Source of the DNA: Peptococcaceae bacterium BRH_c8a
GTDB taxonomy: Bacteria; Bacillota; Desulfotomaculia; Desulfotomaculales; Desulfallaceae
Length of the DNA: 32,000 nucleotides
NCBI GenBank assembly: GCA_000961575.1
Contig: LADP01000023.1
Location: 56,351 to 88,350, forward strand
Reading direction: 5' to 3'
In this document: piece after piece, positions 1 to 32,000 of the stretch
How positions within the stretch are numbered: the stretch's first letter is position 1
Layout of the letters: each line of letters begins with the position of its first letter
The notes under the pieces: model-generated
What the model was told of the DNA's origin: nothing
Seen by the model: the letters and a program-made list of their open reading frames with translations, nothing else
Databases searched by the model: none
Made by a program: the position numbers and the translations under genes

Positions 1-481
1 CCCATGCAAAATCCCGCTCAATGCTGTCACTGACATCTCCCGCCGGCACCAATTCACCGGATCTGCTGGTAATTTGCACTGTTTTAGCGGCACTATCCCA
101 TTCCACCACGACACCCAGGGCTTCTCCCACAAGACGCAAGGGAATCATGGTACGTCCTTTAACACTTTTCGCGGGCACATCTAAGTACAATGGCTGTCCG
201 TTTTTATGAGCCAACGTATCCCCCGGATGCAGCACTATAACAACTTCACCCCTGGTGGCTAGGATTGTGTTTTGCGCCGCATCATACGTAACTTCGGCGT
301 TAATAGCTTCAAAAACCCCACGTAACGGCACTAATATGCGCCCTTTTTCAACTAGTGGAGGCACATCAAATTTCAGAACTTGGCCGTCAACAACAACGGT
401 AGGCGCAGCCACCGCGACGGGTAGCGGGGTTAACAGCAGCGCCAGTGCCAGCAACGTTGCCACTACATATTTTTTAAACAC
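1..481 (-). CDS. Secreted copper-amine-oxidase N-terminal (stalk-like) domain protein; 3' end runs off the window
   Basis: Absent from the ORF track because it is truncated by the window edge. My minus-strand translation starts at GTG 481-479, with RBS GGAGGGG upstream. It reads VFKKYVVATLLALALLLTPLPVAVAAPTVVVDGQVLKFDVPPLVEKGRILVPLRGVFEAINAEVTYDAAQNTILATRG...GRTMIPLRLVGEALGVVVEWDSAAKTVQI. This is a signal peptide followed by two 'VPLRxxxEAxxxxVxWD' units typical of Cu_amine_oxidN1 domains. The frame stays open to position 1. Confidence 0.6.
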   Translation of the reverse strand, partial: MFKKYVVATLLALALLLTPLPVAVAAPTVVVDGQVLKFDVPPLVEKGRILVPLRGVFEAINAEVTYDAAQNTILATRGEVVIVLHPGDTLAHKNGQPLYLDVPAKSVKGRTMIPLRLVGEALGVVVEWDSAAKTVQITSRSGELVPAGDVSDSIERDFAW

Positions 482-574
482 GGGTTACCCCTCCGGTCTT
501 TAATGCTGTAACAACGCATATAGCCTTGGCAACTTAAAAGAATTTACACCAATTTTAAAAGACTTATTTTTAAA

Positions 575-1084
575 TTATAGTACCATAAAAAAGTTAAATT
601 TCAAATTTCCAACTACTTTATTCAACATGGTGACACAACCGCCGGGTTGCAATATCGAGTCACCTTGTTTGGCCCGACCATCTACACCGTTACTGCCATT
701 GGCCAAAATATGGTTATTGGAGAGTATCAGTTTATCTCCGCTTTTCTTATCCTTAACAACACCACCGAAAGTTCCAGCGCTGATTTTGTAATGACCAATA
801 CTGCTGCCTGGCACGGCGGGCCGCATTTTATTTTTTCTTTCCTCCAACAACCGAACCCTGCCTATTTCCACCACATCGGTATCCAATCCGTATAACTTGG
901 GCGGTACACGGTATCCGCGGGATAACTTGGTTAAAGGCACCTTTTTCTCTACAAACACGATAATGGCCGGTTCGCCCGTGCTAACGCTTCCAACACGTTT
1001 ATATCCCACACCCACGCCCCTGACATTGGGTAAACCTAGAACCTTTGGCCGTACTTTGCCCAGGGCACGGTAATGCCTTTCCAT
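575..1084 (-). pseudogene. Truncated trypsin-like (S1-type) serine protease, N-terminal ~145 aa only
   Basis: ATG at 1084 with RBS AGGAGAGGG. The protein has ...AGTFGGVVKDKKSGDKLILSNNHILAN... (catalytic-His 'NNHI/V' block) and ...GDSILQPGG. It then runs into an AT-rich, non-homologous tail (CVTMLNKVVGNLKFNFFMVL*). No Asp or Ser catalytic blocks follow. The next gene's promoter region starts immediately. Confidence 0.5.
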
Positions 1085-1136
1085 AAAACCCTCTCCTTTG
1101 TTGATGCCATTTTATGCGAGCGCTAAAAAAAAGTTA

Positions 1137-1255
1137 CCTAAGTTGGGACATTCACCAATTGGGGACATTTCCTAAGTTGGGGACATTCCCTAAGTTGGGG
1201 ACATTCCCCCGCAGGGGGTGTGTCCCCTTTCCTTAAACGGGTGTGTCCCCTTTCC
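1137..1255. repeat. Array of GGGGACA-hairpin repeat half-sites (4 left halves + 2 right halves)
   Basis: cctaagttgggacattcacc / aattggggacatttcc / taagttggggacattccc / taagttggggacattccc / ccgcagggggtgtgtcccctttcc / ttaaacgggtgtgtcccctttcc. Directly abuts the yabG stop codon (1258-1256). Confidence 0.9.
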
Positions 1256-2149
1256 TTAATACGGCGATCGTGGTACACCGAGACGATGTTTGCCCCGGGT
1301 TTCGATCCCCCCGATACCGTCGAAACCGGTAATGGTTCCGGCAATAACTTCCCTTAAGGGGATCGGATCGTAAATCGAGGTATAGGCAACCTTTTCCATC
1401 ACAAAAACAGGATCAAAAGCATGTATTAAAACTCTTTTCGGTGAGCTGGCAAAGTTGGCCCCGGCGGACAGAAGAGCCTCGTAATGGGATTGGCATGCAC
1501 CGGCAAAAATAACCAAATCGTCACGGCTTTTTTCATATCGTCTGGCTGTTTGGACGGCGTTAACAAAGTTTGTTGTATTATGATAATTTTTAATTTCGGT
1601 AAAATCTTTAGTTCCTTTGGCAAACCCGTCATGTCCGGTTAGCACCAACAGATCCGGCCGGTGTTTAACCAACAAGTCATATACTTTTTCCGCCTGTTTA
1701 TCCTCAGCGATATGGTAACCATCGGCCGGTATTTTAAGCTGCTTATAAGTGGTCATGCACAAGTCCAGGTAATCACTGTCACCGTCTATATGCAGCACGC
1801 TGCCCGGCACGTCAAAACCCTCCACATCCCCGGGGCCGTCTGGGTCAGTCACCGATCTCATCAAACTCCTTTGGTGTTCTTCCCGGCGGCGCTTGAACAC
1901 ATTGCGCATAGCTTCGTGGTTCTTGGCCAATGTCATACGCCAGTAATCTGCCACCCTGGATGGCTCAATCCGTTCTAAATCCTCCAACGGTGCCGTTGCA
2001 CAAAGGCGCACATCCAGACCTTTTAAAGAAACAATTTTACTACCTTCGATATCTTCAATATTAATTACTTTGAAATAAATATCATGTCTGTAAGACTTGC
2101 GCCCAACTATGTCACCTACCCTTATTTCTCCCACAGCATCCCCTCCCAC
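1256..2149 (-). CDS. yabG: Sporulation-specific protease YabG (peptidase U57)
   Basis: Colinear with B. subtilis YabG as I recall it: GDIVGRKSY..D..F.., LVLTGHD, IFAGACQSH.E.L..AGANFASSP.RV.IHA.DP, GGIETRG. The likely true start is GTG at 2134 (RBS GGGAGGGGA 5 nt upstream) rather than the ORF-track start at 2149. Confidence 0.9.
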   Translation of the reverse strand: MGGDAVGEIRVGDIVGRKSYRHDIYFKVINIEDIEGSKIVSLKGLDVRLCATAPLEDLERIEPSRVADYWRMTLAKNHEAMRNVFKRRREEHQRSLMRSVTDPDGPGDVEGFDVPGSVLHIDGDSDYLDLCMTTYKQLKIPADGYHIAEDKQAEKVYDLLVKHRPDLLVLTGHDGFAKGTKDFTEIKNYHNTTNFVNAVQTARRYEKSRDDLVIFAGACQSHYEALLSAGANFASSPKRVLIHAFDPVFVMEKVAYTSIYDPIPLREVIAGTITGFDGIGGIETRGKHRLGVPRSPY

Positions 2150-2406
2150 GGCGCATTTTTACATTATTATGAATTTGGGGCTTAAAAGTGTGTGTCCAAG
2201 TGGAAATTAATTGCCAAGTTAAGACAACGTAACCTTTTACCGTTTTCCAGCATATTTTAAATAAATGCTCCATATTCTGTAAATTAATGTTTTAGAAAAG
2301 CCTATTAGAATATGCTTTTCCAGGATCATCTTTCCTAAGTTAGTTTCAACTGAGTGAATCTTGGTAAGAGTTTTGGTGGGGAATTAAAATCGGGTGGGGA
2401 ATCAAC

Positions 2407-3219
2407 ATGTTTGCAGCAGTAATACCCGTTAAAAATGAAGCTAAAAGCCTGGAGCAAGTTGTGTTTAACCTGACCGCTAATTTCCTGGATTTGATTATCC
2501 CTGTTTTAAACGGTTGTACGGACAATTCCTTGTCCATACTGGAAGAATCAAACTGCCCTATCCTGGCGCCGCTATGTTTCAACGAACCACTGGGCATAGA
2601 CATCCCCAGAGCTGTAGGAGCCCTAGTTGCACGCAATCTTAATGTAGAGGGCGTAATTTTTGTCGATGGCGATATGACCGGCGCCAATAGCGCAGTTATA
2701 GGTCAATTGTTAAGTGCCGTGCGCCAAAAGGGGGTAGATTTGGCCCTCACTGACTGCTATCCCCCCTATAACTACCACCACTTAAGCCCACAAGCCTCCT
2801 GCCTACTGGCCATACGCCGGAAACTTAACAGTAACCTGGGCCTTTTGAACAGTATCGGCTCAGCTACCCCTTGTCACGGTCCGCATGCTGTTTCCGGACA
2901 TCTGTTGCGGATGATGGAACCAGCCGATTTTGCCGTTCCTCCTATGCTACTGGCTAAAGCAGCATACGGGGGTATGATAATCGGGCTGGGAGCGGAACTT
3001 CCTCACATGATGTTGGGTTCCCCTATCCGCAGCGGCGATCATGCTCAGCGCATCGTAGAAACTATCATCGGCGACTGCCTGGCCGCCCTGCAAATGAAGG
3101 ACGGCAAACCGGGAAGCAGATATTTAACCGGGCGGGAGTATATCGGATACCACGCCCAGCGGCGGTTTGACTTGTTAAACGCCTTTGCTTCCGGCGTGAT
3201 TACAGGCGATTGTTTTTAA
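2407..3219 (+). CDS. GT-A fold (family-2-like) glycosyl/nucleotidyl transferase-like protein
   Basis: RBS GGTGGGGA upstream of the ATG. The N-terminus AVIPVKNEAKSL and a VDGDM (DxD-like) motif are typical of GT-A nucleotide-sugar transferases. The rest is not recognisable to me. Confidence 0.5.
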   Translation: MFAAVIPVKNEAKSLEQVVFNLTANFLDLIIPVLNGCTDNSLSILEESNCPILAPLCFNEPLGIDIPRAVGALVARNLNVEGVIFVDGDMTGANSAVIGQLLSAVRQKGVDLALTDCYPPYNYHHLSPQASCLLAIRRKLNSNLGLLNSIGSATPCHGPHAVSGHLLRMMEPADFAVPPMLLAKAAYGGMIIGLGAELPHMMLGSPIRSGDHAQRIVETIIGDCLAALQMKDGKPGSRYLTGREYIGYHAQRRFDLLNAFASGVITGDCF

Positions 3220-3264
3220 TTTCAGGTAGACCACCATGCCGCTACTCAACATCAGCAGAAAATA

Positions 3265-3511
3265 AAAAAACCAGCCTTCGCGGCGATCCGGTGATATCCG
3301 GAGCGAACGGTGCACCTGGATGCGTTGATTAGCCCGTCATAGCCCCGAATTCATGGCTGCTTAGGGCGTAACCAAACGGGTATGCAGTTTGTGCCATGTG
3401 GTAACAATAACCGGCTCCAATCACAACATTAAGAATTGCAAAAGAGAGCGGAGCGATATCACCGGAGCGCCGCGCCCACTACAACCAACGCTTAAAGTAT
3501 TTTCAGGGTAG
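3265..3511. repeat. Structured repeat family B, long form (MITE-like, with ~160-bp internal segment)
   Basis: The outer 40 bp (aaaaaccagccttcgcggcgatccggtgatatccggagcg) and the last 42 bp (ccgcgcccactacaaccaacgcttaaagtattttcagggtag) match the reverse complement of 11840-11921 at about 95%. The internal segment 3306-3467 is bounded by the inverted repeat CGCGGCGnTCCGGTGATATC. Confidence 0.85.
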
Positions 3512-3525
3512 TTAAATTAGTCCTC

Positions 3526-3566
3526 CTAAAATAATTAACCCCAGCCTGTTCACCGGGGTTAATTAT
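3526..3566 (-). terminator. Rho-independent terminator downstream of the YkuK-like gene
   Basis: Perfect 12-bp stem ATAATTAACCCC / GGGGTTAATTAT (3531-3542 / 3555-3566), followed by a U-run on the minus strand. Confidence 0.7.
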
Positions 3567-3568
3567 AG

Positions 3569-4039
3569 TTACTTGGTATGCTTATCTGCTACGCACGATG
3601 CACCATATGCGTCAGGCTTAATTTTGGCTTGAAACCCGCTGCCGGTTACCATACCCACAACTTCTTTAATCAAATCCCGGGTTTCCCCCTGCGTGCCAAC
3701 ATCAATATGGATTTCCACCGGCATTTCCGAGTATCCGTTTTCGGAAAACTGTTTGGTAATCTGTCCGCCTAATTCTAGGCTTAGCGCTGTTTCGTAAAAT
3801 ATTTTTTGGCGTAGGCTTTTAATTTTGCTATGAGTTTTTTTGCGGTAATAATAACGAGCCCCTTTGCCCAACCTGTGTACCACCACGGCGCTGATAAAAC
3901 AAGTATTATCCCTAACCATTGAATCAGTGCCGACGATTATTTTATAAGATGATGACGTAAGGCCCCGGATATATCGGTGAATATCCTCCATCATTTCCAA
4001 GAATGACAACCTGCCCATGGAGGGACTGTTGAAAAACAA
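3569..4039 (-). CDS. YkuK/DUF458-family RNase H-like protein
   Basis: TTG start with RBS AAGGAG. FFNSPSMGRLSFLEMMEDIHRYI...YKIIVGTDS...ISAVVVHRLGKGARYYY...IHIDVG matches my recollection of the YkuK family. Confidence 0.7.
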   Translation of the reverse strand: MFFNSPSMGRLSFLEMMEDIHRYIRGLTSSSYKIIVGTDSMVRDNTCFISAVVVHRLGKGARYYYRKKTHSKIKSLRQKIFYETALSLELGGQITKQFSENGYSEMPVEIHIDVGTQGETRDLIKEVVGMVTGSGFQAKIKPDAYGASCVADKHTK

Positions 4040-4061
4040 ACTGGTCCATCTCCTTTACATC

Positions 4062-4092
4062 AGTTGGGGAAAGGAGGTGTGTCACCTTTCCT
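4062..4092. repeat. Degenerate GGGGACA-hairpin repeat copy (intergenic, ksgA/YkuK-like)
   Basis: agttgggga--aaggaggtgtgtcacctttcc. The left half is partly deleted and the right half has one mismatch. Confidence 0.7.
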
Positions 4093-4123
4093 CAATTGTA
4101 ATTACTTTACGGCAAGCGCATAT

Positions 4124-5020
4124 TTATAACAAATAGGCATTGGTATATGCATCAGCCAACCGGGCAAATTCCCCTAGGCTGAGGGTCTCCCCCCGACGGC
4201 CCGGTTCAATATCCGCTTGTTGGAAAACACCTAACCACATCTCCTTGGATATTCGTTTGTCGATACAGCCGACAGCATTGAGCAAAGTCTTCCTGCGCTG
4301 TTGAAACCCGGCCCGCACCAGGGCAAAAAATACTTTTTTATCTTTCACCGATACCGCCGGTGTATCCCTGACATCCAGTCTGACCACCGCCGAGTCCACT
4401 TCCGGCCGCGGTATAAAAACCGTCCGGGGAACCCGAAACACCATCTCGGTATGCGCATAAAAATTAACCGCTAAGGTTAGCGCACCGTACTCAGGTGTAT
4501 CTGGCCGGGCCATAATCCTCCGGGCTACCTCTTCCTGCACCATGACCACTATTCGGTTAATGGAAGAATGCTTTTCTAGTAAGTGCATAATCAGTGGAGT
4601 GGTAATATAATAGGGCAAGTTGGCCGCTACTTTGTACTGTGTGACCACATCACCCGTAAAAGGGGACGAGGTGTGTCCCCTTTCCGCTTTCACCAAACTG
4701 TCAAAATCGGTTTTAAGGGCATCCGACTCAATTATATGCACGTTATCTAGCCCGGTCATGGTCTCTTCCAACACGGGGATTAAATTCCGGTCTATTTCCA
4801 CCGCCAATACCTGCCCGGCTCTGGCAGCCAGGGAACGGGTGAGCGCGCCAAGTCCAGGTCCGATTTCTACCACCGTGTCCGCAGGACTAGGCTCAACGGC
4901 AGCTACTATTTTCCTTATAATATTGCCGTCAATTAGAAAGTTTTGACCCAGGCTTTTTTTTATCCTAAAACCGTGGCGAGAAATTAACTCCTTGACTACA
5001 GCTGGCGAAACAGGATCCAT
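4124..5020 (-). CDS. rsmA: 16S rRNA (adenine1518/1519-N6)-dimethyltransferase RsmA/KsgA
   Basis: KKSLGQNFLID, VVEIGPGLGALT, ANLPYYITTP and FQQRRKTL motifs. The likely start is ATG 5020 (RBS GGAGG 8 nt upstream); the ORF-track start at 5041 has no RBS. Confidence 0.93.
   Translation of the reverse strand: MDPVSPAVVKELISRHGFRIKKSLGQNFLIDGNIIRKIVAAVEPSPADTVVEIGPGLGALTRSLAARAGQVLAVEIDRNLIPVLEETMTGLDNVHIIESDALKTDFDSLVKAERGHTSSPFTGDVVTQYKVAANLPYYITTPLIMHLLEKHSSINRIVVMVQEEVARRIMARPDTPEYGALTLAVNFYAHTEMVFRVPRTVFIPRPEVDSAVVRLDVRDTPAVSVKDKKVFFALVRAGFQQRRKTLLNAVGCIDKRISKEMWLGVFQQADIEPGRRGETLSLGEFARLADAYTNAYLL
4658..4687. repeat. GGGGACA-hairpin repeat copy inside the ksgA coding sequence (in-frame)
   Basis: aaaaggggac-gaggtgtgtcccctttccgc. 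Translated on the minus strand as ..K-AERGHTSSPF-TG.. in the variable loop just before the ANLPYY motif. Confidence 0.8.
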
Positions 5021-5055
5021 AAATAAGCCTCCGAAAAACATTAAATTAGGGCATT

Positions 5056-5093
5056 ATTTGGGGACATTCCCCCGCAGGGGGTGTACCCTTTCC
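5056..5093. repeat. GGGGACA-hairpin repeat copy (intergenic, yabE/ksgA)
   Basis: atttggggacattcccccgcagggggtgt-accctttcc. Confidence 0.9.
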
Positions 5094-5153
5094 TTTTTAA
5101 TATAAATAGAAGATCCTTACATTTACTATCATACCCTTTTTTATGGTAAAGTC

Positions 5154-5181
5154 AAAAAAGAAGGGGCTAAACCCCTTCTTT
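5154..5181 (-). terminator. Rho-independent terminator after yabE
   Basis: GAAGGGG-tttag-CCCCTTC stem followed by a U6 run on the minus strand. Overlaps the TAA stop. Confidence 0.75.
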
Positions 5182-6196
5182 ATTCAAGCACATATACTTT
5201 TACTTTTTTAACTCCCCAGCGCTTAGCTTCATTTCTGGTCTCTAGAAATACGTCAATTCGGCTACCCTTTATCTTGCCGCCCACATCCATGGCCCGACAG
5301 TGACCATAGCCTTCAACATATAACTTGGTTCCCAGCGGTATCACCGAAGGGTCAACCGCTACTATACCTACTTTGGGTTTGACCCCGGTTGCGGTATTAT
5401 TTCCAGTGTGCGTATAAGCCGTGGATACCATATCATAAGCCCTGGAGAACCTGATATCCTGACCACCCCGGGAAGCTACCTGTAGCGCACCCACTTTTAC
5501 GATTTGGTCCACCGGTTTTTTGACCACCACACTGTCCACCAGGCGCCTTTTAGTTTCCTTGCCGTTTTTGTATGTTATTTCCCATGATTTACGTTCCAGT
5601 CCCTCGGTGCCCTTCTGTACTACACTGGTAATGCCCCGGGCAATTTTACTGTCGTTTTCCCGGCGGACATTGAACTTAATGGGTACCTCTTCATCCATGG
5701 CACTTACCGTTATTAAATCTACTCTTACAAGCATATCCGGTTCCAACTTGGTTTCCAAACTTGGTGCAACCACATCCCGTTCACCCAGCGCTACATTACT
5801 TTCATCGATTAAATCGCCCACTGTTTCGACTGCTGTGTTGACTAGGCTTTCCTGCTCGCCAATCTGCAGAGTAACGGGTATGGCTCTGCGCACCATCACT
5901 GTCATTCCGTCCCGTAACATGGTATCCGGCAACGGTGTCACTTTGTCTATTACACCCAGTTCAACACCCTGCTCTTGCAATAGTTCGCTAACATCACCGG
6001 CAAAGGAACGAACTTCGATCTGCTCTCCTTCCACCTGCAAAATGACTTTATTCTGAGCACTGGCATAAGCCACAAAAATAGCCGAAATCAACATCAGAAC
6101 CACAAACGCAGCCGCCGCTACACGCGGCCCCGCCAAGTTGTCGGCTATCCCAGTCGACAACTCCTTGTTGCTGTTACCTTTTTCCCTTATATCCAC
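5180..6196 (-). CDS. yabE: YabE-like cell-wall protein (DUF348 repeats + G5 + 3D/RlpA-like domain)
   Basis: An N-terminal TM segment, then repeated 'V.V.V.G....V.T....V.D.L.E.G' DUF348-like units. The C-terminus reads ...TATGVKPKVGIVAVDPSVIPLGTKLYVEGYG...A.D.GG.IKG.RIDVF (3D domain). Its position between tatD and ksgA matches B. subtilis. Confidence 0.85.
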   Translation of the reverse strand: MDIREKGNSNKELSTGIADNLAGPRVAAAAFVVLMLISAIFVAYASAQNKVILQVEGEQIEVRSFAGDVSELLQEQGVELGVIDKVTPLPDTMLRDGMTVMVRRAIPVTLQIGEQESLVNTAVETVGDLIDESNVALGERDVVAPSLETKLEPDMLVRVDLITVSAMDEEVPIKFNVRRENDSKIARGITSVVQKGTEGLERKSWEITYKNGKETKRRLVDSVVVKKPVDQIVKVGALQVASRGGQDIRFSRAYDMVSTAYTHTGNNTATGVKPKVGIVAVDPSVIPLGTKLYVEGYGHCRAMDVGGKIKGSRIDVFLETRNEAKRWGVKKVKVYVLE

Positions 6197-6439
6197 TCGT
6201 TAAACAAACCTCCCAATTAAACAACACAATTAACCCGTCAATTAAATAAAAAAAACTTGGTTGATATCTATTCGCCGTTACTGGATAAATCTCCTGCCGG
6301 TGGTACCTTGTAACTATTGCATTCGCGCTGGTAGTTTAAAAAAAATTACCGTACATTAATTTTCCATTTAATCTGTGGGACGTGTTTTATACTTTAACAC
6401 TTTACATGTACTTTGGAAACCCTTTCTACTGCATAATAC

Positions 6440-6480
6440 AAAAACCCCCACGGTGTTGTCGATATGACAACCCATGGGGG
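6440..6480 (-). terminator. Rho-independent terminator after prkA
   Basis: CCCCCATGGGTTGTC-atatc-GACAACACCGTGGGGG followed by UUUUU on the minus strand. Confidence 0.8.
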
Positions 6481-6495
6481 CAATATTAATCAGCC

Positions 6496-8394
6496 TTACC
6501 TGTTTAGCAAACTCCCCACATATTTTAACAATTCGTTAGCGCATATACTGCAGTAACCGTGCGCATCAATTAATTTAGCACTTACTTCGTTAATCCGCTT
6601 AAGCTGCTCGACATCAGGCGTCTTGGTGGATGTAGTGATTTTAACCACATCCTTTAAATCAGCGAACAGTTTTTTCTCCACCGCTTCACGCAGTCTTTCA
6701 TGGGACTTATAATCGAACCGCACACCTTTTCTAGCGTATATAGACAATCTAATCAGTATTTCTTCGCGGAAGGTTTTCTTAACGCTTTCCGCCACCCCAA
6801 TTTGTTCTTCGATGGAACGCATCAATTTCTCATCCGGATTTATTTCTTCATCAGTGATGGGATCTTTTAACTTAACCCCGTTGCAGTATGCTTCTACGTT
6901 ATCCAAGTAATTATCAAAAAGGATTCGGGCTGATTCCTCATAGGAATACACAAACGCTTTTTGCACTTCCTTTTTAGCTAGTTCGTCATATTCTTTGCGG
7001 GCCACCGAAATGAAGTTTAGTAACCGGTCGCGTTCCTCTTTGTTGATTGATGGGTGCTGATCCAAACCGTCTTTTAGCGCTCTTAAAACATCTAGTGCAT
7101 TAATACAACGGGTTGATGTACGGATTAAAGCGGAACTGAGCCGGTTGATCACATAACGTGGATCGACACCGCTCATTCCCTCGTCCTGGTGTTCGGCCTT
7201 GAGCTCAGTAACGTCTTTGTTCTTAAATCCTTCCACATCCTGACCATCATACAGTTTCATTTTCTTCACTAGATCCATACCCTGTTTTTTGCTTTCCTTT
7301 AGCCGGCTCAGCACGGAGAATATACTGGCCACCTTTAGTGCATGGGGAGCGATATGGATATCTTTTAAGTCGCTCTGATTGATCAGTTTGTCATAAATCT
7401 TAATTTCGTCTCTAACCCGAAGGTTATAGGGGATTTTCATCACTATAATCCTTGACTGTAATGCCTCGTTTTTCTTGTTGCTGATAAAGGCCCGGTACTC
7501 GTTCTCGTTGGTATGCGCTACAATCATTTCATCGGCGTAAATAAGGGCAAATCGCCCGGCCTTGAAGTTTCCCTCCTGGGACAAACTGAGCAGGTTCCAA
7601 AGAAACTTTTCATCGCACTTGAGCATCTCCTGAAATTCCATGATGCCGCGGTTGGCAATGTTCAGTTCCCCGTCAAAACGGTAGGCCCGGGGATCTGACT
7701 CAGAGCCGTATTCGGCAATAGTGCTAAAGTCAATACTACCTGTCAGGTCGGCGATATCCTGGGATTTTGGATCGGACGGGGTGAAGGTACCAACGCCCAC
7801 CCGGTCGTCCTCGGACAGAAACACCCTTTCCACCAGTACTTTTTCTATATCGCCGTCGTACTCGGCATCCACCATCATCCGGCAGGAAGGACACAGTTCC
7901 CCTTCAATGTAAACCCCGTATTCCTTTTCGAATTCAGGGCGCAGTTCCTTGGGGATTAAATGCAGGGGTTCCTCGTGCATGGGACAGTGTTTAATGCCGA
8001 ACACTGCACCATTGTCCGTTCGGCTGTACCTTTCCAGACCGCGTTTTAACATCGATACCAGCGTTGATTTACCGCCGCTGACCGGGCCCATCAGCAGCAA
8101 GATCCGCTTGCGTACGTCCAGTCGCCGGGCAGCCGGGTGAAAATACTCTTCCACCAGGTTTTCCAGCGTCCGATCCAACCCGAACAATTCTTGGTTAAAA
8201 AATTTGTACCGCTTGCCGCCCTCTTTCAGTTCTTCCACGCCGGAGTCTTCAATCATTTTGTAAATTCTGGCGTGGGCCAACTGAGTAATCTGGGGTTTCT
8301 CCTTGATCATCTGAAGATAATCGTAAAAGGATCCTTCCCATTTATCTTTCCTATACAGAGAGCGGAATTCTTCCATTCGTTTGATAAAATCCAT
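6496..8394 (-). CDS. prkA: PrkA family serine protein kinase (AAA+/Lon-like)
   Basis: 632 aa. Walker A is LLLMGPVSGGKST. The typical PrkA N-terminus (W.GSF.DYL) and length are present. RBS AAGGGAGTG. Confidence 0.95.
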   Translation of the reverse strand: MDFIKRMEEFRSLYRKDKWEGSFYDYLQMIKEKPQITQLAHARIYKMIEDSGVEELKEGGKRYKFFNQELFGLDRTLENLVEEYFHPAARRLDVRKRILLLMGPVSGGKSTLVSMLKRGLERYSRTDNGAVFGIKHCPMHEEPLHLIPKELRPEFEKEYGVYIEGELCPSCRMMVDAEYDGDIEKVLVERVFLSEDDRVGVGTFTPSDPKSQDIADLTGSIDFSTIAEYGSESDPRAYRFDGELNIANRGIMEFQEMLKCDEKFLWNLLSLSQEGNFKAGRFALIYADEMIVAHTNENEYRAFISNKKNEALQSRIIVMKIPYNLRVRDEIKIYDKLINQSDLKDIHIAPHALKVASIFSVLSRLKESKKQGMDLVKKMKLYDGQDVEGFKNKDVTELKAEHQDEGMSGVDPRYVINRLSSALIRTSTRCINALDVLRALKDGLDQHPSINKEERDRLLNFISVARKEYDELAKKEVQKAFVYSYEESARILFDNYLDNVEAYCNGVKLKDPITDEEINPDEKLMRSIEEQIGVAESVKKTFREEILIRLSIYARKGVRFDYKSHERLREAVEKKLFADLKDVVKITTSTKTPDVEQLKRINEVSAKLIDAHGYCSICANELLKYVGSLLNR

Positions 8395-8611
8395 TCTTCA
8401 CACTCCCTTAGGTGCGTAAAAGCGACCTGTTAATGGAATATAGCCGGCAACAATCTTACCCTGCTCAGGTAGTAATATATTTATATGCAGCAACCGAAAA
8501 ATGAGTATCCACAAGCTCCTGTATTTAACGCTATTAAAGCCTGTTATCACCCGTCACGGTAAATTGGTGAGCAGGTGCTTTAAAATAGTTAACCGGACTC
8601 TTTTTTTCAAA

Positions 8612-8648
8612 ATTAAAAAACAAAATACCCCACCGAAGTGAGGTATTT
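8612..8648 (-). terminator. Rho-independent terminator after cobO
   Basis: ATACCTCAC-ttcg-GTGGGGTAT followed by a UUUUGUUUUUU run on the minus strand. Confidence 0.7.
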
Positions 8649-8670
8649 ATATCATAATCAACAGATTGTA

Positions 8671-9207
8671 CTAGAACTCAATGCCCTTTTGGGCTGAAAT
8701 GCCCGCTGCGTAGGGATGTTTAATTTCTTTCATTTCCGTTACCAGGTCGGCCAGCTCCACAACTTCCGGAGCGACGTTGCGACCTGTCAAAACTAAGTGT
8801 AACACAGGCGGTTTAGAACGAATAATCTCAAGCACATCCGCCAGATCTACAAGGCCATAGTGCACTGCGTAATTGATTTCATCCAGGACTACCAGATCGT
8901 GCCGGCCATCCAATACAGCGTTACGGGCTTCTTCCAGCGCTTTTTGCGCTGCTGCCCGGTGGGCCTCCAGACCGTCGTCGCCCGAGCCTTTGATGAATCC
9001 CTCACCCATCTGGCGCATTTCGTAGTTTGGTCCCAGTTTTTCCGCTGCCTTCAGTTCCCCGTATTTCCAGCCGCCCTTGATAAACTGCAGTATTAGCACC
9101 TTCATGTCCTGACCCCAGGCCCGCAGGGACATGCCCAGCGCGGCGGTGGTTTTGCCTTTGCCGTTACCGGTAAACACCAGTGTTAAACCTTTGGTTTCAT
9201 TAGCCAT
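8671..9207 (-). CDS. cobO: Cob(I)yrinic acid a,c-diamide / cob(I)alamin adenosyltransferase (CobO/BtuR type)
   Basis: GNGKGKTTAALG P-loop, ILQFIKG, LVVLDEI. The ~178-aa size is typical of CobA/CobO. Confidence 0.9.
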   Translation of the reverse strand: MANETKGLTLVFTGNGKGKTTAALGMSLRAWGQDMKVLILQFIKGGWKYGELKAAEKLGPNYEMRQMGEGFIKGSGDDGLEAHRAAAQKALEEARNAVLDGRHDLVVLDEINYAVHYGLVDLADVLEIIRSKPPVLHLVLTGRNVAPEVVELADLVTEMKEIKHPYAAGISAQKGIEF

Positions 9208-9332
9208 GGATAGCCCCCCTCAATCAGTACGACAATATCGGTTACAAGGTGGCCACACGCTTAAAATGACGGCCCGCATCAAGTATAACACGGGGTGGCC
9301 AAATAGTGACAAGTCCTTATTCTAAATTTAGA

Positions 9333-9477
9333 GGATGTTTGAAAAGTCCGCGCGAGATCCACTTCGAATTTCTACGTTGGCTTGGCTTTTGCGGTGCTCA
9401 TGTATTATATATACACTCCGCTCCTCAAAGCCTTCGCCGCCTTGAACTTCTCGTGTCTCTCGTGCTCCTTTTCAAAC
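9333..9477. repeat. Structured repeat family C, copy 1 (MITE-like, ~145 bp)
   Basis: About 85% identical to the reverse complement of 16519-16664. Termini are GGATGTTTGAAAAG ... CTTTTCAAAC (inverted). The right end overlaps the tatD TGA stop (9474-9472). Confidence 0.85.
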
Positions 9478-10248
9478 TTTTAAATTAAACAATTTTTCAG
9501 CGTTGGCTGTGGTGGCTAGGGCCAGCTCTTCAATAGTGATGCCCCGCAGTTGGGCAATGTGCTCGGCCACGTAGCGCACGTGGGCCGGTTCGTTGCGCCG
9601 CCCGCGAAAAGGTTCGGGCGCCAGATAAGGGCAGTCGGTTTCAATCAGCAGACGCTCTAGCGGCACTTTTACCGCAATATCTTTTAGCTTGGCAGCGTTT
9701 TTAAAAGTAACCGGGCCGGCCAGTGAAATATAAAAACCCATTTCTATGCTCTCACGGGCTACCTCCAAACTGCCGCTGAAGCAATGCATTACTCCGCCCG
9801 CCGGGCTAATGCCGTCGGAGCGCAAAATCTCCAGCAAGTCTCCGAAAGCGTCCCTGGAATGGATGATTACAGGCATGTTAAGCTCCCGCACCAGGGCCAA
9901 CTGCTCCCGAAACACCCGCTGCTGGATTGGTCGGGGGGATAGGTCTCGGTAATAATCCAAACCCATTTCACCCATAGCCACCACCCCGGGACGGCGTGCC
10001 AACTGCTCCAGGCGGGCCAGGTAATCATCAGGTACGTCTTCGGCATCGTGGGGGTGCACCCCTACCGAGGCCACCACCGAAGGCCGCTCCCCGGCCATGT
10101 TTGCCGTTTCTTCAGAAGATTTTAGATCAAAGGCGGCACACAGCACCCGGGTAACTCCCGCTTCTTGCATGCGCCCAAATACTTTGTCCAGGTCTTGTTT
10201 AAATTGTTCGTTGTTCAGGTGCACGTGGGTGTCAAACAGTTCAACCAT
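9472..10248 (-). CDS. tatD: TatD-family metal-dependent hydrolase/DNase (YabD)
   Basis: FDTHVHL, GE.GLDY, VIIHSRDA, LLIETDCPYL motifs. The ATG lies 1 nt after the metG stop, with its RBS inside the metG 3' end. Confidence 0.92.
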   Translation of the reverse strand: MVELFDTHVHLNNEQFKQDLDKVFGRMQEAGVTRVLCAAFDLKSSEETANMAGERPSVVASVGVHPHDAEDVPDDYLARLEQLARRPGVVAMGEMGLDYYRDLSPRPIQQRVFREQLALVRELNMPVIIHSRDAFGDLLEILRSDGISPAGGVMHCFSGSLEVARESIEMGFYISLAGPVTFKNAAKLKDIAVKVPLERLLIETDCPYLAPEPFRGRRNEPAHVRYVAEHIAQLRGITIEELALATTANAEKLFNLKV

Positions 10249-10249
10249 G

Positions 10250-11806
10250 TTAACTTTCCTCCAACGTTGCCGGGTCGATGCGCGGAAACAGCGGCTCGCC
10301 TTTTTTCAGGACGGTGCCGGCGGGAATACCTCCCCAGCGTAGTGAATCCCAGGCATGCAGTTGAGCATGGTTTTCAATGCCCAATAGCGGCCAGGCCCGT
10401 TGCGGCAGTTGGGGGGTAAAAGGTGTTATCATCACGGTGGCCAGGCGCAGCACTTCAGCCACATTGTAAAGTACTGTAAAAAGGCGATCTCGCTTTTGCG
10501 GATCTTTGGCCAGGGCCCAGGGAGCCGTTTCTTCCAAGTACTTATTAGCCCGTCCCACCAACTTTAGTATCGCCGCCAGGGCGCCCGCCAGATCCCGGCG
10601 TTCCATCATTTCTTCCACTATTGGCGGTGTCTCGGCCGCCAGGTCCAGCAGTTCTTGGTCAGGCCCTTCGGGTGCTCCCGGTGCTTGCAATACACCATTA
10701 AAGTACTTATTGGCCATGGCACAGGTGCGGTTAAACAGGTTGCCGAAATCGTTGGCCAGGTCCTGGTTAATCCGGTGCACCATCGATTCCTCTGAATAAT
10801 TGACATCAATACCGAGGGGCATTTCCCTCAGCAGGTAGTAACGAACGGCGTCCACACCGTACTTGTCTATAAGTATCAGTGGATCTACCACATTGCCCTT
10901 GGATTTGCTCATCTTGCCGCTTTCCAGCAGCAGCCAGCCGTGCCCCACCACCTGCTTGGGCAAGGGCAGTCCCACGGCCATCAGGATGATGGGCCAGATA
11001 ACGCTATGGAAGCGCACTATATCCTTGGCCATCAGGTGGATATCTGCCGGCCAGTAACGATGGTACAACGCCTCGTTTTCATGGCCGTAACCCAGAGCGG
11101 AAATGTAGTTGGTCAGGGCGTCCATCCAGACGTAGATGACGTGCTTGGAGTCAAAGGGCACCGGTATGCCCCAGTCAAAGGTTGTGCGGGATACGCATAA
11201 ATCCTCAAGGCCGCTCTTGATAAAGCTGACCATCTCGTTGCGCCGGGACACGGGTTGAATAAAGTTGGGGTTGTCTTCAATGTGTTTAAGCAACCGGTCA
11301 CCAAACTTGGACATTTTGAAAAAATAGCTTTCTTCCTGAAGCAATTCAACAGGCCGGCCGCAGTCCGGGCAATTACCCTCTTCTAAACGCCCTTCCGTCC
11401 AAAAGGTTTCGCATGGTGTGCAATACCAGCCTTCATAACTGTCCTTGTAGATGTCACCCTGGTCGTATAGCTGTTGAAAAATCTTCTGTACTGTCTGCTT
11501 ATGTCTTTCCTCGGTAGTGCGAATGAAGTCGTCGTTACTGATGTTTAAGCTGCGCCACAGGTGCTGGAAACTAATCACTATGCGATCCACGTATTCCTTG
11601 GGAGTCAACCCTCTTTCCTTAGCCGCTCGCTCGATTTTCTGGCCATGTTCATCGGAACCGGTCAAAAAGCGCACGTCATAACCGGTCATCCGTTTATACC
11701 GCGCCATGGCATCAGCGGCTACAGTCGTATAAGCATGACCGATATGCAGCTTGTCGCTGGGGTAGTAAATTGGTGTGGTAATGTAAAACGTTTTTTTGGA
11801 TTCCAT
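10250..11806 (-). CDS. metG: Methionine--tRNA ligase (short form, no C-terminal tRNA-binding domain)
   Basis: HIGHAYT (HIGH) and KMSKSKGN (KMSKS) motifs, and a CPxC...CPDC zinc knuckle. 518 aa. Confidence 0.97.
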   Translation of the reverse strand: MESKKTFYITTPIYYPSDKLHIGHAYTTVAADAMARYKRMTGYDVRFLTGSDEHGQKIERAAKERGLTPKEYVDRIVISFQHLWRSLNISNDDFIRTTEERHKQTVQKIFQQLYDQGDIYKDSYEGWYCTPCETFWTEGRLEEGNCPDCGRPVELLQEESYFFKMSKFGDRLLKHIEDNPNFIQPVSRRNEMVSFIKSGLEDLCVSRTTFDWGIPVPFDSKHVIYVWMDALTNYISALGYGHENEALYHRYWPADIHLMAKDIVRFHSVIWPIILMAVGLPLPKQVVGHGWLLLESGKMSKSKGNVVDPLILIDKYGVDAVRYYLLREMPLGIDVNYSEESMVHRINQDLANDFGNLFNRTCAMANKYFNGVLQAPGAPEGPDQELLDLAAETPPIVEEMMERRDLAGALAAILKLVGRANKYLEETAPWALAKDPQKRDRLFTVLYNVAEVLRLATVMITPFTPQLPQRAWPLLGIENHAQLHAWDSLRWGGIPAGTVLKKGEPLFPRIDPATLEES

Positions 11807-11839
11807 TTAACATACTCCTTCCATTAGATATTTTAAAGT

Positions 11840-11921
11840 CTACCCTGAAAATACTTTAAAAGTTGGTTGTAGTGGACGCGGCGCTCCGGATATCACCGGA
11901 TCGCCGCGAAGGCTGGTTTTT
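11840..11921. repeat. Structured repeat family B, short form (hairpin only)
   Basis: ctaccctgaaaatactttaaaagttggttgtagtgga-CGCGGCGCTCCGG-atatca-CCGGATCGCCGCG-aaggctggttttt. This is the reverse complement of the two ends of 3265-3511 joined directly. It lies between the T-box terminator and the metG start codon. Confidence 0.85.
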
Positions 11922-11930
11922 ACTACCCCC

Positions 11931-12262
11931 AAAATATAAACGCCCCTGGTTTACCCAGGGGCGAATTGTTTCGCGGTACCACCCTAATTTGCCGGCCCCT
12001 TAAAGGGCAAGCCTCGTTTAAGGTACGGGGAGAGTTCCCGATACCCCAAGCCTGATAACGGTGCTTAACCGGTATAGCTTATCGGGAAAGAGCTAGCACT
12101 TAATTGCGCTTTCCGTTCAGCTTACAGTTCCGAAGCCATGTTCAACCCGTTCTCCCCGGCGGGCTTTCACCTGTTCCCGCTCTCTGTACGGCTCTTCCGG
12201 ATTTACTCCCTCTCCATCATCACCGATGTATCTTATGTAAATAAAAAGCTATTAAAAATAAC
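11931..12262 (-). promoter_or_regulatory. T-box riboswitch leader (Met specifier) controlling metG
   Basis: Read on the minus strand. Stem I has AGAGAG...GGTGAAAG. The specifier-loop context is GAAC-AUG-G (AUG = 12139-12137). The canonical T-box sequence AAATTAGGGTGGTACCGCG lies at 12000-11982. The terminator is CGCCCCTGG-gtaa-ACCAGGGGCG + UUUAUAUUUU (11963-11931). Confidence 0.88.
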
Positions 12263-12269
12263 CTTGTAA

Positions 12270-12299
12270 AGTATAATTTAAAATACTTTATCCTGTCAA
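12270..12299 (-). promoter_or_regulatory. SigA-type promoter for the metG T-box leader
   Basis: Minus strand: TTGACA (12299-12294), 18 nt spacer, TATACT (12275-12270). Confidence 0.55.
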
Positions 12300-12356
12300 G
12301 TTTAACCTAATATTAAATTTTTTATACAAAATAATCAAATATATTACAAAAAAATG

Positions 12357-12412
12357 TTGACTTTTAATGCCATCATTGGTACCATTTACTTGCATACAGG
12401 TTTTTTGTCGAA
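12357..12412 (+). promoter_or_regulatory. abrB promoter with downstream Spo0A (0A) box
   Basis: TTGACT (12357-12362), 17 nt spacer, TGgTACCAT extended -10 (12377-12385). TGTCGAA (12406-12412) matches the 0A-box consensus TGNCGAA. B. subtilis abrB has 0A boxes at the equivalent position downstream of the start site. Confidence 0.45.
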
Positions 12413-12447
12413 TTGTGTCACTTATTTATCAACGGGGAGGGGAAGTC

Positions 12448-12702
12448 TTGAAGTCAACGGGTATTGTAAGGAAAGTGGACGAGCTTGGTCGCGTGGTTAT
12501 ACCAATTGAATTGCGCCGTACTTTGGGCATCGATGAAAAAGACGCCTTGGAAATTTACGTCGACAATGAGAAAATTATTCTCAAAAAATACGAGCCCGCC
12601 TGCGTATTTTGCGGCGATGCCGCCGACGTGCAGCATTACCGTGGCAAACTGGTATGCCGGAACTGTGCCGTGGCCATGTTTGAAAACGTTAAGGCCATGT
12701 AA
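12448..12702 (+). CDS. abrB: Transition-state regulator AbrB (SpoVT/AbrB swapped-hairpin N-domain; Cys4 C-terminus)
   Basis: TTG start at 12448 after RBS GGGGAGGGGA. LKSTGIVRKVDELGRVVIPIELRRTLGI..KDALEIYVD.EKIILKKY is nearly identical to the B. subtilis AbrB N-domain. The C-terminal CVFCG...CRNC is a clostridial-type zinc ribbon. It is the only conserved gene on the plus strand, as in B. subtilis. Confidence 0.92.
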   Translation: MKSTGIVRKVDELGRVVIPIELRRTLGIDEKDALEIYVDNEKIILKKYEPACVFCGDAADVQHYRGKLVCRNCAVAMFENVKAM

Positions 12703-12729
12703 TGTGACTACATATTTTATATGAGCCGT

Positions 12730-13590
12730 TTATTCGGATACGTGTATCTTTTTGTATAATTCCCGTCTGGGGAGATTTCTCAGGCGGGCTACTTTTTTTA
12801 TAGCTTCATTTGTAGCAAGACCCTCTTGCATCAACAGTCGCACGTGTTCTTCCGGCGGCGTGGCGGCCCATTTTTCAGCCGTTTTACCGCTTTCTTCCCG
12901 GGCACCTTCAATGACTAGCACGAATTCGCCCCGGGGAGTCTGGGTGGTAAAGTGTTCTTTCAGCCCCGTCAGGGTGTCCCGCAGCAATTCTTCATGCAGC
13001 TTGGTTAGTTCACGGGCGGCACAGGCCCGGCGATCACCCAGGGTTTCGATCAGGTCTTGCAGCGTTTTTAGTACCCGGTGCGGCGCTTCATACAGGACAA
13101 CCGTCCTGGTTTCGCCCGCCAATTCGGCTAGACGTCGGTTGCGACCACTGCCTTTGGCCGGTAAAAAGCCCTCAAAAACAAACCGTTCAACGTTCAGGCC
13201 GGAAACAACGAGCGCCGCCAGCAGAGCGCTCGGCCCCGGCAACGGCACCACTGGTATCCCCCTGTCTACTGCTTCGCGCACCAAATCTTCGCCGGGATCA
13301 GATATCCCAGGCGTACCAGCGTCGCTAACCAGGGCCACTATATCGCCACTAGTCAGTCGCTCCAGCAAATATTCCCCCTGGCGGCGGCGGTTGTGCTCAT
13401 GGTAACTGGTGGTGGGGGTATGGATATCGTAATGACTTAACAGACGTCGGGTGCGCCGGGTGTCCTCTGCAGCCACCAAGTCAGCTTCACGAAGCGTCTG
13501 CAGTACCCGCAGGGTTATATCTTCCAGATTGCCGATAGGCGTTGCGCAAAGATACAAAATGCCCCTGTTTTTATCGCTTTTATCTGTCAT
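12730..13590 (-). CDS. rsmI: 16S rRNA (cytidine1402-2'-O)-methyltransferase RsmI (YabC)
   Basis: LYLCATPIGNLEDITLR, AEDTR, SDAGTP.ISDPG motifs. The likely start is ATG 13590 (MTDKSDKNRGILY...). The ORF-track 5' extension to 13674 overlaps yabA. Confidence 0.92.
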   Translation of the reverse strand: MTDKSDKNRGILYLCATPIGNLEDITLRVLQTLREADLVAAEDTRRTRRLLSHYDIHTPTTSYHEHNRRRQGEYLLERLTSGDIVALVSDAGTPGISDPGEDLVREAVDRGIPVVPLPGPSALLAALVVSGLNVERFVFEGFLPAKGSGRNRRLAELAGETRTVVLYEAPHRVLKTLQDLIETLGDRRACAARELTKLHEELLRDTLTGLKEHFTTQTPRGEFVLVIEGAREESGKTAEKWAATPPEEHVRLLMQEGLATNEAIKKVARLRNLPRRELYKKIHVSE

Positions 13591-13595
13591 CCCGC

Positions 13596-13916
13596 TCACT
13601 CCCGTTCCCGACGAAAAAAGGCGGCACAAAACAGACACTCGCTGGTCCGGGTTTGACCAAAGTGGATATTGCAAATATGAAAACCTTCCGCATAAAGATT
13701 CTCCAGGTTCTGTCGCCCGGTCACCTGTACATCGGTGTCGCCAACTACCCGGGTTTCCCCTGCCTGTTGCACATCATATACCAATGCCAGATGCTGCCTA
13801 AGCTTTTCATTTTCCGCTTCCAGCGCCCCGACCATGTTTTTCATGCTTTTGATCTCGGCCAGCAGGTCTTGGGCTCTGGTTTCCAGCGCCTTCATTTTTA
13901 TTGTTATGTCTCTCAA
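13596..13916 (-). CDS. yabA: DNA replication initiation control protein YabA
   Basis: An N-terminal coiled coil, then the C-terminal zinc motif [13 protein letters not shown]....ECLFC (compare B. subtilis YQEGFHICNVHYG...DCLFC). The best start is TTG 13916 (RBS GGAAGGTGG 5 nt upstream). The ORF-track ATG at 13949 has no RBS. Confidence 0.85.
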
Positions 13917-14736
13917 TTTGACCACCTTCCGGAAAGTCGGTGTTGACATCCGTAACGGGGTATCCCTGAATCAGTTTACTTTCCTGTAATTCTACGCTAA
14001 CGGTTTGTTTGAAAATGTTAATTCCCACCACTCTGCCCATCCCGTCAGGTGTAATCACCCGTTTACCCGGCTCGGGAAAACTTTCCCTGGCCTGCTCATA
14101 AGCCTCATTTTCAAATTTAAGGCAGCACATTAAACGGCCGCAAATGCCGGATATCTTGGTGGGGTTTAGGGACAGGTTCTGCTCCTTGGCCATCCGAATG
14201 GACACCGAGGAAAAGTCCGACAGCCAGGTGGCACAGCACAATTCCCGACCGCAGCAACCCAGGCCGCCCATCATTTTGGCCTCATCACGAACACCTATCT
14301 GGCGTAGTTCAATCCTGGTGCGAAATACCGCGGCCAGATCCTTGACCAGCTCGCGGAAATCGATCCGCCCATCGGCGGTAAAATAAAAGATAATTTTATT
14401 ACCGTCAAAAGTCTGCTCCACATCCACAAGTTTCATGGGCAAACCGTGAGTAGTTATTTTTTCCACGCAAATTTCATAGGCTCGGGTTTCTTTTTCCTGG
14501 TTGGCCCGCAGTTGCTCTATATCTACATCGCCAGCCCGGCGCAGCACTTTTTTTAGCGCACCTACCACTTCTTCCTCGGGTACATCTCGGGGGCCGGCAA
14601 CAACGGTGCCAAATTCGACACCACGGGATGTCTCTACGATTACCCCATCACCCACCGACAGGAACAAATCCCCGGGGTCAAAATAATATACCTTGCCTGC
14701 CGCCTTAAATCTTACTCCTACTACCAGGCACGACAA
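13807..14736 (-). CDS. yaaT: PSP1 domain protein YaaT/RicT (stage 0 sporulation / RNase Y maturation complex)
   Basis: TTG start after [38 protein letters not shown] and [12 protein letters not shown] / [11 protein letters not shown] cysteine motifs. The low-complexity C-terminal ~40 aa overlaps the yabA 5' region in another frame. Confidence 0.9.
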
Positions 14737-14783
14737 TGGCCATACCTCCTGTCAAACTTGCCTCATAATCCATCCATTGCATT

Positions 14784-14822
14784 AATTGGGGACATTCCTT
14801 GAAGGAGGTGTGTCCCCTTTCC
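14784..14822. repeat. GGGGACA-hairpin repeat copy (intergenic, holB/yaaT)
   Basis: aattggggacattccttgaaggaggtgtgtcccctttcc. Confidence 0.9.
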
Positions 14823-14829
14823 TTTTATC

Positions 14830-15807
14830 CTAAAATCCGGCGATTTTTAGTAGCAAGGAATCCAACGCCAGGCGCTGGTTTACATTACCCGCCAACCGAC
14901 GAGCCGTTTCCTCCGCTGTTAACAGTATGTCCAGTACTTCTCGCCGGTCATAAGCACTTGCCAGCTTAGCTAGATCATCCCGCCGGTCAATGTTAATTAA
15001 CAATTCACTTAGCCCTGTTTGCTGTATTATCATCACATCTCGGAACATTACCGTCAGGTAGTTTACAAATTCCTGTGCGTCTTCACGGCCTGCTATCTCT
15101 TCCGGTGGAACCGGCATTGCACGCCGGCTATTAACAACCAGGCTCAGCGCCACCTCCAGTGCCCGGTCACGGCCGGCCGACCCGCCAAGCAGCGCCAGGG
15201 CCCGCCCCGGGCTTCCCCCGGACAATACTGCCATGGTGTGGGCCAGTTCGGCGCTGCCCGCTTCCTGTGTAATCACTTTGGCCACATCTTCCCGGGACAA
15301 ATTATTAAACCGGTAACACAGGCAGCGGGACAGCACAGTTGAAGGTATTCTCGCCGGATCGTCGGTAACCAGGATGAACACCACCCCGGCCACGGGTTCT
15401 TCCAAGGTTTTTAAAAAACTGTTGGCGGCTTCGGTGGTCATCCTCTCGGCCTGTTCCACCAAGAAAACCTGCCGGCCCTCGCCAAAGGAGGTAAACACGG
15501 CACCGTCGCACACCTCTCTAAGTTGCCTTATTTTTATCGAAGCCCCGTCGGGGCGGATTAGATGCAAATCGGGGTGCCCACCCCGCTTGGAACGGGTGCA
15601 GTCGTCGCAAACTTCGCACGCGTCTCCATCACCCCCGGAGCACAGCAGGGCCCTGGCAAACGCCAGACCGGCAGTCTTTTTGCCAACACCAGGCGGCCCG
15701 TAAAAGAGATACGCATGGGACACCCGGTTGGATACTAGAGCACCAGCCAGGCTAGTCTTAATTTTTTCATGTCCCCTCAGTTCACGTAAAGCGGTCAACG
15801 GGCTCAC
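14830..15807 (-). CDS. holB: DNA polymerase III delta' subunit
   Basis: SHAYLFYGPPGVGKKT, a CxxCxxC zinc module, FLVEQAERMT, T.LSRC. The probable start is TTG 15798 (RBS GGAGTGA) rather than GTG 15807. Confidence 0.9.
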   Translation of the reverse strand: MSPLTALRELRGHEKIKTSLAGALVSNRVSHAYLFYGPPGVGKKTAGLAFARALLCSGGDGDACEVCDDCTRSKRGGHPDLHLIRPDGASIKIRQLREVCDGAVFTSFGEGRQVFLVEQAERMTTEAANSFLKTLEEPVAGVVFILVTDDPARIPSTVLSRCLCYRFNNLSREDVAKVITQEAGSAELAHTMAVLSGGSPGRALALLGGSAGRDRALEVALSLVVNSRRAMPVPPEEIAGREDAQEFVNYLTVMFRDVMIIQQTGLSELLINIDRRDDLAKLASAYDRREVLDILLTAEETARRLAGNVNQRLALDSLLLKIAGF

Positions 15808-15832
15808 TCCAAATAAATTTATAGGGTTAGCG

Positions 15833-16456
15833 TTAGGTCAGGACTTGCTCCAAGGAGACCAGCACCGACCGGTGCACTTCTTCCACCGCTACCCCGGCCT
15901 GGACTACTTTAAACATTCGGGGCCACTGGGCTGCCTGTTCCAGGTAACCACGGCGCACCTGCCGAAAAAAGTCGCTCTTTTCTGCTTCCAACCGGTCGGG
16001 CAAACGGTCTCCCAGCACCCGGCTGATACTTTCTTCCACCGACAGATCTAGTAATATTACAACATCTGGCACCAGTCCGCCAGTGGCCAATTCATTCAAA
16101 CGCGCCAGAAACTCCTTGTCCAAACCACGTCCACCGCCCTGGTAGGCCAGGGTGGAGTATATGAACCGGTCGCAAAGCACCGTATCTCCTCTGCGCAGGG
16201 CGGGTAAAATTTTTTCGGTGACATGCTGGGCCCGGTCGGCAGCGTATAAAAATGCTTCGGTGCGGCGGGTAATATCCCGGCAGGAAGGATCCAACAGCAG
16301 TGCCCGCAGCCGGTTGCCTATATCTGTACCACCGGGTTCCCGGGTACATAACACCGACATACCTTGCTTCTCCAACCATTGAGCCAGCAGTTTCACCTGG
16401 GTTGTCTTACCTGAACCATCAATTCCTTCAAAAACAATAAACTTCCCCGCTGTCAA
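15833..16456 (-). CDS. tmk: Thymidylate kinase
   Basis: FIVFEGIDGSGKTTQ P-loop, REPGGT, DRF..S..AYQG. TTG start with RBS GGAG. Confidence 0.95.
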   Translation of the reverse strand: MTAGKFIVFEGIDGSGKTTQVKLLAQWLEKQGMSVLCTREPGGTDIGNRLRALLLDPSCRDITRRTEAFLYAADRAQHVTEKILPALRRGDTVLCDRFIYSTLAYQGGGRGLDKEFLARLNELATGGLVPDVVILLDLSVEESISRVLGDRLPDRLEAEKSDFFRQVRRGYLEQAAQWPRMFKVVQAGVAVEEVHRSVLVSLEQVLT

Positions 16457-16482
16457 AAAAATTCATCTCCCGTACGTGGTTA

Positions 16483-16667
16483 TCGCGCGGACTTTTCGAA
16501 CATCCGTTTTAAATAAGAGTTCGATAAGGAGCACGAGAGACACGAGAAGTTCAAGGCGGCTTGGTTTTTGCGGAGCGGAGCGTATATGAGATACGTGAGC
16601 ACCGCAAAAGCCGAGCCAACGCAGAAATTCGACGGGGATCTCGCGCGGACTTTTCGAACATCCGTTT
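16483..16667. repeat. Structured repeat family C, copy 2, plus an extra solo terminal segment
   Basis: The core 16519-16664 is the inverse of 9333-9477. It has a 16-bp stem GGCTTGGTTTTTGCGG / CCGCAAAAGCCGAGCC. The 25-bp end CGCGCGGACTTTTCGAACATCCGTTT occurs twice in direct orientation (16484-16509 and 16642-16667). The second overlaps the decarboxylase stop codon. Confidence 0.85.
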
Positions 16668-18243
16668 AGGCATCAACGACCTGGATGGTATCTAACTTCG
16701 GGTCAGCAGCTCCCTGCTGATGCAATTCACATTCACGCACCTGTTGTAAGTATTCTACAACCGCCGGGGTAATTTCCTCCCCGGGGTAGATGGCGGTTAT
16801 TCCCGGCGGGTACACAGCCACGGATTCAGCGCTAACCCGGCCGGTGGATCGCTCCAGGGGTATAATCCGACGCGGTGCCAACCAGGCCTGGCGCGGGGTT
16901 AATACCTGCGGCGGTATCGGTGGGCCCGCAGGCAACGGAATGGGTGACCGGGGACTGTGGCCTTGTTCGGTCTGGCAGCTAAGTTCGGCCAGACCATTGA
17001 GCAACGCAATAATGTCAGATTTTTGGGTGCCCAGTGATAGTACCGCCACTATATTGAACGCATCGGACATTTCCAAGTGGATACCGTATTTATGAGCCAG
17101 CCATCGGGCCGCTGTGTGCCCTGAAATGCCCAACTGGCGTACCGAAATCACCAGTCGGGTGGGGTCGTGTCCGGCTGTACCGGAACTTCCCAGGTGCTCA
17201 GTGCCCAGCGTCGTCAGACCGGGCATCTTATTAATTATTGGTACCGCCTCGTGAACCCAGCCTAAAAGCTTGTCCAGAGTCTCTCTGCCATGACAGGTCA
17301 GGTAACCCCGGGCGGCGTCCAGGGAAGCCATCAACAAGTACGACGGGCTAGAGGTCTGCAACAAGCGCAGCACCTCCGCCACTCTTTCCCGGTCCACATA
17401 AGTTGGGGACATTCCTCCGCAGGAGGTGTGTCCCCTTTCCGCTATCGACATTCCTCCGCAGGAGGGGTGTCCCCTTTCCGCTCGTTCCGCTTTTCCCAAG
17501 TGCAGCCAGGATGCCTGGGTTAAAGCGCCTCCAGTTTTATGCACACTCTGCACCACCGCGTCAGCACCTAGGGAAAGTGCATCAGCGGGCAGATCGGGAT
17601 GTAAGCGCAGGTGTGTACCGTGAGCCTCGTCAACCAGCAATGGTACATTGTACCGATGGCAGATTGCCGCCGCTGCACCCAAATCACCCGTCACACCGTA
17701 ATAGTTTGGGTGAACTGCCAGTACCGCTCCGGCACCGGGGTTTTGCCGCAACCCATCAATCAGATCTTCCGGCCGAAACCCAGTAGCAAATTCAAAGCCG
17801 GGCACCACTTCGGGGGCCAAGAAAACCGGGCGGGCGCCGCTTATAATAAGCCCACCCAGCACGGAGCGGTGGGCGTTACGTGGCAGTACAAGCGGCCGGT
17901 TCTGATCACAACTAGCAGCTATGAGGGCCTGAATGCCAACTGTGGTGCCGTTAACCAAAAAAAATGTATGCCGGGCCCCGAAAAGCCCGGCGGCTTTTTC
18001 CTGGGCCGCCGCGATAACCCCGCCGGGGTTATGCAAATCGTCCAGGCCTTCCAATTCAGTTACATCCAAACCAGGTAGCCCGTCCATAAATTGGGGACAG
18101 GGGCATAAGTTTCCGCCATGACCGGGTACATGCATCCTTACCGGGCGTCTACGGCGGTATTCTTCCAGCGCATTAACCAGCGGTAGATCCGCAATTGGGG
18201 AGGGTTGTACCCTTTTTTCTTTATTAAACGGCAAAATTTTCAC
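16666..18243 (-). CDS. Orn/Lys/Arg decarboxylase family (PLP-dependent, YaaO-like)
   Basis: MHVPGHGG, LDDLHNP, VLPRNAHRS, VQSVHKT (PLP-Lys), SSPSYLLMASLD. Same position as B. subtilis yaaO, upstream of tmk. Contains an ~80-bp repeat-derived in-frame insertion. The start (GTG 18243 or TTG 18234) is uncertain. Confidence 0.9.
   Translation of the reverse strand: MKILPFNKEKRVQPSPIADLPLVNALEEYRRRRPVRMHVPGHGGNLCPCPQFMDGLPGLDVTELEGLDDLHNPGGVIAAAQEKAAGLFGARHTFFLVNGTTVGIQALIAASCDQNRPLVLPRNAHRSVLGGLIISGARPVFLAPEVVPGFEFATGFRPEDLIDGLRQNPGAGAVLAVHPNYYGVTGDLGAAAAICHRYNVPLLVDEAHGTHLRLHPDLPADALSLGADAVVQSVHKTGGALTQASWLHLGKAERAERGHPSCGGMSIAERGHTSCGGMSPTYVDRERVAEVLRLLQTSSPSYLLMASLDAARGYLTCHGRETLDKLLGWVHEAVPIINKMPGLTTLGTEHLGSSGTAGHDPTRLVISVRQLGISGHTAARWLAHKYGIHLEMSDAFNIVAVLSLGTQKSDIIALLNGLAELSCQTEQGHSPRSPIPLPAGPPIPPQVLTPRQAWLAPRRIIPLERSTGRVSAESVAVYPPGITAIYPGEEITPAVVEYLQQVRECELHQQGAADPKLDTIQVVDA
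17401..17490. repeat. Two tandem GGGGACA-hairpin repeat copies inside the decarboxylase CDS (in-frame)
   Basis: agttggggacattcctccgcaggaggtgtgtcccctttccgc + tatcgacattcctccgcaggaggggtgtcccctttccgc + partial tcgttccgc. Translated as AER-AERGHPSCGGMSI-AERGHTSCGGMSPT. Confidence 0.9.
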
Positions 18244-18445
18244 CTGCGTATATACTTGTTAACAAATAATTTTATCATATTGGGAGTCAGCAGACCAGAC
18301 AAGTTTAAGTCGAAAGTCATATACCACTTAAAAGACCTTCGATTTTGGTATGCCTTCGACTTTAATTAGTACCTTTCTTGCATTTCATTGACATCATAAA
18401 GAGTTTTTCTGGGGTCAAAATATGAGAAAGGAGTGTGAACGGCAA

Positions 18446-18706
18446 ATGTCCGATTTAGAAGTTAACACCAAAAAAATATCTCAGAAATATCGTACCAATG
18501 TGCCCCGCCTAATCCGCGCCTGGAAAAAGGGCATTTCCGATCCAGAGATTTCTCGCCATACCGGTATAAACGTTACCACCTTGTACCAGATAAAAAGTGA
18601 GCTTGAATTAGCTCACCGCCGGGTCAGGGTGGCCCGAAAACGGGAATCGGTAGACGATACCCCGGTTTACGCCCAGCGCCATATTCTTTTGAGACCGCTC
18701 CTGTAA
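18446..18706 (+). CDS. Small helix-turn-helix protein (function unknown)
   Basis: ORF with RBS AAAGGAG upstream of ATG 18446. ISDPEISRHTGINVTTLYQIK looks like an HTH. Its 3' end overlaps the gin 3' end by 40 nt (convergent). No recognisable family, so coding status is uncertain. Confidence 0.4.
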   Translation: MSDLEVNTKKISQKYRTNVPRLIRAWKKGISDPEISRHTGINVTTLYQIKSELELAHRRVRVARKRESVDDTPVYAQRHILLRPLL

Positions 18707-18843
18707 ATATCATAAGCCGGATCATCCAACTGCAGGTTTATGATAGTCTCCTCGCAGCAGGAACAAATGTAATACCCACGAATAACCAACCCTGTGGTCG
18801 GTTCCGACCAACCGCCACAAATTACACAACTATGGCGCATCAT
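18667..18843 (-). CDS. csfB: Anti-sigma-G factor Gin (CsfB)
   Basis: MMRHSCVICGG......YICSCCEETI....DDPAYDIY..GLKRIW matches the CsfB pattern (B. subtilis: CVICDQ...FICLDCERKV...SDPDYAFY..KLKSI). Syntenic position near yaaO. The start is taken at ATG 18843. Confidence 0.8.
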   Translation of the reverse strand: MMRHSCVICGGWSEPTTGLVIRGYYICSCCEETIINLQLDDPAYDIYRSGLKRIWRWA

Positions 18844-18906
18844 TACATCACCCGATTTAATATATGAACCTGGGCCGAAAGCAGTCACTAAAAAACTCTG
18901 TCAATT

Positions 18907-18958
18907 GAAAAAGGGCCACAGGTAACTTTTATCAATTAAAAGTACCTGGACCCTTTTT
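18907..18958 (-). terminator. Long imperfect hairpin terminator after the oxidoreductase operon
   Basis: AAAGGGTCCAGGTACTTTTAA / TAAAAGTTACCTGTGGCCCTTT stem with a U-run on the minus strand. A T-run is also present on the plus side. Confidence 0.65.
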
Positions 18959-18968
18959 AAAAACTTTT

Positions 18969-19223
18969 TTAATGCTTGGCTTCTTTTTTCTTGTCCACTG
19001 TTATAGCACAGTCCGGGCAGAAGTTCTGGCAAATACCGCAGGCGATACACTCATCGTTTATTTTTACCGAGGGCGTACCGTACACGCCAAGCACATCTGA
19101 CCAGCTCATACACTTTTTAGGGCATTTCTGGACGCACAGGCCACAACCTTTACAAAGCCCGGCAAATATCGTCCAGAAACCTTTCTCAACCTCCAGGGTT
19201 TGACCCTTGAAATCTTGAGCCAT
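18969..19223 (-). CDS. 2-oxoacid:ferredoxin oxidoreductase delta subunit (2x[4Fe-4S] ferredoxin)
   Basis: CKGCGLCVQKCP and CIACGICQNFCP motifs. 84 aa. Last gene of the operon. Confidence 0.85.
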   Translation of the reverse strand: MAQDFKGQTLEVEKGFWTIFAGLCKGCGLCVQKCPKKCMSWSDVLGVYGTPSVKINDECIACGICQNFCPDCAITVDKKKEAKH

Positions 19224-19238
19224 TATTCCTTACCCCCT

Positions 19239-19805
19239 TTACAATAACTCGGCCACAAGCTCAGCACCGCGCTCCATAGCCTTAAAATTCATTTCCCGCA
19301 GCTCGGGGTTCTTGTCAAACTTGTAGCCGAGCTTCTTCTCAATGGCTTTTTTGGCGTCGTCCATAGCCACCACACCGGTGGCTTTTAGTACCGCGCCCAT
19401 AATGATCACGTTGAACACGCGGGGGTGCAGTTCTTTCTTGGATACTTCAATGGCTGGAATAGCATATACCTTGTCTGTGTTGGTGGGCAGTTCGTCCTGT
19501 ATGTTTTCAATACCACTGTCATAAACGAAGACTGTTTCGGGACCGACGTACTTTCTGGTGCGAATTACCGCCCGGTCGCTTAGCGCAATTACGATATCGC
19601 CGATTTGAAACTTAGGTGCTCCAATTGCTTCGTCGCCAATCTGCAGATAGGCTACCGAAACGCCGCCCCGCTGCTCCACGCCGAAGTTGGGAATATAAAG
19701 GGCTTCACGCCCCTTTTCGTTAGCGGCCTCGGCTAGGATCTCGGCCACCGACTGGACGCCCTGTCCACCTTCACCGGCTAATACTATTTTTATTGGTTTT
19801 CCCAT
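19239..19805 (-). CDS. 2-oxoacid:ferredoxin oxidoreductase gamma subunit
   Basis: IVLAGEGGQGV...AG.ILA.AA, and FGVEQRGG typical of the POR/KOR gamma family. Confidence 0.9.
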   Translation of the reverse strand: MGKPIKIVLAGEGGQGVQSVAEILAEAANEKGREALYIPNFGVEQRGGVSVAYLQIGDEAIGAPKFQIGDIVIALSDRAVIRTRKYVGPETVFVYDSGIENIQDELPTNTDKVYAIPAIEVSKKELHPRVFNVIIMGAVLKATGVVAMDDAKKAIEKKLGYKFDKNPELREMNFKAMERGAELVAELL

Positions 19806-19807
19806 AT

Positions 19808-20566
19808 TTATTGTCCCTCCTTCTCCCGGGGACCGGGTACTCTGAGTTCCCCTACCTTAAAGTATTTATACATATCTTCTTCTAGAAACTTCCAAGTATC
19901 CTTGGCGTTGGTGCGCCAGTTGGTGGGACACAGGGACAGCGCTTCCACAAAACTAAATCCGTTCCCGGCCATCTGGTTTTCCAGCGCTTTTTTAATATAC
20001 CCCTTTAGTTGTTTCATGTTGGCCACACTACCCCTGGCTACGTACGCCCCTTCCGGAGCAATAGCCGCCACCATTTCCGGACCCTGGGTGGGTGAACCGG
20101 TGGTCTCGGCATCGCGACCGTAAGGAGAAGTTTCAGTTTTCTGGCCCGGCATGGTGGTAGGCGCCATTTGTCCGCCGGTCATGCCATACTGGGTATTATT
20201 GACCAGGATAGCCGTAATGCGTTCGTTACGCGTGGCTGAGCTGACCAGGTGCTGTGCACCGATGGCATATCCGCCGCCGTCGCCCATATAGGCCACACCA
20301 ATAATATCGGAGTTGGCTCGCTTCATGCCGGTAATTACCGGGTTAGTACGACCATGATGAGTTTGTACCGTATCCATATTGAAAAAATCCCACGATAACA
20401 ATGAACAGCCGATATCGCAACCAAAAACGACTTTATCTTGAATACCCAGTTCATCTATAGCCTGTCCCAGGGCTTTGAGCACTAATCCATGTCCACAACC
20501 CGGGCAGAATTTGTGGGGTTTGGTTTCCACGCGCCAGCACTTGGGCATGGCAGGTTGAACTGTCAT
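19808..20566 (-). CDS. 2-oxoacid:ferredoxin oxidoreductase beta subunit (TPP-binding)
   Basis: FCPGCGHG, GCS, GDGG..AIG (TPP-binding GDG), NN..YGMTGGQ. Confidence 0.92.
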   Translation of the reverse strand: MTVQPAMPKCWRVETKPHKFCPGCGHGLVLKALGQAIDELGIQDKVVFGCDIGCSLLSWDFFNMDTVQTHHGRTNPVITGMKRANSDIIGVAYMGDGGGYAIGAQHLVSSATRNERITAILVNNTQYGMTGGQMAPTTMPGQKTETSPYGRDAETTGSPTQGPEMVAAIAPEGAYVARGSVANMKQLKGYIKKALENQMAGNGFSFVEALSLCPTNWRTNAKDTWKFLEEDMYKYFKVGELRVPGPREKEGQ

Positions 20567-20692
20567 TTAACACAGGCCCCCTTTCATTTTCCCTCAGCAA
20601 TAAAAAGATTAAAACATATCTCTTCAGCAAATAAATGTCAAAAACAATGTCTAAGGTCTTTAATAACTTTAACTTTCGGCTTTTGACTATTT

Positions 20693-21781
20693 TTAACCCT
20701 TTATCTCTTTAACCCGGGCAATCACTTCCTCGGAGGTTATGCCCACACCGGGCTTGAACAGGGACAGCATTTCTGCCGTACTGCCGTAGATAACTTCCTT
20801 GACCAAGCGGGCTAACTGGCCTTGGGCTGATTCCACCACCAGCAGTTGTTTTGCCTTGCCTGCCACTTCCTGCAATTCCTTTTCGGGCATCGGACGGAGG
20901 GTAATAGGACGAAAATAGCCAACTTTATAGCCCTGCTCCCGTAAATCCCTGACAGCCATCTTGCAGGCCCGGGACACCACACCGTGGGAAATAATTACCA
21001 GGTCTGCATCTTCGGTGTCAAATGTCTCATGTTCCGCTATTTCAGGTGCCGCCTTGGCGAAATCAGCCAGATAACCTTGCAGCACTTCATACAGTTCTTC
21101 TTCCATATTATAAGTATTTCTCATGTGCTTGGGGGGCCTGTCCACTCCCGGCATACCGGGACGTCCCACATATGCATCGGTGGGCACCATTTCAATACCC
21201 CGTTCGGCCGGGTCGTAAAACGTAAGTGACTCACGCATCTTAGCCTGATAACCGTCACCAAGCACGAAGGTGGGGAAACGATACTTCCAGGCGGTATTAA
21301 AAGATTTAATGGTGTAATCAAACAGTTCCTGGTGTGTAGCAGTGGAATAAACCACCCGCAAGCCTTCGCCGTTACCACCCAGTGTGGTCAGGGTGACCTC
21401 CTGCTGGGAGTAAATTACTGTAGCGGTGGAAGGGCCGCCACGCTGCTGCACCACTACCACGATGGGCAGGCGCATTGCTTCGGCCATACTTATGGGTTCC
21501 TGCATCAGCGTATTACCGGGTCCGGCGGTAGCGGTAAAAGCTCTCCGGCCGGCTAGAACCCCTCCCACCGTGGTGAAACCGGCGGATAACTCGTCCTCGG
21601 TTTGCAGAAATCTGCGCCCATATTTTGGTATCATCCTGGTCCAGTAATGCATAATTTCATTTTGCGGCGTAATAGGATAACCGTACATGATTTCCGCTCC
21701 CGCCGCCAGGGCCGCCCAGGCAACCACTTCATTGCCGGTCACAAACACCCTTTTTTCTCCCTGAATCGGTTTTTCTGGCAT
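20693..21781 (-). CDS. 2-oxoacid:ferredoxin oxidoreductase alpha subunit
   Basis: GNEA/V..AA..AG......YPITP, and the TATAGPG motif. Gene order alpha-beta-gamma-delta. Substrate (2-oxoglutarate, branched-chain 2-oxoacids or pyruvate) cannot be assigned from sequence alone. Confidence 0.92.
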   Translation of the reverse strand: MPEKPIQGEKRVFVTGNEVVAWAALAAGAEIMYGYPITPQNEIMHYWTRMIPKYGRRFLQTEDELSAGFTTVGGVLAGRRAFTATAGPGNTLMQEPISMAEAMRLPIVVVVQQRGGPSTATVIYSQQEVTLTTLGGNGEGLRVVYSTATHQELFDYTIKSFNTAWKYRFPTFVLGDGYQAKMRESLTFYDPAERGIEMVPTDAYVGRPGMPGVDRPPKHMRNTYNMEEELYEVLQGYLADFAKAAPEIAEHETFDTEDADLVIISHGVVSRACKMAVRDLREQGYKVGYFRPITLRPMPEKELQEVAGKAKQLLVVESAQGQLARLVKEVIYGSTAEMLSLFKPGVGITSEEVIARVKEIKG

Positions 21782-21824
21782 TACTTGTACACCTCCTAAA
21801 TCTAAAACCTATGTTTAAATGTCA

Positions 21825-22499
21825 TTACCACAACGTGCGCGGCATGTACCTTACCAGCTTCCTTACCGGGTTCCCAGCACCGTCCACGGGGCCAATGCGG
21901 TCGGCAAATTCTACCACTGCAGTGGTGGCAACCACCGGGATACCCAGAATCCGGGCTGCTTCCCCTACCACCCGAACCCCTTCCTGCACTATTTCCAAAT
22001 CGGTGTCATCCCCGAGGTGACTGTTGTTAATTAAACCATCAACGCGGTTCAATTCCCGTATGTACTGCACAATCTCAGCTATCGACCCGGTCATGGGCCG
22101 GGCAATGTTTACCACGGCATACACCTTTAGGTCAGGGTCTGAGCCCGCATCTTCCAGCAAGTTAAGGGTTTTAGCCCCCTCCACCCCATAACCAATATCC
22201 AGTATAATGTCACCGGTTCGGCGTAGTGCCCAGCGATTCTCTGCCTTTAGGATGTTACCCGTCTCGCCAAGCCCAACCATGTCCCTGGTTTCCCAGGCCA
22301 ATACTGTAATACCTTTCTGCTCCAGTTCCTTTTTGATTGGGCGCAGGGTATAACAGGGCTCGACTATATCCAGATCCACCAAGGTGACCTGCCGGCCTGT
22401 TTCAGCCAAATCCAGCGCCCGGTTAACTGCCACCTCACTTTTACCGCTGGCGTATTCTCCCACGTAGGCCTCGATAATTCGCGGGCCGATAATTACCAC
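21825..22499 (-). CDS. P-loop NTPase (SIMIBI/MinD-like fold), function unknown
   Basis: Walker A is GEYASGKSE and the Walker B-like motif is GDIILDIGYG. It sits 43 nt upstream of the oxidoreductase alpha gene. The GTG start is the last G of a G8 tract, so the start is uncertain. Confidence 0.6.
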   Translation of the reverse strand: MVIIGPRIIEAYVGEYASGKSEVAVNRALDLAETGRQVTLVDLDIVEPCYTLRPIKKELEQKGITVLAWETRDMVGLGETGNILKAENRWALRRTGDIILDIGYGVEGAKTLNLLEDAGSDPDLKVYAVVNIARPMTGSIAEIVQYIRELNRVDGLINNSHLGDDTDLEIVQEGVRVVGEAARILGIPVVATTAVVEFADRIGPVDGAGNPVRKLVRYMPRTLW

Positions 22500-22650
22500 C
22501 CCCCCCGCGCTTAAATATTCTAAATTCTCGTTTAAAAGTTTTGATAAATTAGAAATTATTCATGAAACAACTGCTTTAAAAAAATCTACTCGCGCTAAGG
22601 TGCCCAAAACCGCAATAAAAAGTACAATTTCTCATAAAAGGCACTGTTTA

Positions 22651-22679
22651 AGTATATTTCAATTATTGGAACCCGTCAA
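22651..22679 (-). promoter_or_regulatory. SigA-type promoter for the NTPase/oxidoreductase operon
   Basis: Minus strand: TTGACG (22679-22674), 17 nt spacer, TATACT (22656-22651). Leaves a leader of about 145 nt. Confidence 0.45.
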
Positions 22680-22750
22680 GAAAACTGAGATATTACGGAA
22701 TTTTGGCACTGCATACGGTATACATTACAGACAAGATTTTCAAACGTTTT

Positions 22751-23035
22751 TTAAGCAAACCACATGGTTAGCACCACCAGCAGCACCAACCCCGGCAGCT
22801 GAAATATTCCTGCCACCAGTACAGTAAAGGGGTTAAATGCCACGTGCATATTTACTAGGCCCAGCGCCAAATTTAAAAGCCACAAAAGAACGACGCCCGT
22901 TACTGCGCATAATGCCAGACTTAGCAACAGTTTAAACGGCTTGTACAGCACCACGGCAGCCAGGTAAAAAAGCACCAGACCGGCAAGAATACCGGCAAGG
23001 ATAATTAATAGCAAATACCATTCCACATTCATCAC
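22751..23035 (-). CDS. bofA: Pro-sigma-K processing inhibitor BofA
   Basis: A ~90-aa, two-TM hydrophobic protein ending ...AGIFQLPGLVLLVVL. Syntenic position downstream of recR. Confidence 0.8.
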   Translation of the reverse strand: MMNVEWYLLLIILAGILAGLVLFYLAAVVLYKPFKLLLSLALCAVTGVVLLWLLNLALGLVNMHVAFNPFTVLVAGIFQLPGLVLLVVLTMWFA

Positions 23036-23118
23036 CCCGTTTCGAGTTTCTTACTTAAAAATACTATGGGGGATAAATGGAAAAAATTACTGCTCCCTTT
23101 AAAAAGTCTTAGTGGGTG

Positions 23119-23343
23119 TCTCCTGAAAAAGTCTTGGTAAGGGGTTTGGTGTTAATCTCCGCGTTACTACTCGCCGTTATGCTTGAACGAGCTCGTTCGT
23201 CCTCGGGCGCCGGAGAACTCGCGCCCTGCGGGCGCTCAGACATGCACCGGCGCTTTTCCTCGGACTCGCTCGCTCTTTGATTTAAGCTCCTACGTAACCC
23301 TCCGATTAACACCAAACCCCAGTTATGCTTAGTTTTTCAGGGG
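23119..23343. mobile_element. MITE-like element, family D (~225 bp, long terminal inverted repeats, no ORF)
   Basis: The TIRs are cctgaaaaagtcttggtaaGGGGTTTGGTGTTAATC (23122-23157) and GATTAACACCAAACCCCagttatgcttagtttttcagg (23304-23342), with a 17-bp perfect core. The interior has the perfect palindrome GAACGAGCTCGTTC and GGGCGC/GCGCCC hairpins. It starts 4 nt after the recR stop. Confidence 0.8.
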
Positions 23344-23346
23344 AAA

Positions 23347-23946
23347 CTAGTTAATTTCACGCCGGCCTTCAATGGCTTTGCCCAAAGTTATTTCATCTGC
23401 GTATTCCAAATGTGCGCCTACCGGCAGTCCGTGGGCAATTCTGGTTACGGTGACACCAATTGGTTTAATAAGCCTGGCCAGGTATAGGGCCGTGGCGTCC
23501 CCCTCCACATCGGGGTTGGTGGCCAGAATTACTTCCTTCACCCGACCGCTTGCCAGCCGGGCTATCAGGCTTTTAATGTTTAATTCCTCCGGTCCCAAAC
23601 CAGCCAGCGGGGAAAGGGCTCCGTGCAAAACGTGGTAAACACCTTTAAATCCGCGGTACTTTTCAATTGCTGCCACATCGCGTGGATCCTGTACCACACA
23701 GATTACTGCCTTCTCCCTGGTCTCATCGGCACACACGACGCATGGTTCCCTGTCGGTCAGGTTACCACAAACGGGACAGCGGCGAACCTGCAGTCGTGCT
23801 TCCCGAATGGCAAAGGCTAGATTTTCAGCCACTTCCGGCGGAGCACTTAACAAAAAAAAGGCCAGGCGCTGTGCTGTCTTGGAACCAATGCCCGGCAACC
23901 TGGCCAGTTCGCCGATTAGACGAGAAACCGCACCGGCGTAACGCAT
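23347..23946 (-). CDS. recR: Recombination protein RecR
   Basis: LPGIGSKTAQRLAF (HhH), CxxC...CxxC zinc finger, and a Toprim region (ICVVQDPRD, ATNP..EG). The start is ATG 23946 after GGGAGTG. Confidence 0.95.
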   Translation of the reverse strand: MRYAGAVSRLIGELARLPGIGSKTAQRLAFFLLSAPPEVAENLAFAIREARLQVRRCPVCGNLTDREPCVVCADETREKAVICVVQDPRDVAAIEKYRGFKGVYHVLHGALSPLAGLGPEELNIKSLIARLASGRVKEVILATNPDVEGDATALYLARLIKPIGVTVTRIAHGLPVGAHLEYADEITLGKAIEGRREIN

Positions 23947-23996
23947 TTTATTCACTCCCGCTGTGTTATATATTGGCGTGCCCTTTTCGAACTAAT

Positions 23997-24311
23997 TTAA
24001 AACATACCGGGCAGGTTCATCCCCCCGGTCAATTTACCCATTTCAGAGGACATCATTTCCTGGGCTTTTTTAAGCGCATCATTTACCGCTGTCAGCACCA
24101 GGTCCTGAAGCATTTCCACATCTTCCGGGTCTACCGCCTCTGGTTTTATCTCCAGAGACACCACTTCTTGCCGCCCGTTGGCCACCACTTTCACCACGCC
24201 GCCCCCGGCGGTGCTTTCTACAGTCCTTTCGCCCAGTTCCTCCTGCAGCTTGAGCATGTCAGACTGCATTTTTTGTACCTGTTTCATCATTTTGGCCATA
24301 TTTCCGCCCAT
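23997..24311 (-). CDS. ybaB: Nucleoid-associated protein YbaB/EbfC
   Basis: [22 protein letters not shown]..., ~104 aa. RBS AAGGAGG. Confidence 0.93.
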
Positions 24312-24325
24312 TAGATTCTACCTCC

Positions 24326-26095
24326 TTAATTTTTATCCAGATCCCCCGGCGGGGTTACTTCCTGACCCCTAAAAAGGCTGATTGCTTCCTCGGGTTCCAA
24401 AGATGCCTGCCGTGCGCCCCAACCCGACGGCGGGGCATCGTAGTAATTGCAGCGGACAGTCCAGTCACTCCGGCTAAAGGCGCGTAATGTCCTGACCAGC
24501 AGTTCCTGGTTAGCCTCGTCTCCGGCCATCTGCATGGAAAAAATATCCCCGGATGGCACCCCCAGCACCAGGCAGTTGTCCCTGGTCTCAGCCGGCCAAA
24601 CCAAAGATAAATATGTATATGCCGCAGGGTTGACGCGTTTAATTTGCTGCATCATGTCCGGCCACCATTTCCTGATCTGTTCTATGCTGAAACGACCGGA
24701 ACTGTTTATGTTATTGGACTCTTTTTCGGGCACCTGACGCGCAACGGGTTCGGGTGCTTTTGGGGGCGGGGTTTCGGCGAGCACTTCCACCGGGGCGATT
24801 TTATGTCCCGCCGTTGCCTCAACGTCCGTTTTTTTATATGCCCTGCCTGTTTCCGGTTTTACAGATCCACTTGCGCCGGATGACCCGGTCCCTTGTGGGT
24901 AATTAGGCGGCACCCAACCAGTTCCAGTGGTTAAACTGCTGTTCTCGGTGATCCGACCGGCCAACGCTGTTTCCAGCCGTTCAATGCGGGTCAACAGCTC
25001 GGCATTGGATGGCTTTCCACCGCCATCAATGAACCGCACCAGAGCCACCTCCAGCACCACCCGCGGGTGTGTACTACGGCGCATCATCTGTTCGGCTTCC
25101 AATAGCAGATCGATGCCCCGGATTAGACTATCACGGGTAAAAAACCTGATGGGGCTTTCACTGGACATTACTTCTACGGAATCGCCGGCACCATCCGGCG
25201 CCAGCATAGCTATGAGCAACCCACGCAGGCGTTCTGCCAGCGCCCCGGCCAGTAAATGCAGATCCTGGCCGCCGGAGGCAATTTTATCCACCAGGGTTAG
25301 GGCCCCGGCGGCGTTTTGTCGGGCCAGTGCTTCCATCAGGCCGTACAGTGCCTCTTCTCTTACTGTTCCCAAAATGCCGTACACGGTATCAGCAGACACC
25401 GTCCCACTGTTACTAAGCAGCAGGGCCTGATCCAATACGCTCAGGGCGTCCCGCATGCTGCCGCCGGCAGCCCGGGTAATAGCCCGGATGGCCCCTTCTT
25501 CAATCGCAAAGTTACCCTTTTCGGCTACCTGCCCCAACCTTCGGGCAATTACATCCTCCGCAATGGGACGGAAGTCGAAACGCTGACAGCGGGACAGAAT
25601 TGTCAGGGGCACTTTATGCGGTTCCGTGGTCGCCAATACGAAAACAACGTGGCCGGGCGGTTCCTCAAGCGTTTTCAACAGCGCGTTGAATGCCTCGTTG
25701 GTGAGCATGTGCACCTCATCAACAATATATACCCGCCGGCTGGCCCGGGATGGAAAGAATTTTATGTTTTCTTTTAGTTCGCGTATTTCATCAATGCCCC
25801 GGTTTGAGGCAGCGTCTATCTCAATTACGTCCATGGTTGAACCGGCCATAATCTCCCGGCAGATCCGGCACTGGTTGCATGGTTCGCCGTCCCGCTGTTC
25901 CAGACAATTAATCGCCCGGGCCAGCACCTTGGCGGTACTTGTTTTTCCGGTGCCGCGGGGGCCGCAAAAAAGGTAAGCATGGCTTACCCGGCTCGCCGTG
26001 ACAGCGTTGCGCAGGGTGACAGTAACATGCTCCTGTCCCACTATCTCACCCATTAACTGCGGGCGCCACTGCCGGTACAGAGCCAGATAACTCAT
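24326..26095 (-). CDS. dnaX: DNA polymerase III subunit tau (gamma/tau)
   Basis: YRQWRPQ, SHAYLFCGPRGTGKTS, a CxxCxxC module, IVDEVHMLT, LSRCQRF. 589 aa, with a low-complexity linker and a tau-type C-terminal domain. Confidence 0.95.
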   Translation of the reverse strand: MSYLALYRQWRPQLMGEIVGQEHVTVTLRNAVTASRVSHAYLFCGPRGTGKTSTAKVLARAINCLEQRDGEPCNQCRICREIMAGSTMDVIEIDAASNRGIDEIRELKENIKFFPSRASRRVYIVDEVHMLTNEAFNALLKTLEEPPGHVVFVLATTEPHKVPLTILSRCQRFDFRPIAEDVIARRLGQVAEKGNFAIEEGAIRAITRAAGGSMRDALSVLDQALLLSNSGTVSADTVYGILGTVREEALYGLMEALARQNAAGALTLVDKIASGGQDLHLLAGALAERLRGLLIAMLAPDGAGDSVEVMSSESPIRFFTRDSLIRGIDLLLEAEQMMRRSTHPRVVLEVALVRFIDGGGKPSNAELLTRIERLETALAGRITENSSLTTGTGWVPPNYPQGTGSSGASGSVKPETGRAYKKTDVEATAGHKIAPVEVLAETPPPKAPEPVARQVPEKESNNINSSGRFSIEQIRKWWPDMMQQIKRVNPAAYTYLSLVWPAETRDNCLVLGVPSGDIFSMQMAGDEANQELLVRTLRAFSRSDWTVRCNYYDAPPSGWGARQASLEPEEAISLFRGQEVTPPGDLDKN

Positions 26096-26273
26096 GCGTA
26101 ATCCCCCTTAAATTCCTAATCAGACATCCATGCCACAAACAGCATCATTAACCCGGGCACCCGCGAGGGGTGCCCCTACGGATAGCAATCTTCATTAAAA
26201 TAGTCTATACATATTTTTCGCTGCCTACTTGGTTTTCCCTGCCAACATGAAGGATTTGTATGGCGTAGACAAA

Positions 26274-26295
26274 GAACCGGCCACTTAGCCGGTCC
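26274..26295 (-). terminator. Hairpin after SRP RNA (weak terminator / processing stem)
   Basis: GGACCGGC-taagtg-GCCGGTTC followed by UUUGUC. Confidence 0.35.
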
Positions 26296-26327
26296 TTTAA
26301 TAGTTCTCTATAAATATAAAATTGATG

Positions 26328-26597
26328 ACCGCACACCTGCCGTCGAATAATAACTTCCGGGCGTTACCCCTGCAGGTAGCTCAGACCAGGCGCCCTTGCG
26401 GCACCCGGAGTATCTTCCTTAGTGCTGCTTCCGTCAGGATCTGACACGGTTCAAAAGGCTCCGTCGCGCAAGACCCGGCCTTCAACACTCCTTACAGGGG
26501 GCAGACCCCACAAGCCAAACCCTCGGGCAGGAATTCAACCCCGCTATAGCGGATTGCGGGTTCAGGGCACCGCTACCTCCCCGTCTAGTACGGCCAA
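26328..26597 (-). ncRNA. ffs: Signal recognition particle RNA (long Bacillus-type scRNA/ffs)
   Basis: The minus strand reads ...CTAGACGGGGAGGTAGCGGTGCCCTGAACCCGCAATCCGCTATAGCGGGG... and ...GTCAGATCCTGACGGAAGCAGCACTAAGG...GCCGCAAGGGCGCCTGG.... These match the Alu-domain and domain-IV (GGAAGCAGC) blocks of B. subtilis scRNA. It lies directly upstream of dnaX, as in B. subtilis. The ends are approximate. Confidence 0.85.
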
Positions 26598-26632
26598 AAT
26601 TATAATTTACTAAATAAAGAATAAAGTATTAA

Positions 26633-26726
26633 TGGCGGAGAGAGAGGGATTCGAACCCTCGAAACGGTTTCAAGCCGTTTACGCGATTTCCAGTCGCGCG
26701 CCTTCGACCAGCTCAGCCATCTCTCC
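26633..26726 (-). tRNA. tRNA-Ser (anticodon GGA), CCA encoded
   Basis: Minus strand: GGAGAGA acceptor pairs with TCTCTCC. The anticodon stem is CGCGA/TCGCG with loop CTGGAAA. The long variable arm is AACGG...CCGTT. The T-arm is GAGGG-TTCGAAT-CCCTC. It ends GCCA. Confidence 0.93.
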
Positions 26727-26742
26727 TTGGTCTACAAAATTA

Positions 26743-26839
26743 AATATATTTACTTGTATACTATCATGCAACCCTGGCAGAACAACATCCCGCTCAACCG
26801 GGCAAACATTATTATACAGGGATTTCGCTCGAACTGCAA
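26743..26839 (-). promoter_or_regulatory. Tandem SigA promoters upstream of tRNA-Ser / SRP RNA
   Basis: P1: TTGCAG (26839-26834), 17 nt spacer ending in TG, then TATAAT (26816-26811). P2: TTGCAT (26771-26766), 17 nt spacer, TATATT (26748-26743). Confidence 0.55.
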
Positions 26840-26929
26840 GTCTTTTTGCCTGATTAGCCAGCCTTAAACCGGCTTCCTGGCTTAAAATTAATGGCAGCCC
26901 TACCACATCCGGGTGAATGTATGTCTAGA

Positions 26930-28972
26930 CTAGTTTGCGAACGATTCCTTTATATATCCACCCTCTTCTGTCTCCGCTGTCGCTTGCCCGTCCGTAATCA
27001 CCGGCTCTTCCTTTTCCGCAGGGGGTGGCTTCGGCTTTGGCGGAGGCGCGGGGTAAGCCGGCCGGCCCATAAACAGGTCGGATTCCCGTGCAGGCAGTTC
27101 TTTTAATGCGCCGGATACAAACTCCCTGAATAAACGTGTCGGATAACTGCCCCCGGAAAAACCAAGGGCATAACCGGCATCGGGACGATCATAACCCATC
27201 CAGACCGCCGCGGCCACCTCAGGCGTATACCCGGCAAACCAAGCGTCCCGGTTGCCGGTACCCTTAATTTGCTCAGTGGTACCAGTCTTGCCAGCTACGG
27301 GTACCGACAAACCGGCCCCTTTTCCGGTGCCATACATAACAACTGCCCGTAAAAGCCTAGTCATATCTCGACAAGTCTTTTTTCCAAAAACCGGTTGGCG
27401 AAATTGTTCCTCTACCAACGGCTTGTTCTGCCGGTCATAAATCTGGATAATGGTTCGGGGCTCGACCCGGTAACCACCGTTAGCCAGCGCGGCATACCCA
27501 CTAGCCAACTCCAAGGGGGAAACCCCCGTGGTCACCCCCCCCAGCGCCAGCGCCAGGTTACAGTCATTTTCGTGCAGGGACAGGCCCAGTTTTTTTAATG
27601 TCTCAATACCCCGGGCCACACCAATTTCGTTCAACAGCCAAACCGCCGGCACGTTGATTGACCAGGCGACGGCCTGATTCATGGTTACTTCTCCTCGAAA
27701 ACTGCGGTCATAGTTCCGGGGCGCGTAATCGTCTATTATTAATGGCTCGTCGGGAAGAAGAGCTGCGGTGCTCCAACCCGCTTCCAGTGCCGGGGCATAC
27801 ACCACCAGTGGTTTTAATGCCGATCCCGGAGCGCGCTTCATCATGGTGGCCCGGTTAAACCCCCGCCTTGAACTATACTCCCGGCCGCCAACCAAGGCCA
27901 GCACATAGCTTGTTTGCGGGTCAACAGCCGCCAGTGCCGCCTCGACGCGCTGGTCTCCGGCACCTACGGGAAACAGGGATGCATCTGCGAACACCCGCTC
28001 GGCCACGGCCTGGATCTCCGGATGCAGGGTGGTATAAATACGTAAACCACCGTTATAGACTTCTTCCGTCTGGATACCGTGCACCCGGATGGCCTCTTCA
28101 ATAACCTGATCTAAAAAAAAGGGGTGCGGGTAATCTTCCGCCGGCCTGCCGTCTGTACGCGTACCCAGTGCCCGGTGCTGCAACTCGGCATACGTGTCAT
28201 CATCCAGCCAGCCGTGCCGTACCATTCTTTGCAGCACTATGTTGCGCCTCTGTAAGGCCTGCTGTGGGTTACGAAAAGGGCTGTATATACCGGGATTACA
28301 TACCAACCCGGCCAGAGTGGCGGATTCATTAACTCCCAACTCAGCGCTGCCTTTATTGAAATAGCTTCGGGCCGCCGCCTCAATACCGTAATTCCCGTCA
28401 CCAAAGTAAATGGCATTTAGATAATGCTCCAATATGGCGTCTTTCCCCAGCTGCCTTTCCAAGTGGAAAGCCAAGTGGATTTCCTTAAACTTACGTACCC
28501 AGGTTTGCTCCGAAGTAAGAAAAATATTACGTACCAGCTGCTGGGTAATTGTAGACGCACCTTCCTCTATATTCCCGGCCCGCAGGTTCGATAATGCTGC
28601 CCGCGCCATGGAACGCATATCAAACCCCGGATGGCTGTAGAAGCGGGCGTCTTCAGCGGCCAGGATAGCATGCACCAGGTGCGGGGGCAATGCTTCTAAC
28701 TTAACTGGTATCCGGTGCTGGGGACCGTGCAGCTCGGCCACCGTCCGCCCACGGTAATCATAGACAACGGTTGTGGCCGGCAGTTGGAACATGGCACCGT
28801 TAAATGCCGGCCTGGGGTAATAGATTTCCGTGTGGAAAAAAATGTTGACAAACACTATGGTTGCCAAAATCATACCAACAAAAAGACAAGCAAAAACAAT
28901 CAGGATGCGTCTTTTGTGTTTGCTCCCGGTCGGAGGGGTGGAATCCCGGGCAGCGTCAGTCTTTTTATCCAT
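26930..28972 (-). CDS. Class A penicillin-binding protein (PBP1A family: glycosyltransferase 51 + transpeptidase)
   Basis: N-terminal TM. AAEDARFY..HPG.D, ASTITQQL, KFKE (GT51 motifs). SALKP (SxxK), and the KTGTT motif. Pro/Lys-rich C-terminal tail. Confidence 0.92.
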   Translation of the reverse strand: MDKKTDAARDSTPPTGSKHKRRILIVFACLFVGMILATIVFVNIFFHTEIYYPRPAFNGAMFQLPATTVVYDYRGRTVAELHGPQHRIPVKLEALPPHLVHAILAAEDARFYSHPGFDMRSMARAALSNLRAGNIEEGASTITQQLVRNIFLTSEQTWVRKFKEIHLAFHLERQLGKDAILEHYLNAIYFGDGNYGIEAAARSYFNKGSAELGVNESATLAGLVCNPGIYSPFRNPQQALQRRNIVLQRMVRHGWLDDDTYAELQHRALGTRTDGRPAEDYPHPFFLDQVIEEAIRVHGIQTEEVYNGGLRIYTTLHPEIQAVAERVFADASLFPVGAGDQRVEAALAAVDPQTSYVLALVGGREYSSRRGFNRATMMKRAPGSALKPLVVYAPALEAGWSTAALLPDEPLIIDDYAPRNYDRSFRGEVTMNQAVAWSINVPAVWLLNEIGVARGIETLKKLGLSLHENDCNLALALGGVTTGVSPLELASGYAALANGGYRVEPRTIIQIYDRQNKPLVEEQFRQPVFGKKTCRDMTRLLRAVVMYGTGKGAGLSVPVAGKTGTTEQIKGTGNRDAWFAGYTPEVAAAVWMGYDRPDAGYALGFSGGSYPTRLFREFVSGALKELPARESDLFMGRPAYPAPPPKPKPPPAEKEEPVITDGQATAETEEGGYIKESFAN

Positions 28973-29082
28973 GGGCCACTCCCCTGAGTTATTATTAACC
29001 TACTTTAATTTATATGCTTCTAACACTGCGGTCTTGCAGTTCATTTTGGCGCCCGCAATCCATGGCAGGATGCAAATTGCCA

Positions 29083-29118
29083 AAACAAAAAAGGGCTTGC
29101 CCGGCGGCAAAGCCCTTA
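29083..29118 (-). terminator. Rho-independent terminator after the acyl-CoA synthetase gene
   Basis: AAGGGCTTTGCC-gccg-GGCAAGCCCTT followed by UUUUUGUUUU on the minus strand. Confidence 0.8.
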
Positions 29119-29156
29119 CCCCTGAAAAAACCCTTATAGACAAGCTAAATTTGCAG

Positions 29157-31112
29157 TTAACGGTAAAGGTTTGCAATCACTTCCTTATACTTGGCCATAA
29201 TCACGTGCTTTTTGGTTTTCATGGTTGGTGTAATTTCCCCGTCCTCTTCGGTAAAACGGCCTGTCAGAATCGCGTATTGCCTGATGCGTTCAAATTTTTC
29301 CAGCGTTTTATTAACATCGGAAACTTTTCTTTCAACCATTTCCCGCAACAGCGGGGCAGAAACAAAATCATCACTCACCTCCACGCAGACGGGTGCTCCG
29401 CTGGCATGGGAAAAACGCAATTTTTCTTGATCATACTTAACATTTTCTTTATCAAATAACTGAATAAAATAATCAAAGTTAGGTACAATTAACGCGCTGA
29501 TGTATTTCCTGTCGTCACCGATGATAAAGACCTGCTCGATAACCCGACTGGTGGCAAAACAGTTCTCTAGCTTGGCCGGGGCTATATTTTTGCCGGTATC
29601 CAGAACAATAATGGCCTTCTTACGGTCTACAATCCTGACGTAACCTTTTTCGTCCATCTGGGCTATATCCCCGGTTCTAAACCACCCGTCCGGGGTAAAG
29701 GCAGCAGCGGTTTCCGCTGGTTTGTTCAGGTAGCCTTTGAATATTCCTTCTCCGCTGACCAGGTATTCACCATCCGTATCCAACTTGCCAATGGAACCCA
29801 CGGAGGCAGGGCCGACCCAACCCGGCTTTAAACCGTTCAGGGCTCCCAAATTACAGGCATTACATGTTTCCGTCAGACCGTACCCCTCAACAACCCTGAC
29901 CCCCATGGCGTAAAACACGGTCAGTAATTCTGGCGAAATGGCTGCGCCCGCGGAAAAAGCCAGTTTAAACCGGCTGCCAAAGGCAGCCCTGACCCGGGCA
30001 AAAACCCTGTCGGCAATCGTATATTTAATCCGTAGTACCGGCGGAAGCTTATTTTTAAGATTAAAATCAAGCCCCATGTTAATGCAGTCGCGATCATCGA
30101 CCCGGTAATGAAGTCCCTTTTGACCGGTGTTAAGGGCAAAACCGAAAACCATTTTTTTAATTGCACTTTCGGACATCTGGTTCTTAAGAGCAGTATAGAT
30201 GCGCTCAAAGAGGCGGGGAACACAACAAAACCAGGTGGGATTGTATTTCTGAAGATCCTGCAAAATAGTGGCGGGCTTGTCGGCGTATGCAATGGTGGCA
30301 CCAACATACACCGCCAGCATCTGACCGGAGCCCCTTTCAAAAATATGGCACAGGGGCAAGAAAGACAGGCAAACATCAGCCTCTGAGATATCGATACCCG
30401 TAGCCATAAAGAATTTCCGCACAAAATGTAACCGGGCAGAAAAGTTGCGATGCGTTAAAATAACCCCTTTTCCGGTACCCGTAGTTCCAGATGTGTAGAT
30501 GATGGTAACCCAGTCTTCCATGGTCACCGATTGCCAGCGTGAGCGATATTCCTCAAGGTGCCGACTTTTGTTACTACGGCCGATTTCCATAAGTTGACCC
30601 AGGCCAATGACCCGCTCATTTTCACTCACGTAATTTAAATCCAATACAATTATTTTCTCCAACCCGGGCATTTTCTCCAGGCCGGACAGAATTTTTTCCA
30701 ATATTTCTTGATTGCCGACAAACAGATACCGGCTGGTTGAATCGTTAATTATGTATGAAGCTTCATTCAGCGACAGGGTGGGATAAATAGTTACCGTAAC
30801 CCCGCCGCTGTTTATAATTGCAAAATCGGTCTGGGTCCAGTACGGGCTGTTGTGGGACATGATTGCCGCCCGTTGTTGGTGCTCAAAACCCAACGCCAAC
30901 AGTCCGCACGCAATTGCCTCCACCCGCTCGCCCAATTGCCGGTAAGTAAATACTCCATTACTATCATTGTTATGTAGCGTGGGATTAAAAAGCTGGGCCT
31001 GCTTATCAGCATACTTCGCACAAGTGTTAATAAAAATCTGGCTAATAGTGGGCAATTGCATAATATCTGTCAATCCATAACCCCCTGCCTTATTTCTATA
31101 TCTAATGTTCAT
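29157..31112 (-). CDS. Long-chain fatty acid--CoA ligase (AMP-forming, FAA1/FadD15-like)
   Basis: IIYTSGTTGTGKGV (AMP-binding P-loop), EGYGLTE, TGD....DE.GY..I.DRKK. 651 aa. ATG 31112 has no RBS. TTG 31073 (RBS AGGGGG 7 nt upstream) is an alternative start. Confidence 0.9.
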   Translation of the reverse strand: MNIRYRNKAGGYGLTDIMQLPTISQIFINTCAKYADKQAQLFNPTLHNNDSNGVFTYRQLGERVEAIACGLLALGFEHQQRAAIMSHNSPYWTQTDFAIINSGGVTVTIYPTLSLNEASYIINDSTSRYLFVGNQEILEKILSGLEKMPGLEKIIVLDLNYVSENERVIGLGQLMEIGRSNKSRHLEEYRSRWQSVTMEDWVTIIYTSGTTGTGKGVILTHRNFSARLHFVRKFFMATGIDISEADVCLSFLPLCHIFERGSGQMLAVYVGATIAYADKPATILQDLQKYNPTWFCCVPRLFERIYTALKNQMSESAIKKMVFGFALNTGQKGLHYRVDDRDCINMGLDFNLKNKLPPVLRIKYTIADRVFARVRAAFGSRFKLAFSAGAAISPELLTVFYAMGVRVVEGYGLTETCNACNLGALNGLKPGWVGPASVGSIGKLDTDGEYLVSGEGIFKGYLNKPAETAAAFTPDGWFRTGDIAQMDEKGYVRIVDRKKAIIVLDTGKNIAPAKLENCFATSRVIEQVFIIGDDRKYISALIVPNFDYFIQLFDKENVKYDQEKLRFSHASGAPVCVEVSDDFVSAPLLREMVERKVSDVNKTLEKFERIRQYAILTGRFTEEDGEITPTMKTKKHVIMAKYKEVIANLYR

Positions 31113-31184
31113 TTAATTAACCAATTAAGAACCATGCAATATTTTAGCACAAATATTTAAAAAATACTTACAATTTGTCACAAT

Positions 31185-31236
31185 ATAAACAAGAGGGGTT
31201 TTACCACTCCGCTGCGGTAAAACCCCTCTTGTTTAT
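31185..31236 (-). terminator. Strong terminator after the FTR-like gene
   Basis: Perfect 21-bp stem ATAAACAAGAGGGGTTTTACC / GGTAAAACCCCTCTTGTTTAT with a U-rich tail. Confidence 0.8.
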
Positions 31237-31249
31237 AACCAGCTAAAAT

Positions 31250-31669
31250 TTACTTGTTATCAGGAGCAACCTGCTCCTTAAGGTAAAAAAGTCCTCAGAG
31301 ACAACTGCCGTTTTTGCGCACGTCCCCCATACGCGTTTCCTGGCAGGGACAGATGTTCTCCGGCACATTATCGAACCTGCACGGGCAGTAAAAGTCGCCG
31401 TACCGTTCTTTTTTTTGCTTCATGCCATCAATAACCTCATCCTTGTTTTCCCCAAACACATACCCTTTTAACCGGGCGAAAGTATCCACCCGGTCGTTAA
31501 TTTCTTCGTCCGGGGTCTGGGGTTTTTTGCGGGATTTAATTTCGGGTTCGATTGCCTCTATCTCCAACCTGGCCCCGCAAACCGGGCAGATTAACTCTTT
31601 ACCCTTTTCGAGAGGCTCCCGAACCGCAAAACTGACCCGGCAAACCGGGCAATACACTTTATTGTTCAT
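31250..31669 (-). CDS. Zn-ribbon + ferredoxin:thioredoxin reductase catalytic-subunit-like protein; in-frame TGA (31297-31295) proposed to encode selenocysteine
   Basis: ATG 31669 (RBS GGAGG). The N-terminal CPVC...CPVCGARLEI is a LysW-like zinc ribbon. Then ERYGDFYCPCR....ICPC......GSCL-TGA-GLFYLKEQVAPDNK-TAA. The ORF-track version ends at the TGA (31295). The extension to 31250 is my reading (see findings). Confidence 0.6.
31262..31278 (-). promoter_or_regulatory. Candidate bacterial SECIS hairpin
   Basis: AGGAGCA-GGU-UGCUCCU starts 16 nt after the UGA. The GG-containing apical loop is about 23 nt from the UGA. Confidence 0.4.
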
Positions 31670-31907
31670 TCTTAACGGCCTCCAAAATATCATCGGGCTT
31701 AAAGCCATGCACCACCACATCATTAATTACAGTCACCGGGAACGACCTTTTACCGGTGAGTTTTTCTACTTCCGCCAGAACTTGATTTTGTTCTTCGCCA
31801 GCAAGCATATCAACGTCGACGGCCTGATAATTGACCCCTTTTTCATCCAATAACTGTTTTACTTTCTTGCACCACGGACAGGTGGTTAGGGCATATACTT
31901 TGATCAT
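31659..31907 (-). CDS. Glutaredoxin-like / NrdH-like thioredoxin-fold protein (CPWC active site)
   Basis: MIKVYALTTCPWCKKVKQLLDEKGVNYQAVDVD....SFPVTVI...V.GF. ATG 31907 follows RBS GAGGTG. The stop overlaps the FTR-like start by 11 nt. Confidence 0.8.
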   Translation of the reverse strand: MIKVYALTTCPWCKKVKQLLDEKGVNYQAVDVDMLAGEEQNQVLAEVEKLTGKRSFPVTVINDVVVHGFKPDDILEAVKNEQ

Positions 31908-31937
31908 TACTAACACCTCAATTGCTTTTTTGTTGTT

Positions 31938-31946
31938 ATTATACCA
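31938..31946 (-). promoter_or_regulatory. Extended -10 promoter element for the Grx-like/FTR-like pair
   Basis: The minus strand reads TGGTATAAT (TGn + TATAAT). There is no good -35. Confidence 0.35.
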
Positions 31947-32000
31947 GTCCCGTCAACATACCCGTTAATGCAACAAAAGCTCCCCAAACTCGTACCAGCC

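Follow-up and report, generated by a model that had tools for sequence, protein, structure and literature searches.

Copies of a hairpin repeat, found in the 32-kb stretch of DNA analyzed here (the window), occupy intergenic spacers that are unrelated to one another and have also entered conserved genes, where they keep the reading frame. On balance, we favor the view that the repeat is a new family of short (~45 nt), non-autonomous, REP-like palindromic mobile elements that would be moved in trans as folded single-stranded DNA. The initial annotation had placed it at six loci on the + strand; we find four of them to be intergenic (1137-1255, 4062-4092, 5056-5093, and 14784-14822) and two to lie in frame within genes (4658-4687 in ksgA and 17401-17490 in a decarboxylase gene). 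Inspection of the sequence and a covariance model recovered all six, and we agree that this is a genuine hairpin repeat family. Neither an Rfam family nor a published description of it was found.

The full pattern GGGGACA-N10-24-TGTCCCC was counted three times in the window (0.00 expected), and the right arm GTGTGTCCCCTTTCC, allowing up to three mismatches, eight times (1.07 expected), always on the + strand. The covariance model, trained on 133 copies and run on the 32-kb window with filters off, matched positions 1191-1235, 17399-17443, 14782-14825, 5054-5096, 17447-17471, 4656-4688, and 4060-4094. Beyond the six loci, a seventh, decayed copy lies at ~18191-18226; no further convincing copies were detected elsewhere in the window by the model. 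By its tally, the window holds three complete units, one truncated tandem unit, and four decayed copies, all on the + strand.

In the unit of ~45 nt, a hairpin of 31-33 nt lies between a short left flank and a right flank that reads TTWCCTTA or TTTCCGCT. Within the hairpin, GGGGACATTCC is followed by a variable inner stem and GGTGTGTCCCC, and then by TTWCC. The 7-bp outer stem (GGGGACA/TGTCCCC) and an asymmetric 2x2 internal loop, TT opposite TG, are fixed, while the inner stem of 4-5 bp is free in sequence and keeps its pairing. Conservation of the outer stem cannot be measured free of bias, since the exact-pattern search fixed it; the internal-loop T, the GG before it, and the TT after the stem are at least 90% conserved though not forced by the search pattern. 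Conserved sequence reaches past the arms on one side only. GNA occupies 74 of 90 triloops, and 10 more copies have GAA closed by T-G. Longer forms of 60-67 nt carry GACCCCAAAGC-type loop inserts, and some copies sit in the apex of a different palindromic repeat, whose head is likewise GGGGAC. Predicted energies of the DNA hairpin do not differ between the strands and thus do not pick out the active strand.

As initially annotated, the inner stem reads CCCCC/GGGGG at 1205 and 5068 and CCTCC/GGAGG at 17414. This compensatory change holds in the larger set: in the covariation analysis of 133 copies, 98.2% of cells are paired and three inner pairs covary (UA 103, CG 24, GC 2; CG 109, UA 8, GC 5; CG 35, UA 35), with a score that none of 500 shuffles reached. 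The further claim that compensation argues for selection on the hairpin stands as regards covariation, not as proof of selection on an RNA: by itself, compensatory change is no such proof, and in a DNA palindrome it can also stem from template switching or gene conversion. The proposed SD/anti-SD reading of CCTCC/GGAGG is not conserved, as CCTCT/AGAGG, CCTC/GAGG, CCCC/GGGG, and others are about as frequent.

In the 1137-1255 array, a complete unit (1191-1235, + strand; 67.9 bits, E 2e-18) is laid out as TAAGTT, the hairpin at 1197-1227 (GGGGACATTCCCCCGCAGGGGGTGTGTCCCC), and TTTCCTTA. Left half-units precede it at 1145-1156 (GGGACATTCACC, degenerate and, by sequence, the outermost array member), 1161-1172 (GGGGACATTTCC), and 1179-1190 (GGGGACATTCCC), all on the + strand; the last of these pairs in the array fold with the right half-unit at 1239-1250. 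This right half-unit, GGGTGTGTCCCC, and its flank TTTCCTTAA together span 1239-1259 (+ strand), and the flank supplies the stop codon of yabG on the - strand (TAA, 1256-1258). Hence the claim that the repeat is stop-free in all six frames is correct for the 41-nt core (17402-17442), not for the 45-nt unit with its TAAG...CTTA flanks. Another complete unit (14782-14825, + strand; 61.3 bits), with a slightly imperfect inner stem, occupies the holB to yaaT spacer. The copy in the yabE to ksgA spacer (5054-5096, + strand; 40.4 bits) has a damaged right arm (GTACCC, 2-nt deletion), and the degenerate copy in the ksgA to rnmV-like spacer (4060-4094, + strand; 13 bits) has lost its interior by deletion, its right arm reading TGTCACC. 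Because most copies are intergenic, the statement that "every host gene" is on the minus strand was misleading.

The copy within ksgA (4656-4688, + strand; 21.7 bits) is partial, GGGGAC-7 nt-GTCCCCTTTCC, and in frame; it encodes AERGHTSSPF, a 9-residue insertion compared with B. subtilis KsgA (PDB 7v2l). The Orn/Lys/Arg-type decarboxylase gene (16666-18234, - strand) contains, in frame and on the + strand, a complete unit (17399-17443; 64.9 bits), a second, 5'-truncated tandem unit (GACATTCC...GGGGTGTCCCCTTTCC, 17447-17479; 27.5 bits) placed 39 nt (13 codons) after the first, and, at its N terminus, the decayed remnant (18191-18226; 7.6 bits). Its product carries ~30 extra residues that are absent from homologues of 480-489 aa. 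Coding insertions are a sizeable minority of copies and add a short peptide, mostly ERGHTSxGGMSP, without destroying the gene. The in-frame placement suggested earlier by comparison with Rickettsia palindromic elements (RPEs) is therefore real.

Comparison of five syntenic orthologous regions, including L042, L243, L244, and L245, revealed copies gained, tandemly duplicated, decayed, and deleted, all within ~10% protein divergence. Two insertions postdate the split from L243, and one of them was later deleted in L244, leaving ATGTCCCC. At the site of the 18191-18226 remnant, decayed in the window, L042 has two copies in tandem, L244 has one, and L243 and L245 have none. The holB-yaaT copy is unique to the window, the orthologues in L243 and L245 having no copy there; at another orthologous spacer the hairpin is kept in three species. 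About half of all copies carry extra left (60 of 135) or right (49 of 135) half-units, whose number varies between close relatives and differs between orthologous loci of 78-90% identity. In the L041 and L004 arrays, right half-units have inner-stem remnants unlike the central unit (GGAGG versus AGAGG or GAAGG), which indicates different source copies. This analysis caught no recent transposition whose empty site is clean at the level of single nucleotides.

The hairpin is also present in at least 116 blocks of other genomes. The matches listed include six cultured strains, and the host lineages among them are Desulfotomaculum-like bacteria, Syntrophomonas, Pelotomaculum, Dethiobacter, and others. 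Most hosts are spore formers, and in several classes of anaerobic Firmicutes the arms have the very same sequence. Near a seed copy, a further copy turns up about once every 18 kb, and extrapolation from this density suggests that there are probably hundreds of copies per genome. The single orientation reported initially is true of the window, not of the wider sample, where the bias is only ~2:1: among the matches listed, 40:21 between co-directional genes (116 other loci) and 85:49 against GC skew. In the window, the conserved 5' flank (GGAAA-GGGGACAC...) is on the G-rich strand, the lagging-strand template; the strand with this flank is the G-rich one in 63% of other copies. A bias for the lagging-strand template is the direction reported for IS200/IS605 elements, and in IS608-type elements the orientation bias is stronger than the ~2:1 seen here.

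We suggest that the unit is recognized and moved as a folded single DNA strand by an enzyme that acts in trans and is specific for its sequence and structure, the obvious type of candidate being an IS200/IS605- or RAYT-like HUH tyrosine transposase. If a single-stranded DNA hairpin is what the enzyme recognizes, one would expect arms and mismatch to stay frozen and the inner stem to conserve pairing alone. The ~2:1 bias may arise because insertion at the replication fork is strand-specific or because selection acts against copies in the terminator-like orientation inside operons, and most copies would be passengers without host function. We agree with the initial annotation that the window has no RAYT-like gene, and it has no Y1 gene either; two PF01797-validated queries found no Y1_Tnp in flanking DNA totaling ~1.7 Mb. 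No protein family, transposases included, recurs beside the copies, and the genes between inverted copies are housekeeping genes. RAYT-like subclasses are sparse and occur mainly in Cyanobacteria, Bacteroidetes, and Proteobacteria, and only IS200-type genes are common in Clostridia (Quentin et al. 2018, PMC6006769).

Could the hairpin instead be a host RNA element, kept because, once transcribed, it shields the 3' ends of mRNAs, stops transcription, or guides processing in operons? The RNA hairpin is strong (-24.2 kcal/mol for the + strand and -21.9 for the - strand, z-scores about -4 to -5), many copies lie in short spacers of co-directional gene strings, the + strand stem is followed by UUUCCUU(U/A), resembling a weak terminator, and one orthologous spacer has retained it in three species. 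We nevertheless find this unlikely. For the copies of the window, as for two thirds of those between co-directional genes, the mRNA would have the sequence of the other strand, which lacks the U tail; ten copies among the matches listed lie between divergent genes; and copies occur within coding sequences and decay freely. An mRNA stabilizer or terminator needs no set sequence, yet arms and mismatch are identical across classes; the lack of an Rfam family also speaks against it, and the GNA preference fits DNA, such triloops being typical of stable DNA hairpins, not RNA hairpins. It is a shade less probable that a host nucleoid, segregation, or sporulation protein reads GGGGACA half-sites in duplex DNA, slippage changing their number. 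A dimer bound to the duplex leaves unexplained why the inner stem covaries, why GNA loops are preferred, and why the asymmetric mismatch is conserved; orphan half-sites apart from hairpins are rare, copies sit within genes and decay, and the sites would still require a route to new places. Such an array would fit the 7-bp arm identical in distant lineages, the mostly spore-forming hosts, the half-units arranged as iteron-like direct repeats (spacing 13-18 bp on the left, ~13-20 bp on the right), and the clustering of seven copies within 17 kb of an origin-proximal gene block whose surrounding 34 kb have none.

No dedicated enzyme would be needed if hairpin-induced slippage, with template switching or gene conversion, created, homogenized, and spread the palindrome. 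In keeping with this, no enzyme was found, half-unit and tandem copy numbers shift between close relatives, microhomologies such as ACATTC occur at unit boundaries, and the native TTTCCTCT at the internal decarboxylase site resembles the right flank of the element, as would suit microhomology-primed copying. Slippage accounts for local amplification, however, not for arrival at unrelated loci, and leaves the same 45-nt sequence in different bacterial classes unexplained; the inner-stem remnants of the L041 and L004 arrays point to different source copies. We hold this to be as improbable as the duplex-binding array. Lowest of all we rank a very short DDE-type MITE, its arms serving as 11-bp terminal inverted repeats (GGGGACATTCC/GGGGACACACC) for cut-and-paste movement by a classical transposase encoded elsewhere. 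Conserved arms around an interior varying in sequence and length (60-67-nt forms) and elements nested in one another, which is common for MITEs, would agree with it. Target-site duplications were, however, absent from 51 single copies at any boundary offset (k = 3-6) and from gene-internal sites, conservation past the arms is one-sided, 925 kb contained no gene bracketed by a pair of arms, the neighborhoods of the copies share no recurrent transposase, and we know of no MITEs as short as this unit of 31-45 nt.

The mobile palindromic element that we favor has reasonable analogues in REP elements and RPEs, as initially proposed. Like the REP/BIME/REPINs of Proteobacteria, mobilized by RAYT (TnpA_REP), it is a short (20-40 nt) imperfect palindrome, mostly intergenic, probably (by extrapolation) in hundreds of copies per genome, oriented by a conserved asymmetric feature, clustered or mosaic in arrangement, free of target-site duplications, and at some positions common to related species. 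It differs in its head (GGGGAC, not GTAG or CGTC), in arms identical across several classes rather than lineage-specific, in the sizeable minority of copies in frame within genes, in adding same-side half-units (L-L-L-core-R-R) where BIMEs alternate whole REPs, and in that no RAYT was found here, such genes being described as sparse beyond a small number of phyla (PMC6006769). With IS200/IS605 ends and their non-autonomous derivatives (PATEs) it shares a hairpin with mismatches that would be the recognition element, a short conserved sequence abutting one side only, the lack of DDE-sense inverted terminal repeats and target-site duplications, and a bias in the direction expected for lagging-strand-template insertion. 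Theirs, however, are two different subterminal hairpins over hundreds of nucleotides, and here the bias is much weaker and no TnpA or TnpB gene with hairpin-repeat ends was found. RPEs, of 100-150 nt and known only from Rickettsia, are likewise palindromic repeats in frame in conserved protein genes, adding a short peptide without destroying the gene; they have no sequence similarity to the hairpin unit, which is three times shorter and for which coding insertions are the minority. BOX of Streptococcus pneumoniae, composed of 45-59-nt modules in the order boxA-boxB(n)-boxC and confined to one species group, is also a modular intergenic Firmicute repeat with strong predicted secondary structure and an internal subunit number variable between copies and strains; unlike our repeat, it is not organized as one hairpin plus same-side half-units, and its sequence is unrelated. 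Integron attC sites come after the gene cassettes of unidirectional arrays beside an integrase and have RYYYAAC/GTTRRRY cores, neither of which was seen for the hairpin repeat. The two are alike in their conserved outer inverted sites around a center that is variable in length and sequence yet paired, and in unpaired bases that mark the functional strand of a site read, as the hairpin repeat would be, as folded single-stranded DNA.

All six loci at which the initial annotation had placed a hairpin repeat were recovered by a covariance model (R1), built from an alignment (A1) of 133 non-identical copies and run against the window with filters off. They lie at 1137-1259 (an array), 4060-4094, 4656-4688 (in ksgA), 5054-5096, 14782-14825 and 17399-17479 (in a PLP-dependent decarboxylase gene). 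A seventh, decayed copy was found at ~18191-18226, which brings the window to seven copies within 17 kb. Counted by unit, three are complete, one is a truncated tandem unit and four are decayed. No further convincing copies were detected in the window by the model, the remaining hits being reverse-strand echoes and chance matches (E >0.1), nor were any seen in the 14 kb to the right within the window or in the 10 kb past either end. The pattern GGGGACA-N10-24-TGTCCCC matched the window three times, on the + strand (1197, 14788 and 17405), versus 0.00 matches expected in shuffles; the right arm GTGTGTCCCCTTTCC (at most 3 mismatches) matched eight times, always on the + strand, versus 1.07 expected.

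The window is an origin-proximal housekeeping block of a spore-forming Firmicute and is read on the - strand, which is the leading strand as judged by GC skew. Its genes include the decarboxylase gene, tmk, holB, yaaT, metS (with a T-box), tatD, prkA, yabE, ksgA, an rnmV-like gene and yabG, followed further on by SRP RNA and dnaX. Subsurface metagenome contigs and the MAG GCA_003512665.1 carry sequence identical to that of the window. Two of the six reported loci, and the remnant, lie inside genes; the other four occupy intergenic spacers. The stop codon of yabG is supplied by the flank of the copy at 1137-1259. The sole sizeable + strand gene of the first 20 kb (2407-3219, 270 aa, a JGI call) encodes a product with no Pfam or NCBIfam match, whose N terminus resembles, by eye only, a nucleotide-diphospho-sugar transferase fold. 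In Rfam searches of the window, only three ordinary - strand RNAs passed the gathering score: the T-box leader upstream of the methionyl-tRNA synthetase gene (11954-12229), the large SRP RNA (26329-26593) and a 91-nt tRNA (26636-26726). Nothing at 1100-1300 approached threshold, and the repeat had no Rfam match at the gathering and E-value thresholds.

The consensus of the 133-copy alignment is TnnnTT-GGGGACA-TT-CCTCn-GnA-nGAGG-TG-TGTCCCC-TTTCCTTA. Because the search pattern forced the outer stem, together with some of the internal loop, the conservation seen there is biased; unforced positions are still at least 90% conserved, namely the T on the loop's right side, the GG preceding it and the TT after the stem. 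The right flank is commonly TTWCCTTA or TTTCCGCT; left flanks include TACGTT, TAAGTT and TCCATC, and the head GGGGACA, part of the forced stem, is invariant in the 133 copies. Because of its TT/TG internal loop the unit is asymmetric and hence oriented. Compensatory changes of the inner stem, first noted between copies of the window, hold in the larger set: none of 500 shuffles of the 133 copies reached the observed covariation score. At pair 18-28, 103 copies have U-A, 24 have C-G and 2 have G-C; at pair 19-27, 109 have C-G, 8 have U-A and 5 have G-C; and at pair 21-26, C-G and U-A occur in 35 copies each. Overall, 98.2% of cells are paired, versus 48-73% when partners are shifted by 1-3 columns. 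We conclude that the hairpin is maintained by compensatory change, with its arms frozen. After maximal pairing a three-base loop is present in 90 of 137 copies and has the form GNA in 74 of these 90 (GAA 52, GCA 17, GTA 4); in 10 further copies a GAA loop is closed by T-G. The predicted folding energies are ~-12 kcal/mol for DNA, alike on both strands, and -24 and -22 for RNA; equal DNA energies led us to reject folding energy as a source of strand asymmetry.

The family is not confined to the few copies of the window. A scan of 185,579 species-representative genomes with the pattern GGGGACATTCC-N8-14-GTGTCCCCTT revealed the element in at least 116 genome blocks elsewhere (blocks and contigs from other genomes and metagenomes carry L-numbers below). 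Six cultured hosts are among the matches listed: Desulfoscipio geothermicus, Desulfotruncus alcoholivorax, Desulfotruncus arcticus, Sporotomaculum syntrophicum, Desulforadius tongensis and Syntrophomonas zehnderi. Host MAGs are labelled Desulfotomaculum, Pelotomaculum, Peptococcaceae, Syntrophomonadaceae, Dethiobacter, Desulfosporosinus and others, and the arms are identical in Desulfotomaculia, Syntrophomonadia and Dethiobacteria. Some MAGs (L095, L014, L028, L043, L073 and similar) are labelled Desulfovibrio, Deltaproteobacteria or Syntrophobacterales; since they match Dethiobacter or Desulfotomaculum contigs over kilobases at 80-90% nucleotide identity, their taxonomic labels or binning are probably wrong. 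The bulk of copies is intergenic, and additional copies near a seed copy occur at ~1 per 18 kb. Neither IMG/VR viral contigs (hairpin pattern) nor PLSDB plasmids (blastn with the 45-nt consensus) gave a match.

Copies occur as single units and in several composite forms. Core units may carry extra half-units, each on its own side, the left being GGGGACATTCC plus 2-7 nt with a period of 13-18 and the right being (G)GAGGTGTGTCCCCTTWCCTTA; an extra left unit is present in 60 of 135 copies, an extra right unit in 49 and both in 29. The window array at 1137-1259 has the order L-L-L-core-R (left and right half-units around the core) and folds into a nested hairpin that joins the second left unit (GGGGACATTCCC) to the right unit (GGGTGTGTCCCC), and TAAG to CTTA, by base pairing. 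Whole-unit tandems with 37-39-nt periods, whose later units lack the first GGG, are found in the window at 17399-17479 (39 nt, 13 codons) and in L042, L050 and L073. Long-loop variants of 60-67 nt carry GACCCCAAAGC-type inserts at the apex. A CRISPR array was considered and rejected: copies are single or abutting, with 13-39-nt periods and no unique spacers, and Rfam CRISPR models scored far below threshold.

Other copies sit within a second repeat, either at its apex or in one arm; this repeat is a 65-nt imperfect palindrome (GGGGACGGTTCCATCGTCTTCC...GGTGACGCTCGAACCGTCCCC) that shares the GGGGAC head. Dethiobacter-like genomes contain it in abundance, as do metagenomes from soda lakes, the subsurface and bioreactors (at least 120 metagenome contigs), and it stands alone or with the hairpin studied here at its apex (L128-L200, e.g. 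L128:1113-1177; L036:45-240; L040; L072:5854-5919). The possibility that it is the end of a full-length IS was rejected. In a metagenome scan with its 22-nt arm all 80 inverted pairs were 50-150 nt apart, so the 65-nt repeat is itself merely a hairpin. In L009 (1303-3291) one such 65-nt palindrome houses a group II intron (Rfam RF02001 at 1425-1595, RF01998 at 1637-1719), the start of which lies a few bases 3' of a hairpin copy at 1303-1335; the other arm of this palindrome is at 3270-3291. This intron shows that other hairpin-seeking elements use the sites of hairpin copies. When single copies were tested for a position at the apex of host hairpins, the excess of flank complementarity was marginal and came mainly from tandem copies.

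Half-unit numbers differ between orthologous loci that are 78-90% identical (L094/L095, L028/L060, L037/L104 and L069/L102, the last inside an ORF). In three species the element occupies the same spacer with a compensatory change of the inner stem (CCCC/GGGG versus CCTC/GAGG), and the surrounding spacer is no longer alignable; this retention cannot be read as purifying selection, because all these loci were ascertained by exact pattern. Five syntenic orthologues of the decarboxylase region (the window, L042, L243, L244 and L245) gave the neighbour-joining tree (L245,(L243,(L042,(window,L244)))) from four genes (1,317 ungapped residues). The region is free of copies in L243 and L245, whose decarboxylases are of the usual family length (489 aa). 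At the internal decarboxylase site a tandem pair is present in the window and L042, and just ATGTCCCC is left in L244; at the N-terminal site there is a tandem pair in L042, a diverged single copy in L244 and a decayed remnant in the window. Only the window has a complete copy in the holB-yaaT spacer; L042 shows a rearranged trace of it, and the spacers of L243 and L245 are short and empty. L244 carries in this spacer (4233-4360) a palindromic array unrelated to the hairpin, with ~7-nt units (left GTCAAAA/GTCGAAA, right GACCTTA/GACTTTC), and L042 yet another insert of ~130 nt; hence the spacer collects palindromic insertions. No empty site was recovered at the nucleotide level, as this spacer is unalignable between orthologues with another palindromic insert in each lineage, and no clean duplication is seen at the gene-internal sites. 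Within ~10% protein divergence, then, copies arrive, are duplicated locally, decay and are lost by deletion.

Two further repeats were observed in the window. One, of ~165 nt, is present at 16474-16667 (-) and ~9325-9500 (+), in inverted orientation and 87% identical; the copy between the decarboxylase gene and tmk has a 36-nt direct repeat on its two sides (16474-16509 / 16632-16667) and is missing from that spacer in L042, L243, L244 and L245. Its fold is strong (-74.9 kcal/mol) and it has no Rfam match; it may represent a small RNA gene or else be MITE-like. The other, a ~250-nt stretch at 3253-3511, is found two more times, at ~90% identity, on metagenome contig L119, whose assembly diverges from the window exactly there, indicating either a join in the assembly or a further repeat family, the third. 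The idea that L119 is a strain variant was rejected: where it differs from the window, an assembly join at another repeat is the cause, rather than variation in the hairpin element.

The 41-nt core is free of stop codons in all six frames, as had been reported, and the in-frame insertion into ORFs proposed by analogy with the Rickettsia palindromic elements (RPEs) was borne out in the decarboxylase, in KsgA and in further long ORFs of L004, L069, L102 and L011. The decarboxylase has ~30 extra residues (AERGHPSCGGMSIAERGHTSCGGMSPTY) in its major domain, which are missing from L009 and from homologues of 480-489 aa; KsgA has nine residues more than B. subtilis KsgA (PDB 7v2l). In other genomes long ORFs cross copies mostly in one frame (ERGHTSxGGMSP), and other frames are also seen.

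The uniform orientation noted earlier holds within the window, where all seven copies are on the + strand and antisense to every adjoining gene, but not as a general rule. At 116 other loci, with genes defined by a crude longest-ORF call, 40 copies between co-directional genes were antisense versus 21 sense, and inside ORFs 19 were antisense versus 4 sense; 14 copies lay between convergent and 10 between divergent genes. Relative to local GC skew the ratio was 85:49, GC skew and gene strand being confounded in 8-kb blocks. The orientation bias is therefore real but modest, and the strict polarity in the window probably arises because its copies share one replichore and one gene string. Two causes fit the bias: insertion at the fork may be specific to one strand, or the orientation that puts the hairpin plus UUUCCUU into mRNA may be selected against. 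An intrinsic terminator was rejected: the tail reads UUUCCUUA, all window copies are antisense to the genes, and antisense copies predominate elsewhere; a terminator consensus scan called none of the intact copies and flagged solely fragments of two decayed ones (5076-5091 and 18197-18217). On the - strand, yabE is followed by a conventional intrinsic terminator-like hairpin at 5157-5181 (AAAGAAGGGGTTTAGCCCCTTCTTT then TTTGAC), ~65 nt from the copy at 5054-5096; hence an operon terminator exists independently of the repeat.

Searches for a partner enzyme and a target were largely negative. No protein family recurs beside the copies, the second largest cluster of neighbouring proteins consisting of ORFs that read through the repeat. 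No Y1_Tnp or other Y1 transposase was detected in ~1.7 Mb of DNA flanking copies in two sets of loci; the queries, IS608 and IS200 TnpA, were confirmed as PF01797 members. Genes between inverted copies included no mobile-element genes (DsrC, DsrMK-like, CotE, YqeY and similar housekeeping genes), and in 925 kb no left and right arms lay kilobases apart around a gene. Flanking direct repeats (k = 3-6, any offset) were not in excess at 51 single copies, and no target-site duplication was seen at the gene-internal sites. Each unit has one hairpin, versus two subterminal ones in IS200/IS605-derived elements (PATEs), which insert beside a specific target of 4-5 nt that stays on one side. Next to the hairpin, on one side only, stands the conserved sequence GGWAA (TTWCC in reverse complement); as it travels with the unit inside arrays, it may belong to the element instead of the target. 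At the internal decarboxylase site the native sequence beside the insertion (TTTCCTCT in L243) resembles the right flank of the element, which could reflect a preferred target or microhomology-primed copying.

Taken together, these data define a dispersed palindromic repeat family that inserts in unrelated sites, genes included, turns over quickly and leaves no target-site duplication. From the frozen arms, the asymmetric mismatch, the free but paired inner stem, the GNA loops, the absence of a target-site duplication and the strand bias, we infer that the substrate is a folded single strand. Such a strand would be recognised by a sequence- and structure-specific enzyme, and IS200/IS605 and RAYT transposases are the known enzymes that recognise folded single strands. 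We therefore rank first, at slightly better than even confidence, an ssDNA hairpin mobilised in trans, its weakest link being the proposal that the enzyme would be HUH-type.

Four other readings rank behind it: a host RNA function, duplex binding sites, a DDE-type MITE and an enzyme-free origin. Arrival, duplication, decay and deletion are the life history of a mobile passenger rather than of a required site. In addition, d(GNA) triloops with C-G closure form unusually stable DNA mini-hairpins and RNA prefers tetraloops, so that the loop preference hints at DNA rather than RNA. A DDE-type MITE would have terminal inverted repeats flanked by a duplication of fixed length, which the element lacks. 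In the L004 and L041 arrays inner-stem remnants of the right units differ from the central unit, which fits nested insertion at the apex of another copy better than simple slippage; left and right units are, however, often unequal in number, so that slippage or deletion must also act. Beyond the ssDNA hairpin mobilised in trans, it is conceivable, if rather unlikely, that the element is the visible half of a novel ssDNA transposition system of anaerobic Firmicutes, with excision and re-insertion without duplication, preferably at hairpin apexes, by an enzyme that is neither RAYT nor a classical IS200 transposase, and with horizontal spread between classes. Insertion at apexes would account for the Russian-doll L-L-core-R-R arrays and for nesting in the 65-nt GGGGACGG palindrome, and horizontal spread for the identical arms in the three classes.

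To our knowledge, REP-like repeats and domesticated transposases have been studied almost entirely in Proteobacteria. The present repeat is palindromic, comparable to REP in abundance, and belongs to strictly anaerobic, mostly spore-forming Firmicutes; the six cultured strains that carry it make experiments possible. Its unusual features are arms that are identical at class-level distances, rapid expansion and contraction of half-unit arrays, and tolerance of in-frame copies in housekeeping proteins. Identification of the recognising enzyme could yield a new hairpin-specific DNA-processing system. In practical terms, the repeat breaks metagenome assemblies and, since every frame of it is open, inflates ORFs; predicted proteins also acquire spurious peptide repeats from it. 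A repeat model would improve the annotation of host genomes.

In the literature covered, which lies outside subscription journals, we found no published description of the repeat; neither Di Nocera et al. (2013) nor Quentin (2018; PMC6006769) names the host taxa or the motif. The element is a small palindromic interspersed repeat for which neither a published description nor an Rfam family was found. The analogy with REP drawn initially stands as regards a short imperfect palindrome in many dispersed, mainly extragenic copies, but fails at the head: REP has a GTAG or CGTC tetranucleotide at the palindrome end, whereas the 133 copies have GGGGACA at one end and TTWCCTTA at the other. REPIN-RAYT systems include, in the same genome, a single-copy, repeat-flanked gene for RAYT (a Y1 HUH enzyme); here the search covered ~1.7 Mb around copies and detected no Y1_Tnp. 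The analogy with RPEs extends to in-frame insertion into genes but not to size or host; RPE units (RPE-1 to RPE-8) are 100-150 nt long and belong to Rickettsia, versus 45 nt and Firmicutes here. Like BOX elements the repeat shows modular copy-number variation, and like attC it has conserved outer sites on either side of a centre that is variable but paired. The element works like REP, yet belongs to none of the REP, RPE, BOX and attC families.

Follow-up and report, generated by a model that had tools for sequence, protein, structure and literature searches.

The locus examined here raises the question of how two tandem hairpin repeats came to lie within the reading frame of a PLP-dependent decarboxylase, and why an independent copy in ksgA uses that frame too. 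We addressed it in a 32,000-nucleotide stretch of contig LADP01000023.1 of Peptococcaceae bacterium BRH_c8a, referred to below as the window. The original prediction had the open reading frame passing straight through the insert, and the minus-strand translation (...TQASWLHLGKAERAERGHPSCGGMSIAERGHTSCGGMSPTYVDRERVAEVLRLLQTSSPSYLL...) reads as it was given there. Our analysis makes it probable that the insert derives from a dispersed REP-like repeat, one copy of which was expanded in tandem and is translated as a tolerated loop. The host is the following gene:

16666..18234, minus strand: gene of the PLP-dependent Orn/Lys/Arg decarboxylase family (OKR_DC_1 plus OKR_DC_1_C), 522 aa

The start codon is likely to be the TTG at 18234, giving 522 aa rather than the 525 of the ORF listing, which extends to a GTG at 18243; both an AGGTGA Shine-Dalgarno sequence and the TTG were conserved in relatives when the orthologues were compared. 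Pfam assigned the product to OKR_DC_1 / OKR_DC_1_C (E=7e-59; PF01276 200 bits, PF03711 38 bits), with the major domain, the C-terminal domain and the S-x-H-K motif all present, and PDB entry 2x3l matched it at E=1e-45. The PLP-lysine motif (here SVHK) was conserved, K236 falling in an invariant column of the orthologue alignment. The usual length among 2196 homologues was 480-489 aa.

The insert occupies 17404-17493 on the minus strand and consists of two tandem 39-nt (13-codon) units and a short remnant of a third:

17404..17442, minus strand: distal 39-nt unit, GCGGAAA-GGGGACACACCTCC-TGC-GGAGGAATGTCCCC-A, peptide AERGHTSCGGMSP, a zero-mismatch pattern match
17443..17481, minus strand: proximal 39-nt unit, peptide AERGHPSCGGMSI, period 39 with 97% matches in Tandem Repeats Finder
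17482..17493, minus strand: third-unit remnant AAAGCGGAACGA, peptide K-A-E-R, read from the sequence

Tandem Repeats Finder reported 17408-17482 as 1.9 copies of period 39 with 97% matches. The full 36-nt pattern was found twice in the window against 0.00 expected by chance, and its 13-nt arm eight times against 1.06 expected. Of the two hairpins originally proposed, only the distal one stood by itself: its core (17405-17435) was intact and, folded alone as RNA, reached -21.9 kcal/mol (z -4.5), whereas the proximal unit (core 17444-17474) retained the inner stem, had a decayed outer 3' arm (GTCGAT for GTCCCC) and was by itself no more stable than shuffled sequence (-12.7 kcal/mol, z 0.09). Jointly the two units paired in a composite fold of -40.7 kcal/mol (z -3.5). 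The remnant at 17482..17493 is probably the 5'-flank scar of a unit minus its hairpin, judging by its sequence, and similar scars (AGCGGAAAC, without the hairpin) were found at both decarboxylase sites of the relative L002; a hairpin-precise mode of loss would leave scars of this kind.

Since the DNA is of metagenomic origin and short palindromes assemble poorly, the insert might be thought a mis-assembled or collapsed repeat, or the gene a pseudogene with an accidentally open frame, and both had been named at the outset as ways in which the reading could fail. Assembly error is unlikely because 11 contigs encode the exact 522-aa decarboxylase, and nine of these contigs span 50-200 kb; an exact match to the KsgA protein was found on 14, and L001, an independent assembly from another species, likewise carried two units at the main site. 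A pseudogene is unlikely because dN/dS was 0.16-0.23, including between both insert-bearing lineages. The frame also stayed open across the ~90 nt of the insert within the 522-codon ORF, and every family-invariant residue, including the invariant catalytic columns of the alignment, was present. We therefore consider an artefact or a dead gene extremely improbable. Purifying selection, the retained catalytic columns and the identical protein on 11 contigs indicate, at the level of sequence, that the host gene is functional.

Comparison with orthologues, which the original prediction had proposed, revealed close relatives without the insert. Among orthologues at 81-87% identity, L001 had the main site filled, L002 had it scarred and in L003 it was short; L002, L003 and P0005 all lacked the main-site insert, and distant orthologues and PDB 2x3l had a turn of 3-4 residues where the decarboxylase carries it. 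Sequence and alignment agreed with the earlier description of the inserted residues as derived from units of a dispersed repeat and flanked by conserved blocks. The extra residues are real, but the figure of ~27 becomes ~26 when measured against the closest insert-free relative and ~29 against distant orthologues and 2x3l. A second site near the N-terminus was occupied by a pair of intact units in L001 and by a single one in L002, was decayed in the window and was empty in L003. Comparison of filled with empty sites, weakened by scars and secondary deletions, gave no clear target-site duplication.

Alignment with orthologues and 2x3l placed the insert ~14 residues past the PLP lysine. Structure modelling, another step suggested beforehand, gave an AlphaFold2 model that was confident overall (mean pLDDT 90, pTM 0.90) and in which the insert was coil with pLDDT 52-66, between a strand at 242-246 and a helix at 282-292; the insert is thus predicted to be a disordered loop. 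Tryptic peptides predicted to cover it include GHPSCGGMSIAER and GHTSCGGMSPTYVDR. Its proximity to the PLP lysine, together with the retention of a two-unit main-site insert in two species separated by a dS of ~0.5, might suggest that the loops of the decarboxylase (~29 residues) and of KsgA (shorter) have been co-opted for some selected property such as oligomer contacts, regulation or partner binding. We think this very unlikely, given that the equally close relatives L002, L003 and P0005 do without the insert, that the unit sequences are those of the generic genome-wide repeat with no specialisation, that the loop codon is free to vary across units (encoding C, A, L, Y or G), that AlphaFold2 predicted no structure for the insert, and that the same peptide occurs in unrelated proteins.

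The repeat makes up six loci in the 32-kb window, and outside the main site its copies are as follows:

~18192-18222, minus strand: decayed third copy of the decarboxylase (AAAGAAAAAAGGGTACAACCCTCCCCAATTG), near the N-terminus, peptide KEKRVQPSPI, from repeat finding (family D4)
4662..4690, minus strand: ksgA (rsmA) copy, AAAGCGGAAAGGGGACACACCTC^GTCCCC, a unit with a 12-nt internal deletion, peptide KAERGHTSSP
14781..14828, minus strand: intergenic copy directly after the holB stop codon, sense orientation, -16.4 kcal/mol, z -3.1
5054..5095, minus strand: intergenic copy in the ksgA 5' leader, sense orientation
4060..4097, minus strand: degenerate intergenic copy, downstream of ksgA and internally deleted
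1137..1264, minus strand: intergenic 'fan' array, one full hairpin plus half-arms

The N-terminal decarboxylase copy had not been listed in the original prediction. The ksgA copy is read in the same frame as the decarboxylase units, as had been noted, and folded to -15.8 kcal/mol (z -2.5). Alignment with 6ifs places it between the DALKxD and NLPYY motifs in a variable loop, where P0122 has a decayed form of it and other orthologues are 8-9 aa shorter. The copy at 5054..5095 combines a compensated inner stem (CCCCC/GGGGG) with a 1-nt deletion in the 5' arm. In the fan array the full hairpin is accompanied by tandem half-arms, two extra ones of the 5' arm (period 23) and about four of the 3' arm (period 18), and this architecture recurs in a Syntrophomonadaceae MAG (L072, 2760-2930).

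Beyond the window, the copies define a REP-like palindrome of ~45 nt with the consensus A.GG.NNN-GGGGACACACCTCC-NNN-GGAGGAATGTCCCC-AA, whose 31-nt core has an outer stem of 7 bp and an inner stem of 5 bp, separated by a 2x2 internal loop and capped by a 3-nt loop. An information profile of 140 copies gave A.GG.NNN as the 5' flank and AA(C/T) as the 3' flank, with no conservation beyond about +-10 nt, or past ~45 nt in all. Among the matches listed, the core matched exactly in more than 118 stretches from at least 45 other genomes, all of the hosts being Bacillota-type MAGs or isolates, and one MAG held at least 16 strict-pattern stretches. The most contiguous of the carrier genomes were those of Syntrophomonas sp. 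DTU019 (contig 1, 1.13 Mb), Desulfotruncus alcoholivorax DSM 16058, Desulfoscipio geothermicus DSM 3669 and Pelotomaculum propionicicum MGP. No ORF of 150 codons or more spanned 91 of the 144 repeat matches listed, so the copies are mostly intergenic, and many of the intergenic ones directly follow stop codons. Multi-copy loci were direct tandem arrays (periods 36, 39, 44 and ~104 nt) or fan arrays; intergenic arrays had periods of 16, 18, 23, 44 or ~104 nt, and coding arrays 39 or 36 nt. Freedom from stops in all six frames of the tandem arrays was dismissed as a special adaptation, as 12.6% of composition-matched shuffles share it. The family seems to be undescribed so far: outside subscription journals, no published account of it was found in the Syntrophomonas, Desulfotomaculum or Clostridia literature.

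The stem of the distal unit and its flank were identical to those of the orthologous L001 unit at 33 of 33 positions, with the 3-nt loop codon fully different, while the two genes share 84% nucleotide identity overall and 73% at synonymous third positions (dS ~0.49). A perfect stem at such a distance, where drift would be expected, hints at nucleotide constraint, at gene conversion from other copies or at a hot spot hit recently by separate insertions, and it counts against a purely neutral passenger. It is also a reason to ask whether the hairpin is retained for a job at the nucleic-acid level, in mRNA stability, processing or ribosome pausing or as a DNA or RNA site bound by a conserved host protein, with the peptide as a by-product. 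Core positions that the scan left free were near-invariant (A in 140/144 copies, T-A in 125/144) across at least 45 genomes of several classes; the repeat was in sense orientation to the nearest gene at 12/12 scored loci of the window's clade (p=0.0005); and both the position of many copies right behind stop codons and the recurrence of half-site fan arrays in distant genomes would agree with such a role. Several observations nonetheless make it unlikely. Decay has affected the proximal, ksgA and N-terminal copies alike, and in relatives the gene persists although the hairpin is gone from both decarboxylase sites. Compensatory change in the stem was slight (three C-G and one G-T pairs against 15 mismatches), a weak support for RNA structure because the copies are nearly identical. 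Orientation over all genomes, among the matches listed, was unbiased (65:52), no copy matched an Rfam family at the gathering threshold or at E<=5, and the conservation would fit recent spread or gene conversion equally well.

A broader proposal is that the hairpin is a conserved chromosomal nucleic-acid module across classes of anaerobic Bacillota, recognised by a putative conserved protein or RNA machinery and actively maintained in sequence, even within essential coding regions, by stem constraint or continual gene conversion, so that in-frame loops are recurrently gained and lost in core enzymes. This we regard as a decidedly long shot. The uniform sense orientation within the window's clade is, for its part, left unexplained by a simple selfish model.

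With respect to reading frame, the suggestion that only one frame is tolerated did not hold, as intact copies in Pfam-verified hosts were found in four frame/orientation combinations besides that of the window. These were S0 (GDTPPxEECPQ), in an NAD-dependent DNA ligase (LigA) and a histidine-kinase/response-regulator linker; S1 (GTHLLRRNVP), in StiP; A2 (GHSSxGGVSPF), in a PPDK_N/PEP-utiliser enzyme at five Syntrophomonas loci; and A0 (DIPPQEVCP), in a Pyr_redox_2 protein. The LigA and StiP copies belong to the sister genome of the window. Pfam-verified copies in mid-protein positions occurred in UvrD, UvrB, topoisomerase, LigA, StiP, the PPDK-like enzyme and the oxidoreductase, with up to five 39-nt units in the PPDK-like enzyme and three 36-nt units in the oxidoreductase. 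The window's own frame (S2, ERGHTS) was nonetheless the commonest, accounting for ~7 of the 15 coding events taken as independent (p=0.007 if all frames were equally likely), although these events are few, were drawn from the matches listed and had their independence judged by eye. Part of this preference arises because stop codons in the flanks of the element close other frames: S2 was open through element and flanks in 86-95% of intergenic copies, compared with 33-58% for S1 and 36-51% for A1. That ksgA, both decarboxylase sites, UvrD, UvrB and topoisomerase share S2 is attributed to its being the frame least closed by stops and giving the least hydrophobic peptide.

All verified coding copies were a multiple of 3 nt long, free of stops and in phase with both flanks. 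The proposed frame-preserving route is partly borne out: since the unit is 39 nt (13 codons), a tandem duplication leaves the frame intact, and the periods of coding arrays are indeed 39 or 36 nt. This looks like the product of a selective filter on survivors and not of a frame-aware mechanism of insertion. These data also bear on the notion that the segment is excised or skipped, whether as an intein-like element, an RNA intervening sequence or by ribosomal bypassing, which would leave the mature enzyme without the insert; excision at the RNA level had been named in the original prediction as something to exclude. Coding copies are uniformly in phase and stop-free where intergenic arrays are not, a constraint that excision would make needless; the 13-aa units carry no intein or splice motifs (inteins being ~130 aa or more), and Rfam returned no intron or ribozyme match. 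Nothing was found in favour of excision or bypassing, which we consider scarcely credible.

The means by which the repeat moves was sought in its neighbourhoods and in mobile elements. No recurrent transposase emerged near the copies when 1368 ORFs from 118 loci (~0.9 Mb) were clustered; the largest clusters were sigma54-type AAA+ regulators and ABC ATPases, which are abundant paralogues, and the PPDK-like host itself, so no gene family was accepted as recurrently adjoining the repeat. Among 148 ORFs lying no more than 1 kb from a copy, Pfam identified housekeeping families only and no transposase, and phmmer with approximate E. coli YafM and IS608 TnpA queries, a weak test, found no match. 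These searches sampled only ~0.9 Mb of neighbourhoods, and a RAYT is typically a single-copy gene; RAYT group 1 is present in Clostridia (PMC5581495). The only inverted pair among the copies listed, in L072, lies 1.3 kb apart and belongs to two convergent genes, each of which has a copy behind its stop codon; the interval contains a 138-aa ORF that is not a transposase. Plasmid, phage and IMG/VR collections gave no match to the repeat, and thus no evidence of a mobile vector. Because no transposase was found near any copy in these searches, we infer mobility from dispersal and insertion polymorphism only, and mobilisation in trans by a HUH transposase of RAYT/TIRYT type is our leading guess and nothing firmer.

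Several known classes of element invite comparison. The Rickettsia palindromic elements (RPEs) are ~100-150 nt long and known only from Rickettsia, whereas our repeat has a unit of 39-45 nt, is presumably unrelated in sequence, resides in several classes of free-living anaerobic Bacillota and can be arrayed in frame as up to five tandem units; because length alone excludes membership it is not an RPE, and the resemblance is one of behaviour. That resemblance includes in-frame palindromes in functional genes at permissive sites (two in the decarboxylase, one in KsgA, and others). According to the summary in PMC3733652 (citing Ogata et al. 2000), RPEs likewise are dispersed palindromes found both between genes and in-frame within them, their host genes stay functional with the peptide at a surface-compatible position, and their presence differs among close relatives.

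The repeat is like REP sequences in form, in that the 31-nt core is a short imperfect palindrome with a stable stem-loop and the copies are many, dispersed and mostly extragenic (six loci in 32 kb; at least 16 in one MAG). REPs are usually species-specific, whereas the core of our repeat is conserved across classes. The repeat also differs in having no GTAG/CTAC or CGTC/GACG tag but the flanks A.GG.NNN and AA (140-copy profile), and in occurring singly, in direct tandem or in fans and not as the inverted doublets of REPINs and BIMEs; no RAYT (Y1 HUH transposase, PF01797) was found near its copies in the ~0.9 Mb sampled. What it shares with REPs and REPINs, among them the intragenic REPs surveyed by Di Nocera et al. 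(2013, PMC3733652), is a size of 20-40 bp, an imperfect GC-rich palindrome, and high copy number with mostly intergenic positions, often just past stop codons, and occasional intragenic ones. Intragenic REPs and RPEs have been described, many in replication and repair genes (PMC3733652), and UvrD, UvrB, topoisomerase and LigA are among the hosts here. The terminal inverted repeats of TIRYT (RAYT-like) transposases also form dimers or clusters, and the repeat arm GGGGACAC fits their GGGGWSAS at the level of motif only (PMC3733652); however, no TIRYT gene flanked by the repeat was found, and the published examples are from Proteobacteria and Acidobacteria. Bacterial MITEs in coding genes (Coxiella QMITEs, PMC5896051; review PMC10969869) are similarly non-autonomous and extend or interrupt ORFs in frame, but at 70-300 bp with 15-30-bp TIRs and target-site duplications they are larger than our repeat, which is essentially the hairpin alone; its conservation ends at ~45 nt with no clear target-site duplication, and it was not classed as a MITE. 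A CRISPR array was rejected as the copies are arranged head-to-tail without spacers.

The repeat is dispersed, mostly between genes, in the chromosomes of many anaerobic Bacillota, and on the favoured reading of the decarboxylase insert as a repeat copy, one copy may have landed in the turn after the last beta-strand of the PLP-binding domain, ~14 residues past the PLP lysine. That copy would then have expanded by duplication of the 39-nt unit, presumably through slippage, and the hairpin of one unit would later have been lost, with a scar remaining in its place. The insert, which its open frame suggests is transcribed and translated as part of the gene, would form a flexible surface loop rich in Gly, Ser, Thr and Pro, ~29 residues in excess, which the enzyme appears to tolerate. 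To survive within a gene, a copy would have to span a whole number of codons, bring no stop into the host frame and encode a harmless peptide, and the ERGHTSxGGMSP frame would pass this filter most often, with the fewest flank stops and the least hydrophobic product. The repeat itself is more plausibly selfish or neutral than adaptive.

In-gene selfish DNA of this kind, best known from the RPEs of Rickettsia and the REPs of proteobacteria, would thereby extend to free-living syntrophic and sulfate-reducing Bacillota. The element is very small and well defined, and the same enzymes show its sites filled, duplicated, scarred or empty, a natural series that may be useful for studying how surface loops are gained and lost and how nucleic-acid constraint coexists with coding. 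Annotators and structure predictors should expect modules of 12-13 residues of the GH[TS]SxGG[MV]SP-, GD[TI]PPxE[EV]CP- or GTHLLRRNVP-type in these lineages, and should not take them for domains, frameshifts or assembly errors.

The in-frame reading of the insert given in the original prediction was reproduced exactly by translation of the minus-strand decarboxylase ORF, which over positions 17510-17380 reads, in gene sense, ...WLHLG-KAER-AERGHPSCGGMSI-AERGHTSCGGMSP-TYVDRERV..., and Tandem Repeats Finder assigned the insert a period of 39 nt with 1.9 copies and 97% matches. The start codon of the gene is probably TTG at 18234, not 18243; AGGTGA lies upstream of this TTG and is kept in relatives, and the TTG start agrees with the 522-aa database protein.

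Decarboxylase gene and its repeat units
16666-18243, minus: ORF of the PLP-dependent Orn/Lys/Arg decarboxylase family (Pfam OKR_DC_1, E=7e-59, and OKR_DC_1_C)
17404-17442, minus: distal repeat unit, with hairpin core at 17405-17435
17443-17481, minus: proximal repeat unit
17482-17493, minus: "partial third" unit, AAAGCGGAACGA
~18192-18222, minus: further, decayed element copy near the decarboxylase N-terminus

In RNA folding, the distal unit alone formed a strong hairpin (-21.9 kcal/mol, z -4.5). In the proximal unit the outer 3' arm is lost (GTCGAT), and this unit by itself folded no better than shuffled sequence; the two units jointly formed a composite hairpin (-40.7 kcal/mol, z -3.5).

Assembly error and a pseudogene had been named as ways in which the prediction might fail. 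The insert is real, the identical 522-aa decarboxylase being found on 11 contigs, 9 of which span 50-200 kb (an exact match to KsgA is recorded on 14). Nei-Gojobori dN/dS was 0.16-0.23 for all pairs (dS 0.38-0.55), including the window and its syntenic relative L001, and therefore the decarboxylase has been under purifying selection throughout while carrying the insert, which counters the pseudogene reading. Orthologue alignment and structural modelling, both proposed as checks, were also carried out. DNA was compared with three syntenic relatives, L001-L003 (81-87% identity). At the main site, L001 ("Desulfotomaculum sp. BL5_bin.2") likewise has two units, with loop codons GCT and CTT versus TGC and TGC in the window, L002 retains only ATGTCCCCAA and AGCGGAAAC, the loop of L003 is short (GEKEEIR), and all more distant orthologues have ~3 residues (G-SAR-VD). 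At the N-terminal site there are two units in L001, one unit and a scar in L002, and the decayed copy in the window, and L003 is empty. PDB 2x3l aligned in two blocks, query 21-251 to chain 5-226 and query 285-514 to chain 231-438, which are separated precisely at the insert. The AlphaFold2 model (117 input sequences; mean pLDDT 90, pTM 0.90) was confident except at the insert, which it predicted as a coil (pLDDT 52-66) preceded by strand 242-246 and followed by helix 282-292.

Within the window, the element occupies six loci in one orientation throughout, all sense to minus-strand genes; the chance expectation of the 36-nt element pattern is 0.00 per window.

Element loci in the window
1137-1264, minus: intergenic fan array
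4060-4097, minus: degenerate intergenic copy
4662-4690, minus: ksgA copy, in gene sense AAAGCGGAAAGGGGACACACCTC^GTCCCC
5054-5095, minus: copy in the ksgA leader
14781-14828, minus: copy directly after the holB stop codon
17404-17493, minus: copy inside the decarboxylase

The ksgA copy is one unit minus 12 nt, a 4-codon internal deletion (folding energy -15.8 kcal/mol), and its translation, KAERGHTSSP, bears out the claim that it shares the frame of the decarboxylase insert. It lies in a variable loop between motifs DALKxD and NLPYY, where P0122, the closest relative at 90% identity, carries a decayed form, KAERGHTDSG, and other orthologues are 8-9 residues shorter. The ksgA start is probably ATG at 5020, not 5041; ATG 5020 gives MDPVSP, as in nearly all aligned KsgA orthologues.

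A scan with the pattern GGGGACACNCCNCCNNNGGNGGAATGTC of one representative genome per species matched at least 118 stretches in at least 45 genomes, including those of Desulfotomaculum, Peptococcaceae, Pelotomaculum, Desulfoscipio, Desulfotruncus, Desulfallas, Desulforadius, Desulfocucumis, Desulfosporosinus, Syntrophomonas, Syntrophomonadaceae, Oscillospiraceae, and Eubacteriales/Clostridia MAGs. Exact core matches also turned up in L015, L066, and L111, whose bins carry the labels Candidatus Limnocylindrales, Actinomycetota, and Deltaproteobacteria; contaminated bins or horizontal transfer may account for them. The consensus of 140 hairpin-anchored copies is ~45 nt long, A.GG.NNN-GGGGACACACCTCC-NNN-GGAGGAATGTCCCC-AA, with conservation ending about 10 nt outside on either side and a loop of TTC in 78 copies and TGC in 28. 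Two distantly related genomes have "fan" arrays (window 1137-1264 and 2760-2930 of L072, a Syntrophomonadaceae MAG), of one common architecture, in which 3' half-arms repeated in tandem (period 18 or 16) are followed by one complete hairpin and then by tandem 5' half-arms (period 23).

Each scan match was classed by the ORFs spanning it and hosts were verified with Pfam; S denotes the orientation seen in the window's genes, A antisense, and the number the codon offset.

Reading frames of coding copies
S2 (ERGHTSxGGMSP): UvrD, UvrB, topoisomerase, one protein without a Pfam match, both decarboxylase sites, KsgA
S0 (GDTPPxEECPQ): NAD-dependent DNA ligase, histidine-kinase/response-regulator linker, NuoE-like C-terminal tail
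S1 (GTHLLRRNVP): StiP
A2 (GHSSxGGVSPF): PPDK_N/PEP-utiliser enzyme, five Syntrophomonas loci
A0 (DIPPQEVCP): Pyr_redox_2 protein with three 36-nt units

The suggestion that only one frame is tolerated was thus wrong, since Pfam-verified hosts also occur in S0, S1, A2, and A0, among them the LigA and StiP copies of the window's sister genome. In the PPDK_N/PEP-utiliser enzyme (~940 aa), 1-5 tandem 39-nt units lie antisense between DIEWC and FILQSRPIT, at an insertion site common to L075, L013, L018, L090, and L114; L075 (4128-4311, Syntrophomonas sp. DTU019) has five (GHSSAGGVSPFLS x5), and in L114 a second copy in a different frame adjoins the first.

Because the element is a palindrome, its six frames give three peptide classes, of which class I (S2/A2) is Gly/Ser-rich and commonest and class III (S1/A1) hydrophobic, basic, and rare (1 of ~15 events, p=0.02, small counts). 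S2 accounts for ~7 of 15 coding events (p=0.007 against a uniform null, small counts), a preference that is in part mechanical because the common flanks (TTAAGG..., ...AACTTATGA, ...AATTAAT) place stop codons in frames other than S2; over 106 intergenic copies, the frame was open through element and flanks in 86-95% for S2, 59-73% for S0, 33-58% for S1, and 36-51% for A1. The core by itself has no stop codon in any of its six frames; because the same holds for 12.6% of composition-matched shuffles, this openness is unremarkable. Arrays in coding sequence repeat every 39 or 36 nt and those between genes every 16, 18, 23, 44 or ~104 nt, as a selective filter on translated inserts would predict. 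The coding periods lend partial support to the frame-preserving spread that had been proposed, but the pattern looks like such a filter acting on survivors, not like insertion that senses the frame; an excised or bypassed segment would have no need of these periods, which argues against that alternative. Overall, the original observation was confirmed and its interpretation supported in part.

Between the window and L001, the distal stem and flank are 33/33 identical against a background of 84% identity over the gene and 73% at synonymous third positions, and the loop codons do not match at all. This identity implies that the stem is constrained, that it has been converted by other copies, or that the element re-inserted recently at a hot spot. 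It is one of several observations that sit poorly with a purely neutral passenger and are consistent with an RNA- or DNA-level function of the element, as are the recurrence of fan arrays in the window and the Syntrophomonadaceae MAG, the near invariance of the 31-nt core across classes (including positions left free by the scan pattern), and orientation in the window clade, where 12 of 12 scored loci, counted over the window's six and the JAENYQ loci (L004-L118), lie in the sense direction of the gene closest to them (p=0.0005). No orientation bias was seen in other genomes (8:8 and 5:5, for example; total 65:52). Compensatory variation is weak, with 3 C-G and 1 G-T against 15 mismatches, and we therefore regard such a function as unlikely.

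The window has a second repeat family, unrelated to the element, of ~150 nt with a long internal hairpin (16474-16667 and 9333-9490; copies inverted, 86% complementary), whose end is duplicated over 36 nt (16474-16509 and 16632-16667). The decarboxylase-tmk spacer, 209 nt in the window versus 27, 6, and 23 nt in L001-L003, is filled by this repeat, which had no Rfam or plasmid match and is possibly a MITE-like insertion, or else a small RNA. Two inverted-repeat pairs ~8.5 kb apart were also seen (3266-3305/11882-11921, 40 nt, 100% complementarity; 3462-3511/11840-11889, 50 nt, 94%), with one member between a T-box leader and the start of a Met-tRNA synthetase-like gene.

Rfam matches at the gathering threshold
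11954-12229, minus: T-box leader
26329-26593, minus: large bacterial SRP RNA
26636-26726, minus: tRNA

The best-supported reading is that the element is a REP/RPE-like palindromic repeat, selfish or neutral. It would have inserted into a permissive turn of the decarboxylase, grown by slippage in 13-codon steps, and now be decaying through arm erosion and hairpin-precise deletions, the latter leaving behind putative scars of the 5' flank (AGCGGAAAC at each of the two L002 sites, AGCGGAAC at window 17484-17491). Neither ORF clustering, a crude phmmer search, nor a search of 148 nearby ORFs against Pfam found a transposase near element copies in the ~0.9 Mb sampled. The hairpin arm GGGGACAC fits the motif GGGGWSAS reported for TIRs of RAYT-like "TIRYT" transposases (PMC3733652), and RAYT group 1 is present in Clostridia (PMC5581495); both may serve as leads toward a mobiliser.

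In-frame intragenic palindromic repeats are already established in the Rickettsia RPEs (PMC3733652). Intragenic GTAG/CGTC REPs are also known, many in replication and repair genes, an enrichment reported for Proteobacteria (PMC3733652), and the present hosts UvrD, UvrB, topoisomerase, and LigA (L006, L055, L058, L093), four of ~10 verified intragenic hosts, echo it as DNA repair/replication proteins. The element differs from REPs in having neither their defining tags nor their doublet organisation, and is too short for an RPE or a MITE. No Rfam family covered any copy, the plasmid, phage, and IMG/VR collections searched did not contain it, and literature searches found no published description; the family seems to be undescribed. 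Its main value lies in its cross-class conservation, the question of its mobiliser, and the natural series of gains and losses that it provides in core enzymes.

Follow-up and report, generated by a model that had tools for sequence, protein, structure and literature searches.

A gene on the minus strand of the window (the whole stretch of DNA analyzed here, 32 kb long) very probably encodes a 139-residue selenoprotein, with the UGA at codon 125 read as selenocysteine (Sec), rather than the product of 124 residues that public records list. The gene falls into a distinct clade of single-Sec proteins from anaerobic Bacillota that lacks annotation. The basis for this reading is a recoding signature around the UGA, homology of the encoded domains to the catalytic subunit of ferredoxin:thioredoxin reductase (FTR) and to ferredoxin:disulfide reductase (FDR), and a conserved pairing with a glutaredoxin (Grx)-like gene. 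The features in and around the gene are the following.

31250-31669, minus strand: read-through coding sequence of the predicted FTR/FDR-like selenoprotein; 139 codons, Sec at codon 125, ATG at 31669, TAA at 31252-31250
31295-31297, minus strand: in-frame TGA, the proposed Sec codon (U125), standing where the third Cys pair, C-x-C, has its second Cys
31250-31294, minus strand: post-UGA coding tail GLFYLKEQVAPDNK and stop; the conserved part is GLFYLKE
31262-31278, minus strand: SECIS-type hairpin; AGGAGCA at 31278-31272, loop GGU at 31271-31269, UGCUCCU at 31268-31262
31301-31387, minus strand: Cys signature of the FTR catalytic domain; C95-P-C97 at 31387-31379, C107-P-C109 at 31351-31343, C123 at 31303-31301
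31544-31654, minus strand: N-terminal four-Cys zinc-ribbon or rubredoxin-like domain, residues 6-42; C7, C10, C28, and C31 in CPVC...CPVCG
31659-31907, minus strand: glutaredoxin/YruB/NrdH-like gene; 82 aa from its ATG, CPWC motif, Pfam Glutaredoxin 63 bits
31188-31233, minus strand: intrinsic-terminator-like hairpin of 20 pairs with a T-rich tail; closes the two-gene unit, past the TAA

Read on the minus strand, the open reading frame starting at the ATG runs to ...RKNGSCL, where it meets the TGA at 31297-31295, and the same frame then continues as GLFYLKEQVAPDNK up to the TAA at 31252-31250, just as an earlier note on this DNA had described. That note had also placed the only strong terminator after the TAA, and the sole terminator-like site on the minus strand is indeed located there, at 31233-31188. 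The QVAPDNK extension of the tail exists because CAG replaces the stop codon usually present within the hairpin arm. The 124-residue form is the one annotated by gene callers and in RefSeq. Likewise, for Desulfotomaculum copahuensis and Ca. Formimonas warabiya, RefSeq gives the gene as 123-124 residues, without one of its two catalytic residues, and every TGA-form member checked is shortened in public annotation.

Across 81 species-level loci, including the one in the window, 51 have TGA at the aligned codon and about 30 have a Cys codon (TGC or TGT), and neither TAA nor TAG occurs at this column in the same set. The orthologues that the earlier note had proposed to look for, with either a Cys codon or TGA at this position, therefore exist, and the TGA form is present in 50 other species, among them D. 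copahuensis, an isolate, and Ca. Formimonas warabiya, whose genome is complete. Among 116 homologues in the protein database, approximately 80 end exactly at ...GxC[LFY], and approximately 35 go on as CxCG[LF][FYW]. Moreover, the motif [GN]-L-F-[HY]-L-[KP]-[EG] is kept after the TGA in the 51 TGA loci with codons that vary synonymously: position +2 is Leu in 47 of the 51 (six codons used), position +3 is Phe in 48 (two codons), and position +5 is Leu in 46 (six codons). The locus alignments thus bear out the claim that a conserved [GN]LF tail continues in frame past the TGA. Of the 51 TGA loci, 32 have a second TGA as their true stop. Use of genetic code 4 or 25 was considered and rejected on the grounds of these second-TGA stops and of TGA ending two of the 23 other well-supported genes in the window.

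Published criteria for bacterial SECIS elements (bSECIS) call for a loop of 3-9 nt, a stem of 4-16 bp, a G in the first two loop bases, a distance of 16-37 nt from the UGA, and a minimum free energy of at most -7.5 kcal/mol (PMC13188914). The window hairpin, which sits within the last coding codons, has a 7-bp stem that begins 16 nt past the UGA, a GGU loop 23 nt past the UGA, and a folding energy of -9.0 kcal/mol when taken alone. The suggestion that it resembles a bacterial SECIS element consequently agrees with the published limits. Considered by itself, it is not significant (z = -1.31; 21 of 200 shuffled sequences fold equally well), and its support therefore rests on comparison with the other loci. 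All 51 TGA loci carry a hairpin of 6-11 bp whose start lies 16-21 nt past the U of the UGA, with the loop beginning 21-24 nt after the UGA and a G within the first two loop bases. The loops include GUU (30 loci), AGUU (6), GUC (5), and GGU (3). Thus, the geometric bSECIS limits accommodate 51 of 51 loci, and the -7.5 kcal/mol limit is also reached by 38 of 51, counting the uninterrupted stem alone. All eight stem pairs change on both sides in a compensatory manner among the TGA loci, giving a covariation score of 0.36 vs 0.23 for shuffled alignments (0 of 500 reach 0.36) and 0.14-0.19 for slid partners. A covariance model matches the window site with E = 3e-8 and, in 479 kb of sequence, gives matches with E < 0.01 at this codon only. 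Similarly, when the window and 10 kb upstream were filtered for Cys context together with a bSECIS, this TGA was the only match. A hairpin at the fixed position is absent from the Cys loci with the exception of one (L004), which appears to be a recent Sec/Cys switch. A scan of the window against Rfam at the gathering thresholds gave no match in the gene region; elsewhere in the window, it detected SRP RNA, a T-box, and tRNA.

No selA, selB, selC, or selD was found within the 32-kb window or 10 kb upstream. ARAGORN detected no tRNA-Sec in the window or in the related loci L001-L060, a result of little weight given the short flanks. Desulfotomaculum reducens, Syntrophomonas wolfei, Moorella, and Carboxydothermus are documented users of Sec (PMC1794560).

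A different outcome of the same recoding event can be envisaged, in which SelB and the same hairpin recode the UGA as cysteine, such that the product is an ordinary six-Cys FDR-like protein. The TGA, the SECIS, and the downstream coding sequence fit this possibility equally well, and the host is a Desulfotomaculum-like organism. However, Sec-like tRNA-Cys is described as rare, none was seen in the window or in loci L001-L060, and the related genera are documented Sec users. Furthermore, a benefit of Sec is the simplest explanation for the retention of TGA and SECIS in 51 species. Taken together, Cys insertion at this UGA is very unlikely. The TGA could also be a real stop, with the 124-residue product functional without its last Cys and the hairpin serving, e.g., mRNA stability or attenuation. 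This is the form that gene callers and RefSeq give, TGA is an ordinary stop in the two other window genes referred to above, and Sec insertion is generally inefficient, so that some shortened product is probably made. On the other hand, seven codons after the TGA are conserved as amino acids with synonymous variation in 51 species, no homologue has TAA or TAG here, and the residue lost would belong to the redox-active pair of this family. In addition, no T run follows the hairpin, and the real terminator lies past the TAA. Termination as the normal fate of the UGA is hence also highly improbable. Finally, the gene might be a pseudogene, or the TGA an error of sequencing or assembly in an otherwise normal Cys (TGC/TGT) gene, given that TGA is one base away from TGC or TGT and the source is a metagenome-assembled genome. 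This reading is effectively refuted by a 741-nt stretch including the TGA that is identical in four independent assemblies, and by the same TGA in the 50 other species, including the D. copahuensis isolate and the complete Ca. Formimonas warabiya genome. Insertion of Sec remains the preferred reading.

The read-through product has three Cys pairs, C95-P-C97, C107-P-C109, and C123-L-U125, with Sec in place of the last Cys. The columns of the Cys signature are invariant in alignments A1 and A3, and the window and all 80 related loci in which the motif is readable have CPC as their first pair. The Pfam FeThRed_B profile (PF02943, cut-off 22) scores the shortened form at 24.8 bits and the read-through form at 40.5 bits, and the end of the match moves from profile position 80 to 93 of 106. 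The alignment to the FTR catalytic family accordingly spans the TGA, as had been anticipated. In the same vein, the CyC motifs of PDB 7pwe_A and 4tpu_A align to C-L-TGA, consistent with the assignment of the TGA to the second Cys of CxC. At the N-terminal end, the Pfam Zn_ribbon_LysW profile gives 26.3 bits, slightly under its cut-off of 27. A structure was modeled for the Cys orthologue P0004, with a pLDDT of 82 overall and values below 50 in residues 95-106. Foldseek comparison of this model with the PDB returned LysW (TM-score 0.68-0.83 relative to the target), i.e., the zinc ribbon only and no FTR fold, the cluster region being of low confidence.

The best match among solved structures is 7pwe_A ("Ferredoxin-thioredoxin reductase subunit B", 196 aa), with E = 2e-7 for the single sequence and 7e-12 for the profile, over a region covering CPCR...CPC...CyC. 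This protein is longer, has Cys instead of Sec, and differs in its N-terminal region; no paper on PDB 7PWE was found. The entry 4tpu_A, deposited as "Rubredoxin", is presumably the FDR of M. acetivorans, and its homology takes in each of the three Cys pairs (single-sequence E = 2.3e-5, profile E = 5.5e-9). Methanosarcina FDR combines, in a single subunit, an FTRc-like [4Fe-4S] domain and a small four-Cys metal domain, as does the protein predicted here. FDR, however, carries its metal domain at the C-terminus, as a rubredoxin, whereas the present protein has a LysW-like zinc ribbon at the N-terminus and no listed Pfam rubredoxin match. Moreover, FDR has Cys at every position and no Sec, whereas the protein here has U125. 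The catalytic subunit of plant and cyanobacterial FTR (1dj7_A and 7bzk_A; profile E-values of 2e-4 and 3e-5, respectively) shares the CPC...CPC...CxC signature. It differs in the spacing of the Cys pairs and has neither a fused zinc ribbon nor Sec. In addition, plant-type FTR is a heterodimer with a variable subunit, and no gene for such a subunit was seen here; a Pfam scan of the neighboring and other window ORFs detected no FTRv domain. The FTR-like domain noted earlier is thus confirmed, but its nearest kin are FDR-like proteins that carry a fused metal-binding domain, and not plant-type FTR.

The Grx-like gene ends within the reductase gene, overlapping its start by 11 nt. It scores 69 bits against TIGR02196, which is under the cut-off. 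Of the 81 loci, 78 have a homologue immediately upstream of the reductase gene and on the same strand, and in three loci, there is a TGA at the active-site Cys of the Grx-like gene itself (UPWC). Methanosarcina FDR acts on atypical small thioredoxin-/glutaredoxin-like proteins, a feature mirrored here by the adjoining Grx-like gene, and M. barkeri FDR reduces an NrdH-like redoxin according to papers cited in PMC6262447. The Grx-like CPWC protein is the probable substrate redoxin of the reductase. No ribonucleotide reductase genes are present nearby. Neighbors other than the Grx-like gene are not conserved between loci. In this organism, they include MarR, a CarboxypepD_reg-domain protein, and an acyl-CoA synthetase; in the Syntrophomonadaceae clade, they are SerA-like, DUF362/Fer4, and an unknown 314-aa protein.

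In FTR-type enzymes, the [4Fe-4S] cluster breaks a disulfide through a bond that it forms with one of the two sulfur atoms. Plant-type FTR, where the cluster adjoins the redox-active disulfide, provides the mechanistic template. For the cluster, the electron donor, the substrate, and the chemistry of Sec in the present protein, we infer the following scheme. The hairpin 16 nt downstream would direct SelB and Sec-tRNA to the UGA at codon 125, generating a protein in which a four-Cys N-terminal zinc ribbon is fused to an FTRc/FDR-like catalytic domain. Within the CxC motif, U125 would stand in for the second Cys, the redox-active one beside the cluster. By homology with FTR, C95, C107, C109, and C123 are proposed to hold the [4Fe-4S] cluster, and C97 and U125 would constitute the redox-active pair, here forming a selenenylsulfide. 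By the same analogy, U125 would contact the cluster iron in a one-electron intermediate and may resolve the mixed disulfide with the substrate. Electrons would presumably be donated by ferredoxin or by the enzyme's own N-terminal metal domain. The 11-nt overlap of the two coding sequences would permit translational coupling of the Grx-like gene and the reductase. The ligand and redox roles in this scheme are drawn from knowledge of Synechocystis FTR and from a statement in PMC2398784.

An FTR family containing Sec, which the earlier note had tentatively regarded as undescribed, is in fact known. Selenoproteins resembling the FTR catalytic subunit were reported in 2008 from the GOS marine metagenome (Zhang and Gladyshev, PMC2398784), and the GOS-type family is curated as NCBIfam NF041072, "FtrB family double-selenoprotein". 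This makes the finding considerably less novel than that note implied. The GOS proteins belong to the same domain family as the one discussed here (COG4802/PF02943), Sec replaces the redox-active Cys in C-x-U in both (CIU there and CLU here), and both have a SECIS predicted directly downstream, in each case by bioinformatics only. However, the GOS proteins contain two Sec residues, in CPU and CIU, whereas here, CPC is kept and the second Sec occurs alone. The two share 34% identity over 61 residues, and the NF041072 model scores the present protein at 26.4 bits, far below its cut-off of 160. The GOS form is also shorter (104 aa) and lacks the N-terminal zinc ribbon that is present here, and it stems from marine surface plankton, in contrast to the anaerobic Bacillota of this study.

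On balance, we lean toward the view that the gene represents an undescribed, widespread clade, in at least 51 anaerobic Bacillota species (Desulfotomaculum-, Pelotomaculum-, and Syntrophomonadaceae-labelled), of zinc-ribbon-fused ferredoxin:disulfide reductases with Sec only at the cluster-contacting residue. These enzymes would act through a [4Fe-4S] intermediate with an Fe-Se(Sec) bond and a selenenylsulfide, and their partner would, in a few genomes, also be a selenoprotein (UPWC). If this is true, both active sites of a two-protein relay contain selenium in those few genomes. In light of the 2008 GOS report and NF041072, a Sec-containing FTR is no new idea, and the present finding refines and extends the known picture. 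A dedicated selenoprotein model for the clade would correct dozens of genome records and enlarge the selenoprotein catalogue of anaerobic Bacillota. Moreover, the natural selenium variant, together with its natural Cys orthologues, constitutes a ready system for understanding the role of Sec in cluster-mediated disulfide chemistry.

At the level of sequence, the reductase gene (31669..31250, minus strand), whose product resembles ferredoxin:thioredoxin reductase (FTR) and ferredoxin:disulfide reductase (FDR), bears every mark of a bacterial selenoprotein. The earlier note's description of the in-frame TGA (codon 125, U125), the continuation, the hairpin and the terminator after the TAA proved accurate on rereading the minus strand:

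Start ATG 31669, minus strand: reductase open reading frame before the TGA, reading MNNKVYCPVCRV...YCPCRFDNVPENICPCQETRMGDVRKNGSCL
31297-31295, minus strand: in-frame TGA
To TAA 31252-31250, minus strand: continuation past the TGA in the same frame, reading GLFYLKEQVAPDNK
31278-31262, minus strand: hairpin AGGAGCA-GGU-UGCUCCU of the type directing selenocysteine (Sec) insertion (SECIS), beginning 16 nt past the TGA, its loop 23 nt past the UGA
31233-31188, minus strand: terminator-like structure, the only one on this strand, downstream of the TAA

With the TGA read as Cys, the protein scores 40.5 bits against Pfam FeThRed_B, the FTR catalytic chain (cut-off 22), and reaches position 93 of 106 in the profile. 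For the truncated product the score falls to 24.8 bits and the match ends at position 80, so the alignment crosses the TGA, a check that the earlier note had proposed. Zinc-ribbon families match residues 6-42 (CPVC...CPVCG), with the LysW type scoring highest (26.3 bits; cut-off 27). Among solved structures, the best match by sequence is 7pwe_A ("Ferredoxin-thioredoxin reductase subunit B"; E = 2e-7), followed by 4tpu_A (E = 2e-5), which we take to be the FTR-like, rubredoxin-domain-containing enzyme of Methanosarcina acetivorans. Their gsCyCtLy and gaCyCaLy segments align to gsC-L-TGA-gLf of the reductase, which places the TGA at the second position of the third Cys pair. A profile made from the Cys orthologues extends the matches to classical catalytic chains of FTR (7bzk_A and 1dj7_A), and homology to FTR and FDR catalytic domains covers all three Cys pairs. 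Synechocystis FTR has its Cys ligands at positions 55, 74, 76 and 85 and its redox pair at 57-87. The TGA position is thus the predicted equivalent of Cys87, the cluster-adjacent partner of the redox pair; its earlier assignment to the cluster-proximal second Cys of the CxC motif is supported by the 7pwe_A and 4tpu_A alignment.

Among protein-database homologues (n = 116), about 80 stop exactly at GxC[LFY], mostly at 124 aa, and about 35 run on as C-x-C-G-[LF]-[FYW]. Codons were compared at the DNA level in 80 loci fetched from species-representative genomes, together with the window. Orthologues of both kinds anticipated at the TGA column were found, the aligned codon being TGA in 51 (Sec-type, window included), TGC in 19 and TGT in 10 (Cys-type). 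A neighbour-joining tree shows only Cys in archaeal (Thermoplasmata) and Atribacteria-type sequences and places the Sec forms in one large bacterial clade (labels Desulfotomaculum, Pelotomaculum, Syntrophomonadaceae and Bacillota). Among its members are D. copahuensis, an isolate, and Ca. Formimonas warabiya, whose genome is closed; a few Cys forms are nested within the clade. In RefSeq/GenBank, the TGA forms appear as [quoted passage not shown] or "hypothetical protein" of 123-124 aa; these entries are truncated products.

Each of the 51 TGA loci has an uninterrupted hairpin of 6-11 bp, whose 5′ arm begins 16-21 nt past the U of the UGA and whose loop begins at +24 to +27. Loop sequences are GUU (30), AGUU (6), GUC (5), GGU (3) and a few more, each having G at loop position 1 or 2. 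The bacterial SECIS consensus has a loop of 3-9 nt, a stem of 4-16 bp, a G in the first two loop positions, a UGA-to-loop distance of 16-37 nt and an MFE of at most -7.5 kcal/mol (PMC13188914). Every TGA locus lies within the geometric limits, and 38/51 also pass the energy limit, counting the uninterrupted stem alone. The window hairpin, suggested earlier as a site for SECIS prediction, conforms in both geometry and energy (-9.0 kcal/mol). By itself, it is not significant against shuffles (z = -1.31), so the case rests on comparison among loci. A covariance model built from 50 distinct sequences and searched against 479 kb (window plus loci) gave matches with E < 0.01 at the reductase Sec/Cys codon only. 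In the model-fitted alignment, all eight stem pairs vary on both sides, and covariation scores 0.36, versus 0.23 ± 0.014 when shuffled (0/500 reach 0.36) and 0.14-0.19 with slid partners, a result that holds despite six spurious weak matches in the alignment. Cys-type loci lack a hairpin at the fixed position, with the exception of L004 (TGT), and many have terminators at varied offsets. The L004 hairpin (~3373-3420; GGACAGGUUCUGUCC) is the same as in its Sec-type sisters L011 and L012, and L004 is the sole Cys locus matched by the covariance model (E = 7e-4); this locus looks to have switched recently between Sec and Cys and to have retained its SECIS.

The sequence evidence is also compatible with insertion of Cys at the UGA. 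SelB-dependent insertion by a tRNA-Sec-shaped tRNA-Cys has been reported for D. nigrificans, but such tRNAs are described as rare (PMC11415595), and we regard this reading as improbable. It is just as hard to credit that the TGA is a real stop yielding a functional truncated protein, since the codons downstream are conserved and TAA and TAG are wholly absent from the TGA column. The frame past the TGA in Sec-type loci always reads [GN]-[LF]-[FY]-[HY]-L-[KP]-[EG], with mostly synonymous variation: Leu at +2 in 47/51 (CTT, CTG, CTC, CTA, TTG, TTA), Phe at +3 in 48/51 (TTT, TTC) and Leu at +5 in 46/51 (six codons). Such variation is the signature expected of translation through UGA. A sequencing error or pseudogene can be practically dismissed: 50 other species share the TGA, and the 741 nt spanning the upstream glutaredoxin-like gene, the reductase gene and the terminator show zero differences across four independent assemblies (one ENA subsurface metagenome, two JGI metagenomes and NCBI genome GCA_003512665.1), hence the TGA is not an error.

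The residue following the Sec/Cys position (codon 31294-31292 in the window, compared with the same column in L001-L080) is Gly in 29/29 Cys-type loci; in Sec-type loci it is Asn (34/51), Gly (14, the window among them), Lys (2) or Arg (1). With Asn mostly next to Sec, the base following the UGA is usually A, which may point to an influence of context on UGA decoding or the active site. A second TGA, eight codons past the Sec codon and within the SECIS 5′ arm (GGAG-UGA-GUUUCACUCC), serves as the true stop in 32/51 Sec-type loci; it lies 24 nt beyond the U of the Sec UGA. This codon is CAG in the window (31273-31250 region) and L001, so that translation there crosses the hairpin, lengthening the product by seven residues (QVAPDNK for the window).

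The only conserved neighbour of the reductase gene is the glutaredoxin-like gene, with a homologue at the same position in 78/81 loci, bacterial and archaeal, of both Sec and Cys types. Its product scores 63 bits with Pfam Glutaredoxin and 69 bits with a YruB-family model, under that model's cut-off. Variable neighbours in one subclade are SerA-like, DUF362/Fer4 and an unknown 314-aa protein; others in the window organism are MarR, a CarboxypepD_reg-domain protein and acyl-CoA synthetase. Housekeeping functions make up the remainder of the window (dnaX, recR, tmk, holB, metG with T-box, SRP RNA, PBP, 2-oxoacid:ferredoxin oxidoreductase), and sel genes and tRNA-Sec are absent from these 32 kb. 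The SRP RNA and tRNA-Ser(GGA) adjoin dnaX, ybaB and recR, a region typical of Bacillota housekeeping.

31907..31659, minus strand: glutaredoxin-like gene (82 aa, CPWC), directly upstream of the reductase gene, overlapping its start by 11 nt
11954-12229, minus strand: T-box leader (101 bits; gathering score 93), upstream of metG
10250-11806, minus strand: methionyl-tRNA synthetase gene (metG)
26329-26593, minus strand: large bacterial SRP RNA (216 bits)
26633-26726, minus strand: tRNA-Ser(GGA)
19239-21781, minus strand: 2-oxoacid:ferredoxin oxidoreductase, three adjacent genes (POR_N/PFOR_II, TPP_enzyme_C and POR gamma domains), which might supply the organism with reduced ferredoxin

Three loci (L007, L047 and L067) carry an in-frame TGA at the first active-site Cys of the glutaredoxin-like gene (LYSLST-U-PWCKK; locus position 2790), with a small CAAGC-AGUU-GCUUG-type hairpin ~22 nt downstream. 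In these genomes, the reductase and its putative substrate both appear to be selenoproteins.

A mechanism can be proposed from the FTR/FDR literature (PMC6262447; PMC2398784) and the general chemistry of FTR. C95, C107, C109 and C123 would hold the [4Fe-4S] cluster, with a selenenylsulfide between C97 and U125. A first electron, from ferredoxin or the enzyme's own N-terminal metal centre, would break the C97-U125 bond; U125 would stay attached to the unique iron, and C97 would meanwhile attack the glutaredoxin-like protein's disulfide. A second electron would release U125, which would then resolve the mixed disulfide. Sec at position 125 would be a better leaving group and nucleophile.

Although the earlier note could recall no description of a Sec-containing FTR family, such a family is known: two FTR catalytic-subunit selenoprotein reads were found by Zhang and Gladyshev (2008) in the GOS ocean metagenome survey, one with Sec at both redox-active positions (PMC2398784). 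That read is ...YRYCPUMPLS...ICPCERHHEDIARDGFCIUMFFVSEE. The family, with motif CxU, appears in 2022 and 2026 reviews and has a curated NCBIfam entry, NF041072 ("FtrB family double-selenoprotein"). The window protein, at 26.4 bits against a cut-off of 160, is not a member. It is 34% identical to the GOS selenoprotein over 61 residues, has CPC rather than CPU as its first pair, carries an N-terminal zinc ribbon in contrast to the GOS form, and comes from anaerobic Bacillota instead of marine plankton. The literature searched, in which subscription journals were thinly covered, held no report of the present clade as selenoproteins, and this reductase is missing from the selenoproteome lists of D. 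reducens, S. wolfei, Moorella and Carboxydothermus (PMC1794560). Collectively, the reductase is well supported as a real selenoprotein gene absent from annotation; the concept of a Sec-containing FTR was already published in 2008.
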